Assembly (NCBI GenBank): GCA_963737905.1
Contig: CAVTUQ010000020.1
Coordinates: 1-54,000, forward strand
Source: an uncultured delta proteobacterium
GTDB taxonomy: Bacteria; Desulfobacterota; Binatia; UBA9968
DNA length: 54,000 nucleotides
Reading direction: 5' to 3'
The notes under the pieces are model-generated. The model searched no databases. It was given only the letters and a program-made list of their open reading frames with translations, and was not told where the DNA came from. The position numbers and the translations under genes were made by a program. The stretch's first letter is position 1. Each line of letters opens with the position of its first letter. Positions 1 through 54,000 of the stretch are shown here, one piece after another.

Positions 1-129
1 TTATTTTGACCTTGAGGTAATCACGCTGTCCCAAAACCCGTGGACGTCCATCGGTTGTCCTGCCTGCGTCACCCGAACGCAGATTTCGTTGCCGCCTCTG
101 TCGCCCTTGGGATACTCAACAGTGAATAG
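1..129 (-). pseudogene. S1/P1 nuclease internal fragment (copy A)
   Basis: Minus strand reads LFTVEYPKGDRGGNEICVRVTQAGQPMDVHGFWDSVITSRSK*. It contains the S1/P1 'DRGGN...H..WD' motif and is collinear with the fragment at 14515-15037. No start codon or N-terminal half. Confidence 0.8.
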
Positions 130-381
130 CTAGACGATATAGCGGACCGCCAGCCTTGCACTTTTTCCGCTGGGAGACTCCTTTAGGATTGAATCCCCGG
201 GACGCATGAGCTTTATCATCACATCACAACAAACCGACATACCGCGGTCAGAGCTGGAAAAATTCGGTAACTGCTTCTGGAGGCTGTTTGATTCCACGTC
301 AATGTAAGATTTCCCGCTCTGTCTGGCGAAGTTTAGAATAGCCGCGAGACGGTTTTGTATCTCCCATGCAGTAGGTGCCAT
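130..381 (-). CDS. Small hypothetical protein (paralog of 9643-9912)
   Basis: ATG with GGAGG SD. Aligns end to end with 9643-9912 (PTAW..N.L.AILN.A..SGK.Y.D.ES.SL...MS.C.D.M...MRPGD..L.ES..G..A.L..RY). Confidence 0.8.
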   Translation of the reverse strand: MAPTAWEIQNRLAAILNFARQSGKSYIDVESNSLQKQLPNFSSSDRGMSVCCDVMIKLMRPGDSILKESPSGKSARLAVRYIV

Positions 382-433
382 AGCTTCCTCCTTGTGGTTG
401 AGTACCGATTCGACAAGACTGACTTACTTGGTT

Positions 434-961
434 TCAATTGTAGCGGTGAGACCGGTGAACGTGGTTACGCGGTTTGGTCAATGGCGCATGGCCTTCTGCA
501 AATTCTTGTCGCTGAGTTTTACCCGCTCCCGCCGAAGGCGCACTTGAACTGATAAAAACGGCAATGTTTTTTTCCGGCCCTGGTTCTGTTGACGATCGAG
601 CACTGACAGGCTGCTCGGGAGTCACTTTGCCCAAATGACTTTTCGCCGCTTCGATCATGCCGTCACGTTTAGGAAGGATTGCGCGACTCAAGCGCCGGAG
701 ACGATTATCAACCCACAATTCGCTGCGCCTCAGCGCCCAGGTCACCGCTTCTTCTTCGGTGGCGCAGCGCTTGGAGAATTGGACAAACTTAGAATCATGA
801 GAAGACCCCGCGAACCAGTTGATATCGGCTTGCGGCGCCCAGCCATTCGCGATGGTATTGTAGGTCGGGAAGGCCATAATCACATAATTGCGGTACAGGT
901 GACTCCACATGGTGGTTAACTCCTCTCTGGGATGGTTAAACGACTGCGCCTTATCTTTCAC
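434..961 (-). CDS. Hypothetical protein with CV_2116-like N-terminal domain
   Basis: Y..Y.I.....W....I.W...(F/C).T.EEA...AL...W VD pattern shared with 13230-13442 and 6244-6480. The true start may be the internal ATG (MWSHLY). Confidence 0.55.
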   Translation of the reverse strand: MKDKAQSFNHPREELTTMWSHLYRNYVIMAFPTYNTIANGWAPQADINWFAGSSHDSKFVQFSKRCATEEEAVTWALRRSELWVDNRLRRLSRAILPKRDGMIEAAKSHLGKVTPEQPVSARSSTEPGPEKNIAVFISSSAPSAGAGKTQRQEFAEGHAPLTKPRNHVHRSHRYN

Positions 962-1032
962 GTTGGAGGGGCCGCGATAAGTGGATCAGCCGACCACCTT
1001 AACACCCACCCGCGTGTAAAGCTGCTTCGAAA

Positions 1033-1254
1033 TTAAATTCCAAGTCGCGGACGGTGACTCTCTCGGTTTCGAGCTGATGCGGCTTGTTTGCGTCTAACAC
1101 TGATTTCCTCCGCATGAAGGTGAAATCTTTTTGCCTCCAAAAAACAGAGGGTGCAAACAACCATATCAAGCAGGCTAATGCCTTCATCTTCGCTCGTAAC
1201 GCGATAGACGTTACCTACAATCAACTCGCCGCAATGCTGACAAGTGTGATTCAT
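1033..1254 (-). CDS. Small Zn-finger protein (CxxC...CxxC)
   Basis: MNHTCQHCGE...VCTLCF. Start moved to ATG 1254 because the upstream in-frame ATG lies inside a sigma54-type promoter. Confidence 0.6.
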   Translation of the reverse strand: MNHTCQHCGELIVGNVYRVTSEDEGISLLDMVVCTLCFLEAKRFHLHAEEISVRRKQAASARNRESHRPRLGI

Positions 1255-1268
1255 GATTTTCTTCACTG

Positions 1269-1283
1269 GCAAGCAAGATGCCA
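1269..1283 (-). promoter_or_regulatory. Putative sigma54 (-24/-12) promoter
   Basis: Minus strand TGGCAT-CTTGC-TTGC, i.e. GG-N10-GC, just upstream of ATG 1254. Confidence 0.55.
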
Positions 1284-1488
1284 TATCGGACTAATTTATT
1301 AACGGACAGTGGATGGGTAGATGCGCCCCTTTGATGGATTACAAGGGAATCCTTGTCTAGCAAACCAAGAAATAACTTTTTCGGTCGGTTCTGTAGATGG
1401 AGGGAATTGCCTTCGTTTTATAATCTGTGTAAGAAAATTACATACAAACTCCGTCGTCAATTGCAGGCTGTTTCGCGTTGAGAGGGTA

Positions 1489-1745
1489 TTACTGTAGCGT
1501 GCGAGAAAGTCTGATTGCTTCTTCGATCTCGGCTGTGCTTCAGGACAGTACATCTCAGCAGCAGCGAGAATCATTCGTGCATGAAATTTGTCGCAGAGGA
1601 TTTCAACCGTCCTGAATTCGTTGCCTGCTTCAAAATGGTGAATGACAAGACCGTTTTTTAGAATGGCGTAAATGCTGGACTCCTCGGTAAACTGACTTAA
1701 CAGGCGGTCATAGTGTTCTGTCGAAATGTCGATCAGTATTTTCAC
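1489..1745 (-). pseudogene. Small hypothetical protein, probably frameshifted near 1535
   Basis: Reads MKILIDIS...MYCPEA. A protein-like ending AEIEEAIRLSRTLQ* follows in a shifted frame (stop 1489-1491). The unshifted 148-aa ORF continues into non-protein-like sequence. Confidence 0.5.
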
Positions 1746-1784
1746 GGCGTTAGGATCATCAATCTCCGTGAGCCGCCTGGGTGA

Positions 1785-2051
1785 TCAGTTAGCTGGAACT
1801 AAAAAATTTTTTGGTGGTTGTCTTTCTGTGTAGATCTCCTACCCGTTGCCGGACAGGTGATACTCATGCGGGAAAGTTTGGCTAGGCTTTGCTAGAAGAT
1901 TTCTATCTTTGTAAACGTGCCCGATGCTTTGCTTCTCAACAGGGCTGTCTTTCAGGATAACGGAAACCGCCATGTCATGTGTCCCGCCGCATTTATTGCA
2001 CAGGGCAAAGATACTGTACTAAGCTGCTGAGTTGTTCGTAGTCGATGCCAT
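1785..2051 (-). pseudogene. Degraded small metal-binding protein (CxxC..H...C)
   Basis: ATG 2051, TAG at codon 11 (2019-2021), then YSIFALCNKCGGTHDMAVSVILKDSPVEKQSIG. After frameshifts it reads SITCPATGRRSTQKDNHQ and FLVPAN*. Confidence 0.5.
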
Positions 2052-2121
2052 TGACTCTTGTCTGCCGAGTTTTAGCTGCATCGTCCCCCCGGTTATCGTC
2101 TGTTGCTGTCCGTCAGGTTAG

Positions 2122-2156
2122 ATTTCCACAATACTTGTGGATAAACCTGTGAGTAA
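2122..2156. promoter_or_regulatory. Cluster of three DnaA boxes (DARS-core-like)
   Basis: ATTTCCACA (2122-2130, +), 5 bp, TGTGGATAA (2136-2144, perfect box on -), 3 bp, TGTGAGTAA (2148-2156, -). The outer boxes each have 1 mismatch to TTWTNCACA. Confidence 0.7.
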
Positions 2157-2240
2157 GTGGCTTAGTAACCTCGTTATGCGGCCCATCCAGAGCATACGTC
2201 CACCAGATTGCCCAATTAATGAACAGTTAAATCTTCGATA

Positions 2241-2253
2241 AATCAATCAATTA
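2241..2253 (+). promoter_or_regulatory. IHF-binding consensus site
   Basis: AATCAA-TCAA-TTA matches WATCAAN4TTR exactly, in AT-rich context 85 bp from the DnaA boxes. Confidence 0.5.
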
Positions 2254-2451
2254 TCATCTTACCAACTTTCGTGCTTCAAGCGAGTTGACAAATGATAGCA
2301 ACTCTTACCATTCATATATTTGTCAGTTTCAGGAAGTTCTAAGGAAACCAGAGATTTTGCAAGAATTTCATGAGCTGCCCATGCCTAATTCTTAGACAGA
2401 AACTACAACAGGCGAGTTGTACGGTCGAACTTGGAGAATTAATGTGAAGTG

Positions 2452-2620
2452 ATGGCAGTTTAGCCGCCCGATCGTGTCCCAAATGCCGAAATTATTTCGG
2501 TGTTGTCATTGGGGAGTCGCAAAGCGAAACCAACGTGCGACCCATACGCGGTCGTTGCGCTATGTGTGGACGAAGTCATCTGGACGCTTCTTCCTGGCCA
2601 TGGCTCAATCGACCATCGAT
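2452..2620 (+). pseudogene. Zn-ribbon (CxxC...CxxC) family stub, copy 1
   Basis: RSCPKCRNYFGVVIGESQSETNVRPIRGRCAMCG is homologous to 6481-6635. ATG 2452 is out of frame and there is a further frameshift after the second CxxC. Confidence 0.6.
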
Positions 2621-2729
2621 AAAATCCCGCCAGGACCAAAGCTCGGATGCACTAACGGCCCCGAGAGTTGATCTACCGCCGTTAGTCATGGTTCTTTTCT
2701 TCCTCATCAATTTGAACTAAAAAGATTGT

Positions 2730-3131
2730 ATGCGACTGTCAGGTAGTACTAGACCTATAATGTTCGTTTTTATACTCGCCATCGGCATTACCTTGACTTT
2801 ACCCTATCTCGCTTTTGGTGCCGCTCGCTCTTTCGGCGGCTCGGGGAGATTCAGGGGTTCTACAATAAGCCGGCAACATTCCTTTTCTCGCCCTTTCAAT
2901 CGCTTTGGTTTAGTGCCTTTTAACGGCCTTGGAGGGTTTGGTGTAGGTGGGTTCATCGACGAGCAGCCAGTTATCATTATTCAGCAGTTTCAGTCTCCGG
3001 CAGCTACTGAACCCAGGGAACCTGCCACAAACAGAATTTACGTTCAGCCGCGCTGGGTGGATGGTGGGTATGGAGTACAGGTCTTACAGCCAGGATACTG
3101 GGCCGAGCCGAAGCAATCGACAAAGCGTTGA
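2730..3131 (+). CDS. Secreted Gly/Phe-rich hypothetical protein
   Basis: Hydrophobic signal-like N-terminus, Gly-rich low-complexity middle, C-terminal YVQPRWVDGGYGVQVLQPGYW. Confidence 0.65.
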   Translation: MRLSGSTRPIMFVFILAIGITLTLPYLAFGAARSFGGSGRFRGSTISRQHSFSRPFNRFGLVPFNGLGGFGVGGFIDEQPVIIIQQFQSPAATEPREPATNRIYVQPRWVDGGYGVQVLQPGYWAEPKQSTKR

Positions 3132-3200
3132 CCGCTGAAAAAGTCTTCGGCAAGATAGCTCGAAGAAAAGTGGCGAGTGGCTAAATGGCACACCCACTAA

Positions 3201-3341
3201 CCCCAGGAACAGCGTCACGAAGAGCGCTACGTAGTAACCTTTTCAGGTGGTCCGATCTTTAACAACAAGGAACAAGCCGAGCAGCACGGACTCAAGGTGT
3301 GCAAGGAGTGGGTTGATAAGGGGCGGGATAAACGTCCTTGA
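3201..3341 (+). pseudogene. CV_2116-like small-protein stub
   Basis: VVTFSGGPIFNNKEQAEQHGLKVCKEWVDKGRDKRP* matches the C-terminal motif of 13230-13442 (FPTDMEAEEHAVELAKHWVNN). In-frame TAA at 3198, no start. Confidence 0.55.
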
Positions 3342-3579
3342 CCCTCTAATAACCCGAAGCTATAAGTGCCTGGATTATGCGTGGGGCGCTACGACTATTT
3401 CCCCGGAACTTCAAAATTCATCCAACTTGGCGGAGTCTAGATTTCAGGAGTGGCGCGTCTACCAGAGGAAACGCGGCCTTTTCTTTTCTAGCGAGGCCCT
3501 TAGTTTCCACACGCTTAAAAAATGTTAACAGGTGAGGAACAGCAAGCAATTCCAGAAAGGCGGATTTTTATGTCCGCTC

Positions 3580-4617
3580 TTAGGCCGCAATCTGACGACG
3601 GCGATAGTCCAAAGGGGTTGAACCGGTCCAGCGTTTGAATGCGCGATTGAAGGCACTGACTTCGGAATAGCCAAGCAGAAAGGCAATTTCCGTAAGTGTG
3701 TTTTTGCGGTCCTTTAGGTAGTGGGTTGCAAAACGCCTGCGTGTATCGTCGGTCAGTTTCTTAAAATCAACACCATATTCCTTCAGCTGCCTTTGTAGCG
3801 TGCGCGAGCTCATGGCCATTTTCTTTGCCACCCGTGTGAGAGTTGGGTCTCCATCTCTCATCGACTCCGCGATAGACTTTCGAACCAAGGCAAGGAGGCT
3901 GTCCTCTCGCGGCATTTCGTTTAATACACTTTCGAGGTAACGCTTCAAGATCCGATAAAGCCGTGGATCAGCGGCCGGTATTTCTCGCTCTACAAATTCG
4001 CGTCCGACAATAAACGCATTGGTTTCACAACCGAACGAAACGGGAGCGCCAAAAACCCGGTGATGTTCTGCAATCTGACCTGGAGCCTGATGTGCAAACT
4101 GCACTTCTTGCGGCGTCCACTGGCTGCCTAACATAATGCGCAGAGTGTTCAGCGCGACTGTCATACTGCATTCATTGTGTTGTCGCGGGGCTTTGATACC
4201 CAAGTCGGTTAACAGAAATCTTATATAACCCAAATTCCCTTCGATAGTAAAAAACCACTTAGCTGCTTGATTGAAAACATGATAGTAACGCTCTACGTTG
4301 ACTATCCAGGCTGCAATCGTGGGGGAGTTCAAGAAGACATAGATCAACGGGCCGAGGTTCTTAGGGTTGGAACGTTCGCCAAAATGCAGTCCGAAACAGT
4401 CATCAGCCGTTGCCCGGGCGGCTTCTTCCAAAAGCCGGGCGAAACTGGCACTCGCGATGAATCCTTCAGGATTGGAAAAGGCCGAGCGGTCTAATCCGAT
4501 CGTACGCAAAACGTGATCCGGATTGCCACGAGCCGCCGTGATGGCATCAAACAAGCCGGTCGTAGCGGCGATAGAGATCATCGGTCTTCCGCGCACAGAC
4601 TCAGGCCTCTTCTTCAT
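3580..4617 (-). CDS. AraC family transcriptional regulator (N-terminal ligand-binding domain plus HTH)
   Basis: C-terminal VAKKMAMSSRTLQRQL...LTEIAFLLGYSEVSAFNRAFKRWTGSTP; N-terminal FGLHFGE-type domain. Confidence 0.92.
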   Translation of the reverse strand: MKKRPESVRGRPMISIAATTGLFDAITAARGNPDHVLRTIGLDRSAFSNPEGFIASASFARLLEEAARATADDCFGLHFGERSNPKNLGPLIYVFLNSPTIAAWIVNVERYYHVFNQAAKWFFTIEGNLGYIRFLLTDLGIKAPRQHNECSMTVALNTLRIMLGSQWTPQEVQFAHQAPGQIAEHHRVFGAPVSFGCETNAFIVGREFVEREIPAADPRLYRILKRYLESVLNEMPREDSLLALVRKSIAESMRDGDPTLTRVAKKMAMSSRTLQRQLKEYGVDFKKLTDDTRRRFATHYLKDRKNTLTEIAFLLGYSEVSAFNRAFKRWTGSTPLDYRRRQIAA

Positions 4618-4642
4618 CCTTTGCTCCAAGTCGCTGTCGGTG

Positions 4643-4987
4643 TCAATCGGAAACCGGATGATTAAGCCCGTGCGTAAACATTGACCGAGAAACCCGCGTC
4701 AAGCACCTGGTGGGAAGCCGTCGTTGCATCATTCCCGCTGATGGTTTCTACGAGTGGCGCAAGGAAGGCAAGCGCAAGGTCCCGATGTGGGTTCATCTCA
4801 AGACTAAGGAGCCGTTCGAACACCTTTCGTGAAAGCCAAGTCAGTGTTAAAAACTAATCCCGAAGAACTGATGGACGCTCACGACGTTTCACCAATCGTC
4901 AACTCGGCGAAGTACGACGGCCCCGAGTGCATCAAACCGGTTTCCGATGACGAGATACCTAGCGACAGGCAGTTGCCCCTGTTGTAA
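4643..4987 (+). pseudogene. SOS response-associated peptidase (SRAP/YedK) remnant
   Basis: IGNRMI-ARA*TLTEKPA-KHLVGSRRCIIPADGFYEWRKEGKRKVPMWVHLKTKEPF joined directly to the C-terminal LKTNPEELMDAHDVSPIVNSAKYDGPECIKPV...QLPLL*. Has frameshifts, a nonsense codon and an internal deletion. Confidence 0.85.
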
Positions 4988-4998
4988 GCAAAATTAAA

Positions 4999-5376
4999 TT
5001 ACTTGAGCACTTTGTCCGCTCTTGCCAGCACGTTTGGCGGAATCGTTACGCCGATTTGCTTGGCAGCCTTAAGGTTAATGATCAACTCAAACTTCGTTGG
5101 CTGCTGCACAGGGAGATCACCCGGCTTTGTACCCTTAAGAAGCTTATCCACATAGGTGGCAGCGCCCCGGTAGTTTTCAGTAATGTCCGGCCCATAGGAC
5201 ATGAGCCCGCCCGCCTCCACAAATTCCCTACCTGGATAAATCGCTGGCAGCCGAGTCTTTGCCGCAAGGTCCGCGATCTGCCCTCGATAAGTAAAATTTC
5301 TACCTGTCAGCGCGATAAGACCATTTGCACGCCCTTTGGTCATCGCGGAGAAAGCGTTCTCCAAATCGTTTGGTTC
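4999..5376 (-). pseudogene. ABC transporter substrate-binding protein (PF04392-like), C-terminal fragment
   Basis: GGLMSYG...YVDKLLKGTKPGDLPVQQPTKFELIINLKAAKQIGVTIPPNVLARADKV is homologous to the C-terminal third of 15122-16105. N-terminal part is absent. Confidence 0.85.
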
Positions 5377-5539
5377 CGGCTCTATGCGATCCGCGATAAT
5401 CGACGAACCGTTATCGCTCGCCGAAGTCGGTACCTCAAAATTCCTGTAAGGATATGTTGAGTTCTTCTGCTTCGCTCAAGAGAGACTCCACGATACCGCT
5501 CAGCAAAACAACTGATGTACAGTCATACAAAATTTAACC

Positions 5540-5569
5540 TTGACAGGTCAGTTGGGAACTAACTACGAT
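5540..5569 (+). promoter_or_regulatory. Putative sigma70 promoter
   Basis: TTGACA-N18-TACGAT upstream of CDS 5655. The leader has a hairpin GCTCCTC-N5-GAGGAGC and a GGGAGG SD. Confidence 0.5.
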
Positions 5570-5654
5570 TTCGCCTGAGTGGGTAGAAGGGCTCCTCGAT
5601 TAGAGGAGCGACGCGAACAGTGAAGACCGTTGATGTTTCGAAGGGAGGCAGTAT

Positions 5655-6098
5655 ATGCGACGCTATTTGGCTCTCATGACCGTGTTTTTTCTAGGGGCAG
5701 TACTCGTTGTGCGCCTATGGGCGCAACCACCGGGAAAGAACACTTCAAAAACATTTCAGGGATACTGGATGGGTGTCGATCCTCTGGATGGAGGTGATTC
5801 GCGCCGTAGTCTCGTGCAACAGCCAAACGGGACATTTGCCATGGCCGGGCGCGATTCTTATCTGACGCTGTGTGATAACACGGACCGCGGTCTTATCGCC
5901 TTCGACGACGGCGTTGTGGTTGGCCGTGGAGTGATGAGCACTGACAACCTAAAGATTACCTGTTTCAACACTGGCGCCGTAGTGCTGTTGAAAGCGAGGT
6001 ACGTGTTGATCGACGACAGTGTGATGACCGAAGTGGTGACCGCTCAGGACGGAACTCCAGTGGATACGATTATCTTTCACAAAGTGAGCCAAGAATAG
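5655..6098 (+). CDS. Secreted hypothetical protein (predicted beta-rich, two Cys)
   Basis: Strong SD, signal peptide, 147 aa. Confidence 0.8.
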   Translation: MRRYLALMTVFFLGAVLVVRLWAQPPGKNTSKTFQGYWMGVDPLDGGDSRRSLVQQPNGTFAMAGRDSYLTLCDNTDRGLIAFDDGVVVGRGVMSTDNLKITCFNTGAVVLLKARYVLIDDSVMTEVVTAQDGTPVDTIIFHKVSQE

Positions 6099-6149
6099 CT
6101 ACGAAGAAATTCGTAGGATGGGTTAAGGTGCTTTGCGCCGATACCCATT
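6099..6149 (+). repeat. GTAG-type REP-like palindrome
   Basis: GTAG followed by the stem ATGGGT...ACCCAT with inner GGTGC/GCGCC hairpin; overlaps a CTACGAA/TTCGTAG hairpin right after the stop codon. Confidence 0.45.
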
Positions 6150-6243
6150 GAAGCAAGGCCGTTTTACGGACATGCAGTCATACACGGGTTCACGGCCAAG
6201 ATGTGAAGCGCCGGAGAAGGAGAAATAGGTTTCACCGGCAATA

Positions 6244-6480
6244 ATGCAGCCGTACAAGGGATACTTCATAACGAGCAGTGCGATGCCGGTTCATCCGTTT
6301 AGCCCGGACTGGTATGTTGGCGGAAGTGTTTTGGTGCCCGGTCGCGGTAGTTCAATCGTGGAGATCACGCGCTTTCAGCTTCAACAGTTCACCGTAAGCA
6401 TCAAAGAGCTGGCGGAATGGTTCGGGCTTGAGGTTTCGCGGCTGGTGGTGGACGAATGCCTGGCTCCGCGACGGAATTGA
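6244..6480 (+). CDS. Small hypothetical protein (CV_2116-like pattern)
   Basis: MQPYKGYFI...W...AEWFGLEVSRLVVD; abuts the Zn-ribbon gene at 6481. Confidence 0.65.
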   Translation: MQPYKGYFITSSAMPVHPFSPDWYVGGSVLVPGRGSSIVEITRFQLQQFTVSIKELAEWFGLEVSRLVVDECLAPRRN

Positions 6481-6635
6481 ATGGCAAAGTATCTCCAACG
6501 CTCCTGCCCCAAGTGTAACGGCTATTTGGGAATCGTAGGTCCCCGAACGTAAGGTTAAGATACCTGTGGAGGCGATCAACGGACGGTGCGTGAAATGTGG
6601 TTATCGGCTTGGGTGGGTGTTGGTTTTAGGGGAAC
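6481..6635 (+). pseudogene. Zn-ribbon family gene, frameshifted (copy 2)
   Basis: MAKYLQRSCPKCNGYLGIV, frameshift near 6538, then VPERKVKIPVEAINGRCVKCGYRLGWVLVLG. Confidence 0.7.
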
Positions 6636-6784
6636 GTTCCAATCCTTCGAGTTTGTCTGAGGCGTCGTTCGTTCAATCTCACGCTGTAGGCTTTGTGATT
6701 TGTGGGCTTACCATGCGACGCGTTTTGGTCCGTCTCGGACACTTTTCCGACACGCTTAGAGCAGCCGTTGGACTTGCTGAGTTA

Positions 6785-7030
6785 CGGCTCGGCTGAGTGC
6801 TCGGTTGCATGCTCTACCGGACTCAACTTCGCGTTCGGCGCGCCAACACGCCATGGAAGCGGATCAGATGTAAGCGCGAGCGGGGCACCAGCGCGGCGAG
6901 TCGCTGCACGAATTCCAGCGGCAACATGCCGATATGGGTGGTGCCATCTTTGTATGAACTCTTTAGTTGCAACACGACTTGGCCTGCTCGATTACATTTG
7001 AGCCGTTCGTTGGCGATCGCGGGGCGGGCA
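6785..7030 (-). mobile_element. IS91/ISCR-family rolling-circle transposase fragment
   Basis: RPAIANERLKCNRAGQVVLQLKSSYKDGTTHIGMLPLEFVQRLAALVPRSRLHLIRFHGVLA, then a frameshifted PNAKL; typical ISCR/IS91 C-terminal region. Confidence 0.85.
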
Positions 7031-7212
7031 AGGATGATTGCACCTGTGGGCCACCCCGTCGTCCCCACGTGCGCATTTGTGCGCCTCTGCATCAGCCCAG
7101 CCGCGAGAGGTCTGTAGGATGCGGACCTGTCAATCTCTACGTCGGCCTTTCACCCGGCTGCTCGTCCAAACTCGAAGATGAATCAATGTGGCCCAGGTGG
7201 CGCAATCCCAGG

Positions 7213-7683
7213 CTATCGATCGAATCCCAATCCAACGCTTACAAAGAGAAACTCGGCCGGTCCGAGAGGCTGAGGGTCAAAATTGTCTGGATAGTTTGCA
7301 TGTATTGAGACACCTAGGCCGAACTTAAATGTCCTTGGTGGAGATAGTGGCAGAGTCAAGGTCTGCCAACCGGTTACAGGGCCCGCAGTTAAGCCTTCAA
7401 AGGAGTGCACTAATTGTTCGCCGTCGCGCAATCCGACTTTGTCAATGACTCCGGCTCTGCCTCGGATGGTATATCGGAGCATAACAGAAGATATGCGCCA
7501 GCCTTCAGTGACATTTGGAGTTGGTACAGAAGCTAACACCCAATTGTCTTGAGCTTCGACTAGTATCAGTTTGGAGTACAGAGTACTCCGTGAAAAAGTA
7601 CCGACCTGTGGTCTCTCTACGTTAAGTGCATGGCCGAAAATCCATCTTTGATCAGTTGCCATCGGTTGCTCCCTCTCCATCAA
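7213..7683 (-). CDS. DUF6623-like hypothetical protein
   Basis: W.(F/H)G....VE.P...NW....PTP...VMLR...DG...GLGVS pattern recalled from DUF6623 proteins. Confidence 0.6.
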   Translation of the reverse strand: MMEREQPMATDQRWIFGHALNVERPQVGTFSRSTLYSKLILVEAQDNWVLASVPTPNVTEGWRISSVMLRYTIRGRAGVIDKVGLRDGEQLVHSFEGLTAGPVTGWQTLTLPLSPPRTFKFGLGVSIHANYPDNFDPQPLGPAEFLFVSVGLGFDR

Positions 7684-7813
7684 GAATAGGAAATTTAAAC
7701 ACCCTTTTTCGCTGATGGGCTTATATCGCCGAGCCGGCGAGTAGTCAATCGCACGAGTACAGTAACACCTTCGAGCCTTGACTCAATCTGCTAGGTGGCG
7801 TTATACGCCACGA

Positions 7814-8018
7814 ATGAAGCTCAGAGACATCATAGAGTGGTCTGTACGTTGGTCAACCCCTTCCGGCACAATGGAGGAAGACGCGCCCGTATTTCGGTTC
7901 GATGAGAGTATCGCGTGACATATATAACCGCGTCCTTGAGTTTCTAAAGCGTAACCATGGACGCAAACTCCGCGAAGTCATGGATGCAGACATTGACATC
8001 TCCGACGTGATTCAATAG
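7814..8018 (+). pseudogene. Degraded small hypothetical gene
   Basis: MKLRDIIEWSVRWS... and, in another frame, EFLKRNHGRKLREVMDADIDISDVIQ*. Preceded by a TTGACT...TATAC promoter-like sequence. Confidence 0.3.
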
Positions 8019-8022
8019 TCCC

Positions 8023-8088
8023 ATGGCGAAATATCTCCACGGCTCCTGTCGCAAGTGTGGCGACCATTTGGGGATCGTGGTCCGAGGC
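8023..8088 (+). pseudogene. Zn-ribbon family stub, N-terminal half (copy 3)
   Basis: MAKYLHGSCRKCGDHLGIVVRG; nucleotide similarity to 6481-6540; second CxxC missing. Confidence 0.7.
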
Positions 8089-8208
8089 TTAGGAGATAAT
8101 CCCACGATCGATCGAGTACGGCTCAGTTACGAACCCCGCCTTTCATGCTTGTCACGGAGCGTCGGGTTTTGTAAAAGGAGCTGACTTCTCCCAATAAATT
8201 AATTTCCA

Positions 8209-9457
8209 ATGTCAAAGATTTTCATTAGTTACCGTAGGGAGGATTCAGCTGGCTATGCACTCGCCGTCCACAGTCAACTTGTCCGACATTTTTCTAAGGA
8301 TCAAATATTCATGGACGTAGCTACCGTGGAGCCTGGAGTAGACTTCGTCCGTGCGATTGAAGAGGCAGTAGGCAAATGTGACGTTTTGGTGGCACTAATC
8401 GGTAAGCGGTGGGCGGGAAGAGAACCCGATGGTACATCACGACTCGACAATACAAAGGACTATGTTCGGCTGGAAGTTTCTGCGGCCCTGGCACGGGATA
8501 TACGGGTAATCCCCGTGCTGGTCGATGGCATGACTATGCCTAACGAAAACAGCCTCCCTTCTCCTGTCCAATCCATTACTCGGCGCAACGCAATTGAAAT
8601 TAGTAACACTCGTTTCAACTACGATGCAGACCAATTGATTACTGCGGTTCGTAAGGTTCTTGATGCGACCGAGGCCAAACGAAAAGCTGACGAAGAGAAC
8701 GAAAGAAATCGTATACAGCGCAGTCTCAAGCCTGGCCCAGTTTTTCACGACAAACTTAAAGATGGCTCACAAGGGCCGGAGATGGTGGTAATTCCGGCGG
8801 GAACGTTTCTTATGGGCGATATCAAACGGCGATGGATACGACTTCGAGCGACCCGCGCACATCGTGCGAATCACCAAGCCGTTTGCGATAGGTCGGTACG
8901 AAGTTACCTTTGAAGAATATGATGAATTCGCGGCCGCCACGGCTACCGAATTGCCAGATGATCTTGGTTGGGGTCGAGGTCGGCGCCCGGTGATTAACGT
9001 TTCCTGGGAGGATGCTGTGAGATTCGCACACTGGTTATCGTCAGAAACTGGAAAGTCTTATCGTTTACCCAGTGAGGCCGAGTGGGAATACGCGGCAAGA
9101 AGTGGCGACAAAACACAGACCTGGGCGGGAACTTCAGATGAACGAAAGCTGAGCGTTTATGCCTGGTACCGAACGAATAGCGGCGGCAAGACTCAGGCGG
9201 TGGGAGGTAAGAAGCCCAATCGTTTTGGACTATACGACATGAGCGGTAATGTTTGGGAGTGGGTCGAGGATTGTTGGCATCACGATTACAACGGTGCACC
9301 CACAGATGGGTCTGCTTGGTTAATACGTGGGGGCGTGATACGAGGGGGTTCCTGGGACAACTACCCAAAAAGCCTACGTTCGTCGGACCGGGGCAAGTTC
9401 AGCATCCATTACGGGCGTAAATTCCTCGGCTTTCGTCTCGCCCAGGATCTTGATTAA
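8209..9457 (+). pseudogene. TIR domain + FGE-sulfatase (C-type lectin fold) protein with one frameshift
   Basis: TIR: IFISYRREDS...DYVRLEV. FGE: PEMVVIPAGTFLMG, RYEVT, RPVINVSWEDA, RLPSEAEWEYAAR, GLYDMSGNVWEW, RGGSW...GFR. Removing one A at 8824-8826 joins both ORFs (DINGDGYDFERPAHIVRITKPF) into about 415 aa. Confidence 0.88.
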
Positions 9458-9495
9458 CCCCCACTTTCTCTTTGTTCTTTTACCCTTTCTCGGCT

Positions 9496-9598
9496 GTTGA
9501 GTTCACCGAGTGGACGCCGGATGGTCAACCTGAGACATTCGAGGTTTGTAGGGTTGAGGGAAGATAAAGCGGCCAGGAAGGTTGTGCGAGAGGGTTGA
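9496..9598 (+). pseudogene. ATP-dependent DNA ligase (LigD-type) C-terminal OB-domain stub
   Basis: VEFTEWTPDG, frameshift, then (H)LRHSRFVGLREDKAARKVVREG*; hallmark LigD ending 'EWT.DG.LRH..F.GLR.DK'. Confidence 0.8.
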
Positions 9599-9642
9599 AC
9601 CCTCTAAAGAAAACACATTACGTTTATATGCTCAGCTGTCTT

Positions 9643-9912
9643 TTAGTTGTCGTGTTTGGGTTTAAGGCTATAACGAATCAAAAGCGTCGCGCCGTCGCCG
9701 TTCCAAGATTCGCTGAGAACTCGGTCGCCAGGACGCATCATCCTTGTCATCGTATCATGGCAAATCGACATCCTGGGTTTCGAGTTTGGATCGCCTCCTA
9801 TCTGAGAGTAGAGACTATCCGATTCCAAATCCAGGTAAGGTTTTCCACTGTGCTTCGCCTCGTTTAGAATAGCCAATAGTTTGTTGCGAAAGTCCCATGC
9901 CGTGGGTGTCAT
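9643..9912 (-). CDS. Small hypothetical protein (paralog of 130-381)
   Basis: GGAGG SD; full-length similarity to 130-381. Confidence 0.8.
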   Translation of the reverse strand: MTPTAWDFRNKLLAILNEAKHSGKPYLDLESDSLYSQIGGDPNSKPRMSICHDTMTRMMRPGDRVLSESWNGDGATLLIRYSLKPKHDN

Positions 9913-10180
9913 TACTTTCCTCCAGTTGAATTTAGAACCTAACTCCGTGGAAATATGCAGAAAACAACGATTAGGCGGTTCGCAGACTCTCTTTAAGAGT
10001 TCCGACTTCCTTTTGGGGCGTTGATTTTGCCGTCCACATACGGTCGATCGAATCTAAGGCTGAATTTGGAAAATGCAAGTCTGATTTGCCTGGAATAAGA
10101 AAAAAATTGTCGAATTGTAGGACTAGCCCTCGGTTGGCAGGGTTTATATGGCATCTGTCCTGTACGTGTCGACGAGGTTG

Positions 10181-10285
10181 GGTTGACAGGTGACAGGTAG
10201 TGACGCTGCTTTTGGGAACTTTCTATAAATCATTTTCATATAGGGATTTTCTAAAATCCGCGTCACCTAGTGTCACCCGTCACCC
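10181..10285. repeat. Inverted iteron arrays flanking an AT-rich spacer (origin-like)
   Basis: Left arm GGTTGACAGGTGACAGGTAGTGACGC (10181-10206) matches the reverse complement of 10260-10285 at 20/26. Three (G/T)TGAC units per arm; 53-bp AT-rich spacer. Confidence 0.65.
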
Positions 10286-10447
10286 TGGGCTAAATCGCCC
10301 GTTGCCATTGCCCACCCTTTCGACTGAGGCATCGCGGTTCTTGCCACCTCACGACTCTCTTAGCCAACTCTGCCAATCTCCGCACTTCTGAGACTTATCC
10401 GTAGCGGTCTCCGGCTTGCTCTACCCATCCATTGGGGGAGTAGCCGC

Positions 10448-10528
10448 TTGCCTGAAATCCTTCTGCTAATTGGGTCGTGTCTCATCGTCCTCGGCATCGT
10501 GCTTCTACGGCGCAAGAACCGGGGTTAG
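10448..10528 (+). CDS. 26-aa single-TM micropeptide
   Basis: SD GGGGGAG 7 nt before TTG; MPEILLLIGSCLIVLGIVLLRRKNRG*; ends 4 nt before the next gene. Confidence 0.45.
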   Translation: MPEILLLIGSCLIVLGIVLLRRKNRG

Positions 10529-10532
10529 ATCA

Positions 10533-10970
10533 ATGCTGAGAAAATGCTACGCCGCCGAAAGGGGCATGGTGTCCGACGGATGGATTTCGCTGGACCCCGC
10601 CGACATTGGACTCGTCGAATCGGTCTACAAAAAGACCCTCCGCGAGGGCGAGGAAAGACTCATGCTCGCGGTGCTAGAAAATGCCGTTGAATATTTCCAG
10701 AAGTATGTGCTTGCACGGAACCCTCGCGGGAAGCAGCTATTTCAAGAAGCCGAGGAATGGTTTCTGGATAAGGACGGCGATGGGCTTTTCTCGTTTGAAA
10801 GCATCTGTGCGACATTCGGGCTGCATCCTGACCACATACGGAAGGGCTTGATGGTCTGGAAGGAAGCACGGCTCAAGACCCCTTCTGTTCAAAGCCACAC
10901 TGCAAGTCGATCCAAGCTGGCAAAGAGTCGCGTCAAGCACACTTCAGTCAGATTGTCCAAGACTGCATAA
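10533..10970 (+). CDS. Conserved hypothetical protein (EERLMLAVLENAV family)
   Basis: ExRLMLAVLE.AV..FQKY...LF.EAEEW...FSFE.IC...GL.P..IR.GL motif, recalled as an expanded family in Binatia-like genomes. Confidence 0.75.
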   Translation: MLRKCYAAERGMVSDGWISLDPADIGLVESVYKKTLREGEERLMLAVLENAVEYFQKYVLARNPRGKQLFQEAEEWFLDKDGDGLFSFESICATFGLHPDHIRKGLMVWKEARLKTPSVQSHTASRSKLAKSRVKHTSVRLSKTA

Positions 10971-10999
10971 ATCTCTCTTGTGGAGACCTTCCTCAACAA

Positions 11000-11173
11000 A
11001 TGAACACGGCCGATTTAGAACGCCTCAAGGAAAAGGAAGATGCCGTAATCAAAATGATTGATAGCTGGCCGCGAATCTTTCAGCTCCTCGTCTACCGGCA
11101 GCTTTACGCTTTCGGTATCCGAATCGGCAATATCGATTCTGAGATTGAGAAAGAATTGAAAAAGGATGCCTGA
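11000..11173 (+). CDS. 57-aa hypothetical protein (below the ORF track cutoff)
   Basis: MNTADLERLKEKEDAVIKMIDSWPRIFQLLVYRQLYAFGIRIGNIDSEIEKELKKDA*; fills the gap in a co-oriented run. Confidence 0.45.
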   Translation: MNTADLERLKEKEDAVIKMIDSWPRIFQLLVYRQLYAFGIRIGNIDSEIEKELKKDA

Positions 11174-11239
11174 GAAGTCTCAGCCGGAGTGTGATTCGAT
11201 GCCTAACAGTACTCCAATCGCAAACCTACAGAAGGTCCA

Positions 11240-11614
11240 GTGAAGAAAATTCTTATCGTGGAAGATAACAGTGATTACCGTGAGATAATGAATCTATTCA
11301 TAACAAAGATTGGACATCGGGTTATAAAGGCCAGCAACAGCAAAGAAGCCATCATGTACGCGGAAGCCGAAGGGCCGGACCTCATTTTCATGGATATGGA
11401 TCTGCCGGATCTGGACGGAGTCAATACAACCGCATTACTTAAACAGAATTCCAAAACCTCTCACATTCCTGTGGTCGCGTTTACGGCGTGCATCTCTGAA
11501 CTATGGCTGGAAAAAGCTTCAAGAGTGGGTATTACAACCTACTTGATAAAACCGGTGTCACTTCAGACTTTAAAGGAGACCATCCAGGATTACACTAACC
11601 GGTCGCCCACCTGA
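11240..11614 (+). CDS. Single-domain response regulator (DivK/CheY-like)
   Basis: ILIVEDN, PDLIFMDMDLPDLDG (phospho-Asp), IPVVAFTA, YLIKP. Confidence 0.9.
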   Translation: MKKILIVEDNSDYREIMNLFITKIGHRVIKASNSKEAIMYAEAEGPDLIFMDMDLPDLDGVNTTALLKQNSKTSHIPVVAFTACISELWLEKASRVGITTYLIKPVSLQTLKETIQDYTNRSPT

Positions 11615-11628
11615 AGCGAGGTATAGCT

Positions 11629-11889
11629 TTGAATCTTGTATTTTGTTTCGCCCTTTTTCTCGGTCTCGCTGTGGCTACACAAGGCCGGGCCGAGGAATAT
11701 TACATTTACCACGATCCCGATGGAAAGTTGGTTATCTCGAATAAGGAGCCGCCGCCAGGGAGCAAAATCATAAAACGACTTCCCGGAGTGACTGATAGGG
11801 AAGTCCCCCAAGCGCAAGCCCAAGAACCTGGTAAGACGCCGCCAAACGGACAGCCAGAAGGTTCACTGAAGCCGCCCAACACGAAGTAG
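11629..11889 (+). CDS. Small secreted DUF4124-like protein
   Basis: Signal peptide, then YIYHDPDGKLVISNKEPP and a Pro-rich tail. Confidence 0.7.
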   Translation: MNLVFCFALFLGLAVATQGRAEEYYIYHDPDGKLVISNKEPPPGSKIIKRLPGVTDREVPQAQAQEPGKTPPNGQPEGSLKPPNTK

Positions 11890-11894
11890 AGCAC

Positions 11895-12065
11895 GTGCAA
11901 ACCCACCTTACAATCATAGCTCTAAGCCTGTGGTTAATTGTATTCCTGGGCCTAACCTGCGTCGTCTTCGCGTTGGTCTCCATGTGGAAGGAAAGAACCG
12001 GTTTGGCTCGCCGCTTCGAGGCATCATCTAGTTCACCGTCGCCATCGCAGGTTCTTGTGCTGTGA
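11895..12065 (+). CDS. Small membrane protein, 56 aa
   Basis: GTG start 5 nt after the previous stop; long hydrophobic segment IIALSLWLIVFLGLTCVVFALV. Confidence 0.35.
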   Translation: MQTHLTIIALSLWLIVFLGLTCVVFALVSMWKERTGLARRFEASSSSPSPSQVLVL

Positions 12066-12141
12066 TCGCCGTCCTCGCGGGATACGTCCAGAAAGCTCGG
12101 TCGTTGGAGAAGGTCACGAACCGAGTGAAGACTGTTGGTTT

Positions 12142-12693
12142 TTATTTTCTGTTACGTCTAGAGAGCAAAAAGCCTAGACCAAGACCTATCAATAAAGATC
12201 GCACGGGGTAGCGACGAACCAAGCCCCAGAAGTCTTCTCCCAGATGTTCAAATTTTTTCTCTTGCAGATAATTACTTGCTGATTCCAACCCATCCGCTAC
12301 TTTGACTGCATTTGTGGCTAAATGCGGCGCCTTTTCCCGAATCGCGCTAGCCAGTGATTTCATCTTCTCACCGATGACAGGTGCCGCCTCGTTCGCCTTT
12401 TTCGCGGCAGTCGCGCCGAACTCCTGTGCCTTGGCTGACATATTGCCAATGGCACCGCCTGTCCTTTCGTTGTAGTCTTGAAGACGCCGCTCCATCTCTT
12501 GCTCGGCCTGCTCGCGAGCGTATCCGTACCTCTCCTGTAGCAAGCCGATCAGCTTGTCCTTCTGGCCGCCGATCCTGTCGACATCGTCATCAGTGAGCTT
12601 ACCCCACCAGGTTTTAAGCTCGCCGCGCATTCGCTTCCACTTTCCTGCCAAAATGTCCCCGTTTATGGAACCGGTCTCGATATTATTTTCCAT
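12142..12693 (-). CDS. CsbD-like domain fused to an ElaB/DUF883-like tail
   Basis: GKWKRMRGELKTWWGKLTDDDVDRIGGQKDKLIGLLQERYG (CsbD/YjbJ); C-terminal VRRYPVRSLLIGLGLGFLLSR (DUF883-like anchor); SD GGAGG before ATG 12693. Confidence 0.85.
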   Translation of the reverse strand: MENNIETGSINGDILAGKWKRMRGELKTWWGKLTDDDVDRIGGQKDKLIGLLQERYGYAREQAEQEMERRLQDYNERTGGAIGNMSAKAQEFGATAAKKANEAAPVIGEKMKSLASAIREKAPHLATNAVKVADGLESASNYLQEKKFEHLGEDFWGLVRRYPVRSLLIGLGLGFLLSRRNRK

Positions 12694-12791
12694 TTCTCGC
12701 TTACCTCCTATACTTTCAGAATAGTCCAAGAAATCCCCCGTGCAAGTAGGTTTGAGAAAAGGGCAAAGGGGAGCCGGAGCTTCTTGAAAGC

Positions 12792-12830
12792 CTAGCTGCC
12801 CACAACCCTCGTTAGAAGATCAGCCAAGCG
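12792..12830 (-). pseudogene. S1/P1 nuclease extreme C-terminal stub (copy B)
   Basis: RLADLLTRVVGS*; DNA matches the end of the 14515 copy (CG.TTGGCTGATCTTCT.ACG). Confidence 0.6.
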
Positions 12831-13229
12831 AGGGGTTAGAATGCGATAAGCGCCCAATCCAGCGGATAGAAATAACTCGTTAGCAGGGTCGTCAAGTAAA
12901 AGGAAACAAGGAATGTCAGGGTGGCTAGAGATAGCCGAAGCAGGTTGGCCATGAGATGATCCTCCCGGTGCTCTTTGTCGCTGCCTCATATCGTGAATCC
13001 AGGGCGAACGCCAGACTCGCTAATTTCAAGCCCACTGTCACCCGTCACACCCTATCGGGATGGCGCGAGATAAGCTCCTCTATTATCTTACCGCTCAAGC
13101 AAAAATTACTGTCGTCAGTTAATTCTTTCTCTATTGAGACTTGAGTTCTTGGTATTTCTGTAAACGTTTGACGCACATAGGATAGGATTGTGTAGTGGCT
13201 CGCAGGTTGCAGTCTTATGACTCTGCAAG

Positions 13230-13442
13230 ATGAAACACCTGATATATCATGGCTACTTAGTCACGATCGCGGCGAATAATGAAAAGGGAGTCTGGCGAGG
13301 ACATGCAATTATCAACTGGGACAAGGGGAAATTTGACTTGCATGATGAAGTTTGTTTCCCAACCGATATGGAAGCCGAGGAACACGCCGTAGAATTGGCA
13401 AAGCATTGGGTGAACAATCACCTTCAGAAAATGCAGGGGTGA
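13230..13442 (+). CDS. CV_2116-like small protein
   Basis: YHGYLVTI...GVW...I.W...FPTDMEAEEHAVELAKHWVNN. Confidence 0.65.
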   Translation: MKHLIYHGYLVTIAANNEKGVWRGHAIINWDKGKFDLHDEVCFPTDMEAEEHAVELAKHWVNNHLQKMQG

Positions 13443-13473
13443 CTAAACGCGAGTGCTTGAGGGGGGGGGGGGG

Positions 13474-13680
13474 ACCGGCTTGCACTAACAACGTATCCCA
13501 CAGGAAGCACAGGGGCCGCTACTACCACCGTGCAATCCTTGTTTCCACCCTTTGGCGTCCCAATCCGTCCATCGTTACGGTAAGCAATATTCGTCGCAAT
13601 CTCGTAGCTCTCTTTTGCCCACGACTCAAAGTCATTGTTTACAAGTTCGGTGAGCCGCCCCACTGAAACTCTTGGCGGTT
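13474..13680 (-). pseudogene. S1/P1 nuclease C-terminal fragment (copy C)
   Basis: NRQEFQ, frameshift, then RLTELVNNDFESWAKESYEIATNIAYR...APVLPVGYVVSASR; collinear with 14590-14800; ends at a G13 tract. Confidence 0.8.
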
Positions 13681-13887
13681 TTTCCCAAGTGAGTAAGCCG
13701 GTGGGCAGAAAAGGTTATCTGACGCAAGAGTAGAGTAAGCGCAATTATCCTTCGCACTCGATCATTCTCGTGCCGCACTATCTCCCTGTGTCAAAAAGTC
13801 ATAGAGGCTGCGCAAAAACGCCTCAGCAGAGTGATTCTTTCATAGCTACACAAGCGTAAAGATTGGGAGCAAGAGAGCCAAGCTACT

Positions 13888-13903
13888 TGGCATTTCTATT
13901 GCT
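13888..13903 (+). promoter_or_regulatory. Putative sigma54 promoter
   Basis: TGGCAT-TTCTA-TTGCT (GG-N10-GC), 100 bp upstream of CDS 14003. Confidence 0.6.
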
Positions 13904-14002
13904 GCTTTAAATAGAGACGCAACCCAACGCGTTGGATTAATAACTAACGGCCGGTATCGATGCGACTCTGGAATCCGATCTGGACGAGACTGGGAGATTC
14001 AA

Positions 14003-14389
14003 ATGAAAACCCAAAAATGGAATGTTGCCTTAGCGTTAGCGTTTTGTTTTATCGCGCCCGCGTCTGCCATCTCTGGGCCGACTTTAATTCGTCCAACAAC
14101 TGAACGAATTCTAGTGACTAGGCCAATAGCCTGGACCAGTTATGCGGATAATGCGTATGACTACAAGGGCGTCGTCGCAAGCTGGGAGAACGCTGTAATC
14201 TTCCAGGACGGCATTTACTATCTTAGCTCTCCCGTATTTGGGCCGTGGCCAGAAAAGGCAGCGGGTCGTTATTCGATTATGGGCGAGAAATCTCTCTATT
14301 CGATTCAGGGCGAAGGCGGATGGCCCGGTCTCGATGTGAAGCAAACACTCATCCCTTCTCTGCAAGTAAAAAATGAGTACGTAAATTGA
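14003..14389 (+). CDS. Secreted hypothetical protein (possibly truncated)
   Basis: SD GGGAG; signal peptide ending ASA; no recognised domain. Confidence 0.6.
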   Translation: MKTQKWNVALALAFCFIAPASAISGPTLIRPTTERILVTRPIAWTSYADNAYDYKGVVASWENAVIFQDGIYYLSSPVFGPWPEKAAGRYSIMGEKSLYSIQGEGGWPGLDVKQTLIPSLQVKNEYVN

Positions 14390-14514
14390 TCCAGATGCTT
14401 CATTGGTAATTCCATGAAACACTTCAATCCGTTAACCACCAAAAAGTCTCGGTTTGGAAGACAAAAAGCGACAGGAAGGTTAAGCCTCTAATCTGAGATG
14501 AAGTCTTCCCTCAC

Positions 14515-15037
14515 TCAAACCATTCCAGTTAGCTGCGTCAGAAGATCAGCCAACCGGTATCCCGCCAGAATTATCCTTCGATCAGCAATGCGGCTCGCAC
14601 TAACAACGTAGCGCACAGAAAGAACGGGGGCCGATGCGACCATCGTGCAGTCCAGCTTCTCACCCTTCGGAATTCCAATCTGTCCCCCACTACGGTAAGC
14701 AAACTTCGCCGCAATCTCGAAGCTTTCCTTGCCCACGACTCAAAGCCGGTGTTCGCAAGTTCAATGAGCTGACCCCGCTGAAAACTCCTGCCGGGTTCGC
14801 AGTGCCGTCGCCTCGTTTCGCAGGCGGGTCAGATTTGAGCTTGAAGTAATCACCCCGTCCCAAAACCTGTGTAGGTTCATCGGTTGCCGCGTTTGCGTCA
14901 CCCGGACACAGATTTCGTTTCCACCCCTATCGCCGTTTGGGTAGTCAAAGGTGAAAAGCTGTGCCGTGTGTAGGGGCTGGTGTATGTCGCCTATGAGATG
15001 GAACAGCCATGCGAGTGCGATTGCCCTTCGCTCACGG
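14515..15037 (-). pseudogene. S1/P1 nuclease, C-terminal half with two frameshifts (copy D)
   Basis: AIALAWLFHLIGDIHQPLH...DRGGN...NLHRFWD...WxxES...AGYRLADLL, the Zn-binding S1/P1 motifs. Frameshifts near 14783 and 14730; N-terminus missing. Confidence 0.9.
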
Positions 15038-15121
15038 TTGCCACCTATGCCATATCCGATGAACAAGGGGCAAGGAAAAAGCTCTGGACAACCGGCAATG
15101 AACCGCAGTAAACAGGCCAGT

Positions 15122-16105
15122 ATGGGTAAGAAAACGATCATTGTTTTTCTGGTCGGGTTACTTCTCGCTTCAGTCCATCTCGCCGAGGCGCAGCAGCTGA
15201 AGAAAATAGCGCGAATCGGTCTTCTCTTTCAGTCCAGCCCCTCGTTTACCTCGCCTCAGATCGACGCATTGCGCCAAGAGCTGCGTGAGCTGGGTTATGT
15301 GGAGGGTAGAAACGTTTCCTTTGAGCGCCGATACGCAGAAGGAGAACTCAATCGGCTGGCTGCTCTTGCCGGTGAATTAGTTCGGTCTAAAGTCGATGTC
15401 ATCGTCGCCACCTCCACTCCTGGGGTCTTGGCTGCCAAGAATGCGACCAACGAGATCCCCATTGTCTTCCATACCATCAACGATCCCGTAGAGACTGGTG
15501 TTGTTGCTAGTCTTGCTCGTCCAGGCGCAAACATTACGGGGGTGACGATGGGTGGCGCGGAGTTGTATGGGAAACGGTTGGAGCTTCTCAAGGAAACGAT
15601 ACCAAGACTCTCCCGTGCGGCGTTCCTGTTGAATCCCACAACTTCAGCCGGTCAACTGAACTTAAAGGAAACACTGGCCGCAGCTAAAGCATTACTGTTA
15701 CAGATTCAATCCCTTGAAGTGCGCACGCCGGAGGATATCGCGCCGGCATTTGATGCAGCAATCCGCGCAAAAAACGGTGCGATGCTGATCACGCAGATCC
15801 CCCCGATCTCAACGCATTCAAAACAGATTATCGACCTGGCGGCAAAGCATCGGCTGCCCGTGATCTACCCCCAAAGGCAATGGTCCGACTCCGGTGGTCT
15901 AATGAGTTACGGAGCAAACGTAAATGACAGCTACCGGCAATTAGCTACCTATGTGGACAAGATCTTGAAGGGTGCAAGGCCGGCGGACTTACCCGTGGAG
16001 CGATCAAGGAAATTGGAGTTCATCGTCAATCTCAAAACCGCCAAGCAGATCAGGCTAACGATTCCACCTAACGTTCTGGCTAGGGCAGATCAGGTGATCA
16101 AGTGA
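15122..16105 (+). CDS. ABC transporter substrate-binding protein (PF04392-like), orphan
   Basis: Signal peptide (AEAQQ), LRELGYVEGRN, DPVETGVVASLARPGANITG, KRLELLKE, GGLMSYG, IPPNVLARAD. Confidence 0.92.
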   Translation: MGKKTIIVFLVGLLLASVHLAEAQQLKKIARIGLLFQSSPSFTSPQIDALRQELRELGYVEGRNVSFERRYAEGELNRLAALAGELVRSKVDVIVATSTPGVLAAKNATNEIPIVFHTINDPVETGVVASLARPGANITGVTMGGAELYGKRLELLKETIPRLSRAAFLLNPTTSAGQLNLKETLAAAKALLLQIQSLEVRTPEDIAPAFDAAIRAKNGAMLITQIPPISTHSKQIIDLAAKHRLPVIYPQRQWSDSGGLMSYGANVNDSYRQLATYVDKILKGARPADLPVERSRKLEFIVNLKTAKQIRLTIPPNVLARADQVIK

Positions 16106-16139
16106 GGAAGCACCATGGCAGAACCAGATAAAAAGCCTG

Positions 16140-17816
16140 TCACATTGGAATACCTTTTCGATCCGGATTTGTAAGCCATCGTTTAACGTCCGAAAGAAAT
16201 CGCCATACATCATCCGTTGACGGCCTAATATATGATTGAGTGTTGGGGTCTTCTCCGATTTTATCAAACACATTAATCAACCACTCTGGCCCGTGACCCT
16301 GTGCTCCTAGCTCCGGCAGCCATGATTCCATCTCTCCACGACGAACCACGAACAATCCGTAATTTTCAAGTCTGTCGAAAAGATTATTAGCTGCCTCTTT
16401 GTCGTTTGCCAATAAAATCGCGACTCCTCCATCTTTGTTCATGTCCTTTCCAGAGTCATCGAATTTTTGCTTAATTTGACCACGCATCTGCCCAAGAGAT
16501 TGCCGCTCAATTTCAGGGATAAAACCACTTCCTACGAAATCGCTCCATACGGAGCCGCCCTCTTTAAAAACGTCGATATCGACGATTCCCGCTGCAGGGA
16601 TACCCATCTCGCGAAGTGGGCGAATAATTTTCGGTATTGTTTGCCTATTTTGTGCGTGTATAAAGAGGCAATTCGGAATTCCCCATTCCGGCTTAAAACG
16701 TTGTAGCCTTTCGTTGATCTCTTGGTAGAAAACGCGGTCGGAATCGGCTTCCCCAACTATTACGAATTTGTAAAACAGCCCATTTAGTACCCCAGTGGAA
16801 CGCAAGATAGGATTTCTCATTAGCTTTAAAATAGATTGACTGGGCAGAATACGGGCTGTAGCTATGCCTTCTTGATACGTCAATCTAACAATGTTCAGAG
16901 GGACTCCCGATTGTATGCAGCCCATAACAAACTCTGCGCTATGAGTAGATACAAAGAGGCGTTTTTGTGAGCCGGTCGTAGCCTGTCCAATTTCTTTGCC
17001 CAAATTGAAAGATAACGATGGGTGCAAGAAGGCCTCCGGTTCATCTATAGTGATCACTTCGGGATCTCCTGCAATAATTGCGGTTATGATCCCAGTAAAA
17101 GCTTTGACACCATCACTGGCTGCCTCTATCGGCAAAGCAGCAGCGTGAAATTGAACCGCCCCCTCGTGTAACCCCCTTTCTTCCATTGCGTTTAAGGGCT
17201 CACGTGGCGACAGCTTAAATCGCAATCGCCCCAAGTTGGTGAGATCAATTACAAGATAGCTGCCGAACGCGTCGTGAATAATTCTCCGAACTTCCTTTCG
17301 TTTGACGTCATTGCTGAATAAGATCCCGAGGTTGTTAATAGGATGCTGCAAGTCACCACCGGCGTCTTCGTTCACAAGGGCGATTCGATTTTGTCCGTTA
17401 AGCGTTAATGTGTTGAATTGGAGGTAACCCTGGCAAAAATAACCTTTATTGGCATTCGTGTTTTGTAAGCTTCCGATCAAGCCATCCCGATTTATGGCGA
17501 TTCTGGTGTTGTACCAGCCAACCAGTATCTCCCCAGGTCGCAAAGGAGGATCTAAAGAACCAGAACGTGGCCCTCGTGTGATACGGCGCACTCTTTCCTC
17601 TGCATGTTGCGGCATCAAATTCTCAAATTCTATATCCTCAAGAATAACGTCAGTTGCAAATGCCGACCCGCGTACACAAAAGTGGTGGATTTCGGAAAGA
17701 ACCTTACTCTTGCCCGAATTGTTCGGGCCAACAAAAATTGTAATTGGGGTTGCCTCTATGATTTGTGGAGGTGCATCCCTAATCTTTCCAAACTTTAGCT
17801 TAACTGTTTTAATCAC
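16140..17816 (-). CDS. OLD-family ABC ATPase-TOPRIM nuclease
   Basis: Walker A GPNNSGKS, signature-like SDGVK, Walker B IDEPEAFLHP, H-loop STHS, TOPRIM IVGEADSD and DID. AT-richer than its neighbours; GTG start at 17816 preferred. Confidence 0.85.
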   Translation of the reverse strand: MIKTVKLKFGKIRDAPPQIIEATPITIFVGPNNSGKSKVLSEIHHFCVRGSAFATDVILEDIEFENLMPQHAEERVRRITRGPRSGSLDPPLRPGEILVGWYNTRIAINRDGLIGSLQNTNANKGYFCQGYLQFNTLTLNGQNRIALVNEDAGGDLQHPINNLGILFSNDVKRKEVRRIIHDAFGSYLVIDLTNLGRLRFKLSPREPLNAMEERGLHEGAVQFHAAALPIEAASDGVKAFTGIITAIIAGDPEVITIDEPEAFLHPSLSFNLGKEIGQATTGSQKRLFVSTHSAEFVMGCIQSGVPLNIVRLTYQEGIATARILPSQSILKLMRNPILRSTGVLNGLFYKFVIVGEADSDRVFYQEINERLQRFKPEWGIPNCLFIHAQNRQTIPKIIRPLREMGIPAAGIVDIDVFKEGGSVWSDFVGSGFIPEIERQSLGQMRGQIKQKFDDSGKDMNKDGGVAILLANDKEAANNLFDRLENYGLFVVRRGEMESWLPELGAQGHGPEWLINVFDKIGEDPNTQSYIRPSTDDVWRFLSDVKRWLTNPDRKGIPM

Positions 17817-18263
17817 TTTCCAATCTTTCCACCATCGAGAGCATGACAATAATTTCCGATGGCTGGTGATCTGCTCTCATATATCAAGTCGGTGGTCAGG
17901 GATACAATCGACTTGATAATTTCGTGAGCCGCCTCGTGTGTCAAATCCGATACGCGCCCGTTTACCTCCTGCCGGGCCTGGCTTCATACACGAGATCCGA
18001 GTAAGGCCCTCCCCCTAGTGTGCCCTCGTTGATCATCGTTACTGACATCGATCTCTAACCGTGTGAGTGCTGCCGTTGTGAGTTGATGCGCTTCTATATC
18101 TGAACTTCGTTTTTGAAAGTTCGAGACGAGACGCAACGCAAACTCTTCTCGCGAATGCCTTCTTGACAAGCGTGTATTTCAGAAGTGGCAGAAGTGACAG
18201 ACAACAGAGCATCGATTGAAAACGTCACCGCAACAAATCACCACGTTAGAAAATTTTTGCTCA

Positions 18264-18279
18264 CGGCATACTGATTGCT
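18264..18279 (+). promoter_or_regulatory. Putative sigma54 promoter
   Basis: CGGCAT-ACTGA-TTGCT (GG-N10-GC). Confidence 0.5.
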
Positions 18280-18350
18280 CTTTCATCGATCATAAAGACT
18301 TTTGCCGAAGGTCCCGGTCGTAAAACAAAGCGTATAAAGCGATCACGCGC

Positions 18351-18425
18351 ATGCAGGCGATCAATGGACGGTACCTGAAATGTGGTTACCGGCTTGCGTA
18401 AGTTTGGGTCTTCGGGAATCGCCTC
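18351..18425 (+). pseudogene. Zn-ribbon family stub, C-terminal half (copy 4)
   Basis: MQAINGRYLKCGYRLA*VWVFGNR; DNA closely similar to 6566-6635 (GGCGATCAA.GGACGGT.C.TGAAATGTGGTTA.CGGCTTG). Confidence 0.7.
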
Positions 18426-18565
18426 ACTCGCCGATCTGCTTTAACCCCCTTTGATCTTTCGCCTATTGACGATGTATAAGACGCTGAAGAGTTCATACGC
18501 GCCCGGGATAACTCCCGCCACAGGAACCGTCACGATCCCGGAACAATAAAAAGGCAGAGACGTCG

Positions 18566-19717
18566 ATGAGCGACATATTCATCAGCTACAAGCGCGAAGA
18601 ACAAGCCATAGCGAAGGAACTTGCGAATGCGCTGGAGGAGGAAGGCTGGAGTGTATGGTGGGATCCGAATCTACGGGCAGGTGAACACTTTGATGACGTG
18701 ATCGAGAAGGCGTTGAATGAGGCTAAGTGCGTCGTAGTGATATGGTCCAACCTTTCGGTGAACTCCGAATATGTAAAAGCCGAAGCAACGGAGGCTTTAG
18801 AGCAAAGAAAACTTCTTCCCGTGAAGATTGAGAACGTAAGCCTGCCGTTTAGGTTCAAAAGAGTTCACACACTGAGTTTGCTTGGTTGGGATGGGTCAAA
18901 AGACTTCTCGGAGTTTCGCAAACTTGTGCAAGACATTGCGGCGATTGTTGGCCCTACGGCGACCAAGCGTCAAGAAAAACAGCCTGCCGACAGACAAGAA
19001 AGTGAGGCCGTTGATCCCCTCCGGTCTGAGAGCCGTAACAGCATCGGCATGGCGTTCGTGCTGATTCCAGCAGGAGAATTTCTGATGGGGTCCATCGATA
19101 AGCTCGAGGAGGAGCGGCCCGTCCACAAGGTCCAGATCACTCGTCCCTTTTATCTAGGCAAGTATGCAGTGACACAAGCTGAGTGGGAAGCTGTAATGGG
19201 GAATAATCTCAGCCGTTTTAAGGGCGATCTCAAATGCCCCGTGGAGATGGTCTCCTGGGAGGATGTGAAAAAGTTTATTCGATGGTTGGACGCAAGAGAG
19301 GTTGAGCGCTACCGTCTGCCGACGGAGGCCGAATGGGAGTATGCGTGCCGTGCCGGGTCCGTGACCGCCTATGGTTTTGGGAATAACAGCAATCAGTTGA
19401 GCGAATACGCCTGGTACGAAGCAAACGCTGATGAGCAAACCCACCCAGTAGGCCAACTCAAGCCCAATCCTTGGGGCCTGTACGATATGCACGGCAACGT
19501 CTACGAGTGGGTGCAAGACTGGTACGGGGAATATCCAGCAGAGGCGGTGACCGACCCCCAAGGCCCATCTGGTCCGAGTTCGAACCCGGACCGGGTGAAT
19601 CGGGGCGGTTGCTGGCGTCATGACGCATGGGCCTGCCGGTCCGCGCGTCGCGGCCGTCTCACACCCGGCTCCCGCCGCGACGATCTTGGGTTCCGCGTGC
19701 TGAGGATGGTCCGGTAG
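18566..19717 (+). CDS. TIR domain + FGE-sulfatase (C-type lectin fold) protein
   Basis: TIR: DIFISYKRE...VWWD...SEYVKAEA. FGE: NSIGMAFVLIPAGEFLMGS, KYAVTQ, PVEMVSW, RLPTEAEWEYACRAG, GLYDMHGNVYEW, RGGCW...GFR. Confidence 0.93.
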   Translation: MSDIFISYKREEQAIAKELANALEEEGWSVWWDPNLRAGEHFDDVIEKALNEAKCVVVIWSNLSVNSEYVKAEATEALEQRKLLPVKIENVSLPFRFKRVHTLSLLGWDGSKDFSEFRKLVQDIAAIVGPTATKRQEKQPADRQESEAVDPLRSESRNSIGMAFVLIPAGEFLMGSIDKLEEERPVHKVQITRPFYLGKYAVTQAEWEAVMGNNLSRFKGDLKCPVEMVSWEDVKKFIRWLDAREVERYRLPTEAEWEYACRAGSVTAYGFGNNSNQLSEYAWYEANADEQTHPVGQLKPNPWGLYDMHGNVYEWVQDWYGEYPAEAVTDPQGPSGPSSNPDRVNRGGCWRHDAWACRSARRGRLTPGSRRDDLGFRVLRMVR

Positions 19718-19835
19718 CGCTTGGCGCCTCTACGCTTGTGCTCTGCCTCCGCTTTGGTGATTTCATAAATTACTTCCCGACCCCGAGCGGTCTGGTCCAG
19801 AAACGGGATTTGGTTGCGCGCAAAGGAGGAACTCA

Positions 19836-20372
19836 ATGAAGGAAGGGGGGAAACTTGGATGGTTGAGATTGACCGACAAGAGCGATTTAGTCCTGACAAC
19901 TCTTCACGTTTTACAACATCAAGACAGAGGCATCTTTGGCGAGAGCCACACGATCATTCCACGCAAGGCAATTACCAGTGTTCGGTTAGGTTGGCGAAGG
20001 AGCCAAGGGCTCGTGGTTCTGGGAACGATTTTGCTCTTTATTTACGCGATTCTCATGATCGGCCCGATCATCGCTGGCCCCGCATGGGAACAGGCCTTGA
20101 CACTGTCCTCCTTGACCATTTCTTTTATCCAATATGCCTCACTGTTAAGCGGAATCGCCGTATATGTTTTGTTCTGGTTTGCCAAACGGAATGAAATCCA
20201 GATTATGGCTCCGACGGCGACCCTAGGAGGAATACCTCGAAGCTATGAAGAGGCGGATAAGTTTTGCGCCCTCCTGGTCTCGGAATTGGAAGATCAACCC
20301 GGGGCAACGGATAAGAGTGAAAGTGAAGCAGCAAGCAGGCCGAAAGCGGCCGATCATGACTGGCGGCTATAA
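19836..20372 (+). CDS. Membrane protein with two TM segments, hypothetical
   Basis: Strong SD AAGGAGG; two hydrophobic helices. Confidence 0.75.
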   Translation: MKEGGKLGWLRLTDKSDLVLTTLHVLQHQDRGIFGESHTIIPRKAITSVRLGWRRSQGLVVLGTILLFIYAILMIGPIIAGPAWEQALTLSSLTISFIQYASLLSGIAVYVLFWFAKRNEIQIMAPTATLGGIPRSYEEADKFCALLVSELEDQPGATDKSESEAASRPKAADHDWRL

Positions 20373-20421
20373 TCCACTAATTTTAGGAAACCACCTTTGG
20401 CGAATTCTCCTCCTTTCTAAA

Positions 20422-21141
20422 CTAAAACTTAAAATTCCACTCGTCGCGAGCATAGCGTTCCCGTTTCAGGGCTTCGATTCTATCCAAGGGAATATCGTGA
20501 AGCGGCTCGTCTGCCTCCCATACCTGCTTGAGCGCTCGGCGGAGATCGAGCGGCGTGATTCCCAAGTTGCATAAAAAAGCGCCGTGAGAACGGCCGCGCC
20601 GGTAAGCAGGCTGCTTGGATGGCATTCGTAGATATGTTTCGATAATGCCCAGATCGAAACGGAGCAAAAAAGTCCCATGAAACAAGGTGCAAAGACTTTT
20701 CCGGTGTTGAGCATTGCCGGAAAATTTCCGTCCATCGAGTACGAGATCGCTGATGCCCTGGATTTGAATTGCTGCCGAACCTTGAACAGCACAAGACTTA
20801 AGGTGTCGTTCCAGGACAAACCGATAAGAAACCGTTAAATCAGCGGGAATTCCGAGAGGCTCATGCTTCACGGCTAGTGAATAATTTAAGCAGCCCGGCC
20901 CTTGAAGCACCGTCCCGCCGCCACTGAAACGTCTGAATATAGGTATGCCTTTCGCCTCGCATGCAGCGACGTCGACCTCCGAGGCTACCCTGTTGGAATA
21001 ACCTACGACAACAAAGTAATGGTCCGGCTCCCAGACGCGCAAGAGACCGTCTTCCTCATTTCTTTCACAGAGTTCTAGCAACGCCTCGTCGCAGGCGAGG
21101 TTGCTAGCGGGATCAGCGAACGTCAAGTCCAAATATTTCAC
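20422..21141 (-). CDS. lplA: Lipoate-protein ligase A family protein
   Basis: NLACDEALL, RRFSGGGTV, CLNYS, DGRKFSGNAQ, HGTFL; divergent from the PDH operon. Confidence 0.88.
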   Translation of the reverse strand: MKYLDLTFADPASNLACDEALLELCERNEEDGLLRVWEPDHYFVVVGYSNRVASEVDVAACEAKGIPIFRRFSGGGTVLQGPGCLNYSLAVKHEPLGIPADLTVSYRFVLERHLKSCAVQGSAAIQIQGISDLVLDGRKFSGNAQHRKSLCTLFHGTFLLRFDLGIIETYLRMPSKQPAYRRGRSHGAFLCNLGITPLDLRRALKQVWEADEPLHDIPLDRIEALKRERYARDEWNFKF

Positions 21142-21200
21142 GATCTTGTGTTGATTTCGGTTTTATTCTGTTGTCTGGTACAATCGATAAAGAGGTAGTG

Positions 21201-23921
21201 ATGGAGATTGAAAAAAAGAACCTAGACAACGGTGCTGAGGTTAGCGGCTTTCGCGAGAACAATAAGGGACTCAAGAACGAGAAACATAAATGGGTCGCTT
21301 CCCTGGAATACATTCTTGAATATATTCTCAAGAATGAGGAGTCAGAACAAGCCGCGTTTCTGGTTGAAGAGTTGATTGCACGACTTAGGGAGTCCGGACT
21401 AAAGATTCCCTACGCCGTCACTACTCCGTACATCAATACGATTCCCTCCGAAAAAGAACCCCCCTATCCTGGCAACCGCGAGATCGAGCGACGCATCAAA
21501 AGCTACGTGCGTTGGAATGCGATGGCCATGGTTGTAAAAGCCAACCGGCTTCACCCTGACATCGGAGGCCATATTTCGACCTACGCGTCATCGGCGACCC
21601 TCTATGAGGTGGGGCTCAACCATTTTTTCCGGGGCGGCGACGCTGACCGCTTGGGCGACATGGTTTATTTTCAGGGGCACGCTTCCCCGGGCGCCTACTC
21701 GAGGGCTTACATAGAGTGGCGAATCAATGCCCCCAAGCTTCACAACTTTCGCCAAGAATTGTCTCCCGTGGGTGGATTGTCGTCCTATCCACACCCGTAC
21801 CTGATTCCTGACTTTTGGCAGTTTCCGACCGTGTCGATGGGACTCGCTCCGATCATGTCCATCTACCAAGCCCGCTTCAGTCGCTATCTCAAGAGCCGCG
21901 GCCTAATGACTGGGGAAGAGCCCAGGGTTTGGTGTTTTGTCGGAGACGGTGAGATGGATGAACCTGAAGCCTCCGGCGCGTTGTCGCTGGCAGGTCGAGA
22001 AAATCTGGACAATCTCGTCTGGGTAGTGAATTGCAACTTGCAGCGTCTCGATGGCCCTGTCAGGGGTAATGGCAAGATTATCCAGGAGTTGGAATCGATT
22101 TTTCGTGGCGCCGGATGGAATGTCATAAAAGTCGTCTGGGGCTCAGATTGGGATCCGCTTCTCGCCGCCGACGAAAACGGCTTGCTGGTAAAACGCATGG
22201 AAGAGGCGGTGGACGGAGACTACCAAAAATATTCAGTCGAGCCCGGCAGCTACACGAGAAAGCACTTCTTCGGAAAATATCCGGAGCTTCTCGAGATGGT
22301 AAATCATTTGACTGACGACCAGATCCACAAACTGCTCCGCGGCGGCCACGACCCGAAAAAAGTGTATGCAGCTTATCGGGCTGCCGTCGATCACAGGGGC
22401 TCCCCCACCGTCATATTGGCAAAAACGGTTAAGGGCTACGGATTAGGCGAAGCCGGCGAGGGGCGTAATGTCACCCATCAGCAAAAGAAGCTGAACGAGC
22501 GCGAGCTGCGCGAGTTTCGTACACGTTTCGACATACCGCTGGCGGATGAAGAGGTCGTCGAAACGCCTTTTTATCGTCCTCCCTTGGATAGTCCGGAAAC
22601 CCAGTATGTGCTGGAAAGAAGAAAACAACTGGGAGGATTTGTTCCGCACCGTAAGGTCAAAGCCGCTGCGCTGACTCTTCCGGACACGACCCACTATGCC
22701 GAATTCCTAAGGGGCTCCGGCCAACATCCCATGTCGACCACGATGGCCATGGTCCGTCTGCTGACTAAGCTTCTGCGCCACGAGGAAATCGGTAAACGAA
22801 TCGTGCCCATTATTCCCGACGAGGCCAGAACTTTCGGTATGGACGCGCTGTTCCGTCAGATCGGTATCTATTCTCCGAAGGGGCAGCTTTACGAGCCGGT
22901 AGATCGGGAAACGCTCCTTTATTACAATGAGGTGAAAGACGGTCAAATTCTTGAAGAAGGCATCACGGAGGCGGGCGCCATGTCGTCTTTCATCGCCGCC
23001 GGCACCGCCTATGCCAATCTGGGAATCCACATGATTCCGTTTTATTTTTATTATTCCATGTTCGGATTCCAACGCATCGGAGACTTGATGTGGGCCGCCG
23101 GCGATATTAAAGCCAAAGGCTTTTTGCTAGGCGCCACGGCCGGCCGAACGACTCTGAACGGCGAAGGACTGCAGCACCAGGACGGTCACAGCCACATTCT
23201 GGCGAGCACGATCCCAACATTGTTAACCTACGATCCAGGGTTTGCGTATGAGATCGCGGTTATTGTTCGCGACGGGTTGCGACGACTCTACGCCGAGGGG
23301 GAGGAATATTTCTATTACCTAACCCTTTATAACGAAAACTACGAGATGCCAGAAATGCCCAACGGCGCCGAGGAAGGTATCCTCAAAGGACTGTACAAAT
23401 TCAAAGCGTCCGACAAAGGAAAAACCCACAAGGCGCACATTTTCGGCAGCGGGCCGCTCCTCAGAGAAGCGCTGCGAGCGCAACAGATACTCGCCGAACA
23501 GTTCGACGTTTCGGCCGATATATGGAGCGCGACGAGCTATAAGCTTCTACGTGGGGATGCGCTCAATATCAGGCGATGGAATATGCTCCATCCACTGGCG
23601 CCTCAGAAAAAATCTTATTTAGAATCGTTGCTGCAGAATGAAGAGGGCGTGTTCGTCGCCGTTTCGGATTATATGAAAATGGTGCCGGACCAAATTGCTC
23701 CATGGGTACCCGGCGGCCTGACCACGCTGGGCACGGATGGTTTCGGCCGGAGTGACACTCGGCCGAACCTGCGGCGTTTTTTCGAAGTGGATGCGGAAAC
23801 CACCGCTATCGCCACCCTGTATGCGCTCTATCAGAAAGGCGCGCTGCCAGCGCAAACGGTTGATGCCGCAATAAAAAAACTGGGCCTTAACCCCGACAAA
23901 TCTTTCCCGTTTTATCTATAA
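21201..23921 (+). CDS. aceE: Pyruvate dehydrogenase E1 (homodimeric)
   Basis: RWNAMAMV, GGHISTYAS, FQGHASPG, WQFPTVSMG, GDGEMDEPE, NCNLQRLDGP, GRTTLNGEGLQH, LGTDGFGRSD. Confidence 0.97.
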   Translation: MEIEKKNLDNGAEVSGFRENNKGLKNEKHKWVASLEYILEYILKNEESEQAAFLVEELIARLRESGLKIPYAVTTPYINTIPSEKEPPYPGNREIERRIKSYVRWNAMAMVVKANRLHPDIGGHISTYASSATLYEVGLNHFFRGGDADRLGDMVYFQGHASPGAYSRAYIEWRINAPKLHNFRQELSPVGGLSSYPHPYLIPDFWQFPTVSMGLAPIMSIYQARFSRYLKSRGLMTGEEPRVWCFVGDGEMDEPEASGALSLAGRENLDNLVWVVNCNLQRLDGPVRGNGKIIQELESIFRGAGWNVIKVVWGSDWDPLLAADENGLLVKRMEEAVDGDYQKYSVEPGSYTRKHFFGKYPELLEMVNHLTDDQIHKLLRGGHDPKKVYAAYRAAVDHRGSPTVILAKTVKGYGLGEAGEGRNVTHQQKKLNERELREFRTRFDIPLADEEVVETPFYRPPLDSPETQYVLERRKQLGGFVPHRKVKAAALTLPDTTHYAEFLRGSGQHPMSTTMAMVRLLTKLLRHEEIGKRIVPIIPDEARTFGMDALFRQIGIYSPKGQLYEPVDRETLLYYNEVKDGQILEEGITEAGAMSSFIAAGTAYANLGIHMIPFYFYYSMFGFQRIGDLMWAAGDIKAKGFLLGATAGRTTLNGEGLQHQDGHSHILASTIPTLLTYDPGFAYEIAVIVRDGLRRLYAEGEEYFYYLTLYNENYEMPEMPNGAEEGILKGLYKFKASDKGKTHKAHIFGSGPLLREALRAQQILAEQFDVSADIWSATSYKLLRGDALNIRRWNMLHPLAPQKKSYLESLLQNEEGVFVAVSDYMKMVPDQIAPWVPGGLTTLGTDGFGRSDTRPNLRRFFEVDAETTAIATLYALYQKGALPAQTVDAAIKKLGLNPDKSFPFYL

Positions 23922-23953
23922 CCAACACCACTACTTCGCGCGCGACTTTCGTC

Positions 23954-25276
23954 ATGGACGTCAAACTTCCGCGATTAGCTGAGGGCGTAGAGTCAGGAAT
24001 CGTTGTCAGCATTCTAGTCTCTGAAGGACAGGAGATCAAAAAAGACCAACCTTTTATAGAATTGGAAACCCAAAAGGCAGTCGGCTCTATCCCTTCACCG
24101 GAATCGGGTATCGTCAGCCAGATCCACGTCAAAGAAGGAATGGAGGTCGTTGTCGGCCAACGCCTTATCTCCATCTCCACCGAGAAAGTTTCTACAGCCG
24201 CCAAAGCCGCAACCAGCGAGGAACCGACCGCGTCAGCCGAAGTCGAGCGCCTTTTACAAACTCGAAGTCCGACACCGTCGCCCACGGGCGCGGCGGCGAA
24301 GTCCGCGCCACAAGAAGGAGATTACCGGTACGAATCCAAAACCGGCGCACCGCCGCCTGCCTCCCCGTCGATTCGCAAAATCGCCAGCGATCTTGGTATC
24401 GATCTGACACGCGTTAAAGGCAGTGAAGCCGGAGGTAGGATCGTGCTCTCGGACGTTCGCGCCTATATCCAGCGGCTGCAACAGCGGTCCTTCGTAGAAG
24501 CTCAAGAGCGGCCAGCCACCAGTTCACAATCCGCAGTGCCACAAAGAGAGCCCATCGATTTCGGTAAATGGGGTCCAGTCCGACGGGAACGGATGTCAGC
24601 TCTGAGGCGAACCGTCAGCCGACGCATGGTCGAGTCCTGGACGACGATTCCCAAAATAAACCAATTTGACAATGCCGATATTACGGATCTCCTAGCAGTG
24701 CGGAAAAAATACGCCGCAACCTTTGAAAAAAAAGGATCGCATTTAACACTGACCGCTTTTCTGCTGAAAGTCATCGCGGATGGCCTAAAAAAACATCCTC
24801 GGGCCAATGCCAGCATTGACGACGCCAGCAACGAGATCATCTACAAAGATTATTACCACCTCGGTGTCGCCGTCGACACGGAAGGCGGGCTGATCGTACC
24901 GGTGCTGCGCGACGTAGACAAAAAAAATCTCTTCGAACTTTCCCAAGAGCTGCGCGAACTAACCGAAAAAACCCGGCAACGGAAAGTATCTCTGGAAGAG
25001 CTTCAAGGAGGCACGTTCACGATCTCCAATCAGGGCAGCATCGGCAGCGGTCATTTTACGCCGATTATCTATAGCCCCCAGGTAGCGATCCTAGGCGTCG
25101 GCCAGGGGCAATCGACGCCCATCGTGATCGAGGAGAAAATCGCAATTCGCACGATGCTTCCCCTGTGTCTAGCGTACGATCACCGTGTGCTTGACGGTGC
25201 CGATGCCGTGCGGTTTCTAAAAGAGATCGTCACCGGCTTGGAAAACTTTCCCGAACCTCAAGTGAAACCCAAGTAA
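23954..25276 (+). CDS. aceF: Dihydrolipoamide acetyltransferase E2 (one lipoyl domain)
   Basis: Lipoyl domain ETQKA, E3-binding ASPSIRKIA, GGTFTISN, YDHRVLDGA. Confidence 0.93.
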   Translation: MDVKLPRLAEGVESGIVVSILVSEGQEIKKDQPFIELETQKAVGSIPSPESGIVSQIHVKEGMEVVVGQRLISISTEKVSTAAKAATSEEPTASAEVERLLQTRSPTPSPTGAAAKSAPQEGDYRYESKTGAPPPASPSIRKIASDLGIDLTRVKGSEAGGRIVLSDVRAYIQRLQQRSFVEAQERPATSSQSAVPQREPIDFGKWGPVRRERMSALRRTVSRRMVESWTTIPKINQFDNADITDLLAVRKKYAATFEKKGSHLTLTAFLLKVIADGLKKHPRANASIDDASNEIIYKDYYHLGVAVDTEGGLIVPVLRDVDKKNLFELSQELRELTEKTRQRKVSLEELQGGTFTISNQGSIGSGHFTPIIYSPQVAILGVGQGQSTPIVIEEKIAIRTMLPLCLAYDHRVLDGADAVRFLKEIVTGLENFPEPQVKPK

Positions 25277-25283
25277 AGGAAAA

Positions 25284-26717
25284 ATGGAACCCATTAAAAC
25301 CGACATTGTCGTCCTGGGCGCCGGGCCCGGAGGGTACACCGCCGCATTTTATGCCGCCGACAGGGGCAAAAAAGTAACCTTGGTGGAGCAAAATCCGCGG
25401 CTCGGGGGAATTTGTCTCAACAGCGGATGCATTCCTTCCAAGGCATTGTTGCATGCTACGGAAATTCTTCGCGAAGCCAAGGATTCCGCCGCGCGGGGTA
25501 TCGAATTCGGCGAACCTAAAATCGATCTCGATAAACTGCGCGCTTGGAAAGAATCAATCCTGGAAAGATTGGGTCAAGGGATCAAAGGCCTAGCCCAAAA
25601 ACGCGGCGTCCAAGTGATCCACGGTAGAGGTCACTTCGAAGATTCACGCACCCTCCGCGTCGAAACTACCGAAGGACAAAAATTCGTCAGCTATGAGAAG
25701 GCTATTATCGCCGTCGGCTCCAAACCGGCAATGCCGTCTGCTTTCGATCTCGGGAACAAAAGAATCATGACTTCCACCGAGGCACTGGATGTCCAGGACG
25801 TTCCCAACGATCTCCTCGTCGTGGGTGGTGGCTATATTGGTATGGAACTGGGCACCGTATATGCCGACCTCGGCAGCCACGTGGTTGTGCTCGAAGCTAT
25901 GCCTTCTATATTGACGGGAGTCGATCCCGACCTTGTGCGGCCGGTCAGCCGAGCGGCGCAAAAGGCTTTCAAGGAAATCCGGGTCAACACCAAAGTGCTG
26001 AAAATGGCGACGGCAGGCAAGCAAATCAAAGTCACCATGGAAATCGACAAACAGCAACGGGAAGAGCTCTATGACCGAGTCTTGGTCAGCGTAGGCCGCG
26101 CTCCGAACTACGTCGACTTGGGATTGGAAAACACCAGGGTCAGTAAAGACGATAAAGGTTTTATCAAGTGTAATCCGCAGCAGCAGACCGACGATCCTGA
26201 CATCTACGCCATCGGTGACGTCAACGGCGGTGCGCTTCTCGCGCACCGTGCCTCGAAAGAAGCGCGGATTGCCGTGGAGGCGATGTTGGGCGAAGCCAGC
26301 GCCTTCGAAAACATCGTTATCCCTGCAGTCGTGTACACCCGTCCGGAAGTCGCCTGGTGCGGGTTGACGGAGGCAGAGGCCAAGCAAAAAAACATCGATA
26401 TTAGGGTCGCCAAGTTTTTGTGGGGAGCTTCGGGCAGAGCCCTCACTTTGGATCGAACGGATGGGCTGACAAAATTAATCATCGATCCCGATACCGAAAG
26501 AATCCTCGGAGTGGGTATAGCCGGCGTCAATGCCGGAGAGCTCATCGCCGAAGGTGTCCTCGCGGTTGAAATGGGAGCCACCGCCAAGGATATCGCCGAG
26601 TCCGTCCATCCGCATCCCACGCTGTCCGAAACGCTGATGGAAGCCGCCGAGGTTTTCTACGGCACCGCAACCCACACGCTGCCAGCACGAAGAGAACCCG
26701 CTGAGAACCCGCACTAA
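25284..26717 (+). CDS. lpdA: Dihydrolipoamide dehydrogenase E3
   Basis: GAGPGGY, GGICLNSGCIPSK, GGGYIGME, HPHPTLSE. Confidence 0.97.
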   Translation: MEPIKTDIVVLGAGPGGYTAAFYAADRGKKVTLVEQNPRLGGICLNSGCIPSKALLHATEILREAKDSAARGIEFGEPKIDLDKLRAWKESILERLGQGIKGLAQKRGVQVIHGRGHFEDSRTLRVETTEGQKFVSYEKAIIAVGSKPAMPSAFDLGNKRIMTSTEALDVQDVPNDLLVVGGGYIGMELGTVYADLGSHVVVLEAMPSILTGVDPDLVRPVSRAAQKAFKEIRVNTKVLKMATAGKQIKVTMEIDKQQREELYDRVLVSVGRAPNYVDLGLENTRVSKDDKGFIKCNPQQQTDDPDIYAIGDVNGGALLAHRASKEARIAVEAMLGEASAFENIVIPAVVYTRPEVAWCGLTEAEAKQKNIDIRVAKFLWGASGRALTLDRTDGLTKLIIDPDTERILGVGIAGVNAGELIAEGVLAVEMGATAKDIAESVHPHPTLSETLMEAAEVFYGTATHTLPARREPAENPH

Positions 26718-26954
26718 CATGAACTGCGAAGTTATTTCGCGCCTGCTGTAGACCGCAATTTTCCTGCAAAGCTTCTGACAACGGTGTTTTGCATCTCGAA
26801 TCCCACCGTGGTCAACAATCGCTCCACGGAACTGCAATGAAATAGTTGGCATTGCCCATGAACTGTGGCAGAGTTAACCAAAAAGCCGGAAAGCAGGCTC
26901 TAAGATTTGTCTGCCGGCACAACCGTTCCCGGATCCAGTTTCGAGGTTAGCCTT

Positions 26955-28103
26955 GTGATCAATCAAAACAGACTGAAGAACCTCCTGATCGAGCTCATCA
27001 AGATCGACAGTCTCTCCCGCAAGGAGCGCCATGTTGCCCTCCGTCTCCAACGGGAGATGGAGAGTCTGGGCGCGACGGTTTGGATTGATGACGCGGGAGA
27101 AAAGGTCGGCGGCGATACAGGCAATTTGATCGCTCACTTCCCCGGCACGGCTTTGGGTACTCCTCCTTTGCTGCTTTCCGCTCACATGGATACGGTCGTT
27201 CCGGGTGAAGGGATAGTTCCGATGCTCGACGGTGATATTTTACGCACCGACGGCCGGACCGTTCTGGGCGGTGACGACAAGAGCGGGGTCGCCATCATTT
27301 GCGAAGTGTTGCGCGTCATTAAGGAAAGTCAGATTCCTTGTAGTGACGTCGACATCGTCTTTACCATCTGCGAGGAAGCCGGTCTCATTGGTGCGAAATG
27401 TCTCGACGTGAGCCGTTTGCGCGCCCGCACCGGACTAGTGCTGGACAGCGACTCCGTGGGTTTTTTGTTCACTAAGGCTCCTGCCGCCAACCGCATGGAG
27501 TTTCATATCAGCGGCTTGGAAGCCCATGCCGGCGTCTGCCCCGAGAAGGGAATCAGCGCGATCAAGGTCGCTGCCGAAGGCATCGCGCGCATGCAACTGG
27601 GCCGAATCGACTCTGAAACCACAGCCAATATCGGCGTCATCGAAGGGGGCATGGCCGTCAACATCGTCCCGAACTCAGTGGTGCTTCGAGGTGAAGCAAG
27701 GAGTCACAGCGAGGAAAAACTAGAGCGCCAGACGCAGCATATGGCGGACTGTCTCCGTGAGGCAGCCCGCCAGCACGTCTTAGAACTGGACGGCAAGCGT
27801 TTTCAGGCTAGCGTCGAAACAAAGATCGAGCGCGACTACGATCGCATGCACGTTCCTGACGACTCGGCGATCGTAAGGCTTGTGCAAGCAGCAGCCAAAA
27901 ACCTTCATCTCGAACTGAAGACCCTCGCCACCGGAGGCGGCTGCGATGCCAACGTGCTGAACCAGAAAGGGCTGGAGGTCGCCAACTTATCCACCGGCAT
28001 GAGGGAAATCCATACGGTCCACGAATGGCTGGATCTGAAAGACCTCTACCTATCCGCAGAAGTCGTGCTGGAGATTGTCCGTCTCAACGGCGCAAGCCAT
28101 TGA
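26955..28103 (+). CDS. M20 family metallopeptidase (peptidase T-like)
   Basis: SAHMDTV, LGGDDKSG, FTICEEAG, GGGCDAN, IHT..E; GTG start with GAGG SD. Confidence 0.9.
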   Translation: MINQNRLKNLLIELIKIDSLSRKERHVALRLQREMESLGATVWIDDAGEKVGGDTGNLIAHFPGTALGTPPLLLSAHMDTVVPGEGIVPMLDGDILRTDGRTVLGGDDKSGVAIICEVLRVIKESQIPCSDVDIVFTICEEAGLIGAKCLDVSRLRARTGLVLDSDSVGFLFTKAPAANRMEFHISGLEAHAGVCPEKGISAIKVAAEGIARMQLGRIDSETTANIGVIEGGMAVNIVPNSVVLRGEARSHSEEKLERQTQHMADCLREAARQHVLELDGKRFQASVETKIERDYDRMHVPDDSAIVRLVQAAAKNLHLELKTLATGGGCDANVLNQKGLEVANLSTGMREIHTVHEWLDLKDLYLSAEVVLEIVRLNGASH

Positions 28104-28164
28104 AGGGATCCACGTTGCTCCCCTTCCGTTAAACTAGTTACTCGGACTCCAACGAGCCGCACCC

Positions 28165-29610
28165 ATGCATGCTGAAGAAATCGGGATCCTTCTCAAGCAG
28201 GAGCGTGGACAATTTCTCGAATTCTTGAGCGCCTACGAGTATCGGCGGGGCGGAACCCAGAAGAAAAGAGATGATGAGCTCGCACGCGAAATCGTCCGCG
28301 TTCTCTCGGGCATGGCCAATGCTGACGGCGGAACGCTTTTGGTTGGTGTCGAACCCGACCGAAGCGTGACCGGAGTTCCTCACGAACACGGGGAAGTCCA
28401 AAGTTTGGTCCAATCCCCTCAAGCGCTTCTGACCCCCCCGCTCAACCCAACGTCGTCAAAAATTCGACTCGGCAACCTCCTCTTGATCAAGTTCGAAGTG
28501 GCGTCCGCACTTGAGGTCTATCGCGTCACGGGGGGACGTTCGTTTTACCGCGTCTCCACGGAGACACCGTCGCTTCCCGCGGAACAAATTCAGGCTCTCA
28601 GAGAAGCCAAACGAAGCGTGTTTTACGAAAGGCAACAACCCTTGAACGCCGGATGGGACGATCTGGACCCGACTCCCATTGCTGCTTTGATGGCCCGGGT
28701 TGAAGATTCCAGGCCGCCGGAGTCGGTTCTTGCTCGCTCCTATCATCTGGTGGATACCTCCCGACGGCCGCCGACCCCCAACATGGCAAGTCTACTGCTT
28801 TTCGCCAAAGATCCGGCTTTGTGGCATCCTCGCTGCGGCATCGACTTTGTCAAATATGAAGGCACCGAGAGGCAGCACGGCGCATCGCTCAATGTCGTCA
28901 AGCGCATTCGCTTCGAAGCACCGCTCGTGCGCCTGATCGATGAAGCGGTGGGGCGTATCAAAGAACATGTCCGGGAGCGGACGGTGCTCCACGACCTGTT
29001 TTTTCGGGAGCGACTCGAGTATCCCACTTTTGCTTGGCAGGAGGCCTTGGTCAACGCGGTAGCGCACCGGGATTATGGCATTATCGGCGCCGCCATCGAG
29101 ATCTGGATGTTCGATGATCGGGTCGAGGTACGCAGCCCTGGTCTTCCGCCTCCGCCCGTAACCCTCGAACAGTTGCGTCAGCGCAAGAGCATCCACTTTT
29201 CCCGCAACCCGCTGATCGTTCGTGTGCTAGCCGATCTCGGCTATCTGAGGGAAATGGGTGAAGGCATACCGCGAATTTTTCAAGAGATGGAGCACTATGG
29301 TCTTCACCCTCCGGAATTCTCCGTCGAGGGCTTTCTCTTCATCGTCACGTTGCGCAACACAGCCGTCTATGACGAAGATACCCTCCGCTGGCTCAGCCAG
29401 TTTTCGACGACGCAGATCAACTTCCGCCAGCGTCGGCTTTTGGCCTATGCCTTCTGTCACGGCAAGACTTTCTCCACCGCCGAGTATGAACGCATTGCCG
29501 AAGTCGATCGCGACGCTGCTTATCGGGAGATTCGCGCGATGGTGAAAAGCGGCATCGTCGCGCCCCTGAAACCAAAGAGCCGGAGTTACCGGATCATCGA
29601 AAGGCTCTAA
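28165..29610 (+). CDS. AlbA_2 (Schlafen-like) + HATPase_c_4 + HTH protein
   Basis: E....EF.S, MANADGGTLLVGV, EALVNAVAHRDY, FDDRVEVRSPG, SRNPLI, EMGEGIPRI, C-terminal HTH-like region. Confidence 0.88.
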   Translation: MHAEEIGILLKQERGQFLEFLSAYEYRRGGTQKKRDDELAREIVRVLSGMANADGGTLLVGVEPDRSVTGVPHEHGEVQSLVQSPQALLTPPLNPTSSKIRLGNLLLIKFEVASALEVYRVTGGRSFYRVSTETPSLPAEQIQALREAKRSVFYERQQPLNAGWDDLDPTPIAALMARVEDSRPPESVLARSYHLVDTSRRPPTPNMASLLLFAKDPALWHPRCGIDFVKYEGTERQHGASLNVVKRIRFEAPLVRLIDEAVGRIKEHVRERTVLHDLFFRERLEYPTFAWQEALVNAVAHRDYGIIGAAIEIWMFDDRVEVRSPGLPPPPVTLEQLRQRKSIHFSRNPLIVRVLADLGYLREMGEGIPRIFQEMEHYGLHPPEFSVEGFLFIVTLRNTAVYDEDTLRWLSQFSTTQINFRQRRLLAYAFCHGKTFSTAEYERIAEVDRDAAYREIRAMVKSGIVAPLKPKSRSYRIIERL

Positions 29611-29622
29611 CGACGAGACCCG

Positions 29623-30612
29623 ATGGATTTCACGGAACTCATGCGTTTGGCCGGCGGTCACGTCGAAGCGCGGCTCGTTCAGACCGCGGTTGAACTGGGG
29701 ATTTTCGACGCACTGGAAGACTCCGCAGCCACCGCTGACGCAGTCGCGGAGCGACTCGACCTCGAGCCGAGGGCAACGGAGCTGTCGCTCAACGCTCTGG
29801 TATCCTTGGCGCTTTTACACAAGCGAGCCGAAACCTTTTCTCTGACCGAAGCCGCAATCCAATATCTCCTCAAAAGTTCACCGCAATATGTCGGTGGCAT
29901 GATCCGCTTCGACTCGTCGTTGTGGAATTGTTGGGAGAGACTTCCTGAAGCCATTCGCGCCGGCCGACCGGTCCGTCCCCCGAACATGTACCAAGGCGAT
30001 CCTGCCGAAACCGAGATCTTCATTAGCGCAATGGACTCGCTAGTGAAGGCCCGCGGCGATGCGGAAACGGTAGCGAACATTATCGATTGGAGCCGCATGA
30101 CCGATCTACTGGACGTAGGTTCGGGCCCGGCAACTTATCCGATTGCGCTCTGCCGGCGCTTCCCCAAGCTTCATGCCACGATCTTCGATCTGCCCGACAC
30201 TCTTAGGATCACCGAAAGATACGTTCGAGAGGCGAGTATGGCCGAACGAATACGGCTCATCGCCGGCGACTATCGGAGCGATCCAATCCCCGGTAGCTAC
30301 CACCTCGTTTTTCTCTCGAACATCATTCACGGCGAAGGCGAGCAAGACAACGCCTCCCTGGTTCGCAAACTGGCCTCTAACCTTAAACTAGGCGGTCGGC
30401 TCGTCGTTAAAGATCATATCCTCGACGATCACCGTACAAGTCCTCCGGTCGGTGCTATCTTTAGTTTGCTGATGCTTCTCACGACCGAATCGGGCCGCTG
30501 TTATAGCTTCGGTGAAATAAAGTTCTGGATGGAACACGCCGGTCTAAGTCGCGTAGAGCGCCTTGACCTTCCGGCACCCCTAACCTCTTCGCTCGTTATC
30601 GGCACCAAGTAA
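29623..30612 (+). CDS. SAM-dependent O-methyltransferase (dimerisation domain + methyltransferase)
   Basis: AVELGIFD, LLDVGSGPA, FDLP, AGDY, LSNIIH, GGRLVV. Confidence 0.9.
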   Translation: MDFTELMRLAGGHVEARLVQTAVELGIFDALEDSAATADAVAERLDLEPRATELSLNALVSLALLHKRAETFSLTEAAIQYLLKSSPQYVGGMIRFDSSLWNCWERLPEAIRAGRPVRPPNMYQGDPAETEIFISAMDSLVKARGDAETVANIIDWSRMTDLLDVGSGPATYPIALCRRFPKLHATIFDLPDTLRITERYVREASMAERIRLIAGDYRSDPIPGSYHLVFLSNIIHGEGEQDNASLVRKLASNLKLGGRLVVKDHILDDHRTSPPVGAIFSLLMLLTTESGRCYSFGEIKFWMEHAGLSRVERLDLPAPLTSSLVIGTK

Positions 30613-30677
30613 TTAGCTTGACGCAAAATTGTGCTACACTGTTCAGGTATTCACGTCAAAGGAAGGGGCATCTCGCC

Positions 30678-30986
30678 ATCGACGAATTGGAACAAAAGGC
30701 TAGAGAGCAGGCGATCATCGAAAACCTCAAACCGGCCTGCCTCTGCAACAAGATCCGCAGAGGTACCGTGCTCAAGGCTATTCAGGCGGGAGCCAAGACT
30801 TTCGAGCAGGTCAGCAAACGTACCGGCGTCGGCAACGGCCCGTGCGGCGGCAGGCGTTGCGGCTCGATGGTTCGAGGGATGTTGGGAGAGCCGGTGGTGA
30901 GTTGCAATGAATGTGGCTGGCCGGTCTTAGCAGGCGCTGGTCCACAAGTCTGCCCGCGCTGCGACTATGCCAAACAAGAAGGCTGA
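30678..30986 (+). CDS. BFD-like [2Fe-2S] protein with C-terminal CxxC...CxxC
   Basis: CLC...TGVGNGPCGGRRC (BFD-like) plus CNECG...CPRC. Start uncertain: ATC 30678 behind SD GGAAGGGG, TTG 30687 or TTG 30618. Confidence 0.8.
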   Translation: MDELEQKAREQAIIENLKPACLCNKIRRGTVLKAIQAGAKTFEQVSKRTGVGNGPCGGRRCGSMVRGMLGEPVVSCNECGWPVLAGAGPQVCPRCDYAKQEG

Positions 30987-31159
30987 CGTGGCCGCCACAC
31001 GCGGCTACCGTTTTCTTCCAAGTCTTCGGCCATCGTAACGTAATAACTTCCACGGTTTCTTTTGAGCAACAGCCCAAGGAGGTCAGAACGACAGCACCTT
31101 GACTGAAGTTTTTGTTGTCGTATATAGGCTTCAAAGGTACTCCACGCCGAGAGCCCGCC

Positions 31160-31978
31160 ATGACCGAAACTTCTGCGTCCAAACTCGTCGTACGCAACCT
31201 GCGCAAGAGTTTCCGCAGCCAGCGCTCCGAAGAACCGATCCAGGTATTCGATGACATCTCCTTCGAAGTTCATCCATCGGAATTCATCTCACTGGTGGGG
31301 CCGAGCGGCTGCGGCAAAACAACCTTTCTCAGGATTCTTGACGGGTTAATTCCCCGTGATGACGGGGAAATCCTGCTCGACGGCAAAGCGGTCATCAAGC
31401 CCGGCCCCGACAAAGGTTTTGTTTTCCAGGACTCTTCCCTTCTGCTTTGGCGGACCGTCATCGACAACGTCATTCTTGGGCTCGAGCTTCAAGGGGTTGA
31501 CATAAGAGAGGCTCGAAAAAAAGCCGCGCAGTATATCGCTCTTGTCGGGCTCGCTGGATTCGAGCAGCACTACCCCCACGAACTCTCCGGAGGCATGCAG
31601 CAGCGCGTTAACCTCGCCCGCGCGCTGATTGTCGATCCCGAAATACTACTCATGGATGAGCCCTTCGCTTCGCTGGACGCCCAGACGCGGGAGATCATGC
31701 AAGCGGAGCTGCTAAAAATGTGGCGGCAAACTCGGAAGACCGTCATTTTCGTCACGCACCAGATCGAAGAAGCGATTTATCTCTCCGATCGGGTGGTGGT
31801 TTTCTCGGCGCGTCCGGCTAAAATCCGCGAGATTGTCAAAGTGAATCTTTCCCGGCCGCGATCGTTGAGCATCAAAAGAAGCAAAGCGTTTCTCGACCTT
31901 GCCGATCACGTCTGGAACCTCATTCAAGAAGAAGTGCTCAAAGCCATGGGGCGAGAGGGCGAAGAGGGAATCTTGTGA
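31160..31978 (+). CDS. NitT/TauT family ABC transporter ATP-binding protein
   Basis: [27 protein letters not shown]. Confidence 0.95.
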   Translation: MTETSASKLVVRNLRKSFRSQRSEEPIQVFDDISFEVHPSEFISLVGPSGCGKTTFLRILDGLIPRDDGEILLDGKAVIKPGPDKGFVFQDSSLLLWRTVIDNVILGLELQGVDIREARKKAAQYIALVGLAGFEQHYPHELSGGMQQRVNLARALIVDPEILLMDEPFASLDAQTREIMQAELLKMWRQTRKTVIFVTHQIEEAIYLSDRVVVFSARPAKIREIVKVNLSRPRSLSIKRSKAFLDLADHVWNLIQEEVLKAMGREGEEGIL

Positions 31979-32826
31979 AATCCGCCGCCAAACAAGATCC
32001 CCTCATTCCCGCCTGGTTGCGCTCGTCCCGCGTGATCGGTGCTCTCTCACTGCTTGCCGGAATTGCCCTTTGGCAGCTCGCCTACGACGGTCTGGCCCGG
32101 ACGGTTTACTTTCAAGCCTACTCGATCAATCATTTTTTGGCTTCTCCTTGGCAGGTGATTCAAACCTTTGGCGAACTCTATCGCAATGGAGAGCTTGTCA
32201 GGAACTCTTATTTCAGCTTCATGGAGTTTGCCTACGGATTTTTGCTGGCTATCGCAGTCGGAGTCCCTTTCGGTTTTATCATGGCGACGCAAAAGAAAAT
32301 CGATAACTACCTAGACCCCTGGGTTTCCTGCATCTACGCCACCCCGCGCGTGGCCTTGGCACCGATCATTGTGGTCTGGTTTGGATTGGGGATTTTTCCA
32401 GCCTCGCTGGTGGTTTTCCTGGGGGCCGTCTTCCCCATTCTGCTGAACAGCTACACCGGGATCAAATCCGTCAGACAAAACCTGGTTGACGTCGTCAGGG
32501 CCTTCGGCGGCTCGCCTCTGCAAATATTTCTTAAGGTCATGATCCCAGACGCCACTCCGGCTATTATTGCCGGAATGCGACTGGCTGTGGGTCGTGCCGT
32601 GATCGGTGTCGTTGTAGCGGAATTGTTCGGCGCCGAGGCGGGCCTCGGATTTATGGTCTACTTTTATTCCCAGCGCTTCATGCCCGGCCCGGTATTCGTG
32701 GGGATAGTGATCTTGGTTATTTTTGGGATTCTAACGTTTGTCGCGCTGGAAAAAGTCCAACAGTGGCTTTCTCCCTGGTACACGTATCAGTTACGGCAAC
32801 AAGTGCAGGGCATGGAGATGGAATAG
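31975..32826 (+). CDS. NitT/TauT ABC transporter permease
   Basis: Multiple TMs, P..ALAPI...WFG.G, EAA-like loop, VVAELFG...GLG. Confidence 0.93.
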   Translation: MKSAAKQDPLIPAWLRSSRVIGALSLLAGIALWQLAYDGLARTVYFQAYSINHFLASPWQVIQTFGELYRNGELVRNSYFSFMEFAYGFLLAIAVGVPFGFIMATQKKIDNYLDPWVSCIYATPRVALAPIIVVWFGLGIFPASLVVFLGAVFPILLNSYTGIKSVRQNLVDVVRAFGGSPLQIFLKVMIPDATPAIIAGMRLAVGRAVIGVVVAELFGAEAGLGFMVYFYSQRFMPGPVFVGIVILVIFGILTFVALEKVQQWLSPWYTYQLRQQVQGMEME

Positions 32827-32828
32827 TC

Positions 32829-33611
32829 ATGGTTGGCCTCGCGAACATGTACCGCTCTCACGAAAAGAAATGGGATGGGGTCATTTCAGTCATCCTGGGA
32901 CTGCTCCTCTGGCAAATCGTCGATGCCACCTTGATCCGTAACCCTTTGGTTCTCGTCGGGCCGGAAAGCATAGCGGAGGCCTTCCTCAAACTGCTGGCGC
33001 GAGGTGAAATCCTGCGGAACGTTTACGCGACATTTGTGGAATTTATTCTGGGCTATGGGGTCGGCGTGGTTGTCGGCATCGTCCTTGGCGTAGTGATGGC
33101 GCTCAGCCGGACGGCCAAAGACATCCTCAGTCCTTGGGTGACGATCTCGTATAACGCACCCGTTATTCTTTTGGCACCGCTCTTCATTACCGCGCTTGGA
33201 GTCGGCATCGTCTCGAAAATCGCCATCGTGTTTATCTCGGCCGTCTTCCCGGTTTTGTTCAACACCTACACGGGCATCACCACCGTCGACGCGCGTTTGG
33301 TCGAAGCGGTGCGCGCTTTCGGCGGCACCCCCAGGCAAATTTTTTTCAAGGTGACCTTGCCCAGCTCGATACCCCTCATTATGACCGGGCTGCGCTTGAG
33401 CGTCGGGCGAGCGCTCGTCGGCGCCATTGTCAGCGAGTTTTTCGGCTCGCGGGCAGGACTTGGTTATCTGATCACCGCCGCGTCGGAGGCATTTCGAACC
33501 GCCGACGCATTCGTGGGTGTGGTTCTTCTCGCTATCGGCGGGTTCCTGGCCTTTGAAATCCTCAAATACGCGGAGCGCAAGATTGCCCCGTGGTATGCGT
33601 ACAAGGTATAA
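32829..33611 (+). CDS. NitT/TauT ABC transporter permease (second)
   Basis: Paralog of the previous gene; LVEAVRAFGG, GLRLSVGRA, GLGY. Confidence 0.93.
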   Translation: MVGLANMYRSHEKKWDGVISVILGLLLWQIVDATLIRNPLVLVGPESIAEAFLKLLARGEILRNVYATFVEFILGYGVGVVVGIVLGVVMALSRTAKDILSPWVTISYNAPVILLAPLFITALGVGIVSKIAIVFISAVFPVLFNTYTGITTVDARLVEAVRAFGGTPRQIFFKVTLPSSIPLIMTGLRLSVGRALVGAIVSEFFGSRAGLGYLITAASEAFRTADAFVGVVLLAIGGFLAFEILKYAERKIAPWYAYKV

Positions 33612-33643
33612 GAGTTTAGTCTTAGCGTGAAAGGAGCAATGCG

Positions 33644-34636
33644 ATGAAAAAACATTCGCTGGGTCGGGTCATGCTGATTGTTCTCGTGACTTTGAGCTTG
33701 CATTCCAACCGGCTATGGGCAGCCGATGAGATCAAGCTCGGGGTTCTCTCCACCGCGGGGGATCACTGGCCTCGATGGGTCGCCTGGGATCAGGGCTTTT
33801 TTAAAGAACAAAATCTCGAGGTCCGCGAGTTTCAAACCGATTCCATCGCGAAAGCAGTTCAAGCTCTATCCGCCGACTCGACGGATATGCTTTTTCCGGC
33901 AAATACCCAAGGGGTCGTCGTCGCGATGTCCAAGGGCGCCGCAATCAAAGTCGTTGCGGGTGATTTTACCAAGGCGCTGTACGACCTCATCGCCGGCGCC
34001 AAGTACAAGAAGGTCGAGGACCTAAAAGGCGGCACGATGGGCGTGATCAATCTCACGTCCGGGAGTACGGTGCTGTTACAGAAGATTCTTGGCGCCCACG
34101 GGCTCAAGTATCCCGGCGACTATGACTTGTTAACCGTCGGGGGAACCCCGGTTCGCTATGCGGCGGTGAAGAAGGGGGCGGTGGCTGCGGCCATGGTCAC
34201 GATCCCAACGTCCTACGAGGCAAAAGAAGACGGTTTGAACGTGCTGGCCAATATCTCCAACATTCTTCCGGACTATCAATTCACCGTCATCGCCGGAAAT
34301 ACGAGCTGGATGGCAGGCCACAAGGACCAAACCGTCCGGTTTCTCATGGCGATGATCAAGGCGATGCGCTTTCTCAATGACCCGAAGAATAAAGAAGCGT
34401 CGATGCAGAGCATGATCAAGCACTTCAAAGTGAACAAAAAGTATGCGGAGCTCGCCTATCACGAAGTGATGCAAGAACTGCGTCCGATCAACAATGACGC
34501 GGCTCCGAGCATCAAAGGCATGGAGACGGTGATTCAGCTCGAGGTCGAGAACAAAGGGCTGGACAAGTCTTACCCCGTAAAGCAGTTCATCGACGACGCC
34601 TATCGGCTGGAGGCGCTGAAGCGGCTTGGAAAGTAA
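33644..34636 (+). CDS. NitT/TauT (SsuA/THI5-like) substrate-binding protein
   Basis: Signal peptide, GFFKEQNLEV, DLKGG, VGGTPVRYAA. Confidence 0.9.
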   Translation: MKKHSLGRVMLIVLVTLSLHSNRLWAADEIKLGVLSTAGDHWPRWVAWDQGFFKEQNLEVREFQTDSIAKAVQALSADSTDMLFPANTQGVVVAMSKGAAIKVVAGDFTKALYDLIAGAKYKKVEDLKGGTMGVINLTSGSTVLLQKILGAHGLKYPGDYDLLTVGGTPVRYAAVKKGAVAAAMVTIPTSYEAKEDGLNVLANISNILPDYQFTVIAGNTSWMAGHKDQTVRFLMAMIKAMRFLNDPKNKEASMQSMIKHFKVNKKYAELAYHEVMQELRPINNDAAPSIKGMETVIQLEVENKGLDKSYPVKQFIDDAYRLEALKRLGK

Positions 34637-34646
34637 TGCTTAAGAG

Positions 34647-35417
34647 CTAAATCGCATGGACCGGTCGCCAGGCGAAGACCCTTTCTTCAACCCGGGCGAT
34701 CAGACCATGCTCGAGAATCAACATCAAGGCGACAAAAAGTATGATCCAGGCCATCACCTGAACCATGTTGAACTGTTCAAACCAAAACGTAAACATGTAG
34801 CCGATACCGAACTTGAGACCGAAGGTCTCAGCCAGCGCCACGATCTTCCACGTCATGCCGAAGGCGTAGCGAAAGGCGGAAAAAATGTAGGGCATGAGCT
34901 GCCAGATGAGGACCTTGCGGATCAGCAGGCTGCGATTGGCCTTGAAGGCGTGCGCCATGTCGATGAGTTCCTTGTCTAAAGCCTTGGTCCCGGCGAGCAT
35001 ATTCACAACGACAAACGGGGTAACGGTCAACACCACGGCAAAAAGCCCCCCAGCCTCGCTGAAACCAAACCATAAAACGCAGAGAAAAACCGCCAGCAAG
35101 GTCGGAATCGTCAGCGCCACCGGAATCAAGTAGCCCACGGCCAACTCCACCCTAGGTCTTAACCCCATCACCAAGCCGATGGCGATGCCCGCCAGCATCG
35201 CAATGCTGAACGTGACAAAAATTCGCGCTAGCGTGATGCCGATGTGAAACCAAGCGGTTTTGCCTTCCGGTCCGGGCGTGACAAAATTTTCGACGATCGT
35301 ATGCCCGATGGCCACCGGCCCGGGTAAGATTTGTGGAGAGCTGAGCCGCGACCCGAGCCACCAGAGAGCCAGAAAAGAAATGATCGAAACGACGCGCAGC
35401 AGCGTATGGTTTTTCAT
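34647..35417 (-). CDS. NitT/TauT ABC transporter permease
   Basis: TM helices, [23 protein letters not shown]. Confidence 0.92.
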
Positions 35418-36190
35418 CTTTGATCTTGTTCCAAGACGGCGAAAAATTCCTTGACCAGATCTTTCTCCAAGTCGAACAACCGTGGGTCCTCCGGCTCTCG
35501 CGGCCTTGGAATATTCACCCGCAGGTGTTTAAAGATGCGCGCCGGCTTGACACTCATCATGTAGACCTCTTCCGAGAGAAAAACCGCTTCGCGCAGGGAA
35601 TGGGTCACAAACATAATGGTCGGCTGGGCGTGTTCCAAGATGTGCATCAAGTCCACACGCATCTTTCGCGCCGTGATCTCGTCGAGGTGGCTGAACGGCT
35701 CGTCCATTAACAGGATGTCAGGCTCGATGGCGAGCGCCCGCGCAATCGCCACCCGTTGCTGCATGCCGCCGGAAAGTTTGAGCGGATAGTTGAGTTCTTG
35801 CCCGCTAAGACCCACCATTTCGAGATATTTTTCTACCCTTTCGACCCAACGCCGCCGGTCGATGGTTTGCGCTTCGAGGGCGAATTTGATGTTGTCTTCG
35901 ACGGTCAGCCAATTCAGCAATCGCGGGCTCTGAAAGACATAGCCGATGCGAGCGGCTAGATTTGTTCCGTCTTGGGGGATGATGCGCACGCGACCTGAAT
36001 CAAGAGTCTCGATCCCGGCGATGATGTTTAAGAGAGTGCTTTTACCGCAGCCGGAGGGACCGACGATGCTCGCGAAGGTACCGCGTTCAATTCGCAGATT
36101 TAGAGATTCTATGACGGCAAATCGGCTCAGCCCGCTGGGGGTGGGGAATGTTTTGCTCAAGCCTTCGATCTCGACAGCATTCGATGGCAT
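35414..36190 (-). CDS. NitT/TauT ABC transporter ATP-binding protein
   Basis: [27 protein letters not shown]. Confidence 0.95.
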
Positions 36191-36199
36191 TCCCGTTCC

Positions 36200-36964
36200 T
36201 CAAGCGACAGCGGTTTGCCTCCATGAAAAAACGTGTTTTTCCCAGCGCCGCAAGAACACGACGTCGATCAAAACCATTAACACCATGAAACTCGCTCCCC
36301 AGGCGAGCATCATATCGGCTCGGATTCCTTGAAACCAATACATAAGCTCCTTACCGACGCCACGGCCCGCACCAAAGGCCTCGCTCACGAGCGCGATCTT
36401 CCACGACAACGCGAAGCTGATGCGCAGGGAGGAAAAAAGGTAAGGCGTGAGTTGAGGGATGAGGACCTTGCGCAAGAGCAGCAAGCGGTTGGCCCGGAAA
36501 ACCGTCGCCATATCGGTGAGCTCTTTGTCCATGGCTTTGGCGCCTTCCCAGACATTCATCGTCACATAGGGAAAAACGATCAGGACGATGGTAAAAATCG
36601 GCGCGATGTCGGATATACCGAACCAGAGCACGGATAGAAAAGCCCAGGAGATCGCTGGAAATGTCAACAGTACCATGATCCAGCTATCGAAGAAGCTTTC
36701 CACCGACCGGCGTAGGCCCATGATCAACCCGATCGAAGCGCCGATGAGCATGGACAGAATCAAGCCGGCCACAACTCTTTCCAGAGTCTTGCCGATGATG
36801 AGATAGGCCGATAGGTGACTGAAAATCCCCACGATCCGGGCCAAGAGGTCCATAGGGGAAGGCAGAAAGGTTGGCAAAAAAAACAGCGATACGGCCTTCC
36901 AGAGCAGCAGAAGGCCGATCAATGACAGGAGACCGGGTAATATGTTCGGCCTAGAGAACTTCAC
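36200..36964 (-). CDS. NitT/TauT ABC transporter permease
   Basis: TM helices, ELTDMATVFRA, SWKIALVSE. GTG start at 36964 avoids overlap with the upstream gene. Confidence 0.9.
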   Translation of the reverse strand: MKFSRPNILPGLLSLIGLLLLWKAVSLFFLPTFLPSPMDLLARIVGIFSHLSAYLIIGKTLERVVAGLILSMLIGASIGLIMGLRRSVESFFDSWIMVLLTFPAISWAFLSVLWFGISDIAPIFTIVLIVFPYVTMNVWEGAKAMDKELTDMATVFRANRLLLLRKVLIPQLTPYLFSSLRISFALSWKIALVSEAFGAGRGVGKELMYWFQGIRADMMLAWGASFMVLMVLIDVVFLRRWEKHVFSWRQTAVA

Positions 36965-36978
36965 CAGCGCCGCTTTCG

Positions 36979-37959
36979 TTACTGTAAGACCAGCGCGTAT
37001 TTCTCTTTGGCGGGTACTGCCTTGATAATACCCGCCTGTTTCGCCAGATCGAGAAACTTCCACTGGGCATCGACTACTTTGGGGTCCCATCGGTCGAGAA
37101 AAATGCCACCCTCTTTGAGCATCTTTTTGAGAGTTGCGGCTTCTGCAGGGGTCTGGACACCGGCCAACTTTCCGTACTTCTCGACGGCTTTGTCCGAGTT
37201 CTGCCGCAACCACTGAAACGATTCGTGCAGCGCGGCGACAAGGTTCTTGGCTCTCTGGCGATCTTCATCGACCCAATCCCTCCAGGCGATGGTCGGAGCG
37301 GACCAGACCAAGCGCTCGCCGGTCTTTTCCTTCCAATAATCATCGGGGCTGAAGAGCACGCGGTATTTGTCCGGCTGTGATGCAGCGGCGATGGAGAGCG
37401 AGCTCAAATTGAACATCGCATCCACTTCACCCTTATCTAAGAGGGCCATCAGGGCCGGACCGGCGACTTCAATAACCTCAGTGTCTTTATTGATATCGAG
37501 CTTAAAGCCATCCATAGCCAGCACCTGCAAAGCCTTGGTGGCGCCAGCGCCACGCGACCAAACGCCGAATTTTTTACCCTTAAGGTCGGTCATTTTTTTT
37601 ATCGGAGAGTCTTTGCGGACCCAAACGTCCTGCATCGACGTAAGCCCGCCGCCGATGACGACCATATCTTTCCCATCGTTCATCTGCTCGATGGCGTTAA
37701 GACCTGCGTAGGTGCCGACAAGCACCTGGCGGCTGGGAAGGCCGGCCATAAAGCCCGCGAACGGCCGCGCATCGACCTCGACCTCGATACCGTGCTTGCT
37801 AAAGATACCCGCGTCCTTCGCGCCGTTGTAGCTCAGCACAAAAGTGCTCCCCCTGGGAATAACCATTTTAACGGTCTTCAGATCCGACGCCGCGTAAGAG
37901 GCGGCCGTAAACACGGCCAAAAAAAGCCCGAGCGCTCCGAGCCAAGTGATCTTTTTCAT
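36979..37959 (-). CDS. NitT/TauT substrate-binding protein
   Basis: SD GGAGG, signal peptide, GIFSKHGIEV, SPIKKMTDLKGKK, GEVDA. Confidence 0.9.
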   Translation of the reverse strand: MKKITWLGALGLFLAVFTAASYAASDLKTVKMVIPRGSTFVLSYNGAKDAGIFSKHGIEVEVDARPFAGFMAGLPSRQVLVGTYAGLNAIEQMNDGKDMVVIGGGLTSMQDVWVRKDSPIKKMTDLKGKKFGVWSRGAGATKALQVLAMDGFKLDINKDTEVIEVAGPALMALLDKGEVDAMFNLSSLSIAAASQPDKYRVLFSPDDYWKEKTGERLVWSAPTIAWRDWVDEDRQRAKNLVAALHESFQWLRQNSDKAVEKYGKLAGVQTPAEAATLKKMLKEGGIFLDRWDPKVVDAQWKFLDLAKQAGIIKAVPAKEKYALVLQ

Positions 37960-38321
37960 TTTTTTCCTCCTTTCCTTCCGAACCGGGATGGGCTTGCTCC
38001 AATGTCCATTCTACGCATTCCGCTCGGACAGGTACATCGGTTATAGTTGCCTCCGATCCATTCAAAGAGGCAACGTTGCGAAAAGCACGCCGGCATCAAC
38101 TGAATGAAGCCGGAAAGATCGCCAACCGATCTCGAGTCCGAGGACTGCCGCTAGACTATAAATCGCGCGCCTTAAGTCAAGAGGCGCGCAGACCAGAGAT
38201 TCCTTTGAAACCACCGAGAACTGCCTGTGTTGATTTGAAAGCGTGTTGACTTAAGGTCAAGAAAGTTGTCCTAATTTGAGCGAAACGAAAAGACAGCTTC
38301 ACTATTCGATGGAAGGTCCCT

Positions 38322-39314
38322 ATGAAAAAGACACTACGGATAGCGCTTTTCTGTTTACTGACTCTTCTTTTACAGTCTTACATGACGGGCAACGCATTTG
38401 GTGCGGGCGGTTCTGAAACTCTGACCCGCGTCCGCATGGGCTTGGCAGCCAGAAGCACGACCTCCATGCCCTATTTTGTTGCCAAGGAACGCGGCTTTTT
38501 CCGAGAGGAAGGCTTGGACGTAGAGCTGATTGTAATGCAGGCGATCCAAACGATTCAGGCCACCTTGGGAAACAGCACTCAATTCGCTTCTGCAACCGGA
38601 TCGGCCGTTAGTGCTGCCGTCAGGGGCGCCGACATCAGGGTCATTTTGGCCGTCACTGACCGGCCATCATTTGACCTTATCGTCCAGCCCAACATTACCA
38701 GTGTTCAACAATTGAAAGGAAAGAAAATCGGCACCGGCGGGGTTGGCTCGCTGGCGGAAATTTTGGCGCGCCGGATTCTTATCGCGCACCATGTTCCTCC
38801 GGAAGAGGTCACGATCCTTGCGACGGGCCCCAGCCATGTCACCTATGCGGCCTTAAAAGCCAAAGTCATCGACGCCGCACCGCTCCAGATGCCTTTGACC
38901 TTCACGGCTCAAGATGAAGGGTTTCGCAAGCTCGTGTCCGCTGGGGACGTTTATCAATCGGTGCAGGGGGGTCTGGCGACAACTAAAGCCCTCCTGGCCG
39001 AGCAACCCGAATTGGTGACCAAGGTGGTTCGCGCAATGTTGAGAGCGACGCGCCTGATCAAATCCGACAGGAAGTATGGCATTGAATTCCTCAAGGGACC
39101 TTGGGTGGACCTCGGCAAGGACCCGGAAAGGATCGCCGCGCGCGTCTATGAGGTTGCAGCTCCGCAGCTTTTGGAAAATGGCTCGGTAAGCGAAGACATT
39201 CAGCGTCAAATGATCGCGGATGCGTCGGTCCGAGTTAAGCCCAAGCAGCCGGTGTTACCGGACCAAGTGTTCGACTTTAGCATTGTTCACAAGGTGAGTG
39301 AGACGTTGCGATAG
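38322..39314 (+). CDS. NitT/TauT substrate-binding protein (orphan)
   Basis: Signal peptide, AKERGFFREEGLDVE, LKGKKIG, IDAA. Confidence 0.9.
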   Translation: MKKTLRIALFCLLTLLLQSYMTGNAFGAGGSETLTRVRMGLAARSTTSMPYFVAKERGFFREEGLDVELIVMQAIQTIQATLGNSTQFASATGSAVSAAVRGADIRVILAVTDRPSFDLIVQPNITSVQQLKGKKIGTGGVGSLAEILARRILIAHHVPPEEVTILATGPSHVTYAALKAKVIDAAPLQMPLTFTAQDEGFRKLVSAGDVYQSVQGGLATTKALLAEQPELVTKVVRAMLRATRLIKSDRKYGIEFLKGPWVDLGKDPERIAARVYEVAAPQLLENGSVSEDIQRQMIADASVRVKPKQPVLPDQVFDFSIVHKVSETLR

Positions 39315-39332
39315 TTCCTCAGCCGCTCTCGC

Positions 39333-39797
39333 CTACCGCGCCTTTACCTGCCGTTTCCCATGGCTATCCTGCGGCACGCCGCGCGCCAGCGACATATGGG
39401 AATGCACGCCGAGCCAGCGCCCATCCGGCTGCCTCGCCAGCACGATCGTCGCGCGTCCCGGACGATCGAAGGGCGTTCCGTCCTCATCGAAACCGGTGCT
39501 GGTCCAAGGCGCGATCGCGACCGCCATGGTACCGTCGGGCGAGGCCAAGATCATGGTGTTCACCAGGTCGAAGCGAAACTCCGCCGTCCGCGGCCAGACA
39601 TTGTCCCATTGGCGTTCGGTCCAGGCCGACAGGCTCTTCACCAGCTCCTGGTATGTTCCGAAGATGACGATGTCGGGATGCCAGAACGGACGCGCCGCCG
39701 CGTAATCCACCTCACGCACGCAGGCGGCAAAGCGATCGAGCCAAGCACGCACGTCCGCCGCAGTGGCGGCATCGGCCTCCGGAAGCGGCAGGTTCAT
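39333..39797 (-). CDS. SnoaL/NTF2-like protein
   Basis: GRATIVL...GRWLGVHSHMS motif. Confidence 0.85.
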   Translation of the reverse strand: MNLPLPEADAATAADVRAWLDRFAACVREVDYAAARPFWHPDIVIFGTYQELVKSLSAWTERQWDNVWPRTAEFRFDLVNTMILASPDGTMAVAIAPWTSTGFDEDGTPFDRPGRATIVLARQPDGRWLGVHSHMSLARGVPQDSHGKRQVKAR

Positions 39798-39914
39798 CTT
39801 ACGCCTCTCATAACGTCGCGGCACCGGAGATATGAGAAAAAATCAGCGACTTGGTAGCGAGTGGGGGAAATAAGCCCGGGAGATATGAAGCTTATCTTTT
39901 AAGACTACCCCTTA

Positions 39915-40577
39915 CTAATCCGTTTTAAAGATATAATGGTAGCGAATCCCGACGTGGTCGACTCCCTCGTTCTGTGATGCTCCGAAAGCTCCCGCGCCGG
40001 ACATGTGATCTACGAAAACGGAGATACCTTGATTTTTCAAAAAATAGGCGCCGATCTCGCCAAAGAGCCGCGGCACGACACGATAGCCAAATCCGCAATC
40101 GTCGGTTTGCTTGCAGTGCTCCTCGTTCTTTTTCAACGGGCCATTGTGAATGGCGGGGCCTATAGCCACCGACATAAAAAGAATCTTGGTCAGATTGAAC
40201 GTCAACGGGTCTGTATATTTATTGGACAGACTGACCTCATAATTGAGCGCGGCGTAAGCCTGGGTCGTTGCGCCGGTAAAATTCGCCGTGACACCGACAA
40301 CCGTATACGGTGAGCCAATCCAACGCCACCACCTCCACCCTGGGGGATTGAACTGCAGTTCCCAGTTAGGATCGACTCCGTTTTCCTGTTTATCGCTTAT
40401 GGGACCTGTGTCATGAAGGGCCAAACCGAATATGGCCTTACGGATCAGCGGCGAATCCGGTTTTGCATTATCCGCTGGGTTAGCATCATCCGCTCCGGCA
40501 GCAGGCCCCGCGAGTAGACAAATAAAAAAAAACATCCAAAGTATAGCTCTATAATTCATTAGCCAAAAGAGTAACAT
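39915..40577 (-). CDS. Outer-membrane PagL-like acyloxyacyl hydrolase
   Basis: Signal peptide, amphipathic beta strands, DHMSGA (His-Ser), NEGVD..GIRY..F ending. Confidence 0.7.
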   Translation of the reverse strand: MLLFWLMNYRAILWMFFFICLLAGPAAGADDANPADNAKPDSPLIRKAIFGLALHDTGPISDKQENGVDPNWELQFNPPGWRWWRWIGSPYTVVGVTANFTGATTQAYAALNYEVSLSNKYTDPLTFNLTKILFMSVAIGPAIHNGPLKKNEEHCKQTDDCGFGYRVVPRLFGEIGAYFLKNQGISVFVDHMSGAGAFGASQNEGVDHVGIRYHYIFKTD

Positions 40578-40722
40578 CAGGACACACTTTTCCGCAAGTT
40601 TTTTTTGCAGTCCGAGGACGCTTCATAGTTTCTTAACGACGAATACGGAACCAACGGCGCAGCGGTACGCTCGGAGCTGCGACGATTTGAAAGGCTTCAG
40701 CATCTTGAACGGTCATTGGGAG

Positions 40723-41658
40723 CTACCCATTCGGCTTGGCGTATTTGCCGGAGAGCTGCGGAGTGGGGACTTCCAGCCCCTTTTCCTGCCGTTGCAGACG
40801 CGTCTCCCTCGCCCACGTGCGCTTGAGATCATCGCGGATCTTCACGTGCAGCCGGCCCAGCGGCTCGGTTTCGAGTTCGACGAGGTCCCCGTCCTGGAAG
40901 GGGTTCAGGCCGCGGTGATTGGTGCCCAGCGCCAGCACATCGCCCGGCTCCAGCGGGTGGATCGAGCTCACCCATTCGATGCAGCGCGGGATCTTGTGGG
41001 CCATGTCGCTGGTGTTGTAGTTCTGCATCAAGGTCCCATTCACCCATAGCCGCACCTGCAGGTTGTCCGGGTTCTTGACTTCGTCGGCCGTCACAATATA
41101 GGGGCCCATCGGCGCGAAGGTGTCGCGCGACTTCATCTGATAGAACGTGTTGCCGGCGGGCAGCAGGCCGCGCGCCGAACCATCTATGAAGTTGAGGTAA
41201 CCGAAAATATATTCCATCGCTTTGGCGGCGGGCACGTTGGCGGCGCGCTTGCCGATCACCAGCGCCAGCTCCGCTTCGCCCTCGAAGATGGTGGCGGGCA
41301 CATCGGGCAGCACCATGGTGTCGTTGTCGCCGATGACACAGCCCGGGGACTTGTGGAACGCGTTGATCGGAGCCGGCTCCTTGCGCGTACCGTCCTCCAT
41401 ATAGTTCACCGCCATGGCGTCAATGTTGACCGGCCTCGGCAACGGCGGCCGGATCCGTACTCTAGCGAGCGGCGCACCCGTGCCGGAGGCAGCGGCTTTT
41501 TCCAAGGCGCCGCGGTAATCCGCGAAGCGCTCGATCAGCCCGCTGATGAGGTTGTGCGGCCCGGTGTGGGGGATGTCGCGCACCCCCTGAGTTACGTCCA
41601 CCACGGTGTCGCCTTTCAACACGCCTAGTTTAAAATCATCGAAAAACAGAAGCTTCAT
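40723..41658 (-). CDS. Fumarylacetoacetate hydrolase family protein
   Basis: EGEAELALVIGK, KSRDTFAPMGP, LEPGDVLALGT. Confidence 0.92.
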   Translation of the reverse strand: MKLLFFDDFKLGVLKGDTVVDVTQGVRDIPHTGPHNLISGLIERFADYRGALEKAAASGTGAPLARVRIRPPLPRPVNIDAMAVNYMEDGTRKEPAPINAFHKSPGCVIGDNDTMVLPDVPATIFEGEAELALVIGKRAANVPAAKAMEYIFGYLNFIDGSARGLLPAGNTFYQMKSRDTFAPMGPYIVTADEVKNPDNLQVRLWVNGTLMQNYNTSDMAHKIPRCIEWVSSIHPLEPGDVLALGTNHRGLNPFQDGDLVELETEPLGRLHVKIRDDLKRTWARETRLQRQEKGLEVPTPQLSGKYAKPNG

Positions 41659-41773
41659 TGGTCCCTCCTTAAGAATTCACTTGGATATAACGGATATATC
41701 GGCCGTGCTTCAAGGAAAAAAGGAAGCCGGCGGATCGAGCGATAACGATTTGCCCACTGGCAATCCACGAACC

Positions 41774-42421
41774 CTACCAGCGATCCTTGCCCATCGCCCA
41801 GCGGTCCAGGCTCGCCAAGTATTCGCGAAACAAAACCATGCGCATCGCCACGGCGCGCCGCACCCGGTCTTGCCGATCCTCCGTCGTCGCATACCGCTTG
41901 AGAAATTCCTGCGGCACGCTGCCGTGTCCCTCTTCGTCTTGGGTAATAAGGCGGTAGGGTTGTTTGATCCATTCAGGAACCTCGGGCGACTTCAGGCACA
42001 TCTGGATCAGATAATTTGCGACGGTTTCGCCGGCGAGAGAAAGCCCGGCGATACGCTCGCAGGTTTCATTGAGCCCTTCCATGGCGTTGAACATGGCGAT
42101 TTGCGCCGGCAACGGCTTGTAGTCAAAAGGTTCTGCTCCCAGGTCGCGGATGCGCTTGGATAAAAGCTCCGCATGCACCATTTCTTCGTGGGCGGATTCC
42201 GCCATCGTCGCTTTGACATCTAACTCCGGCGTCGTCTTGAGCCAGGTGCCGAACAGATCCGCCGCGCGCAGTTCGTTAAACAGGCGGCTCTTCATCACTC
42301 GGATACGTTCTTCATCCGTGCGTAGAGGAACGTAACAGTAAGCCGGCGGATTCGCATCGAGAAATCGGCAGAACGCATACACCGGCGCCAAGGTTTCGTT
42401 TAGAAATTCCTCACCGTTCAT
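41774..42421 (-). CDS. Ferritin-like diiron protein
   Basis: Four-helix pattern E...EEMVH...E...DEEGH. Confidence 0.8.
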   Translation of the reverse strand: MNGEEFLNETLAPVYAFCRFLDANPPAYCYVPLRTDEERIRVMKSRLFNELRAADLFGTWLKTTPELDVKATMAESAHEEMVHAELLSKRIRDLGAEPFDYKPLPAQIAMFNAMEGLNETCERIAGLSLAGETVANYLIQMCLKSPEVPEWIKQPYRLITQDEEGHGSVPQEFLKRYATTEDRQDRVRRAVAMRMVLFREYLASLDRWAMGKDRW

Positions 42422-42551
42422 GGCCTAGTACAGTTTCACGTCATTCAAGAAGTTAGAACCGTTCAAACGATTGAACAACAGATTGAAACCCGATACTCCT
42501 CTCCATGTCCATGAGATGCTTGACCCTATCATAGTCCGCCACTCGACGAAA

Positions 42552-45074
42552 TCAGTTCAATCCCGGAGCAGCGTGAGCTAAGCCAACTTTGCCGTCTGAA
42601 ACCGGCGAACCCTTCACCGGCAACAACAGGCTAAACACACTTCCGACGCCGACTTCGCTCGAAACCTGAATCGTTCCCCCCAGCGCCGCCGCGAGTTTTT
42701 TGGAGAGACTTAGCCCCACTCCTGTTCCGCCGTATTGTCGGGTCGAGGACCCGTCGAGCTGACGAAAATCTTCGAAAATGACTTCTTGATCCTCTCTCTT
42801 GATGCCGATACCTGTGTCGGCAACTGCTATCTTCAAGAAATCTTTTTCCCCTTTGTTGACCACCTGCAGGGTCAGATCGATCCTTCCTCTTTCCGTGAAC
42901 TTGAGCGCGTTGGTTAAGAGTTGCACGAGGATTTGTTGCAGTTTTTGCGCGTCGCTTTCAATGGTATCGATGCTCGATTCCATGTTGATGCCAAACTCGA
43001 TCGGTCGTTCTCGAATCAACCTCTGGGTCATCATCTCTAACCCGAGCAAGATTTCCTCAAGTTTCACCGCCTCGAACTGGGCAATCGAACTGTCCTCTTC
43101 CGTGCGCGCAAAATTCATCAGATTGTCCATTAAATTTGCCAACTCCTGGCCGTTGTTAACAAGGCGGTCCAAGACTTTGCGTGCTTCTCCGTTCAGGTGC
43201 GGATCCAATAATAATACTTCCGCGTAACCGATGATCGTGCTTACCGGTGTCCTGACTTCGTGGCAGATATTGGCAACGAACTGTTTCTTCACTCGATCCA
43301 TTTCAATCAAGCGCTCATTGGTCGCTTCCGCTTTGGCATGAGCCCGCACCGACTCTTCGTAGAGTCGTCCATTTTCCAACGAAAGAGCGAGCTGGTCTGT
43401 CAAACTGACCAATAAGCGCAGATCTTCGGCACTGTATTCTCTTGCCGATCGCTTCGCACCGAAGGAAACGAATCCACGGATTTCCCGTTCAAAGACGAGG
43501 GGCATCAACAGCTCGGTTTTCCATCGAGCGAAAAGAGCCAACAGGGCGCCGCGCGTTTCCTGGAACAAGGGATGCGTCGTCACTTCACCGCGCGATATTC
43601 CATGATGGTGAAGGTTGCCTTGACCCGCTGCCAGCGCTCGCACACCTTCGCGAACATCCGAGCTCGACGGCTCCACAGTGTCCGTGGCAATCGTCAGATA
43701 GTCGTAGGTCTCCTTCGGTCGATACGCCAGACTCACTGTCTCAATGCCCATGCGATCCCTCACTCTTTGGATGAAACCTGTCGCAACGGACGGCGGCGAA
43801 GCCAGCGAGCGTAGAAACAGACTGACTTCTTCCTGCACTCGCGCCGGGTCGTAATCCTGGCGATAGATATAGCGATTGACCGCAGTTTCAATCCAACGCA
43901 GGAGTGGATTGAAAAAAAGCACGACGAGCACCGAGAAGAACAACGCGACAAGCGGATCATTGTCGTAAACACCGGCCCACGGACCCAAAAGAACGACCAC
44001 GACGGCATACATCGCCAACAGAAACGCCGTCAGCGCAATCCGGCTCAATCCAACCTTCAAAGCATTGCCGAGGTCAAAGAGGCTGTATTTGAGAAGCGCA
44101 TAGGTGACCGAGAGGGGAAAGAAGATCGTTGGAACCAACGCAACGTTATAGGGAATGGCCAAATCAAACGAGCTGGTCAGCACCGTGCAAAGCGTGGGAA
44201 GCAGAAATCCTAGCAGAGCGCCAACGAACATCACACGAAGACGCGACCGGTCTAAGTCAGAGATCGGCCCGCGCAACGCCGACCCGATCACACCTAAGAA
44301 CGTCAGGGCGCCGACGCAGGTGAAAACATACCCTGCGCGAAAAACGTAGATCCAGGTCTCCATGGGCCCAAAAAAGGTCACGCTGTTCAACAGCCCGAGA
44401 AAAAGAGCGATCCCATAGATAGAGGCAAGACCCACAGGATGACATCGTCGAAGAGGGCTGCCGATCTTTAATAACAACGCGAGGTGAAGGGCTGCGCTTG
44501 GAGTGAGCGTCAATGCAAAGATCCGCATCTCCTTGGGCAAGACTCCCGCAGTCATGAAATCGAATGTCACTTCGAACCAGACAAAAACCGCGATCACCAT
44601 AAGACAGAGCGGTCCCGCCGCCGGAGAGGCGGCCCGAAAGGTGTAGGGCGCCACGCCGATAATGAGAAACGCAATCCCCATCACTACATAAACGCCAAAA
44701 CTCAGAAACCAATCATGCAAAGATAGAGTCATGGAGGGGACGGCAACGTCCAATGTCTGAGAATCTCGGAGGATGCGGTAATGGAAAGTGGAGCCGGCCG
44801 GCGCGCTCTTGACCCGATCGTAAAGTTCACTGCGCTGTCGTAAGGCCACGCCGTTGACGGCGACGACGCGGTCCAGGGTTCGCACTCCTGCTAGCCCGCC
44901 GGTCCAGCTGGGGAGAAAATACGGCCCTAGGGTTAGATTTTCATACAAGAAAAAACCAGGAAAGGGTTTAGAAATCCACTGGAAAGAAGCGACTAGGGTT
45001 CCACCGATGAGTAAGAGCGCGATGAAACCCATAGTCGCCAGCAGCAGTTGTCGTTGCCACGGTTGTTTAGCCAT
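42552..45074 (-). CDS. Membrane sensor histidine kinase (PDZ-like + multi-TM + GAF + HisKA/HATPase)
   Basis: GVRTLDRVVAVNG (PDZ-like), several TMs, GAF (LMPL...YSAEDLRLL), H-box CHEVRTP, NALKFT, DTGIGI, GTGVGL; SD GGGAGG before ATG 45074. Confidence 0.92.
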   Translation of the reverse strand: MAKQPWQRQLLLATMGFIALLLIGGTLVASFQWISKPFPGFFLYENLTLGPYFLPSWTGGLAGVRTLDRVVAVNGVALRQRSELYDRVKSAPAGSTFHYRILRDSQTLDVAVPSMTLSLHDWFLSFGVYVVMGIAFLIIGVAPYTFRAASPAAGPLCLMVIAVFVWFEVTFDFMTAGVLPKEMRIFALTLTPSAALHLALLLKIGSPLRRCHPVGLASIYGIALFLGLLNSVTFFGPMETWIYVFRAGYVFTCVGALTFLGVIGSALRGPISDLDRSRLRVMFVGALLGFLLPTLCTVLTSSFDLAIPYNVALVPTIFFPLSVTYALLKYSLFDLGNALKVGLSRIALTAFLLAMYAVVVVLLGPWAGVYDNDPLVALFFSVLVVLFFNPLLRWIETAVNRYIYRQDYDPARVQEEVSLFLRSLASPPSVATGFIQRVRDRMGIETVSLAYRPKETYDYLTIATDTVEPSSSDVREGVRALAAGQGNLHHHGISRGEVTTHPLFQETRGALLALFARWKTELLMPLVFEREIRGFVSFGAKRSAREYSAEDLRLLVSLTDQLALSLENGRLYEESVRAHAKAEATNERLIEMDRVKKQFVANICHEVRTPVSTIIGYAEVLLLDPHLNGEARKVLDRLVNNGQELANLMDNLMNFARTEEDSSIAQFEAVKLEEILLGLEMMTQRLIRERPIEFGINMESSIDTIESDAQKLQQILVQLLTNALKFTERGRIDLTLQVVNKGEKDFLKIAVADTGIGIKREDQEVIFEDFRQLDGSSTRQYGGTGVGLSLSKKLAAALGGTIQVSSEVGVGSVFSLLLPVKGSPVSDGKVGLAHAAPGLN

Positions 45075-45181
45075 GTAGCCTCCCTGGGCAGATTCCCTGC
45101 TGGATCGAGAATGCCGCATGGGCATTTATCAAGCCGTAGCGAGCTCTGTCAAGACGTAACGATCGGAGAATTTTGCCCGGC

Positions 45182-45227
45182 AAAAAACGGGCCCCCGAAG
45201 GCCTGTGCAGCAGGCCTTCGCTTGGGG
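45182..45227 (-). terminator. Putative intrinsic terminator
   Basis: Perfect 10-bp stem CGAAGGCCTG/CAGGCCTTCG (45196-45220), extendable with CCCC/GGGG, then U6 on the minus strand. Confidence 0.6.
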
Positions 45228-45266
45228 AGAAGGAGAATTCGTAAACGGAGATGGGATTGGAGACGA

Positions 45267-45791
45267 CTAGATCTTTTCGATGGTTTCGATCGGCAGAACT
45301 AACCGCGTTTGGCGACCCAGAATATCGAGTAAAACCGCCACCCGCTCGCTTCCCTTCATTTTTTTCTCGAAGATCGCCTGAAGGCCAGAAAAGGGACCCT
45401 CATTGATTTTGACCGCATCGCCCGGTTTTGCCGATATCAGTTCGATTTGGGCTACACCGTCCGGACACCGTTCGCGCAAAGACGTAACGATCTCGCCCCC
45501 CACTTCAGCAATGTGATTGCCGAACTTGAGAAAATCTTTAACGCCGGGAGCGTAGCGAGCTGCTTTCCCCGACTCTACGAGATCGAGCCGACAAAAAAGA
45601 TAACCGGGAAAAAGTGGAACGAGAACCCAGTGAAACCGGCTGCCTATTCTTCGCCGCGTCCGCATCCACGGTAAAAAAACTTCGATGCGGAGATCGGAAA
45701 ACCGCTTTTCAACTTCCTTCTCCTTGTTGGCCTTCGTCTGCATCGCGTACCAACGAAGACCGGGTTCAATATGCAAAGACTCCTCGTTCAT
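45267..45791 (-). CDS. NusG paralog (RfaH/UpxY/LoaP-like antiterminator)
   Basis: WYAMQTKANKE, PLFPGYLFC, PGVKDFL, KOW GDAVKINEGPFSG, ERVAVLLDILG; not in a secE-rplK context. Confidence 0.9.
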   Translation of the reverse strand: MNEESLHIEPGLRWYAMQTKANKEKEVEKRFSDLRIEVFLPWMRTRRRIGSRFHWVLVPLFPGYLFCRLDLVESGKAARYAPGVKDFLKFGNHIAEVGGEIVTSLRERCPDGVAQIELISAKPGDAVKINEGPFSGLQAIFEKKMKGSERVAVLLDILGRQTRLVLPIETIEKI

Positions 45792-46291
45792 AGGGCGAGC
45801 CTTCTCCCTCAAAAGTCCGAGAGCGTGGGTTGGATTCCCACGAATTGTAACAAACAAAAGTGCTGATGATAATATGACCCGGACGAATTGCGATCAACTG
45901 TTTGGCTGGATTAGGAATTTTCTTGACTTTCCTCGCAAATAACGCTTCAATATGCTCAGGAAACGGGTGAACTGAATAACAAGTTCTTTGATGTCGTCTA
46001 AAGGTCAAAGAAATAAGCTGGCTGGCCGACCAGAAAAGCAACAGAAGGAGGTCGAACGCAAGCCTTGAAATATTCCCGATTCTCTCCTGACGGTATTCCC
46101 AGATCAACCCCTTTTTATTTCTATTTCCTATCTCAAGGTGATGCGCGAAATTAAAATAGTGCTTTCACCGGCGTACCTCTATTCTTACCGTCACAACTTA
46201 TTATTGTTGCCCGAGCGATCGAAGTTCCCGCGAGTAGGAACTCACGTGCCTGCAAATATTCAAATCAATTTCGCAAAGGGAGGCTGCTGGA

Positions 46292-48226
46292 ATGGACCAT
46301 AACAAGGAATTCGAGACAATTATCAAAAACGACCGAGACCTTCATCTTTCTATATCTTGGCGGGGCAATCTCCTCGGTTATCTCGAAAAGGTCAAAGAAG
46401 ATCCCACCACCGCCAAATTAGCCCACGCCCGGCTTTACGATACGATCATGAAAGTGGGCATCAGAGACATCCACGAAAGCGGTGATCCTCACGTCAAGCG
46501 GCTGTACAAAGACGAATCCATCAAGGTCTACGATTTCTTTGCTGACGAATTCTTCGGGATCGAAAAAACCATCTCCCAGATCGTACGTTATTTTCACGCC
46601 GCCTCACTCAAAGGCGAGGAGAGCCGGCAGGTTCTCTATCTCATGGGCCCCGTTGGTTCGGGAAAAAGCTCATTGGTCGAGAAGCTCCATAGGGGTTTGG
46701 AAGAAAGCGAATCCATCTATGCCATCGAAGGCTGTCCGATGTTTGAAGAGCCGCTCCACCTGATACCGCGCCATCTGAGAAAAGAATTCGAGAAGATGCT
46801 GGGCGTTCATGTGGAGGGAGATCTGTGCCCGGTCTGCCGTTTTCGGCTGCGGGAAGAGTTCGCAGGAAAGTACGAAGAGTTTCCGGTGTGCTCGGTGGAG
46901 TTTTCCAAGCGATCACGGGTAGGTATCGGTGTCGTTCCTCCGGTGGATCCCAATAACCAGGATACCTCGGTCCTGATCGGCAGTGAGGACATTTCCAAAC
47001 TCGACCTGTACTCGGAAGGCGATCCTCGCGTCTTGGAGTTAAACGGGGCGTTAAACATCGGTAATCGCGGAATGGTGGAATTCATCGAAGTCTTTAAAAA
47101 CGAGATCGAATACCTGCACTGCATGATCACCGCGACCCAGGAAAAGGTGGTTCCCGCACCCGGCCGACATGGTCTGGTCTATGTCGACACCGTCATCGTG
47201 GCCCATTCCAACGAAGCGGAGTGGCAGAAGTTCAAGTCAGACCACACCAACGAGGCGATCCTCGATCGCATCGTCGTGGTCCGAGTGCCCTATAACTTGC
47301 GCCTCTCCGAGGAGGTCAAGATTTATCAGAAGATCATCCGCAACTCCGACTTCCGAGCCCACGTGGCGCCCCATACCCTTGAGATCGCCTCGATGTTCGC
47401 GATCCTGTCTCGCCTCGAGCCGACCAACAAATGCGATCTCATGACCAAGTTAAAACTTTACAATGGCGAAGAAGTCGTCGAGAAAGGACGAACCAAGAAA
47501 GTCGATGTGCAAGAGCTTCGCGATGCCTCCAAACGGGAAGGGATGAACGGCATCTCAACACGCTTCATTATGAAGGCCTTGGACAACGCTCTTTCGGATA
47601 ACACGGCCGGCAATTGCATCAATCCCATCAACGTGCGCGAAGCGATAGTGAACATGGTCAAAGAAGCCGACCTGTCGGATGATACTCGAAAGCAGTATCT
47701 GGAGTTTCTCCAGGACACCTTGCACAAGGAGTTCCTGGAAATCCTCGAAAAAGAAATTACCCGAGCCTTCGTCTATTCGTACCAAGAACAGGCGGAGGTG
47801 CTGTTCCAGAATTATCTCGACCATGCTGAAGCCTATGTGAACAAGAGCAAGGTTAAAGATCGCAACACGAAGGAAGAGCTGAACCCGGACGAAGGTTTCA
47901 TGAAATCCATCGAGGAACAAATCGCGATCATCGGCTCCGCGGCCGACGGCTTCCGTCAAGAAGTCATCGCCTACCTCTGGGCAGCTAATCGCAGGGGCGA
48001 GAAGATCGATTACCGGAGTTACGAGCCCTTGAAAGAGGCCATTGAGAAAAAGCTTATCACGTCGGTCAGGGACTTGAGCCGGGTGATCACCAAAGCCAGA
48101 ATGCGTGACGAGGAGCAATCCGAGAAATACAACACGATGGTGAAAAACCTTCTCGACCGAGGTTACTGCCACAGCTGCGTCGATATGATTCTCAAGTATG
48201 CGGCGAACAATCTGTGGAAGGACTAG
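46292..48226 (+). CDS. prkA: PrkA/YeaG family AAA+ serine kinase
   Basis: FFGIE, LMGPVGSGKS, GCPMFEEPL, NRGMVEF, AHSNEAEW, APHTLE, EGMNGISTRF. Confidence 0.95.
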   Translation: MDHNKEFETIIKNDRDLHLSISWRGNLLGYLEKVKEDPTTAKLAHARLYDTIMKVGIRDIHESGDPHVKRLYKDESIKVYDFFADEFFGIEKTISQIVRYFHAASLKGEESRQVLYLMGPVGSGKSSLVEKLHRGLEESESIYAIEGCPMFEEPLHLIPRHLRKEFEKMLGVHVEGDLCPVCRFRLREEFAGKYEEFPVCSVEFSKRSRVGIGVVPPVDPNNQDTSVLIGSEDISKLDLYSEGDPRVLELNGALNIGNRGMVEFIEVFKNEIEYLHCMITATQEKVVPAPGRHGLVYVDTVIVAHSNEAEWQKFKSDHTNEAILDRIVVVRVPYNLRLSEEVKIYQKIIRNSDFRAHVAPHTLEIASMFAILSRLEPTNKCDLMTKLKLYNGEEVVEKGRTKKVDVQELRDASKREGMNGISTRFIMKALDNALSDNTAGNCINPINVREAIVNMVKEADLSDDTRKQYLEFLQDTLHKEFLEILEKEITRAFVYSYQEQAEVLFQNYLDHAEAYVNKSKVKDRNTKEELNPDEGFMKSIEEQIAIIGSAADGFRQEVIAYLWAANRRGEKIDYRSYEPLKEAIEKKLITSVRDLSRVITKARMRDEEQSEKYNTMVKNLLDRGYCHSCVDMILKYAANNLWKD

Positions 48227-48268
48227 CGTCGCAACGGCGCCTTCGCTGGCGTAGCGAGTTCTGCTGAC

Positions 48269-49450
48269 ATGGAAACCATCTTTCGCCCATACCACCCCGC
48301 CGCCGGGCAGCGCAGCGACCGCAGCGCCGGGGACCGCTTGCGCCATCGCCAAAAAGTGCGGGAGGCGATCCGTAACAACATCGCCGACATTATCGCCGAA
48401 GAATCGATCATCGGTAAGGACAACAATCGCATCGTCAAAGTGCCGATACGAGGGGTCAAGGAGTATCGATTCGTCTACGGTGAGAATGTCCCCGGAGTCG
48501 GCCAGGGCGGCGACGGCGAGCTCCAACCCGGCCAAACGGTGGGCAAGGGCAAAGAAGGCGGGCAGGGTCACCAGGCCGGCGACCAGGCCGGCGTCGATTA
48601 CTATGAAACCGAGGTCAGTTTGGATGAGCTCGTCGAGGTCATGTTTGAGGATCTGGAGCTTCCGGATCTCGACCGCAAAAATTTGCGGCAAATGGAGGTG
48701 GAGCGGCAGTTTCGCCACAAAGGATTCAGAAAAAAGGGCATCCGTGTTCGTTTAGATAAGAAACGTACCGCGCGCTCGAGGGTCAAACGGAAGAAAGCCT
48801 CCCAGCGCGCGGACGTTGCCAGCTTGCACGGCGAGCGGTTTCCTTTTCACAAGGATGACCTTAGATACCATCATACCGTAACGGAGACCCGCCGCGAATC
48901 CAACGCCGTCGTGCTCTGTATCATGGACACCTCGGGTTCTATGGACACCATGAAGAAATATTTGGCGCGGAGCTTCTTTTTTCTTCTCTACCGGTTCCTT
49001 TGCACACGCTACGAAAACGTCGAGATCGTCTTCATCGCACACCACACCGAGGCGCAGGAGGTGACCGAAGAAGAGTTTTTCCATAAGGGCGAATCCGGAG
49101 GAACGTTCATTTCATCGGGCTACAACAAGGCGTTGGAGATCATCTACGAGAGATACCACCCGGGCCTTTGGAACGTTTATTCTTTTCACTGTTCCGATGG
49201 CGATAATTTCGAGTCCGACAACCCCGCTGCCCTCAAAGCGGCGACGGAGCTGGCACGGATATCGAACTTGTTTGGCTATGGTGAAATCAAACCCTTGGGG
49301 GCGGGGTATTACGGCAGCAGCATGATCCAATTTTTTTCACAGATCCAAGAACCTAACTTCCAGACCGTTCAAATCCAGCGCAAAGAGGATATTTGGCCTT
49401 CGTTCAAAACCTTTCTCACTAAAGACCGCGTCCGCGACGACGCGGCGTAA
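48269..49450 (+). CDS. yeaH: YeaH/YhbH family (DUF444, vWA) protein
   Basis: CIMDTSGSM, FIAHHTEA, GESGGT, HCSDGDN. Confidence 0.93.
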   Translation: METIFRPYHPAAGQRSDRSAGDRLRHRQKVREAIRNNIADIIAEESIIGKDNNRIVKVPIRGVKEYRFVYGENVPGVGQGGDGELQPGQTVGKGKEGGQGHQAGDQAGVDYYETEVSLDELVEVMFEDLELPDLDRKNLRQMEVERQFRHKGFRKKGIRVRLDKKRTARSRVKRKKASQRADVASLHGERFPFHKDDLRYHHTVTETRRESNAVVLCIMDTSGSMDTMKKYLARSFFFLLYRFLCTRYENVEIVFIAHHTEAQEVTEEEFFHKGESGGTFISSGYNKALEIIYERYHPGLWNVYSFHCSDGDNFESDNPAALKAATELARISNLFGYGEIKPLGAGYYGSSMIQFFSQIQEPNFQTVQIQRKEDIWPSFKTFLTKDRVRDDAA

Positions 49451-49454
49451 ATAC

Positions 49455-50894
49455 ATGTCTATGGCCGAAGCCTACACCATCGAAGACCTTCAAAACTGGA
49501 ACGACCGGATTATGGATCTGGTCCGGGATTTCGGTCTTGATCCGTATCCTCAAGAATTCGAGGTCTGCGATCACGAACAGATGCTCTCTTATATGGTTTA
49601 TTCCGGCATGCCTTCCCATTACTCCCACTGGTCCTATGGCAAGTCCTACGAGAAACTGAAGACCTTATATGACTACGGCTTGAGCGGGCTTCCCTACGAG
49701 ATGGTGATCAACTCCAATCCCGCCATCGCCTATCTCATGCGTGACAATACCCTTGCGCTCCAAGTTCTCACCATGGCGCATGTCTACGGCCACAACGATT
49801 TTTTCAAAAACAACTTTACCTTCAGAACGATTCGGTCAGAGTTCACGATCGAAACGTTCAAAGCCCATGCCAACCGAGTGCGTCATTATGTCGAGGATCC
49901 GAGCATCGGACTGGAGAAAGTGGAGCGCATCCTAGACGCCGCCCATGCCCTTTCCCTCCAATGCCGGCGCAATCTTTCCATCCGGAAACAAACCGAAGGC
50001 GAGCAAAAAGACGCCAAGCTCCGGGATTCGAAACCGCCGACTGACCCGTTTCAATCAGTCCACCGGCGCAAAGAGTGGGTGTCACCCGATTTAGCCAAAA
50101 TCCCGGTCGAGCCGGAAGAGGATATTCTGCTTTTTATTCGCGACCACAATCCGCAGCTCGCGGAATGGGAAAAAGACTTGCTGACCATCGTCCAGGAACA
50201 AGCCCAGTATTTTATCCCGCAGATTGAGACCAAGATCATGAACGAAGGGTGGGCGAGCTTTTGGCACAAGCGCATTCTTGAGGCCTTGGATCTTCCCCAG
50301 AGCCTGAAGATTGAATTTCTCATTCGGCACACGCAGGTTCTGAGTCCCATCCCCGGCGGGCTGAACCCCTATCACGTTGGCATGAAGGTTTGGGAAGACA
50401 TCGAAAAACGTTGGACCGAGCCGGATCCGGAGGAAGAAAAAGAGTTTGGACCGAAGAAAAAAAATGCCCGGGAAAAACTCTATGAAGTGCGCGAAGTCGA
50501 ACGAGATAGCTCCTTTCTGCGGCGCTATTTGACCGAAGGTCTGGTCCGGGAGCTCAATCTGTTCGAATACAAGTCGCGGGGCAATGAAAAGGTTATCAGC
50601 CGAGTGGCCGACGAAGACAGCTGGCAAGCGATCAAAGACACCTTGATTCAAAATGTCGGCACAGGAACGATCCCGGTCATCAAGATCGAGGACGCGGATT
50701 ACGGCAATAATCGTTGCCTGTTTCTTAAACACAGTCATGACGGGCGCGATCTCCAGCTCGAATATGCTGAAAAGACCCTTCAGTATCTGCGCCAGTTATG
50801 GGCACGGGAGGTCGCCCTCGAAACCATCATCAATGACAAAAAGTCCCTCCTTGGCTTTGCTGACGATAAACTGACGATCAAACCGGTGCATTAG
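49455..50894 (+). CDS. spoVR: SpoVR/YcgB family protein
   Basis: GMP.HYSHWSYGK, YEMVINSNP, AHVYGHNDFFKNN, TKIMNEGWASFWH, NPYHVG. Confidence 0.95.
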   Translation: MSMAEAYTIEDLQNWNDRIMDLVRDFGLDPYPQEFEVCDHEQMLSYMVYSGMPSHYSHWSYGKSYEKLKTLYDYGLSGLPYEMVINSNPAIAYLMRDNTLALQVLTMAHVYGHNDFFKNNFTFRTIRSEFTIETFKAHANRVRHYVEDPSIGLEKVERILDAAHALSLQCRRNLSIRKQTEGEQKDAKLRDSKPPTDPFQSVHRRKEWVSPDLAKIPVEPEEDILLFIRDHNPQLAEWEKDLLTIVQEQAQYFIPQIETKIMNEGWASFWHKRILEALDLPQSLKIEFLIRHTQVLSPIPGGLNPYHVGMKVWEDIEKRWTEPDPEEEKEFGPKKKNAREKLYEVREVERDSSFLRRYLTEGLVRELNLFEYKSRGNEKVISRVADEDSWQAIKDTLIQNVGTGTIPVIKIEDADYGNNRCLFLKHSHDGRDLQLEYAEKTLQYLRQLWAREVALETIINDKKSLLGFADDKLTIKPVH

Positions 50895-50972
50895 CGCTTC
50901 TCTTCCACGCCAATCCTCTGGTTGCGGGATCACCTTCCACGCTATAACTCTTAACCGTCGCGGAGAAACGCG

Positions 50973-52088
50973 ATGACCATCGACGGCCATCTAACGACTA
51001 TTCAGAACTGCATCGGCAACCGGCTGGACAGCGCCGCCATTGGAGACCGCCGAATAGCCGGTGTCATCGGCGATGCGCCGTCCCATTATTCGAAAAGCCC
51101 GGCCTTGTGGAACGCGGCCTTCGAATATCTGGCCATAAACGCGGTCTACCTGCCCTTTGATATCGACGCGCCCCACCTGCGGGATTTCGTCTCCGCTTTG
51201 CGAGAAAGTGATCGTTTCATGGGAATCAACGTGACCGTTCCCCACAAAGTGCGGATTGTGGACTTCTTGGATGAACTGGACGCGGGTGCGGAGCGCGTCC
51301 AGGCCGTCAACACGGTGGCCAGAACTCCCGCTGGCAGGCTAATCGGGCACAACACCGACGGTGAAGGTTTCATCCAAAGTATCCTCACACCGCAACCGGG
51401 ACGGAAGGAAGCCTTTGTCAAATTACTTGAAGGAACCGACATCTTGCTTTTGGGCGCCGGCGGCGCGGCGCGAGCGGTTGCGTTTCATGTGTCGGATTAC
51501 ATGGAGAGCGGACAGCTTGTCATCAGCAATCGAACCTTGGAACATGCCGTCTCCCTCGCTACGGAACTTCGGAAAACGGGGCGCAACGCAATAGCGATTG
51601 GCGAGCCTGAGGTTTCGGCCTGGGCACCGAAAGTTGGGTTGATTATCAACAGCACGACGAAAGGCCAAGGAGGCCTGCGTAACCTGTCCCACGACGAAGT
51701 AACAACCCTGGAACCCTTCTCGTCGCTCGCCCCGGCCTCGGCCCCCGTCCTGTGGGACTCCTCCGGCAGTGAAGCGGAGATACGGCGGCGTTGGAACGCG
51801 CTTGCCGGGGCGGAAATTGAAGCCAACAATAAAGTCTCGCTGGCGATTGCCGCTACGATTCCAGCCGCCGTAGGTTTCTACGATCTGATTTACCATCCGG
51901 AAGAGACTGTTTTTCTGCGCCACGGGAGAATGACCGGCCATCCGACGATGAACGGCAAAGCCTTGATTATCAACCAAGCGGTTATCGCGCTATGTAAACA
52001 CGTTTGCAGCGCGGAGCTCCGGGCCCGAGGGATCGACAACGCCGAAACATCCCGAGGAATCTTGGAGGTCATGTATTGTGCGTGGTAG
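50973..52088 (+). CDS. aroE: Shikimate dehydrogenase family protein
   Basis: SKSP..WN, GINVTVPHK, AVNT, GHNTDG, GAGGAAR, NRT, DLIYHP..T. Confidence 0.88.
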   Translation: MTIDGHLTTIQNCIGNRLDSAAIGDRRIAGVIGDAPSHYSKSPALWNAAFEYLAINAVYLPFDIDAPHLRDFVSALRESDRFMGINVTVPHKVRIVDFLDELDAGAERVQAVNTVARTPAGRLIGHNTDGEGFIQSILTPQPGRKEAFVKLLEGTDILLLGAGGAARAVAFHVSDYMESGQLVISNRTLEHAVSLATELRKTGRNAIAIGEPEVSAWAPKVGLIINSTTKGQGGLRNLSHDEVTTLEPFSSLAPASAPVLWDSSGSEAEIRRRWNALAGAEIEANNKVSLAIAATIPAAVGFYDLIYHPEETVFLRHGRMTGHPTMNGKALIINQAVIALCKHVCSAELRARGIDNAETSRGILEVMYCAW

Positions 52089-52119
52089 GAGGCGCTGCAA
52101 CGCCGGCTGAGGGCCCATC

Positions 52120-52527
52120 ATGGCAACGATCACTTTCATACTCGGTTTGTCCGGTTCCGGAAAAACTTACCTGTCGGAGCGATTAAAAGACGAAACGGGT
52201 GCGGCGGTATTTACCAACCTATTGGCGGACGACAGCGGCCTCAACGCGCTTATCAAATCGTTGCGCGACGGTCAGGATTGTATCGTTGACGAGGTGAGAT
52301 TTTGTCTGCCCGATTACCGGGAGCAAATCCTCAAGTCAGTTTCACAAATCACCGGCCTCGTTATGCGCTGGATTTGCTACGAGAATAACCTGGAGACGGC
52401 CAACTGGAATGTCATTCATAGAACCAATAAAGGCGACCCGGAAGGGCATTTGGACCTAAACCTCCGCTTGCACCCCCATTACACTTACCCCGCCAGCGCT
52501 GAAATAGTTCCGATCCAGAGAATTTGA
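52120..52527 (+). CDS. Small P-loop NTPase/kinase-like protein
   Basis: N-terminal GLSGSGKT, CIVDE. Confidence 0.7.
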   Translation: MATITFILGLSGSGKTYLSERLKDETGAAVFTNLLADDSGLNALIKSLRDGQDCIVDEVRFCLPDYREQILKSVSQITGLVMRWICYENNLETANWNVIHRTNKGDPEGHLDLNLRLHPHYTYPASAEIVPIQRI

Positions 52528-52561
52528 CTGCCCTCGTCTCACTTTAAGCTTGGCCTTACGC

Positions 52562-53461
52562 TCAGGAGTGATCGGCCGTTGTATACCCGAATCGGCGAGT
52601 TTCAATACCTTCGCCAATTTCAACTTGCAACAAGTCCTCTCCGACGACCAACGGCCCTGAATATTTTCTCCTCGTTGCCGGGATCAAGTCTTCCGCCGTG
52701 GCACCGCCGAACAGCAAGAGATGATTGTAGATCGCTAATTTCGGTTTGACACGGGAAAAGATTTCACCCGCTTGGTCCGGAGTGGTGTGATTGCTGCCGA
52801 TTCTTTTGAGCTGCTCCGGGCTTTCCGCCGTGCTTCCGGCGGCGGCGGTCACCTCGTGGACAAGAACGTCAACGCCTTGTGAATGGCGGATCAAATTTTC
52901 ATTAAAGGTTGTGTCCCCGGATAGCACCGCTGCACGGCCGTGATAATCGATGCGGTAGCCGTAGGCCGGCAGATCCTCCCCGCCGTGATCCACCTCGAAA
53001 GCGCTGACTTGGATCCCTTTGCGGTCAAACACGACTCCTTCTTTAATCTCGTGTGCAAGTAATTTCACGCCGTCGGGCGGGTAATGTCTGCTCCGGACGC
53101 GAATATCGACGGCGAAAGCCTGCGGTAAATGTTCTATCATTTGTCGGGTTCCTTCCGGACCCCAGACATGGAGTGGCTGGTTCCGTTTGCCCCAGGGCCG
53201 CCCGATCCATCCTGTCAGCCACAGATCGGGAAAGCCCACGACGTGGTCGGAATGGTGATGCGTAAGAAACATTCCCGTAATATCGCCGAACGGAATCGCC
53301 AGCTGGTAAATTCGCTGCATGGCACCCCGGCCGGCATCGACGATGAACTTCTCGTCTCCAACTTCTACGAGCGTGCTGGGTCCGAATCGATCCAATCTCG
53401 GAGGCGGCGCACCCGTCCCCAAAAGGGTAATCCGAAAAAGATCTCGAGAGGGTTTCACCAT
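52562..53461 (-). CDS. MBL-fold hydrolase (RNase Z/AtsA-like)
   Basis: LLGTG, DAG, THHHSDH, SGDT, LVHE, HTT. Confidence 0.9.
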   Translation of the reverse strand: MVKPSRDLFRITLLGTGAPPPRLDRFGPSTLVEVGDEKFIVDAGRGAMQRIYQLAIPFGDITGMFLTHHHSDHVVGFPDLWLTGWIGRPWGKRNQPLHVWGPEGTRQMIEHLPQAFAVDIRVRSRHYPPDGVKLLAHEIKEGVVFDRKGIQVSAFEVDHGGEDLPAYGYRIDYHGRAAVLSGDTTFNENLIRHSQGVDVLVHEVTAAAGSTAESPEQLKRIGSNHTTPDQAGEIFSRVKPKLAIYNHLLLFGGATAEDLIPATRRKYSGPLVVGEDLLQVEIGEGIETRRFGYTTADHS

Positions 53462-53601
53462 GATTGCCCCTTCATAATGCGTACTGTGTTATAGGAATGC
53501 CGCCGATGCGGCCATCTGGATACGTCGCGAAGGTATTAAGAAAACGACGACAAACCGTCACGTCGCCAGTGGAGTGAGGTTTTGGCGGGACGCTACGTGC
53601 C

Positions 53602-53991
53602 AGCTATGACCAGAAACGATTCAGAAGAATTAGCCCGCCCCATCCAAGCAGCGCCGAGGAGTTCGTTCGCCAACACAAGCGGCTCCATGTGCATCGATTT
53701 CCAGCCTATGCCCCAGAGCTCAATCCCGATGAGTTTGTGTGGACCAAAGCCAAACACTCTCTGGCCAATGGTGCGCCAAAGGACATCGTTGAGCTTGGAT
53801 GTCGGCTCCGCAGCACGATCCATCGCGTCCGGCGCTCTCAACGGCTTCTTTGGTCGTGCATTCATGCTTCGGAGTTACCGTGGCCTTAATTAGCGATATA
53901 TCCATTATTTATGCGAGTCTCAATAAGATTGGCTGTAGCTATGACCAGAAATGATTGAGCAAAATTAACCCACCCCATCCAAGCAGCACCG
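53602..53991. repeat. 55-bp imperfect direct repeat (53602-53656 and 53937-53991), a duplicated gene 3' end
   Basis: 48/55 identical; both copies read LLGWGGLILLN(R/H)FWS* on the minus strand. Confidence 0.85.
53680..53925 (+). mobile_element. IS630-family transposase 3' remnant with right end
   Basis: FPAYAPELNPDEFVW motif, then the terminal-like sequence TTATTTATGCGAGTCTCAATA ending in TA. Confidence 0.85.
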
Positions 53992-54000
53992 CGCCCAACG
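53939..54000 (-). CDS. 3' end of a membrane-protein gene continuing beyond the window
   Basis: ...AVLLGWGGLILLNHFWS* open to the window edge. Confidence 0.55.
   Translation of the reverse strand, partial: LGAVLLGWGGLILLNHFWS

Follow-up and report, generated by a model that had tools for sequence, protein, structure and literature searches.

Positions 1-20400 of the window, the whole 54,000-nucleotide stretch that was analysed, are probably the distal end of an additive island whose anchor is the 3' end of an elongator tRNA-Met gene; it likely grew as related phage-satellite-like elements integrated again and again and then decayed. What we observe are the stubs themselves, their recurrence and order, the synteny of tRNA-Met and lplA, the integrases and attR copies of relatives, and the homology of the window's origin to one that belongs to a D5 primase. 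Each element would have been inserted at the tRNA by a tyrosine integrase, with fixed polarity, displacing older ones outward; deletion would have taken the integrase, primase and terminase genes, and mutation would have broken the ligase, SRAP and S1/P1 genes, with useful cargo being kept. The leftovers, ~80% identical and spread over several islands, may now and then exchange patches or cargo by homologous recombination, a side process of a known kind that we regard as plausible. If this account is right, a continual influx of satellite-like elements is one way in which soil bacteria with large genomes assemble their accessory islands. The window holds the following remnants and cargo up to the first core gene:

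7-129, minus: S1/P1 nuclease stub, residues 175-215 of 321
437-961, minus: CV_2116-like small gene, score under the NCBIfam cut-off
2466-2570, plus: Zn-ribbon stub (E 1e-11 against an intact relative)
3580-4629, minus: AraC-family regulator, intact cargo
4643-4981, plus: SRAP stub, internally deleted
5002-5373, minus: 3' stub of a PF04392 ABC substrate-binding protein gene
6244-6631, plus: recurring small gene, then a broken Zn-ribbon gene (6481-6622, two pieces), 91% identical to the copy on contig C22
6820-7092, minus: IS91-family transposase fragment (PF04986)
8023-8100, plus: Zn-ribbon stub
8209-9457, plus: TIR-FGE cargo gene, split by a frameshift
9496-9596, plus: 3' tail (end of the OB domain) of a stand-alone ATP-dependent DNA ligase gene
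10181-10285, no strand: orphan iteron origin with three GTGAC repeats, an AT-rich core and three inverted repeats, without a primase
10470-11889, plus: recurring small-gene block (unnamed gene, 57-codon ORF at 11000-11173, response regulator, DUF4124)
12142-12729, minus: CsbD-like cargo, intact
12792-12831, minus: extreme C-terminal tip of another S1/P1 copy
13030-13050, no strand: right half of a second origin (joint 10237>13036)
13230-13442, plus: CV_2116-like small gene, score under the NCBIfam cut-off
13475-13681, minus: S1/P1 stub, residues 237-297
14527-15042, minus: 3' half of S1/P1 with two in-frame TGA codons (hence two ORFs), 5' half deleted
15122-16105, plus: PF04392 ABC substrate-binding protein, intact; head-to-head with S1/P1 in many relatives
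16140-17849, minus: OLD-like ATPase-Toprim cargo, intact; possibly an anti-phage gene
18352-18416, plus: Zn-ribbon stub
18566-19717, plus: TIR-FGE cargo, intact
20422-21141, minus: lplA, the first core gene, which in relatives faces the tRNA-Met 3' end or an attR copy of that tRNA

One polarity is common to all stubs (five S1/P1 pieces, four Zn-ribbon sites, SRAP, the ligase tail, ABC and 1.5 origins). An earlier sequence-only reading had seen most of this inventory correctly: four S1/P1 pieces on the minus strand (14527-15042 counting as two), to which the tip at 12792-12831 adds an uncounted fifth; Zn-ribbon pieces on the plus strand at the four sites listed; the broken SRAP, ligase and ABC genes, the last also present as an intact copy; and one and a half origin-like repeats. 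The CV_2116-like genes it named are present, but both score below the cut-off, and its view that most cargo is intact holds for several genes but not for the frameshifted TIR-FGE gene at 8209-9457 or the IS91 fragment. Stub queries gave zero matches in a core control region (20501-41000), and the window yielded no tRNA, no Rfam match, no primase, no significant TerS or TerL match, no PHROGs match among 14 small ORFs and no repeated spacer family.

Decay is the usual state of the S1/P1 gene, which is intact at 5 of the 84 loci counted, five distant loci (41-53% identity) having been left out; the relatives are the best 80 of 530 and include re-assemblies of the same DNA. Identity at the three codon positions (0.87/0.88/0.62), together with 1.2 lesions per copy, indicates that the gene was functional for most of its history and was broken recently. 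Members of this clade are likely to carry a signal peptide, judging from their N-termini, which argues against a cytoplasmic role on DNA ends and makes the end processing that had been proposed for it unlikely. Ligase tails are 82-89% identical among copies. None of 37 neighbouring core genes (45 kb) is frameshifted, and three have stops only at alignment ends.

The anchor of the island lies on another contig. In 10 of 17 relatives with downstream sequence, the 3' end of elongator tRNA-Met faces lplA, with lplA upstream of that 3' end, and the genes past tRNA-Met in those relatives correspond to contig C11 of this genome up to position 120701. Here tRNA-Met ends 82 bp short of the end of C11; contigs aligned to that end confirm the 82-nt tail and do not reveal what follows it. 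We infer that C11 joins the window's contig, C20, across a gap and without overlap, so that the window would count as inserted at a tRNA 3' end. The earlier statement that integrase and tRNA are absent is true of the sequence itself, but the island is probably tRNA-anchored, and the window probably lacks both because of the contig break: C20 has no PF00589 integrase (13 matches lie elsewhere in the genome), and the proximal part of the island, where six relatives have one, is missing from the assembly. More generally, the absence of a tRNA or integrase at a contig end can be an effect of assembly.

Relatives show what the missing part may hold. An attR-like copy of the tRNA-Met 3' half occurs in at least 15 of 90 family genomes, and it lies before lplA in, for example, G076, G059, G057, G071, G072 and G075. 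A tyrosine integrase sits directly behind tRNA-Met in G076, G075, G018, G059, G057 and G021; these loci were chosen by their attR matches, and their number is not a frequency. No integrase homolog was found in the 1.4 kb behind tRNA-Met of the same-genus genome G001. No displaced tRNA-Met attR was found in the window; the best candidates, 14 of 16 nt at 14673 and 17818, both fall inside coding regions and were discarded as chance. With tyrosine integrases and attR-like copies at this site in relatives, the proposal of an integrase-free locus was wrong or unsupported: the site is a tRNA-Met integration hotspot, and the island likely reflects a known growth mode and not an integrase-free cassette system.

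Further islands of this genome contain the same set of stubs, as do soil contigs, with the order kept and the cargo different, in agreement with the suggestion that related copies of a lineage-specific element are involved. At islands located at tRNA 3' ends in the genome the module points away from the tRNA in six of six cases (counting the window through the proposed join), and attR copies persist at the Ala, Ser, fMet and Val islands; the module on C12 sits 5' of its tRNA, and those on C14, C7, C2 and C39 have no tRNA nearby. In G076 the tRNA-Met site is occupied by an att-bounded element, and the order is tRNA, integrase, HTH, DUF3631 and CHC2 primase genes, a ligase of the same clade, TerL, a TerS-like gene, a 47-bp attR and lplA. 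G073 has a similar att-bounded element at tRNA-Arg, integrases are present in the related elements L301, L299 and L308, and L301, like C22, has TerS-like, TerL and HTH genes. From these sequences, the parent elements appear to carry an integrase and a primase-origin, and often terminase. The ancestral element could be pieced together from parts found in several elements but not from a single complete one: among those examined, none combines integrase, primase-origin, SRAP, ligase and S1/P1-ABC. In G076 the origin is nearer to the tRNA than the ligase is, opposite to the window's order, and therefore a stacking of two elements must be assumed. No serine recombinase (PF07508) was found in the genome, and no relatives of S1/P1, the ligase or the gene at 10533-10967 could be confirmed among viral contigs.

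The origin-like repeat links the window to replication genes. G082 has a tRNA-fMet, an integrase, an origin and a D5 primase, and 10184-10284 matches that origin at 75% identity (E 7e-9); the window's own genome has, in its fMet island, a decayed homolog of the G082 integrase together with an identically oriented origin. Exact origin patterns gave no matches in viral contigs and only a relaxed pattern did; among viral contigs with the same palindrome pattern, a primase-helicase gene ends within ~200 nt in 10 of 13 (9 scanned, 1 by identical C-terminus). Within the order, the strict palindrome pattern came up in a single genome of the 123, the window's own. We rejected a MITE, there being no target duplication, one flank often being shared and the repeat being homologous to primase origins. 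A site-specific cut at the sharp left boundary was also dropped, because this side is the one that follows the primase and because the 3' ends of S1/P1 vary to a similar degree (36 flank classes among 55 ends).

Could these origins be mobile in their own right? A primase-deleted derivative that kept the iteron origin and was replicated, packaged and integrated in trans by helpers would account for the seven origin copies (84-91% identity) that this genome holds without a D5 primase, a gene present in 7 of 89 other family genomes, and in 4 of 13 copies, located at different loci, the origin is followed on the right by one shared non-primase flank. We nevertheless consider this very improbable: divergence among the origins is comparable to that among the dead ligase tails, several origins (C12, C9, L114) have lost iterons, modules are not closely flanked by an att pair, genome completeness is 87%, and the genome contains many unrelated repeat palindromes. 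No primase remnant was found beside the orphan origins. A chimeric or error-ridden metagenome assembly is less credible still and can practically be set aside. The island does run off the contig end, it contains a poly-G run (13461-13473), contamination is 6.7% and no independent contig covers the whole stretch; yet independent runs hold many of its pieces at 95-100%, one contig bridges the junction of ligase tail and cargo (9512-9771, 96%), the same order recurs in other assemblies, and the adjacent core genes are free of frameshifts. The joints 11175>11907, 16050>19787 and 10237>13036 rest on matches at 90% likeness, at which paralogs are possible; three of the four runs contained only a small share of the words, and uncovered bins prove nothing.

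The sequence-only reading had suggested the stubs as homology anchors for swapping cargo. In a reduced form of that idea, stubs and small recurring genes would be genus-wide homeologous landing pads, and homologous recombination, not new integration, would now make most of the cargo variation. The many copies with the same marker order and different cargo fit this, as does the locus itself, which differs among strains and species and so escapes the invariance that would have spoken against shuffling; at the lplA-orthologous locus L167, the stretch from the ABC gene to lplA carries cargo unrelated to that of the window. A set of 50 near-full, non-redundant S1/P1 copies has a median identity of 80%; in four of its pairs, stretches of 0.7-3.2 kb match at 97-100% and identity drops to ~80% inside S1/P1, and a fifth pair switches near a contig end. 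Response-regulator copies from two islands of the genome share a 310-nt patch at 97%, where the median across 55 pairs is 79% (0 of 100 permutations), and third positions of the 57-codon ORF are 87-97% identical in four other copies from two species, compared with 66% for aceE. A patch at 10998-11270 was dropped as gene conversion, since it is 93-96% identical in all six pairs and thus not pair-specific. However, the mosaic S1/P1 pairs are short-read contigs, an exact run of at least 27 nt occurs in 44% of 1220 unrelated S1/P1 pairs and three of the switches fall where conservation is highest, so the assembler may have produced chimeras. Nor do left and right flank classes of 17 origin copies form a recombination cycle; break points in ligase and S1/P1 differ among copies; exchange affects intact genes and not stubs alone; and shuffling leaves the tRNA anchoring and the polarity unexplained. 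We therefore think it unlikely that shuffling dominates: exchange between copies probably took place inside some shared genes, but it looks secondary and not the founding mechanism. A related idea, somewhat speculative and on balance improbable, is that remnants of one satellite family serve as genome-wide homeologous landing pads at no fewer than six tRNA islands, with cargo moving between islands, strains and species by recombination without an integrase and the primase-less origin kept for copying in trans by a helper. Decayed mobile DNA would become an active platform for exchanging genes if remnants did anchor recombination from one island to another.

The proposed growth by integration and decay at tRNA-Met resembles several known systems in part. 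Integrons share the variable cargo at a fixed locus, but here no integrase is found on the contig, cargo lies in both orientations, and the spacers look like gene remnants and not repeated attC sites. Satellite hotspots and defective prophages, as far as the available texts describe them (PMC13586616, PMC9122126, PMC3945230), show cargo that varies between conserved genes, broken mobility genes beside intact cargo, and homologous exchange that tolerates divergence; the candidate anchors here, in contrast, are leftovers across several chromosomal islands, and exchange is deduced from sequence. In CIMEs formed by tandem accretion (Streptococcus ICESt; available text of PMC5704250), decayed elements without integration genes form a stack at the 3' end of the targeted gene; they keep attL and attR, whereas no attR was detected in the window, and the parents here look phage-satellite-like, not conjugative. 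In the accessible accounts of PICI/SaPI and P4-like satellites (PMC10085698; SaPI ori, PMC9371898), the origin comes immediately behind the primase-helicase and consists of opposed iterons with an AT-rich core between them, an arrangement shared by the elements here, and relatives of the window share with PICIs an integrase, an HTH regulator, a primase, a TerS-like gene and accessory cargo. The window itself keeps only the origin, homologous to a D5-primase origin, with no integrase, primase-replicase, or small-terminase, regulation or capsid-morphogenesis genes, and relatives at the tRNA-Met site carry TerL, which is outside the listed PICI core genes. In the literature listings searched, we found no description of elements that carry integrase-origin-primase or terminase and combine a ligase/SRAP/Zn-ribbon module with a probably secreted S1/P1 next to ABC. 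Tycheposons of Prochlorococcus, in the available text of 10.1101/2020.12.28.424599, integrate at the island tRNA and displace older elements outward, so that degenerate elements and cargo accumulate distally; they carry an integrase and a primase/helicase, and some are PICI-like. The window differs from them in having no partial tRNA, and its elements belong to a different lineage with a different gene set, namely a stand-alone ligase, SRAP, a probably secreted S1/P1 with ABC and, in relatives, TerL.

The window covers contig C20 from end to end, one of 46 contigs in a 6.7-Mb, 87% complete assembly of a lineage that looks like Binatia. Its first 20,400 nt (50.5% GC compared to 54.5% in the remainder) form an island bounded at the core side by lplA and pyruvate dehydrogenase genes and cut through by the left end of the contig. 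Using a full-length 321-aa relative as the S1/P1 nuclease query, together with queries for the other markers, we recovered the broken gene pieces described by the sequence-only reading, with S1/P1 pieces all on the minus strand and Zn-ribbon pieces all on the plus strand; no marker query matched the core control region.

7-129, minus: S1/P1 piece, aligned to the 321-aa relative
13475-13657, minus: S1/P1 piece, same alignment
14527-15042, minus: S1/P1 piece, same alignment
12792-12831: fifth S1/P1 sliver
Starts at 2466, 6481/6569, 8023 and 18352, plus: Zn-ribbon pieces
4643-4981: SRAP gene with an internal deletion
Cargo includes: AraC, CsbD, OLD-like ATPase-Toprim and two TIR-FGE genes (one frameshifted)

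The ligase is reduced to its last 30 codons, and the window contained no tRNA, Rfam match or tyrosine integrase. The OLD-like gene (16140-17849) and the TIR-FGE genes (18566-19717, 8209-9457) gave partial PADLOC matches only and look like anti-phage or signalling cargo.

As had been proposed, the gene set recurs; its copies share an order and differ in cargo. Within this genome, its markers also occur in islands adjoining tRNA-Arg, Ser, fMet, Ala and Val, with integrase fragments retained on contigs C9 and C22 and attR copies on C25, C22, C38 and C12. The module is directed away from the tRNA in all six islands at tRNA 3' ends, counting the window through an inferred join to contig C11. On C12, by contrast, the module sits on the 5' side of its tRNA, and no tRNA adjoins the copies on C14, C7, C2 and C39. 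Soil contigs carry the identical marker order with other cargo, many with S1/P1 head-to-head with a PF04392 ABC binding protein and one with an integrase fragment directly after S1/P1. Intact same-clade ligases in other genera adjoin Zn-ribbon, SRAP, ABC, terminase and tRNA genes, with a tRNA in 7 of 20 fetched ligase regions (7-20 kb). A neighbourhood of SRAP, ligase and Zn-ribbon genes is described in PMC3765255, which also places SRAP in prophages. Elsewhere in this genome, an att-bounded 9.6-kb element at tRNA-Ser(CGA) (C22:96824-106539) contains a broken integrase, an excisionase-like HTH gene and a TerL ~60% identical to those of retrieved loci L301 and L299, with no capsid gene seen; a 22-bp tRNA-fMet attR on C38 suggests that two contig ends (C9:1-11755 and C38:137134-141735) form one island.

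With no tRNA or integrase visible, the locus had been read as possibly integrase-free, a view that the flanking sequence does not support. Sequence downstream of lplA is available for 17 relatives, and in 10 of them this gene faces a tRNA-Met(CAT), mostly 50-260 bp away; the other seven have short contigs, rearrangements or long inserts. Genes past tRNA-Met in relatives map onto C11, where a tRNA-Met, distinct from the two other CAT types (which we take to be fMet- and Ile2-type), ends 82 bp short of the contig end. The inferred C11-C20 join would thus place the island at tRNA-Met. This tRNA is an integration hotspot: family genomes repeat its 3' half as an attR-like copy (at least 15 of 90, among the matches listed), and a tyrosine integrase lies directly behind it in six genomes, at loci picked for attR matches. 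In one relative (G076), the orthologous 15.5-kb interval reads tRNA, integrase, HTH, DUF3631 and CHC2 primase genes, frameshifted same-clade ligase, TerL, TerS-like gene, 47-bp attR and lplA; G073 has a comparable att-bounded element at tRNA-Arg. Two results count against this reading: no tRNA-Met attR survives in the window, and no integrase homolog was found in the 1.4 kb after tRNA-Met in same-genus G001. The integrase has thus quite possibly been lost from the island as it stands today. A further genome, G082, carries elongator tRNA-Met twice, as full tandem copies 1.1 kb apart (L323:6532-7703).

A 105-bp repeat, in which an AT-rich core separates three GTGAC iterons from three inverted ones, has seven copies in this genome. 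Its spacing pattern matched 13 viral contigs, in 10 of which a primase-helicase ends within ~200 nt, a layout also given for the SaPI origin (PMC9371898). Of 89 other family genomes, 7 encode a D5 primase, and 3 of these 7 primases clearly end in such an origin. In G082, tRNA-fMet, integrase, origin and D5 primase follow in that order, and the origin matches the copy in the window at 75% identity (E 7e-9). The fMet island here retains a degraded homolog of the G082 integrase, together with an origin in matching orientation. Given this homology, the primase-adjacent viral layout and the failure to find a D5 primase in this genome, the repeat is read as an orphan satellite origin. Dozens of dispersed, unrelated REP-like palindromes made up of GTTCAA-type repeats with a 7-9 nt period (for example, C9:78836 and C28:233451) also occur genome-wide, so architecture alone is insufficient to identify an origin.

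Among 84 loci of the S1/P1 clade, redundant assemblies included, a frameshift or stop disrupts 59, truncation affects 12, a contig end interrupts 8 and the other 5 are intact. The 50 non-redundant copies show codon-position identities of 0.87/0.88/0.62 and 1.2 lesions per copy, mostly private, which suggests that these genes were functional on active elements and broke soon after settling. The N-terminus has a hydrophobic stretch and A-x-A ahead of a conserved Trp, likely a signal peptide, and nutrient scavenging with the ABC protein therefore seems a more likely role than the DNA-end processing originally assigned.

Could the mosaic be a chimeric assembly? No independent contig spans the whole stretch, but many pieces were recovered in independent runs at 95-100%, one independent contig bridges the ligase-tail/cargo junction and none of 37 neighbouring core genes is frameshifted, making a chimera unlikely overall, if still conceivable junction by junction. 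A 13-G run (13461-13473) precedes an S1/P1 stub at a junction where an independent contig diverges, possibly a local assembly glitch.

Homologous exchange among remnants is plausible, and swaps may in part break inside the stubs. The lplA-orthologous locus L167 (85% core identity) keeps the module, but its cargo next to lplA is unrelated to the window's; the locus therefore varies. In four S1/P1 pairs, identity of 97-100% over 0.7-3.2 kb drops to ~80% within the gene, one side of one pair being present in two assemblies. Inside this genome, a 310-nt patch is 97% identical (79% median) between response-regulator copies that lie 32 kb from each other. Against this, the origin-flank test gave no recombination signal, stub break points differ among copies, and the S1/P1 mosaics may be short-read chimeras, since identical stretches of 27 nt or more occur in 44% of 1,220 unrelated pairs and three switches sit in the most conserved stretch. 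A 57-codon ORF (11000-11173) is conserved between two species far beyond the level of their core genes, through either recent spread or non-coding constraint; its five copies in the two species (in the window, 10959-11270) are 92-97% identical without codon-position bias, the L236 copy is flipped relative to its neighbours, and the ORF matched nothing in Rfam or PADLOC. Such exchange, known in defective prophages and satellites (PMC3945230, PMC9122126 and PMC13586616), requires no new mechanism and leaves the tRNA anchoring unexplained.

We therefore favor satellite-like elements accreting at tRNA-Met and then decaying. The region behaves like the element-driven tRNA islands of Prochlorococcus (10.1101/2020.12.28.424599) and like CIME accretion (PMC5704250). 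It falls outside PICIs (PMC10085698), CIMEs and integrons, since the visible part of the island lacks the genes or att sites that define them. Our verdict is a further case of known island growth, built by an element family that did not appear in the paper listings searched. A network of landing pads among remnants, with origins copied in trans, seems improbable.

Some stubs may also have moved recently with cargo: an S1/P1 stub and its neighbouring Fur gene are 97-99% identical across sources (L176:10002-11130, L178:9701-10560, L133:1450-2670), followed in L176 by a catalase-peroxidase. The PF04392 family has 127 matches in this genome (contigs C27, C29, C37, C26, C7, C31 and C2), many in head-to-tail arrays with ~1-kb spacing and some sharing 95-99% patches, a large expansion that may be evolving by recombination.

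Follow-up and report, generated by a model that had tools for sequence, protein, structure and literature searches.

The window, that is, the whole stretch of 54,000 nucleotides analysed here, contains two genes that join an N-terminal TIR domain to a C-terminal FGE-sulfatase/C-type-lectin-fold (FGE/CLec) domain. We consider it rather likely that they are orphaned TIR-lectin paralogues from clades whose tips are rewritten by diversity-generating retroelements (DGRs) in other bacteria, with gene 2 being intact and fixed and gene 1 a pseudogene unless its frame shift is an assembly error. Both are probably orphan, 'frozen' DGR-type sensors and not remote active targets. The original prediction had left the choice between remote (trans) targets and frozen DGR products. 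The latter is the best reading because there is neither a local RT nor a local template repeat (TR), and the former did not hold up.

Two distantly related TIR-FGE fusions

Gene 2 (18566..19717, + strand) is intact and encodes a cytoplasmic protein of 383 residues with a TIR domain similar to AbTIR and PdTIR followed by the FGE/CLec fold. The Pfam profiles TIR_2 and FGE-sulfatase match it with 86.4 and 181 bits, respectively, and both genes exceed the TIR_2 cut-off of 28 bits (51.5 bits for gene 1). The FGE-sulfatase match runs up to the last residues of the proteins. Both regions are TIR and FGE fusions, as predicted. In the AF2 model of gene 2 (mean pLDDT 74) the TIR domain reaches a pLDDT of about 90, and the top Foldseek match of the model is TvpA (2y3c, E 4.7e-13, 30% identity), with PvdO and human FGE ranking closely behind. 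The predicted C-terminal scaffold RGG.W...R...R...GFR can be read in both genes and aligns with that of verified variable regions (VRs), and the codons of gene 2 and the two tails quoted in the prediction are found in the sequence.

Gene 1 is not a single open reading frame as had been supposed, because its TIR and FGE domains are encoded in different frames. Its 5' part (8209..8913, + strand) covers a SARM1-like TIR domain, a linker, and the opening strands of the FGE fold. The first frame agrees with the homologues as far as 'MGDI', is lost past 8823, and reaches a stop at 8913. Homology to intact TIR-FGE proteins resumes in the next frame at 8825, and this 3' part (8825..9457, + strand) contains the FGE/CLec-fold domain (8864-9457, Pfam 150 bits) including the VR-equivalent tip (9341-9436, + strand). 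Comparison of the translations with the proteins P0117 and P0118 places the switch in a run of A (8824..8826, + strand). Judged by its reading frames, gene 1 would be a pseudogene, provided that the frame shift is genuine and was not introduced by the assembly. It has no close orthologue, the closest relative being 63% identical and those among longer proteins 58% at most.

The two genes are distant paralogues, whose TIR domains share 25% and whose FGE domains share 40% of the residues. This agrees with the proposal that different TIR and FGE subtypes are paired. The suggested independent fusions are better described as domain shuffling: P0117 and P0118 join a gene-2-like TIR to a gene-1-like FGE domain.

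Both TIR domains keep a Glu at the position expected from solved NADase TIR structures, as had been claimed. The best solved relatives of the gene 1 TIR are SARM1 TIR domains (E 3e-6), and its 'KDYVRLE' aligns with 'KDWVHKE' of SARM1. E73 of gene 2 is matched to the Glu at the end of the AbTIR and PdTIR alignments and is invariant in 21 TIR-FGE homologues. We take the aligned Glu to be the catalytic residue. With AbTIR, PdTIR, and the SARM1 TIR the two domains thus have in common the aligned Glu and a TIR_2 score above the cut-off, but the identity is low and the E-values range only from 3e-6 to 5e-4. Unlike bacterial TIR NADase systems, the window encodes no ThsA or other known partner, and none of the 29 neighbouring ORFs is a SIR2 or SLOG gene. 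Membership in Thoeris was also considered and rejected: ThsB_TIR scores 20.4 bits against a cut-off of 21.2, ThcB4 36-38 against 220, and the ThsB matches in PADLOC have E-values of only 6e-6 to 6e-7. In PADLOC and NCBIfam, TIR matches are sub-threshold only.

Directly upstream of gene 1 lies a small Cys-rich ORF (8023..8184, + strand; 53 residues, N-terminal CxxC). It belongs to a small zinc-ribbon-like gene that is present three times. Stops and a change of frame disrupt the copy at 6481-6639. Of the third, only a 3' remnant ending ...AINGRYLKCGYRLA* is left upstream of gene 2 (18351..18401, + strand), its 5' half missing. The same 3' end is found upstream of the gene 2 orthologue in the locus L088, at the contig start, and metagenome contigs break off at 18352. 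Divergent from gene 2 is a gene for an OLD-family ATPase with a TOPRIM nuclease domain (16140..17849, - strand; AAA_21, AAA_15, and OLD-like_TOPRIM in Pfam), whose PADLOC matches to Old and AriA are weak and partial. Its domains suggest a defence-type neighbour, at most a candidate partner of gene 2.

The assembly lacks the parts of a DGR

The assembly searched comprises 6.7 Mb and is 87.5% complete with 6.7% contamination. No DGR-clade RT was found in it, and a tblastn search that used two bona fide DGR RTs and Avds as queries detected the intron RT only. This sole RVT_1 locus encodes a group II intron RT/maturase (TIGR04416 333 bits, GIIM domain) and is adjoined by an Rfam group II intron RNA. 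An Avd in a DGR context was not found in the 6.7 Mb either; the single bAvd match above the cut-off is a 23S_rRNA_IVP protein (105 vs 48 bits) encoded between ABC-transporter genes. No template repeat was detected by blastn over the whole assembly (word size 7) or by an adenine-tolerant scan, in which the best non-self matches had 47/161 and 49/151 non-A mismatches. Searches by tblastn with seven TR-encoded peptides, one containing an in-frame stop read as W, returned only the tips of the FGE paralogues themselves. The absence of a local RT and template, as originally noted, is therefore confirmed, and the proposed BLASTn search for a template copy of the variable regions near an RT and avd gave none in the assembly. 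Since the assembly is 87.5% complete and 6.7% contaminated, a DGR could sit in the missing part.

Flanking sequences downstream of the genes

Pyrimidine-rich tails had been proposed for both genes, which proved right for gene 1. Its tail (9458..9492, + strand) consists of pyrimidine-rich CTTT repeats of the type seen after the verified VRs of L008 and L017, two DGR loci treated below. Four CTTT occur within 60 nt, compared with averages of 1.57 behind the 14 verified VRs and 0.29 for controls. The same tail also follows a non-TIR paralogue on contig C33 and may thus simply reflect a homologous 3' flank. The gene 2 tail (19718..19760, + strand), about 40 nt of which are partly conserved with L088, is 69% pyrimidine without CTTT repeats or hairpin and is unremarkable, with one CTTT in 60 nt.

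According to the part of the study drawn on here, a downstream hairpin is needed for efficient DGR homing (PMC3240598). In the 110 nt after the stop, neither gene has a GC hairpin (stem of at least 5 bp, loop of 3-8 nt), which is present at 13 of the 14 verified VRs. However, the absence is not specific because 52 of the 142 scored rows also lack such a hairpin. A pyrimidine-rich CTTT/TTAC tract between the stop and the GC hairpin recurs after verified FGE-type VRs in distant phyla, which is possibly an undescribed point. The tract could act in cis in the recognition of targets, persist after loss of the retroelement, and so identify genes that were once targets, gene 1 among them.

TIR-FGE proteins as DGR targets in other lineages

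Elsewhere, proteins of the TIR-FGE type do serve as DGR targets, in line with the premise that FGE/CLec domains are canonical targets. Among the 79 GTDB loci two have TIR-FGE matches at full length, L008 from Methylococcaceae and L017 from Bryobacteraceae, and both are cassettes of the order target-bAvd-RT-TR-TIR_FGE. Their TR/VR mismatches are adenine-specific (12/12, 14/15, 16/16, 9/12, and 13/15 at template adenines), and in L008 an nSTAND1-FGE target shares the cassette with the TIR-FGE target. In the tree, the gene 1 FGE domain (tip left out) belongs to a 17-row clade with 99% support containing eight verified DGR VRs, five of which come from one genus within this organism's order. The gene 2 FGE domain clusters with L088 only and shows no tie to verified targets. 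Its tip matches the TR-encoded peptide of another locus, L103, in 19 of 32 residues, with 11/11 template Asn replaced and 19/21 non-Asn residues kept. At the DNA level the mismatches affect 24/29 template-A sites vs 14/67 other sites. Full-length TIR-FGE genes are also present in the related genomes G032 and G023 (98% and 94% complete), which have no DGR-type RT. In G032, an Asn-rich, TR-like FGE pseudogene is located 3 kb from the genome's own TIR-FGE gene.

Composition and evolution of the tips

The VR-equivalent tip of gene 2 (19589..19696, + strand) is adenine-poor, NNY-rich, and devoid of Lys, Glu, Gln, and Met, and it is conserved with that of its orthologue. Codons 342-377 contain 26/36 NNY codons compared with 166/347 in the remaining gene, and 9% adenine compared with 26%, and the tip ranks at the top of 348 sliding windows for NNY. 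The NNY and low-adenine signal is thus real, but its interpretation as a mark of adenine mutagenesis is weakened. If only amino acids with a synonymous choice are considered, the ratio is 17/25 vs 100/190 (Fisher p = 0.20), and the bias is therefore mainly one of amino-acid composition. In addition, the same low-adenine, NNY-rich tip without Lys, Glu, Gln, and Met is common to most of the 161 homologues of the FGE clade (median adenine 15.6% in the tip vs 24.7% upstream), and most of these have no detected TR. The gene 1 tip, supposed to be similar, shows the signal only weakly (NNY 26/42 vs 79/155, adenine 21% vs 25%, three Lys). Past DGR action on the two tips cannot be proven, because the composition is clade-wide, mostly without a detected TR, and the synonymous-codon test is not significant.

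The orthologue of gene 2 is P0002 in L088 (81% identical). Between the two tips there are 2, 3, and 9 differences at codon positions 1, 2, and 3, so that hypervariability at the first two positions is not seen in this pair. Four of 36 residues differ, the same as in the remaining FGE domain (88% identity), and the tips of P0005 and P0015 are nearly identical to that of gene 2. The third-position excess points to ordinary purifying selection and not to hypermutation; judging from these alignments, the tip appears to evolve by ordinary point substitution. Close orthologues of either gene are missing from 60 related genomes. With only two copies, one of them frame-shifted, and no orthologue in these genomes, the suggested diversified immune-receptor repertoire of the lineage found no support.

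Alternative origins of the two genes

The two genes might never have been DGR targets but be ordinary TIR-FGE paralogues whose tips resemble VRs by shared fold ancestry, which we regard as unlikely although several findings fit it: the synonymous-only test, the clade-wide tip composition, a TR within reach at only about 5/79 GTDB and 1/80 metagenome loci, the missing hairpins, the conservation of the gene 2 tip with its orthologue, and the TIR-FGE genes of G032 and G023 in genomes without a DGR-type RT. However, both full-length GTDB TIR-FGE genes are targets, and verified VRs make up half of the gene 1 FGE clade. Gene 2 retains the non-Asn residues of a foreign TR and replaces all its Asn, gene 1 has the CTTT tail found after verified VRs, and the TR-like pseudogene of G032 also speaks against this explanation.

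It is very unlikely that one or both tips are diversified in trans by a DGR located on a plasmid, on a phage, or in the 12% of the genome missing from the assembly. It is consistent with the incomplete assembly, with the DGR-type RTs in 5/60 related genomes, one in the same family, and with targets more than 100 kb from their RT, which are documented in the parts of two studies used here (PMC5758913; PMC10907252). But 6.7 Mb without TR, DGR-clade RT, or Avd in a DGR context, the absence at both genes of the hairpin needed for efficient homing (PMC3240598, as cited above), the mostly third-position differences of the gene 2 tip, the frame shift of gene 1, and the group-II-like RT matches that are all that was found in both same-genus genomes argue against it. 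It is even harder to imagine that the FGE domains are enzymes of the formylglycine-generating or sulfoxide-synthase type, with the TIR as a regulatory or scaffolding domain. The strong Pfam FGE-sulfatase match and the high rank of PvdO and human FGE in the fold search agree with such a role, but all NCBIfam enzyme equivalogs are far below their cut-offs (PvdO 122-139 vs 500, EgtB 55-62 vs 360, GldK 75 vs 350), the top structural match is the non-enzymatic TvpA, and the architecture agrees with DGR-type sensors as described in the relevant parts of PMC10907252 and PMC7159879.

Relation to known systems and implications

TvpA of Treponema denticola (PDB 2y3c) has the same fold, the C-terminal tip, and the RGG.W...R...GFR scaffold. 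It is presumably a surface lipoprotein, whereas the proteins here are cytoplasmic with an N-terminal TIR. Their genes lack TR, RT, Avd, and hairpin, and comparison of orthologues shows no hypervariability in the tip. In DGR-diversified conflict sensors with TIR, peptidase, or STAND modules, the CLec/FGE domain is C-terminal and the effector always N-terminal, at least in the passages considered (Dore et al. 2024, PMC10907252; Kaur et al. 2020, PMC7159879). Genes 1 and 2 share this order but are minimal two-domain forms without NTPase, MoxR/vWA partners, or retroelement; the same passages name no ligand for such sensors. Variable-protein paralogues at dispersed loci without a nearby RT, one with remnant TR-VR homology, have been reported (Vallota-Eastman et al. 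2020, PMC7517822), and the orphan state proposed for both genes has therefore already been described. In contrast to those paralogues, the genes here carry a TIR as their N-terminal domain, and the genome has no remnant TR homology.

The lectin-fold tip of gene 2 would bind one particular ligand, probably derived from an invader, and binding would drive self-association of the TIR domain. The TIR may then cleave NAD+ or make a signal nucleotide, which would stop the infected cell. More tentatively, gene 2 could be a receptor 'matured then frozen': a DGR would have written its tip, retroelement and hairpin would have been lost, and purifying selection would have preserved the selected variant in two or more lineages (the window and L088), the gene serving today as a germline-fixed TIR sensor. 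This possibility, to which the idea about the CTTT tract is linked, remains doubtful.

An NNY-rich, adenine-poor FGE tail is by itself no sign of an active DGR. If a retroelement wrote the gene 2 tip, which then became fixed, the ligand of gene 2 would reveal what such bacterial 'antigen sensors' are selected to detect; otherwise the locus is a routine case of decay in the DGR-type sensor family. Being fixed, intact, and composed of two domains, gene 2 is an easier test object than a hypervariable protein.

Domain architecture and integrity of the two genes

The assembly comprises 6.7 Mb in 46 contigs (87.5% complete, 6.7% contaminated), and the window is its complete 54-kb contig C20. Gene 2 (18566-19717) encodes an intact fusion of 383 aa combining a TIR_2 domain (86 bits) with an FGE-sulfatase domain of the C-type-lectin fold (181 bits). 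The TIR part (8209-8913, frame 1) and the FGE part (8864-9457, frame 2) of gene 1 are located in different frames and are not covered by a single ORF. Frame 1 tracks the intact homologues to "...IPAGTFLMGDI" and frame 2 takes over from "NGDGYDFERPAH...", which places the frame switch at the A run 8824-8826. Barring an assembly error that added a base at 8824-8826, gene 1 is a pseudogene. Fourteen soil and subsurface runs were matched as Logan contigs, each with a word share of at most 0.19, and four of them were compared with the window; their contigs are short pieces, none of those listed spanning the gene 1 frame shift or 19589-19663, and stretches that they leave uncovered, such as 16421-17623, are uninformative. 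The original prediction of two TIR-lectin genes thus holds for the domain content of both and for the integrity of gene 2, but it had overlooked that gene 1 is split.

The two genes are distant paralogs, whose FGE domains are 40% and whose TIRs are only 25% identical. The gene 1 TIR is nearest to that of SARM1 (E 3e-6), the gene 2 TIR to AbTIR and PdTIR (E 5e-4 to 3e-3). As had been proposed, both TIRs appear to have kept a glutamate at the expected position, where it aligns with the glutamate of these NADases (SARM1 for gene 1, AbTIR and PdTIR for gene 2) and which we take to be the catalytic residue; E73 of gene 2 is invariant across 21 homologs. Both proteins lack a signal peptide, the TIR strand being at the very N-terminus. 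The AF2 model of gene 2 has a mean pLDDT of 74, with about 90 in the TIR domain and less than 50 in the tip loop. The top structural match of this predicted fold is TvpA of Treponema denticola (2y3c, E 4.7e-13), an FGE-type DGR variable protein, followed by PvdO and human FGE. All NCBIfam enzyme equivalogs score far below their cut-offs for both genes. Two metagenomic TIR-FGE proteins, P0117 and P0118, combine a gene-2-like TIR, including a "VKIENVNLPFRFKRVHTLSLL" stretch near-identical to gene 2, with a gene-1-like FGE domain, and these combinations suggest domain shuffling inside the TIR-FGE family.

Codon usage and divergence of the C-terminal tips

The C-terminal tips of the genes correspond to the variable region (VR) of DGR targets. 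In gene 2, codons 342-377 are of the NNY type in 26 of 36 cases compared to 166/347 elsewhere, and contain 9% adenine compared to 26%, standing out as the most extreme segment among 348 sliding windows. These codons had been taken as a trace of adenine mutagenesis. The signal itself is real, but it is no longer distinctive if only amino acids offering a choice between NNY and NNR are counted (17/25 versus 100/190, Fisher p = 0.20; genome-wide 56%). The tip does not contain any Lys, Glu, Gln, or Met, and its NNY signal reflects mainly amino-acid composition. Across 161 homologous FGE C-termini the segment has a median adenine content of 15.6% versus 24.7% upstream and usually 70-80% NNY codons. 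The nine VRs labelled as verified by a template repeat (TR) in this set contain 10 to 20% adenine, and the gene 2 segment with 7.3% is the sixth lowest. Because low adenine and many NNY codons are common to these C-termini, the signal belongs to the clade and not to the two loci. The tip of gene 1, which was supposed to be similar, is ordinary (NNY 26/42 versus 79/155, adenine about 21-22%, three Lys).

The closest homolog of gene 2 is P0002 on the homologous locus L088 (81% identity). Their tips differ at two, three, and nine sites of the first, second, and third codon position, respectively, and 4 residues out of 36 are changed. The remaining FGE domain, which is 88% identical at the amino-acid level, shows the same pattern with 13, 10, and 34 sites. 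DGR mutagenesis targets codon positions 1 and 2, and therefore the tip differences represent ordinary divergence under purifying selection. Two further homologs, P0005 and P0015, have nearly the same tip as gene 2 although their overall identity is just 59-64%. A close gene 2 ortholog was found in none of 60 related genomes, the best full-length matches being in G032 (34%) and G023 (31%), which are 98% and 94% complete, respectively, and do not contain a DGR-type reverse transcriptase (RT). Taken together, gene 2 is an accessory gene whose tip is fixed. For gene 1, the search among longer proteins retrieved multi-domain FGE proteins with at most 58% identity, and thus no close ortholog for a comparison of the tips.

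Search for a DGR in the assembly

The assembly has a single RVT_1 locus, which encodes the RT/maturase of a group II intron (TIGR04416, 333 bits) with a GIIM domain and is adjoined by an Rfam group-II RNA. This intron RT was also the only match (E 1e-8) in tblastn searches of the assembly that used the RTs and Avds from two verified DGR loci, L008 from a Methylococcaceae and L017 from a Bryobacteraceae. The single bAvd match above cut-off scores better as 23S-rRNA-IVP protein and is flanked by ABC-transporter genes; weak matches on contigs C3, C9, and C25 (E 4e-4 or weaker) are below cut-off. A non-coding copy differing only at template adenines was not found in the assembly by blastn (word size 7), whose only long match is a coding paralog on C33 with 66% identity. 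An adenine-forgiving ungapped scan did not reveal a TR either, the best non-self windows having 47/161 and 49/151 non-A mismatches, if a poly-T run on C14 is disregarded. This run (G000 C14:118266-118689) is uninterrupted over 424 nt, produced false best matches in the scan, and is probably an assembly artefact. Seven TR-encoded peptides, one with an in-frame stop read as W, matched only the FGE paralogs' own tips in tblastn searches of the assembly. Self-repeat scans of the window did not yield any repeat pair with an A bias, and the VR DNA of gene 2 matched only the conserved FGE core in the 60 related genomes. The expectation that both template and DGR RT are missing locally is therefore borne out for the entire assembly.

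Sequences downstream of the tips

According to PMC3240598 and PMC5758913, efficient homing depends on an inverted repeat immediately downstream of the VR. The word "hairpin" is absent from the main text of PMC10907252 and PMC7517822, and "cruciform" is confined to the inverted-repeat passage in PMC5758913. A hairpin (stem of at least 5 bp, loop of 3-8 nt, at most 110 nt after the stop) is present behind 13 of 14 verified VRs, mostly GC-rich and with GAA/GNA-type loops. With the same stem length and distance none was found behind gene 1, gene 2, the L088 ortholog, and the C33 paralog. However, a hairpin is lacking in 52 of the 142 scored rows, and its absence is thus not specific.

Verified FGE-type VRs often have a pyrimidine-rich tract of CTTT/TTAC repeats between stop codon and hairpin. 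The tails of the 14 verified VRs contain on average 1.57 CTTT per 60 nt (at least three in 5/14), those of 127 other FGE genes 0.70 (at least three in 10/127), and the same loci 200 nt further downstream 0.29 and 0.28, respectively (at least three in 0/128). Of the pyrimidine-rich tails reported behind both genes, that of gene 1 (9458-9492) has four CTTT per 60 nt and is accordingly of the VR-associated type, while that of gene 2 with one is unremarkable. The C33 paralog also has four, and the gene 1 tail could be no more than a 3' flank shared by homology. Such tracts are present in the Pseudomonadota, the Acidobacteriota, and the order to which the window belongs (L008 4140-4200, 7114-7170, and 10262-10320; L017 1907-1960 and 5166-5230; L185-L188). 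In the window's family, arrays of GTTCAAA-like repeats of 9-10 nt directly follow FGE genes (L197, L200, L171, and L191 in G002, G028, G001, and G032, respectively).

TIR-FGE genes as DGR targets in other genomes

Scanning GTDB with one genome per species resulted in 79 loci, only two of which, L008 and L017, match the whole TIR-FGE length. Both contain canonical cassettes with, in order, an FGE target, bAvd, RT, TR, and a TIR-FGE target, and 12/12, 14/15, 16/16, 9/12, and 13/15 of their TR/VR mismatches are at template adenines. By these sequence patterns, the TIR-FGE family is evidently a real DGR target in other genomes. Five of the 60 related genomes, four from a single genus within the same order and one from the same family, encode a DGR-type RT that shares 49-54% identity with that of L017, and three of the five have a verified TR/VR pair. 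The 60-genome tallies include G006 and G012, which are flagged unpublished and do not supply any cited locus.

Gene 1 was placed in a 17-row clade (99% support) together with eight verified VRs by a quick maximum-likelihood analysis of 169 FGE domains from which the tip had been cut. Its sub-clade comprises gene 1, the C33 paralog, G032, and G002, and does not include verified VRs. Gene 2 groups only with L088. Compared to the TR-encoded peptide of L103, an unrelated metagenomic DGR, 19 of 32 residues of the gene 2 tip match, with 11/11 template Asn replaced and 19/21 other residues kept; in the DNA, mismatches fall on 24/29 template-A sites versus 14/67 others. This pattern fits a written VR, but equally a conserved scaffold with fast-evolving loops, and the match is therefore only suggestive.

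In G032, which is 98% complete and does not contain a DGR-type RT, an FGE pseudogene with three TGA stops (L204, G032:C2:95193-95931, reverse strand) is located 3 kb from a TIR-FGE gene (G032:C2:92184-93467). Its Asn-rich tip resembles a template repeat (RNKSNSNADNRGNNVGFR) and is 72% identical to the neighboring TIR-FGE tip, with 17/33 mismatches at L204 adenines. L204 is possibly a former VR left unmutated, or else a template that has decayed.

Genomic neighborhood

The initial 20 kb of contig C20 resemble a decaying accessory region, with many ORFs that do not belong to any family and duplicated gene fragments, namely of ABC_sub_bind (15824-16103 and 5001-5280) and S1-P1 nuclease (13476-13681 and 14591-14797). 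Further internal repeats connect 5-386 with 14834-14960 and 9669-9917. The diverged repeats are 58-80% identical and point to a rearranged region in decay. A small Cys-rich gene (zinc-ribbon-like, CxxC...CxxC) is present in three copies. The copy preceding gene 1 (8023-8184) is a possibly intact variant of 53 aa, that at 6481-6639 is disrupted by stops and a frame change, and the third is a mere 3' remnant of 16 codons upstream of gene 2 (18351-18401), which has a counterpart upstream of the L088 ortholog (L088 1-80). The small gene may encode a partner for TIR-FGE proteins. One metagenome contig joins 8050 to 18352. An insertion spanning positions 8.08-18.35 kb and splitting the small gene was considered, and set aside for the simpler reading of two homologous copies, each partly decayed; if a relative has a single small gene that is similar to one copy at one end and to the other copy at the other, its contig would map in this way. 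Divergent to and adjoining gene 2 is a gene for an OLD-family ATPase with TOPRIM nuclease (16140-17849, reverse strand), for which PADLOC gives only weak partial matches (Old, AriA, GajA). Housekeeping genes start at 20.4 kb with lipoate ligase, followed by pyruvate dehydrogenase E1, E2, and E3. Scanning the window for tRNAs and Rfam families did not yield any match.

Origin of the tips

Sections of PMC10907252 and PMC7159879 describe DGR-diversified CLec/FGE sensors fused to immune effectors including TIR, as well as remote or incomplete DGR loci, and part of PMC5758913 surveys remote DGR targets. The original prediction had left open whether the genes are remote targets or frozen products. 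It is hard to see how they could still be diversified in trans given that neither a TR nor a DGR RT was detected in the assembly, and we regard this as very improbable, even with DGR-type RTs being encoded in some relatives. That the two genes are frozen products of a DGR is the best-supported reading and, in our view, a reasonably probable one. Dispersed variable-protein paralogs that are not accompanied by an RT have been described, and the removal of the diversification parts after selection of a good variant has been proposed, in the pertinent part of PMC7517822. The clade of gene 1 with its verified VRs, its CTTT-rich tail, and the replaced Asn residues in the gene 2 tip are consistent with such a past. 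It is also conceivable, but rather unlikely, that the genes have never been DGR targets; the clade-wide codon signal and the fast-evolving loops would fit this, whereas the verified targets among the FGE domains related to gene 1 argue against it. The intact gene 2 product should be well suited to asking what TIR-FGE sensors bind.
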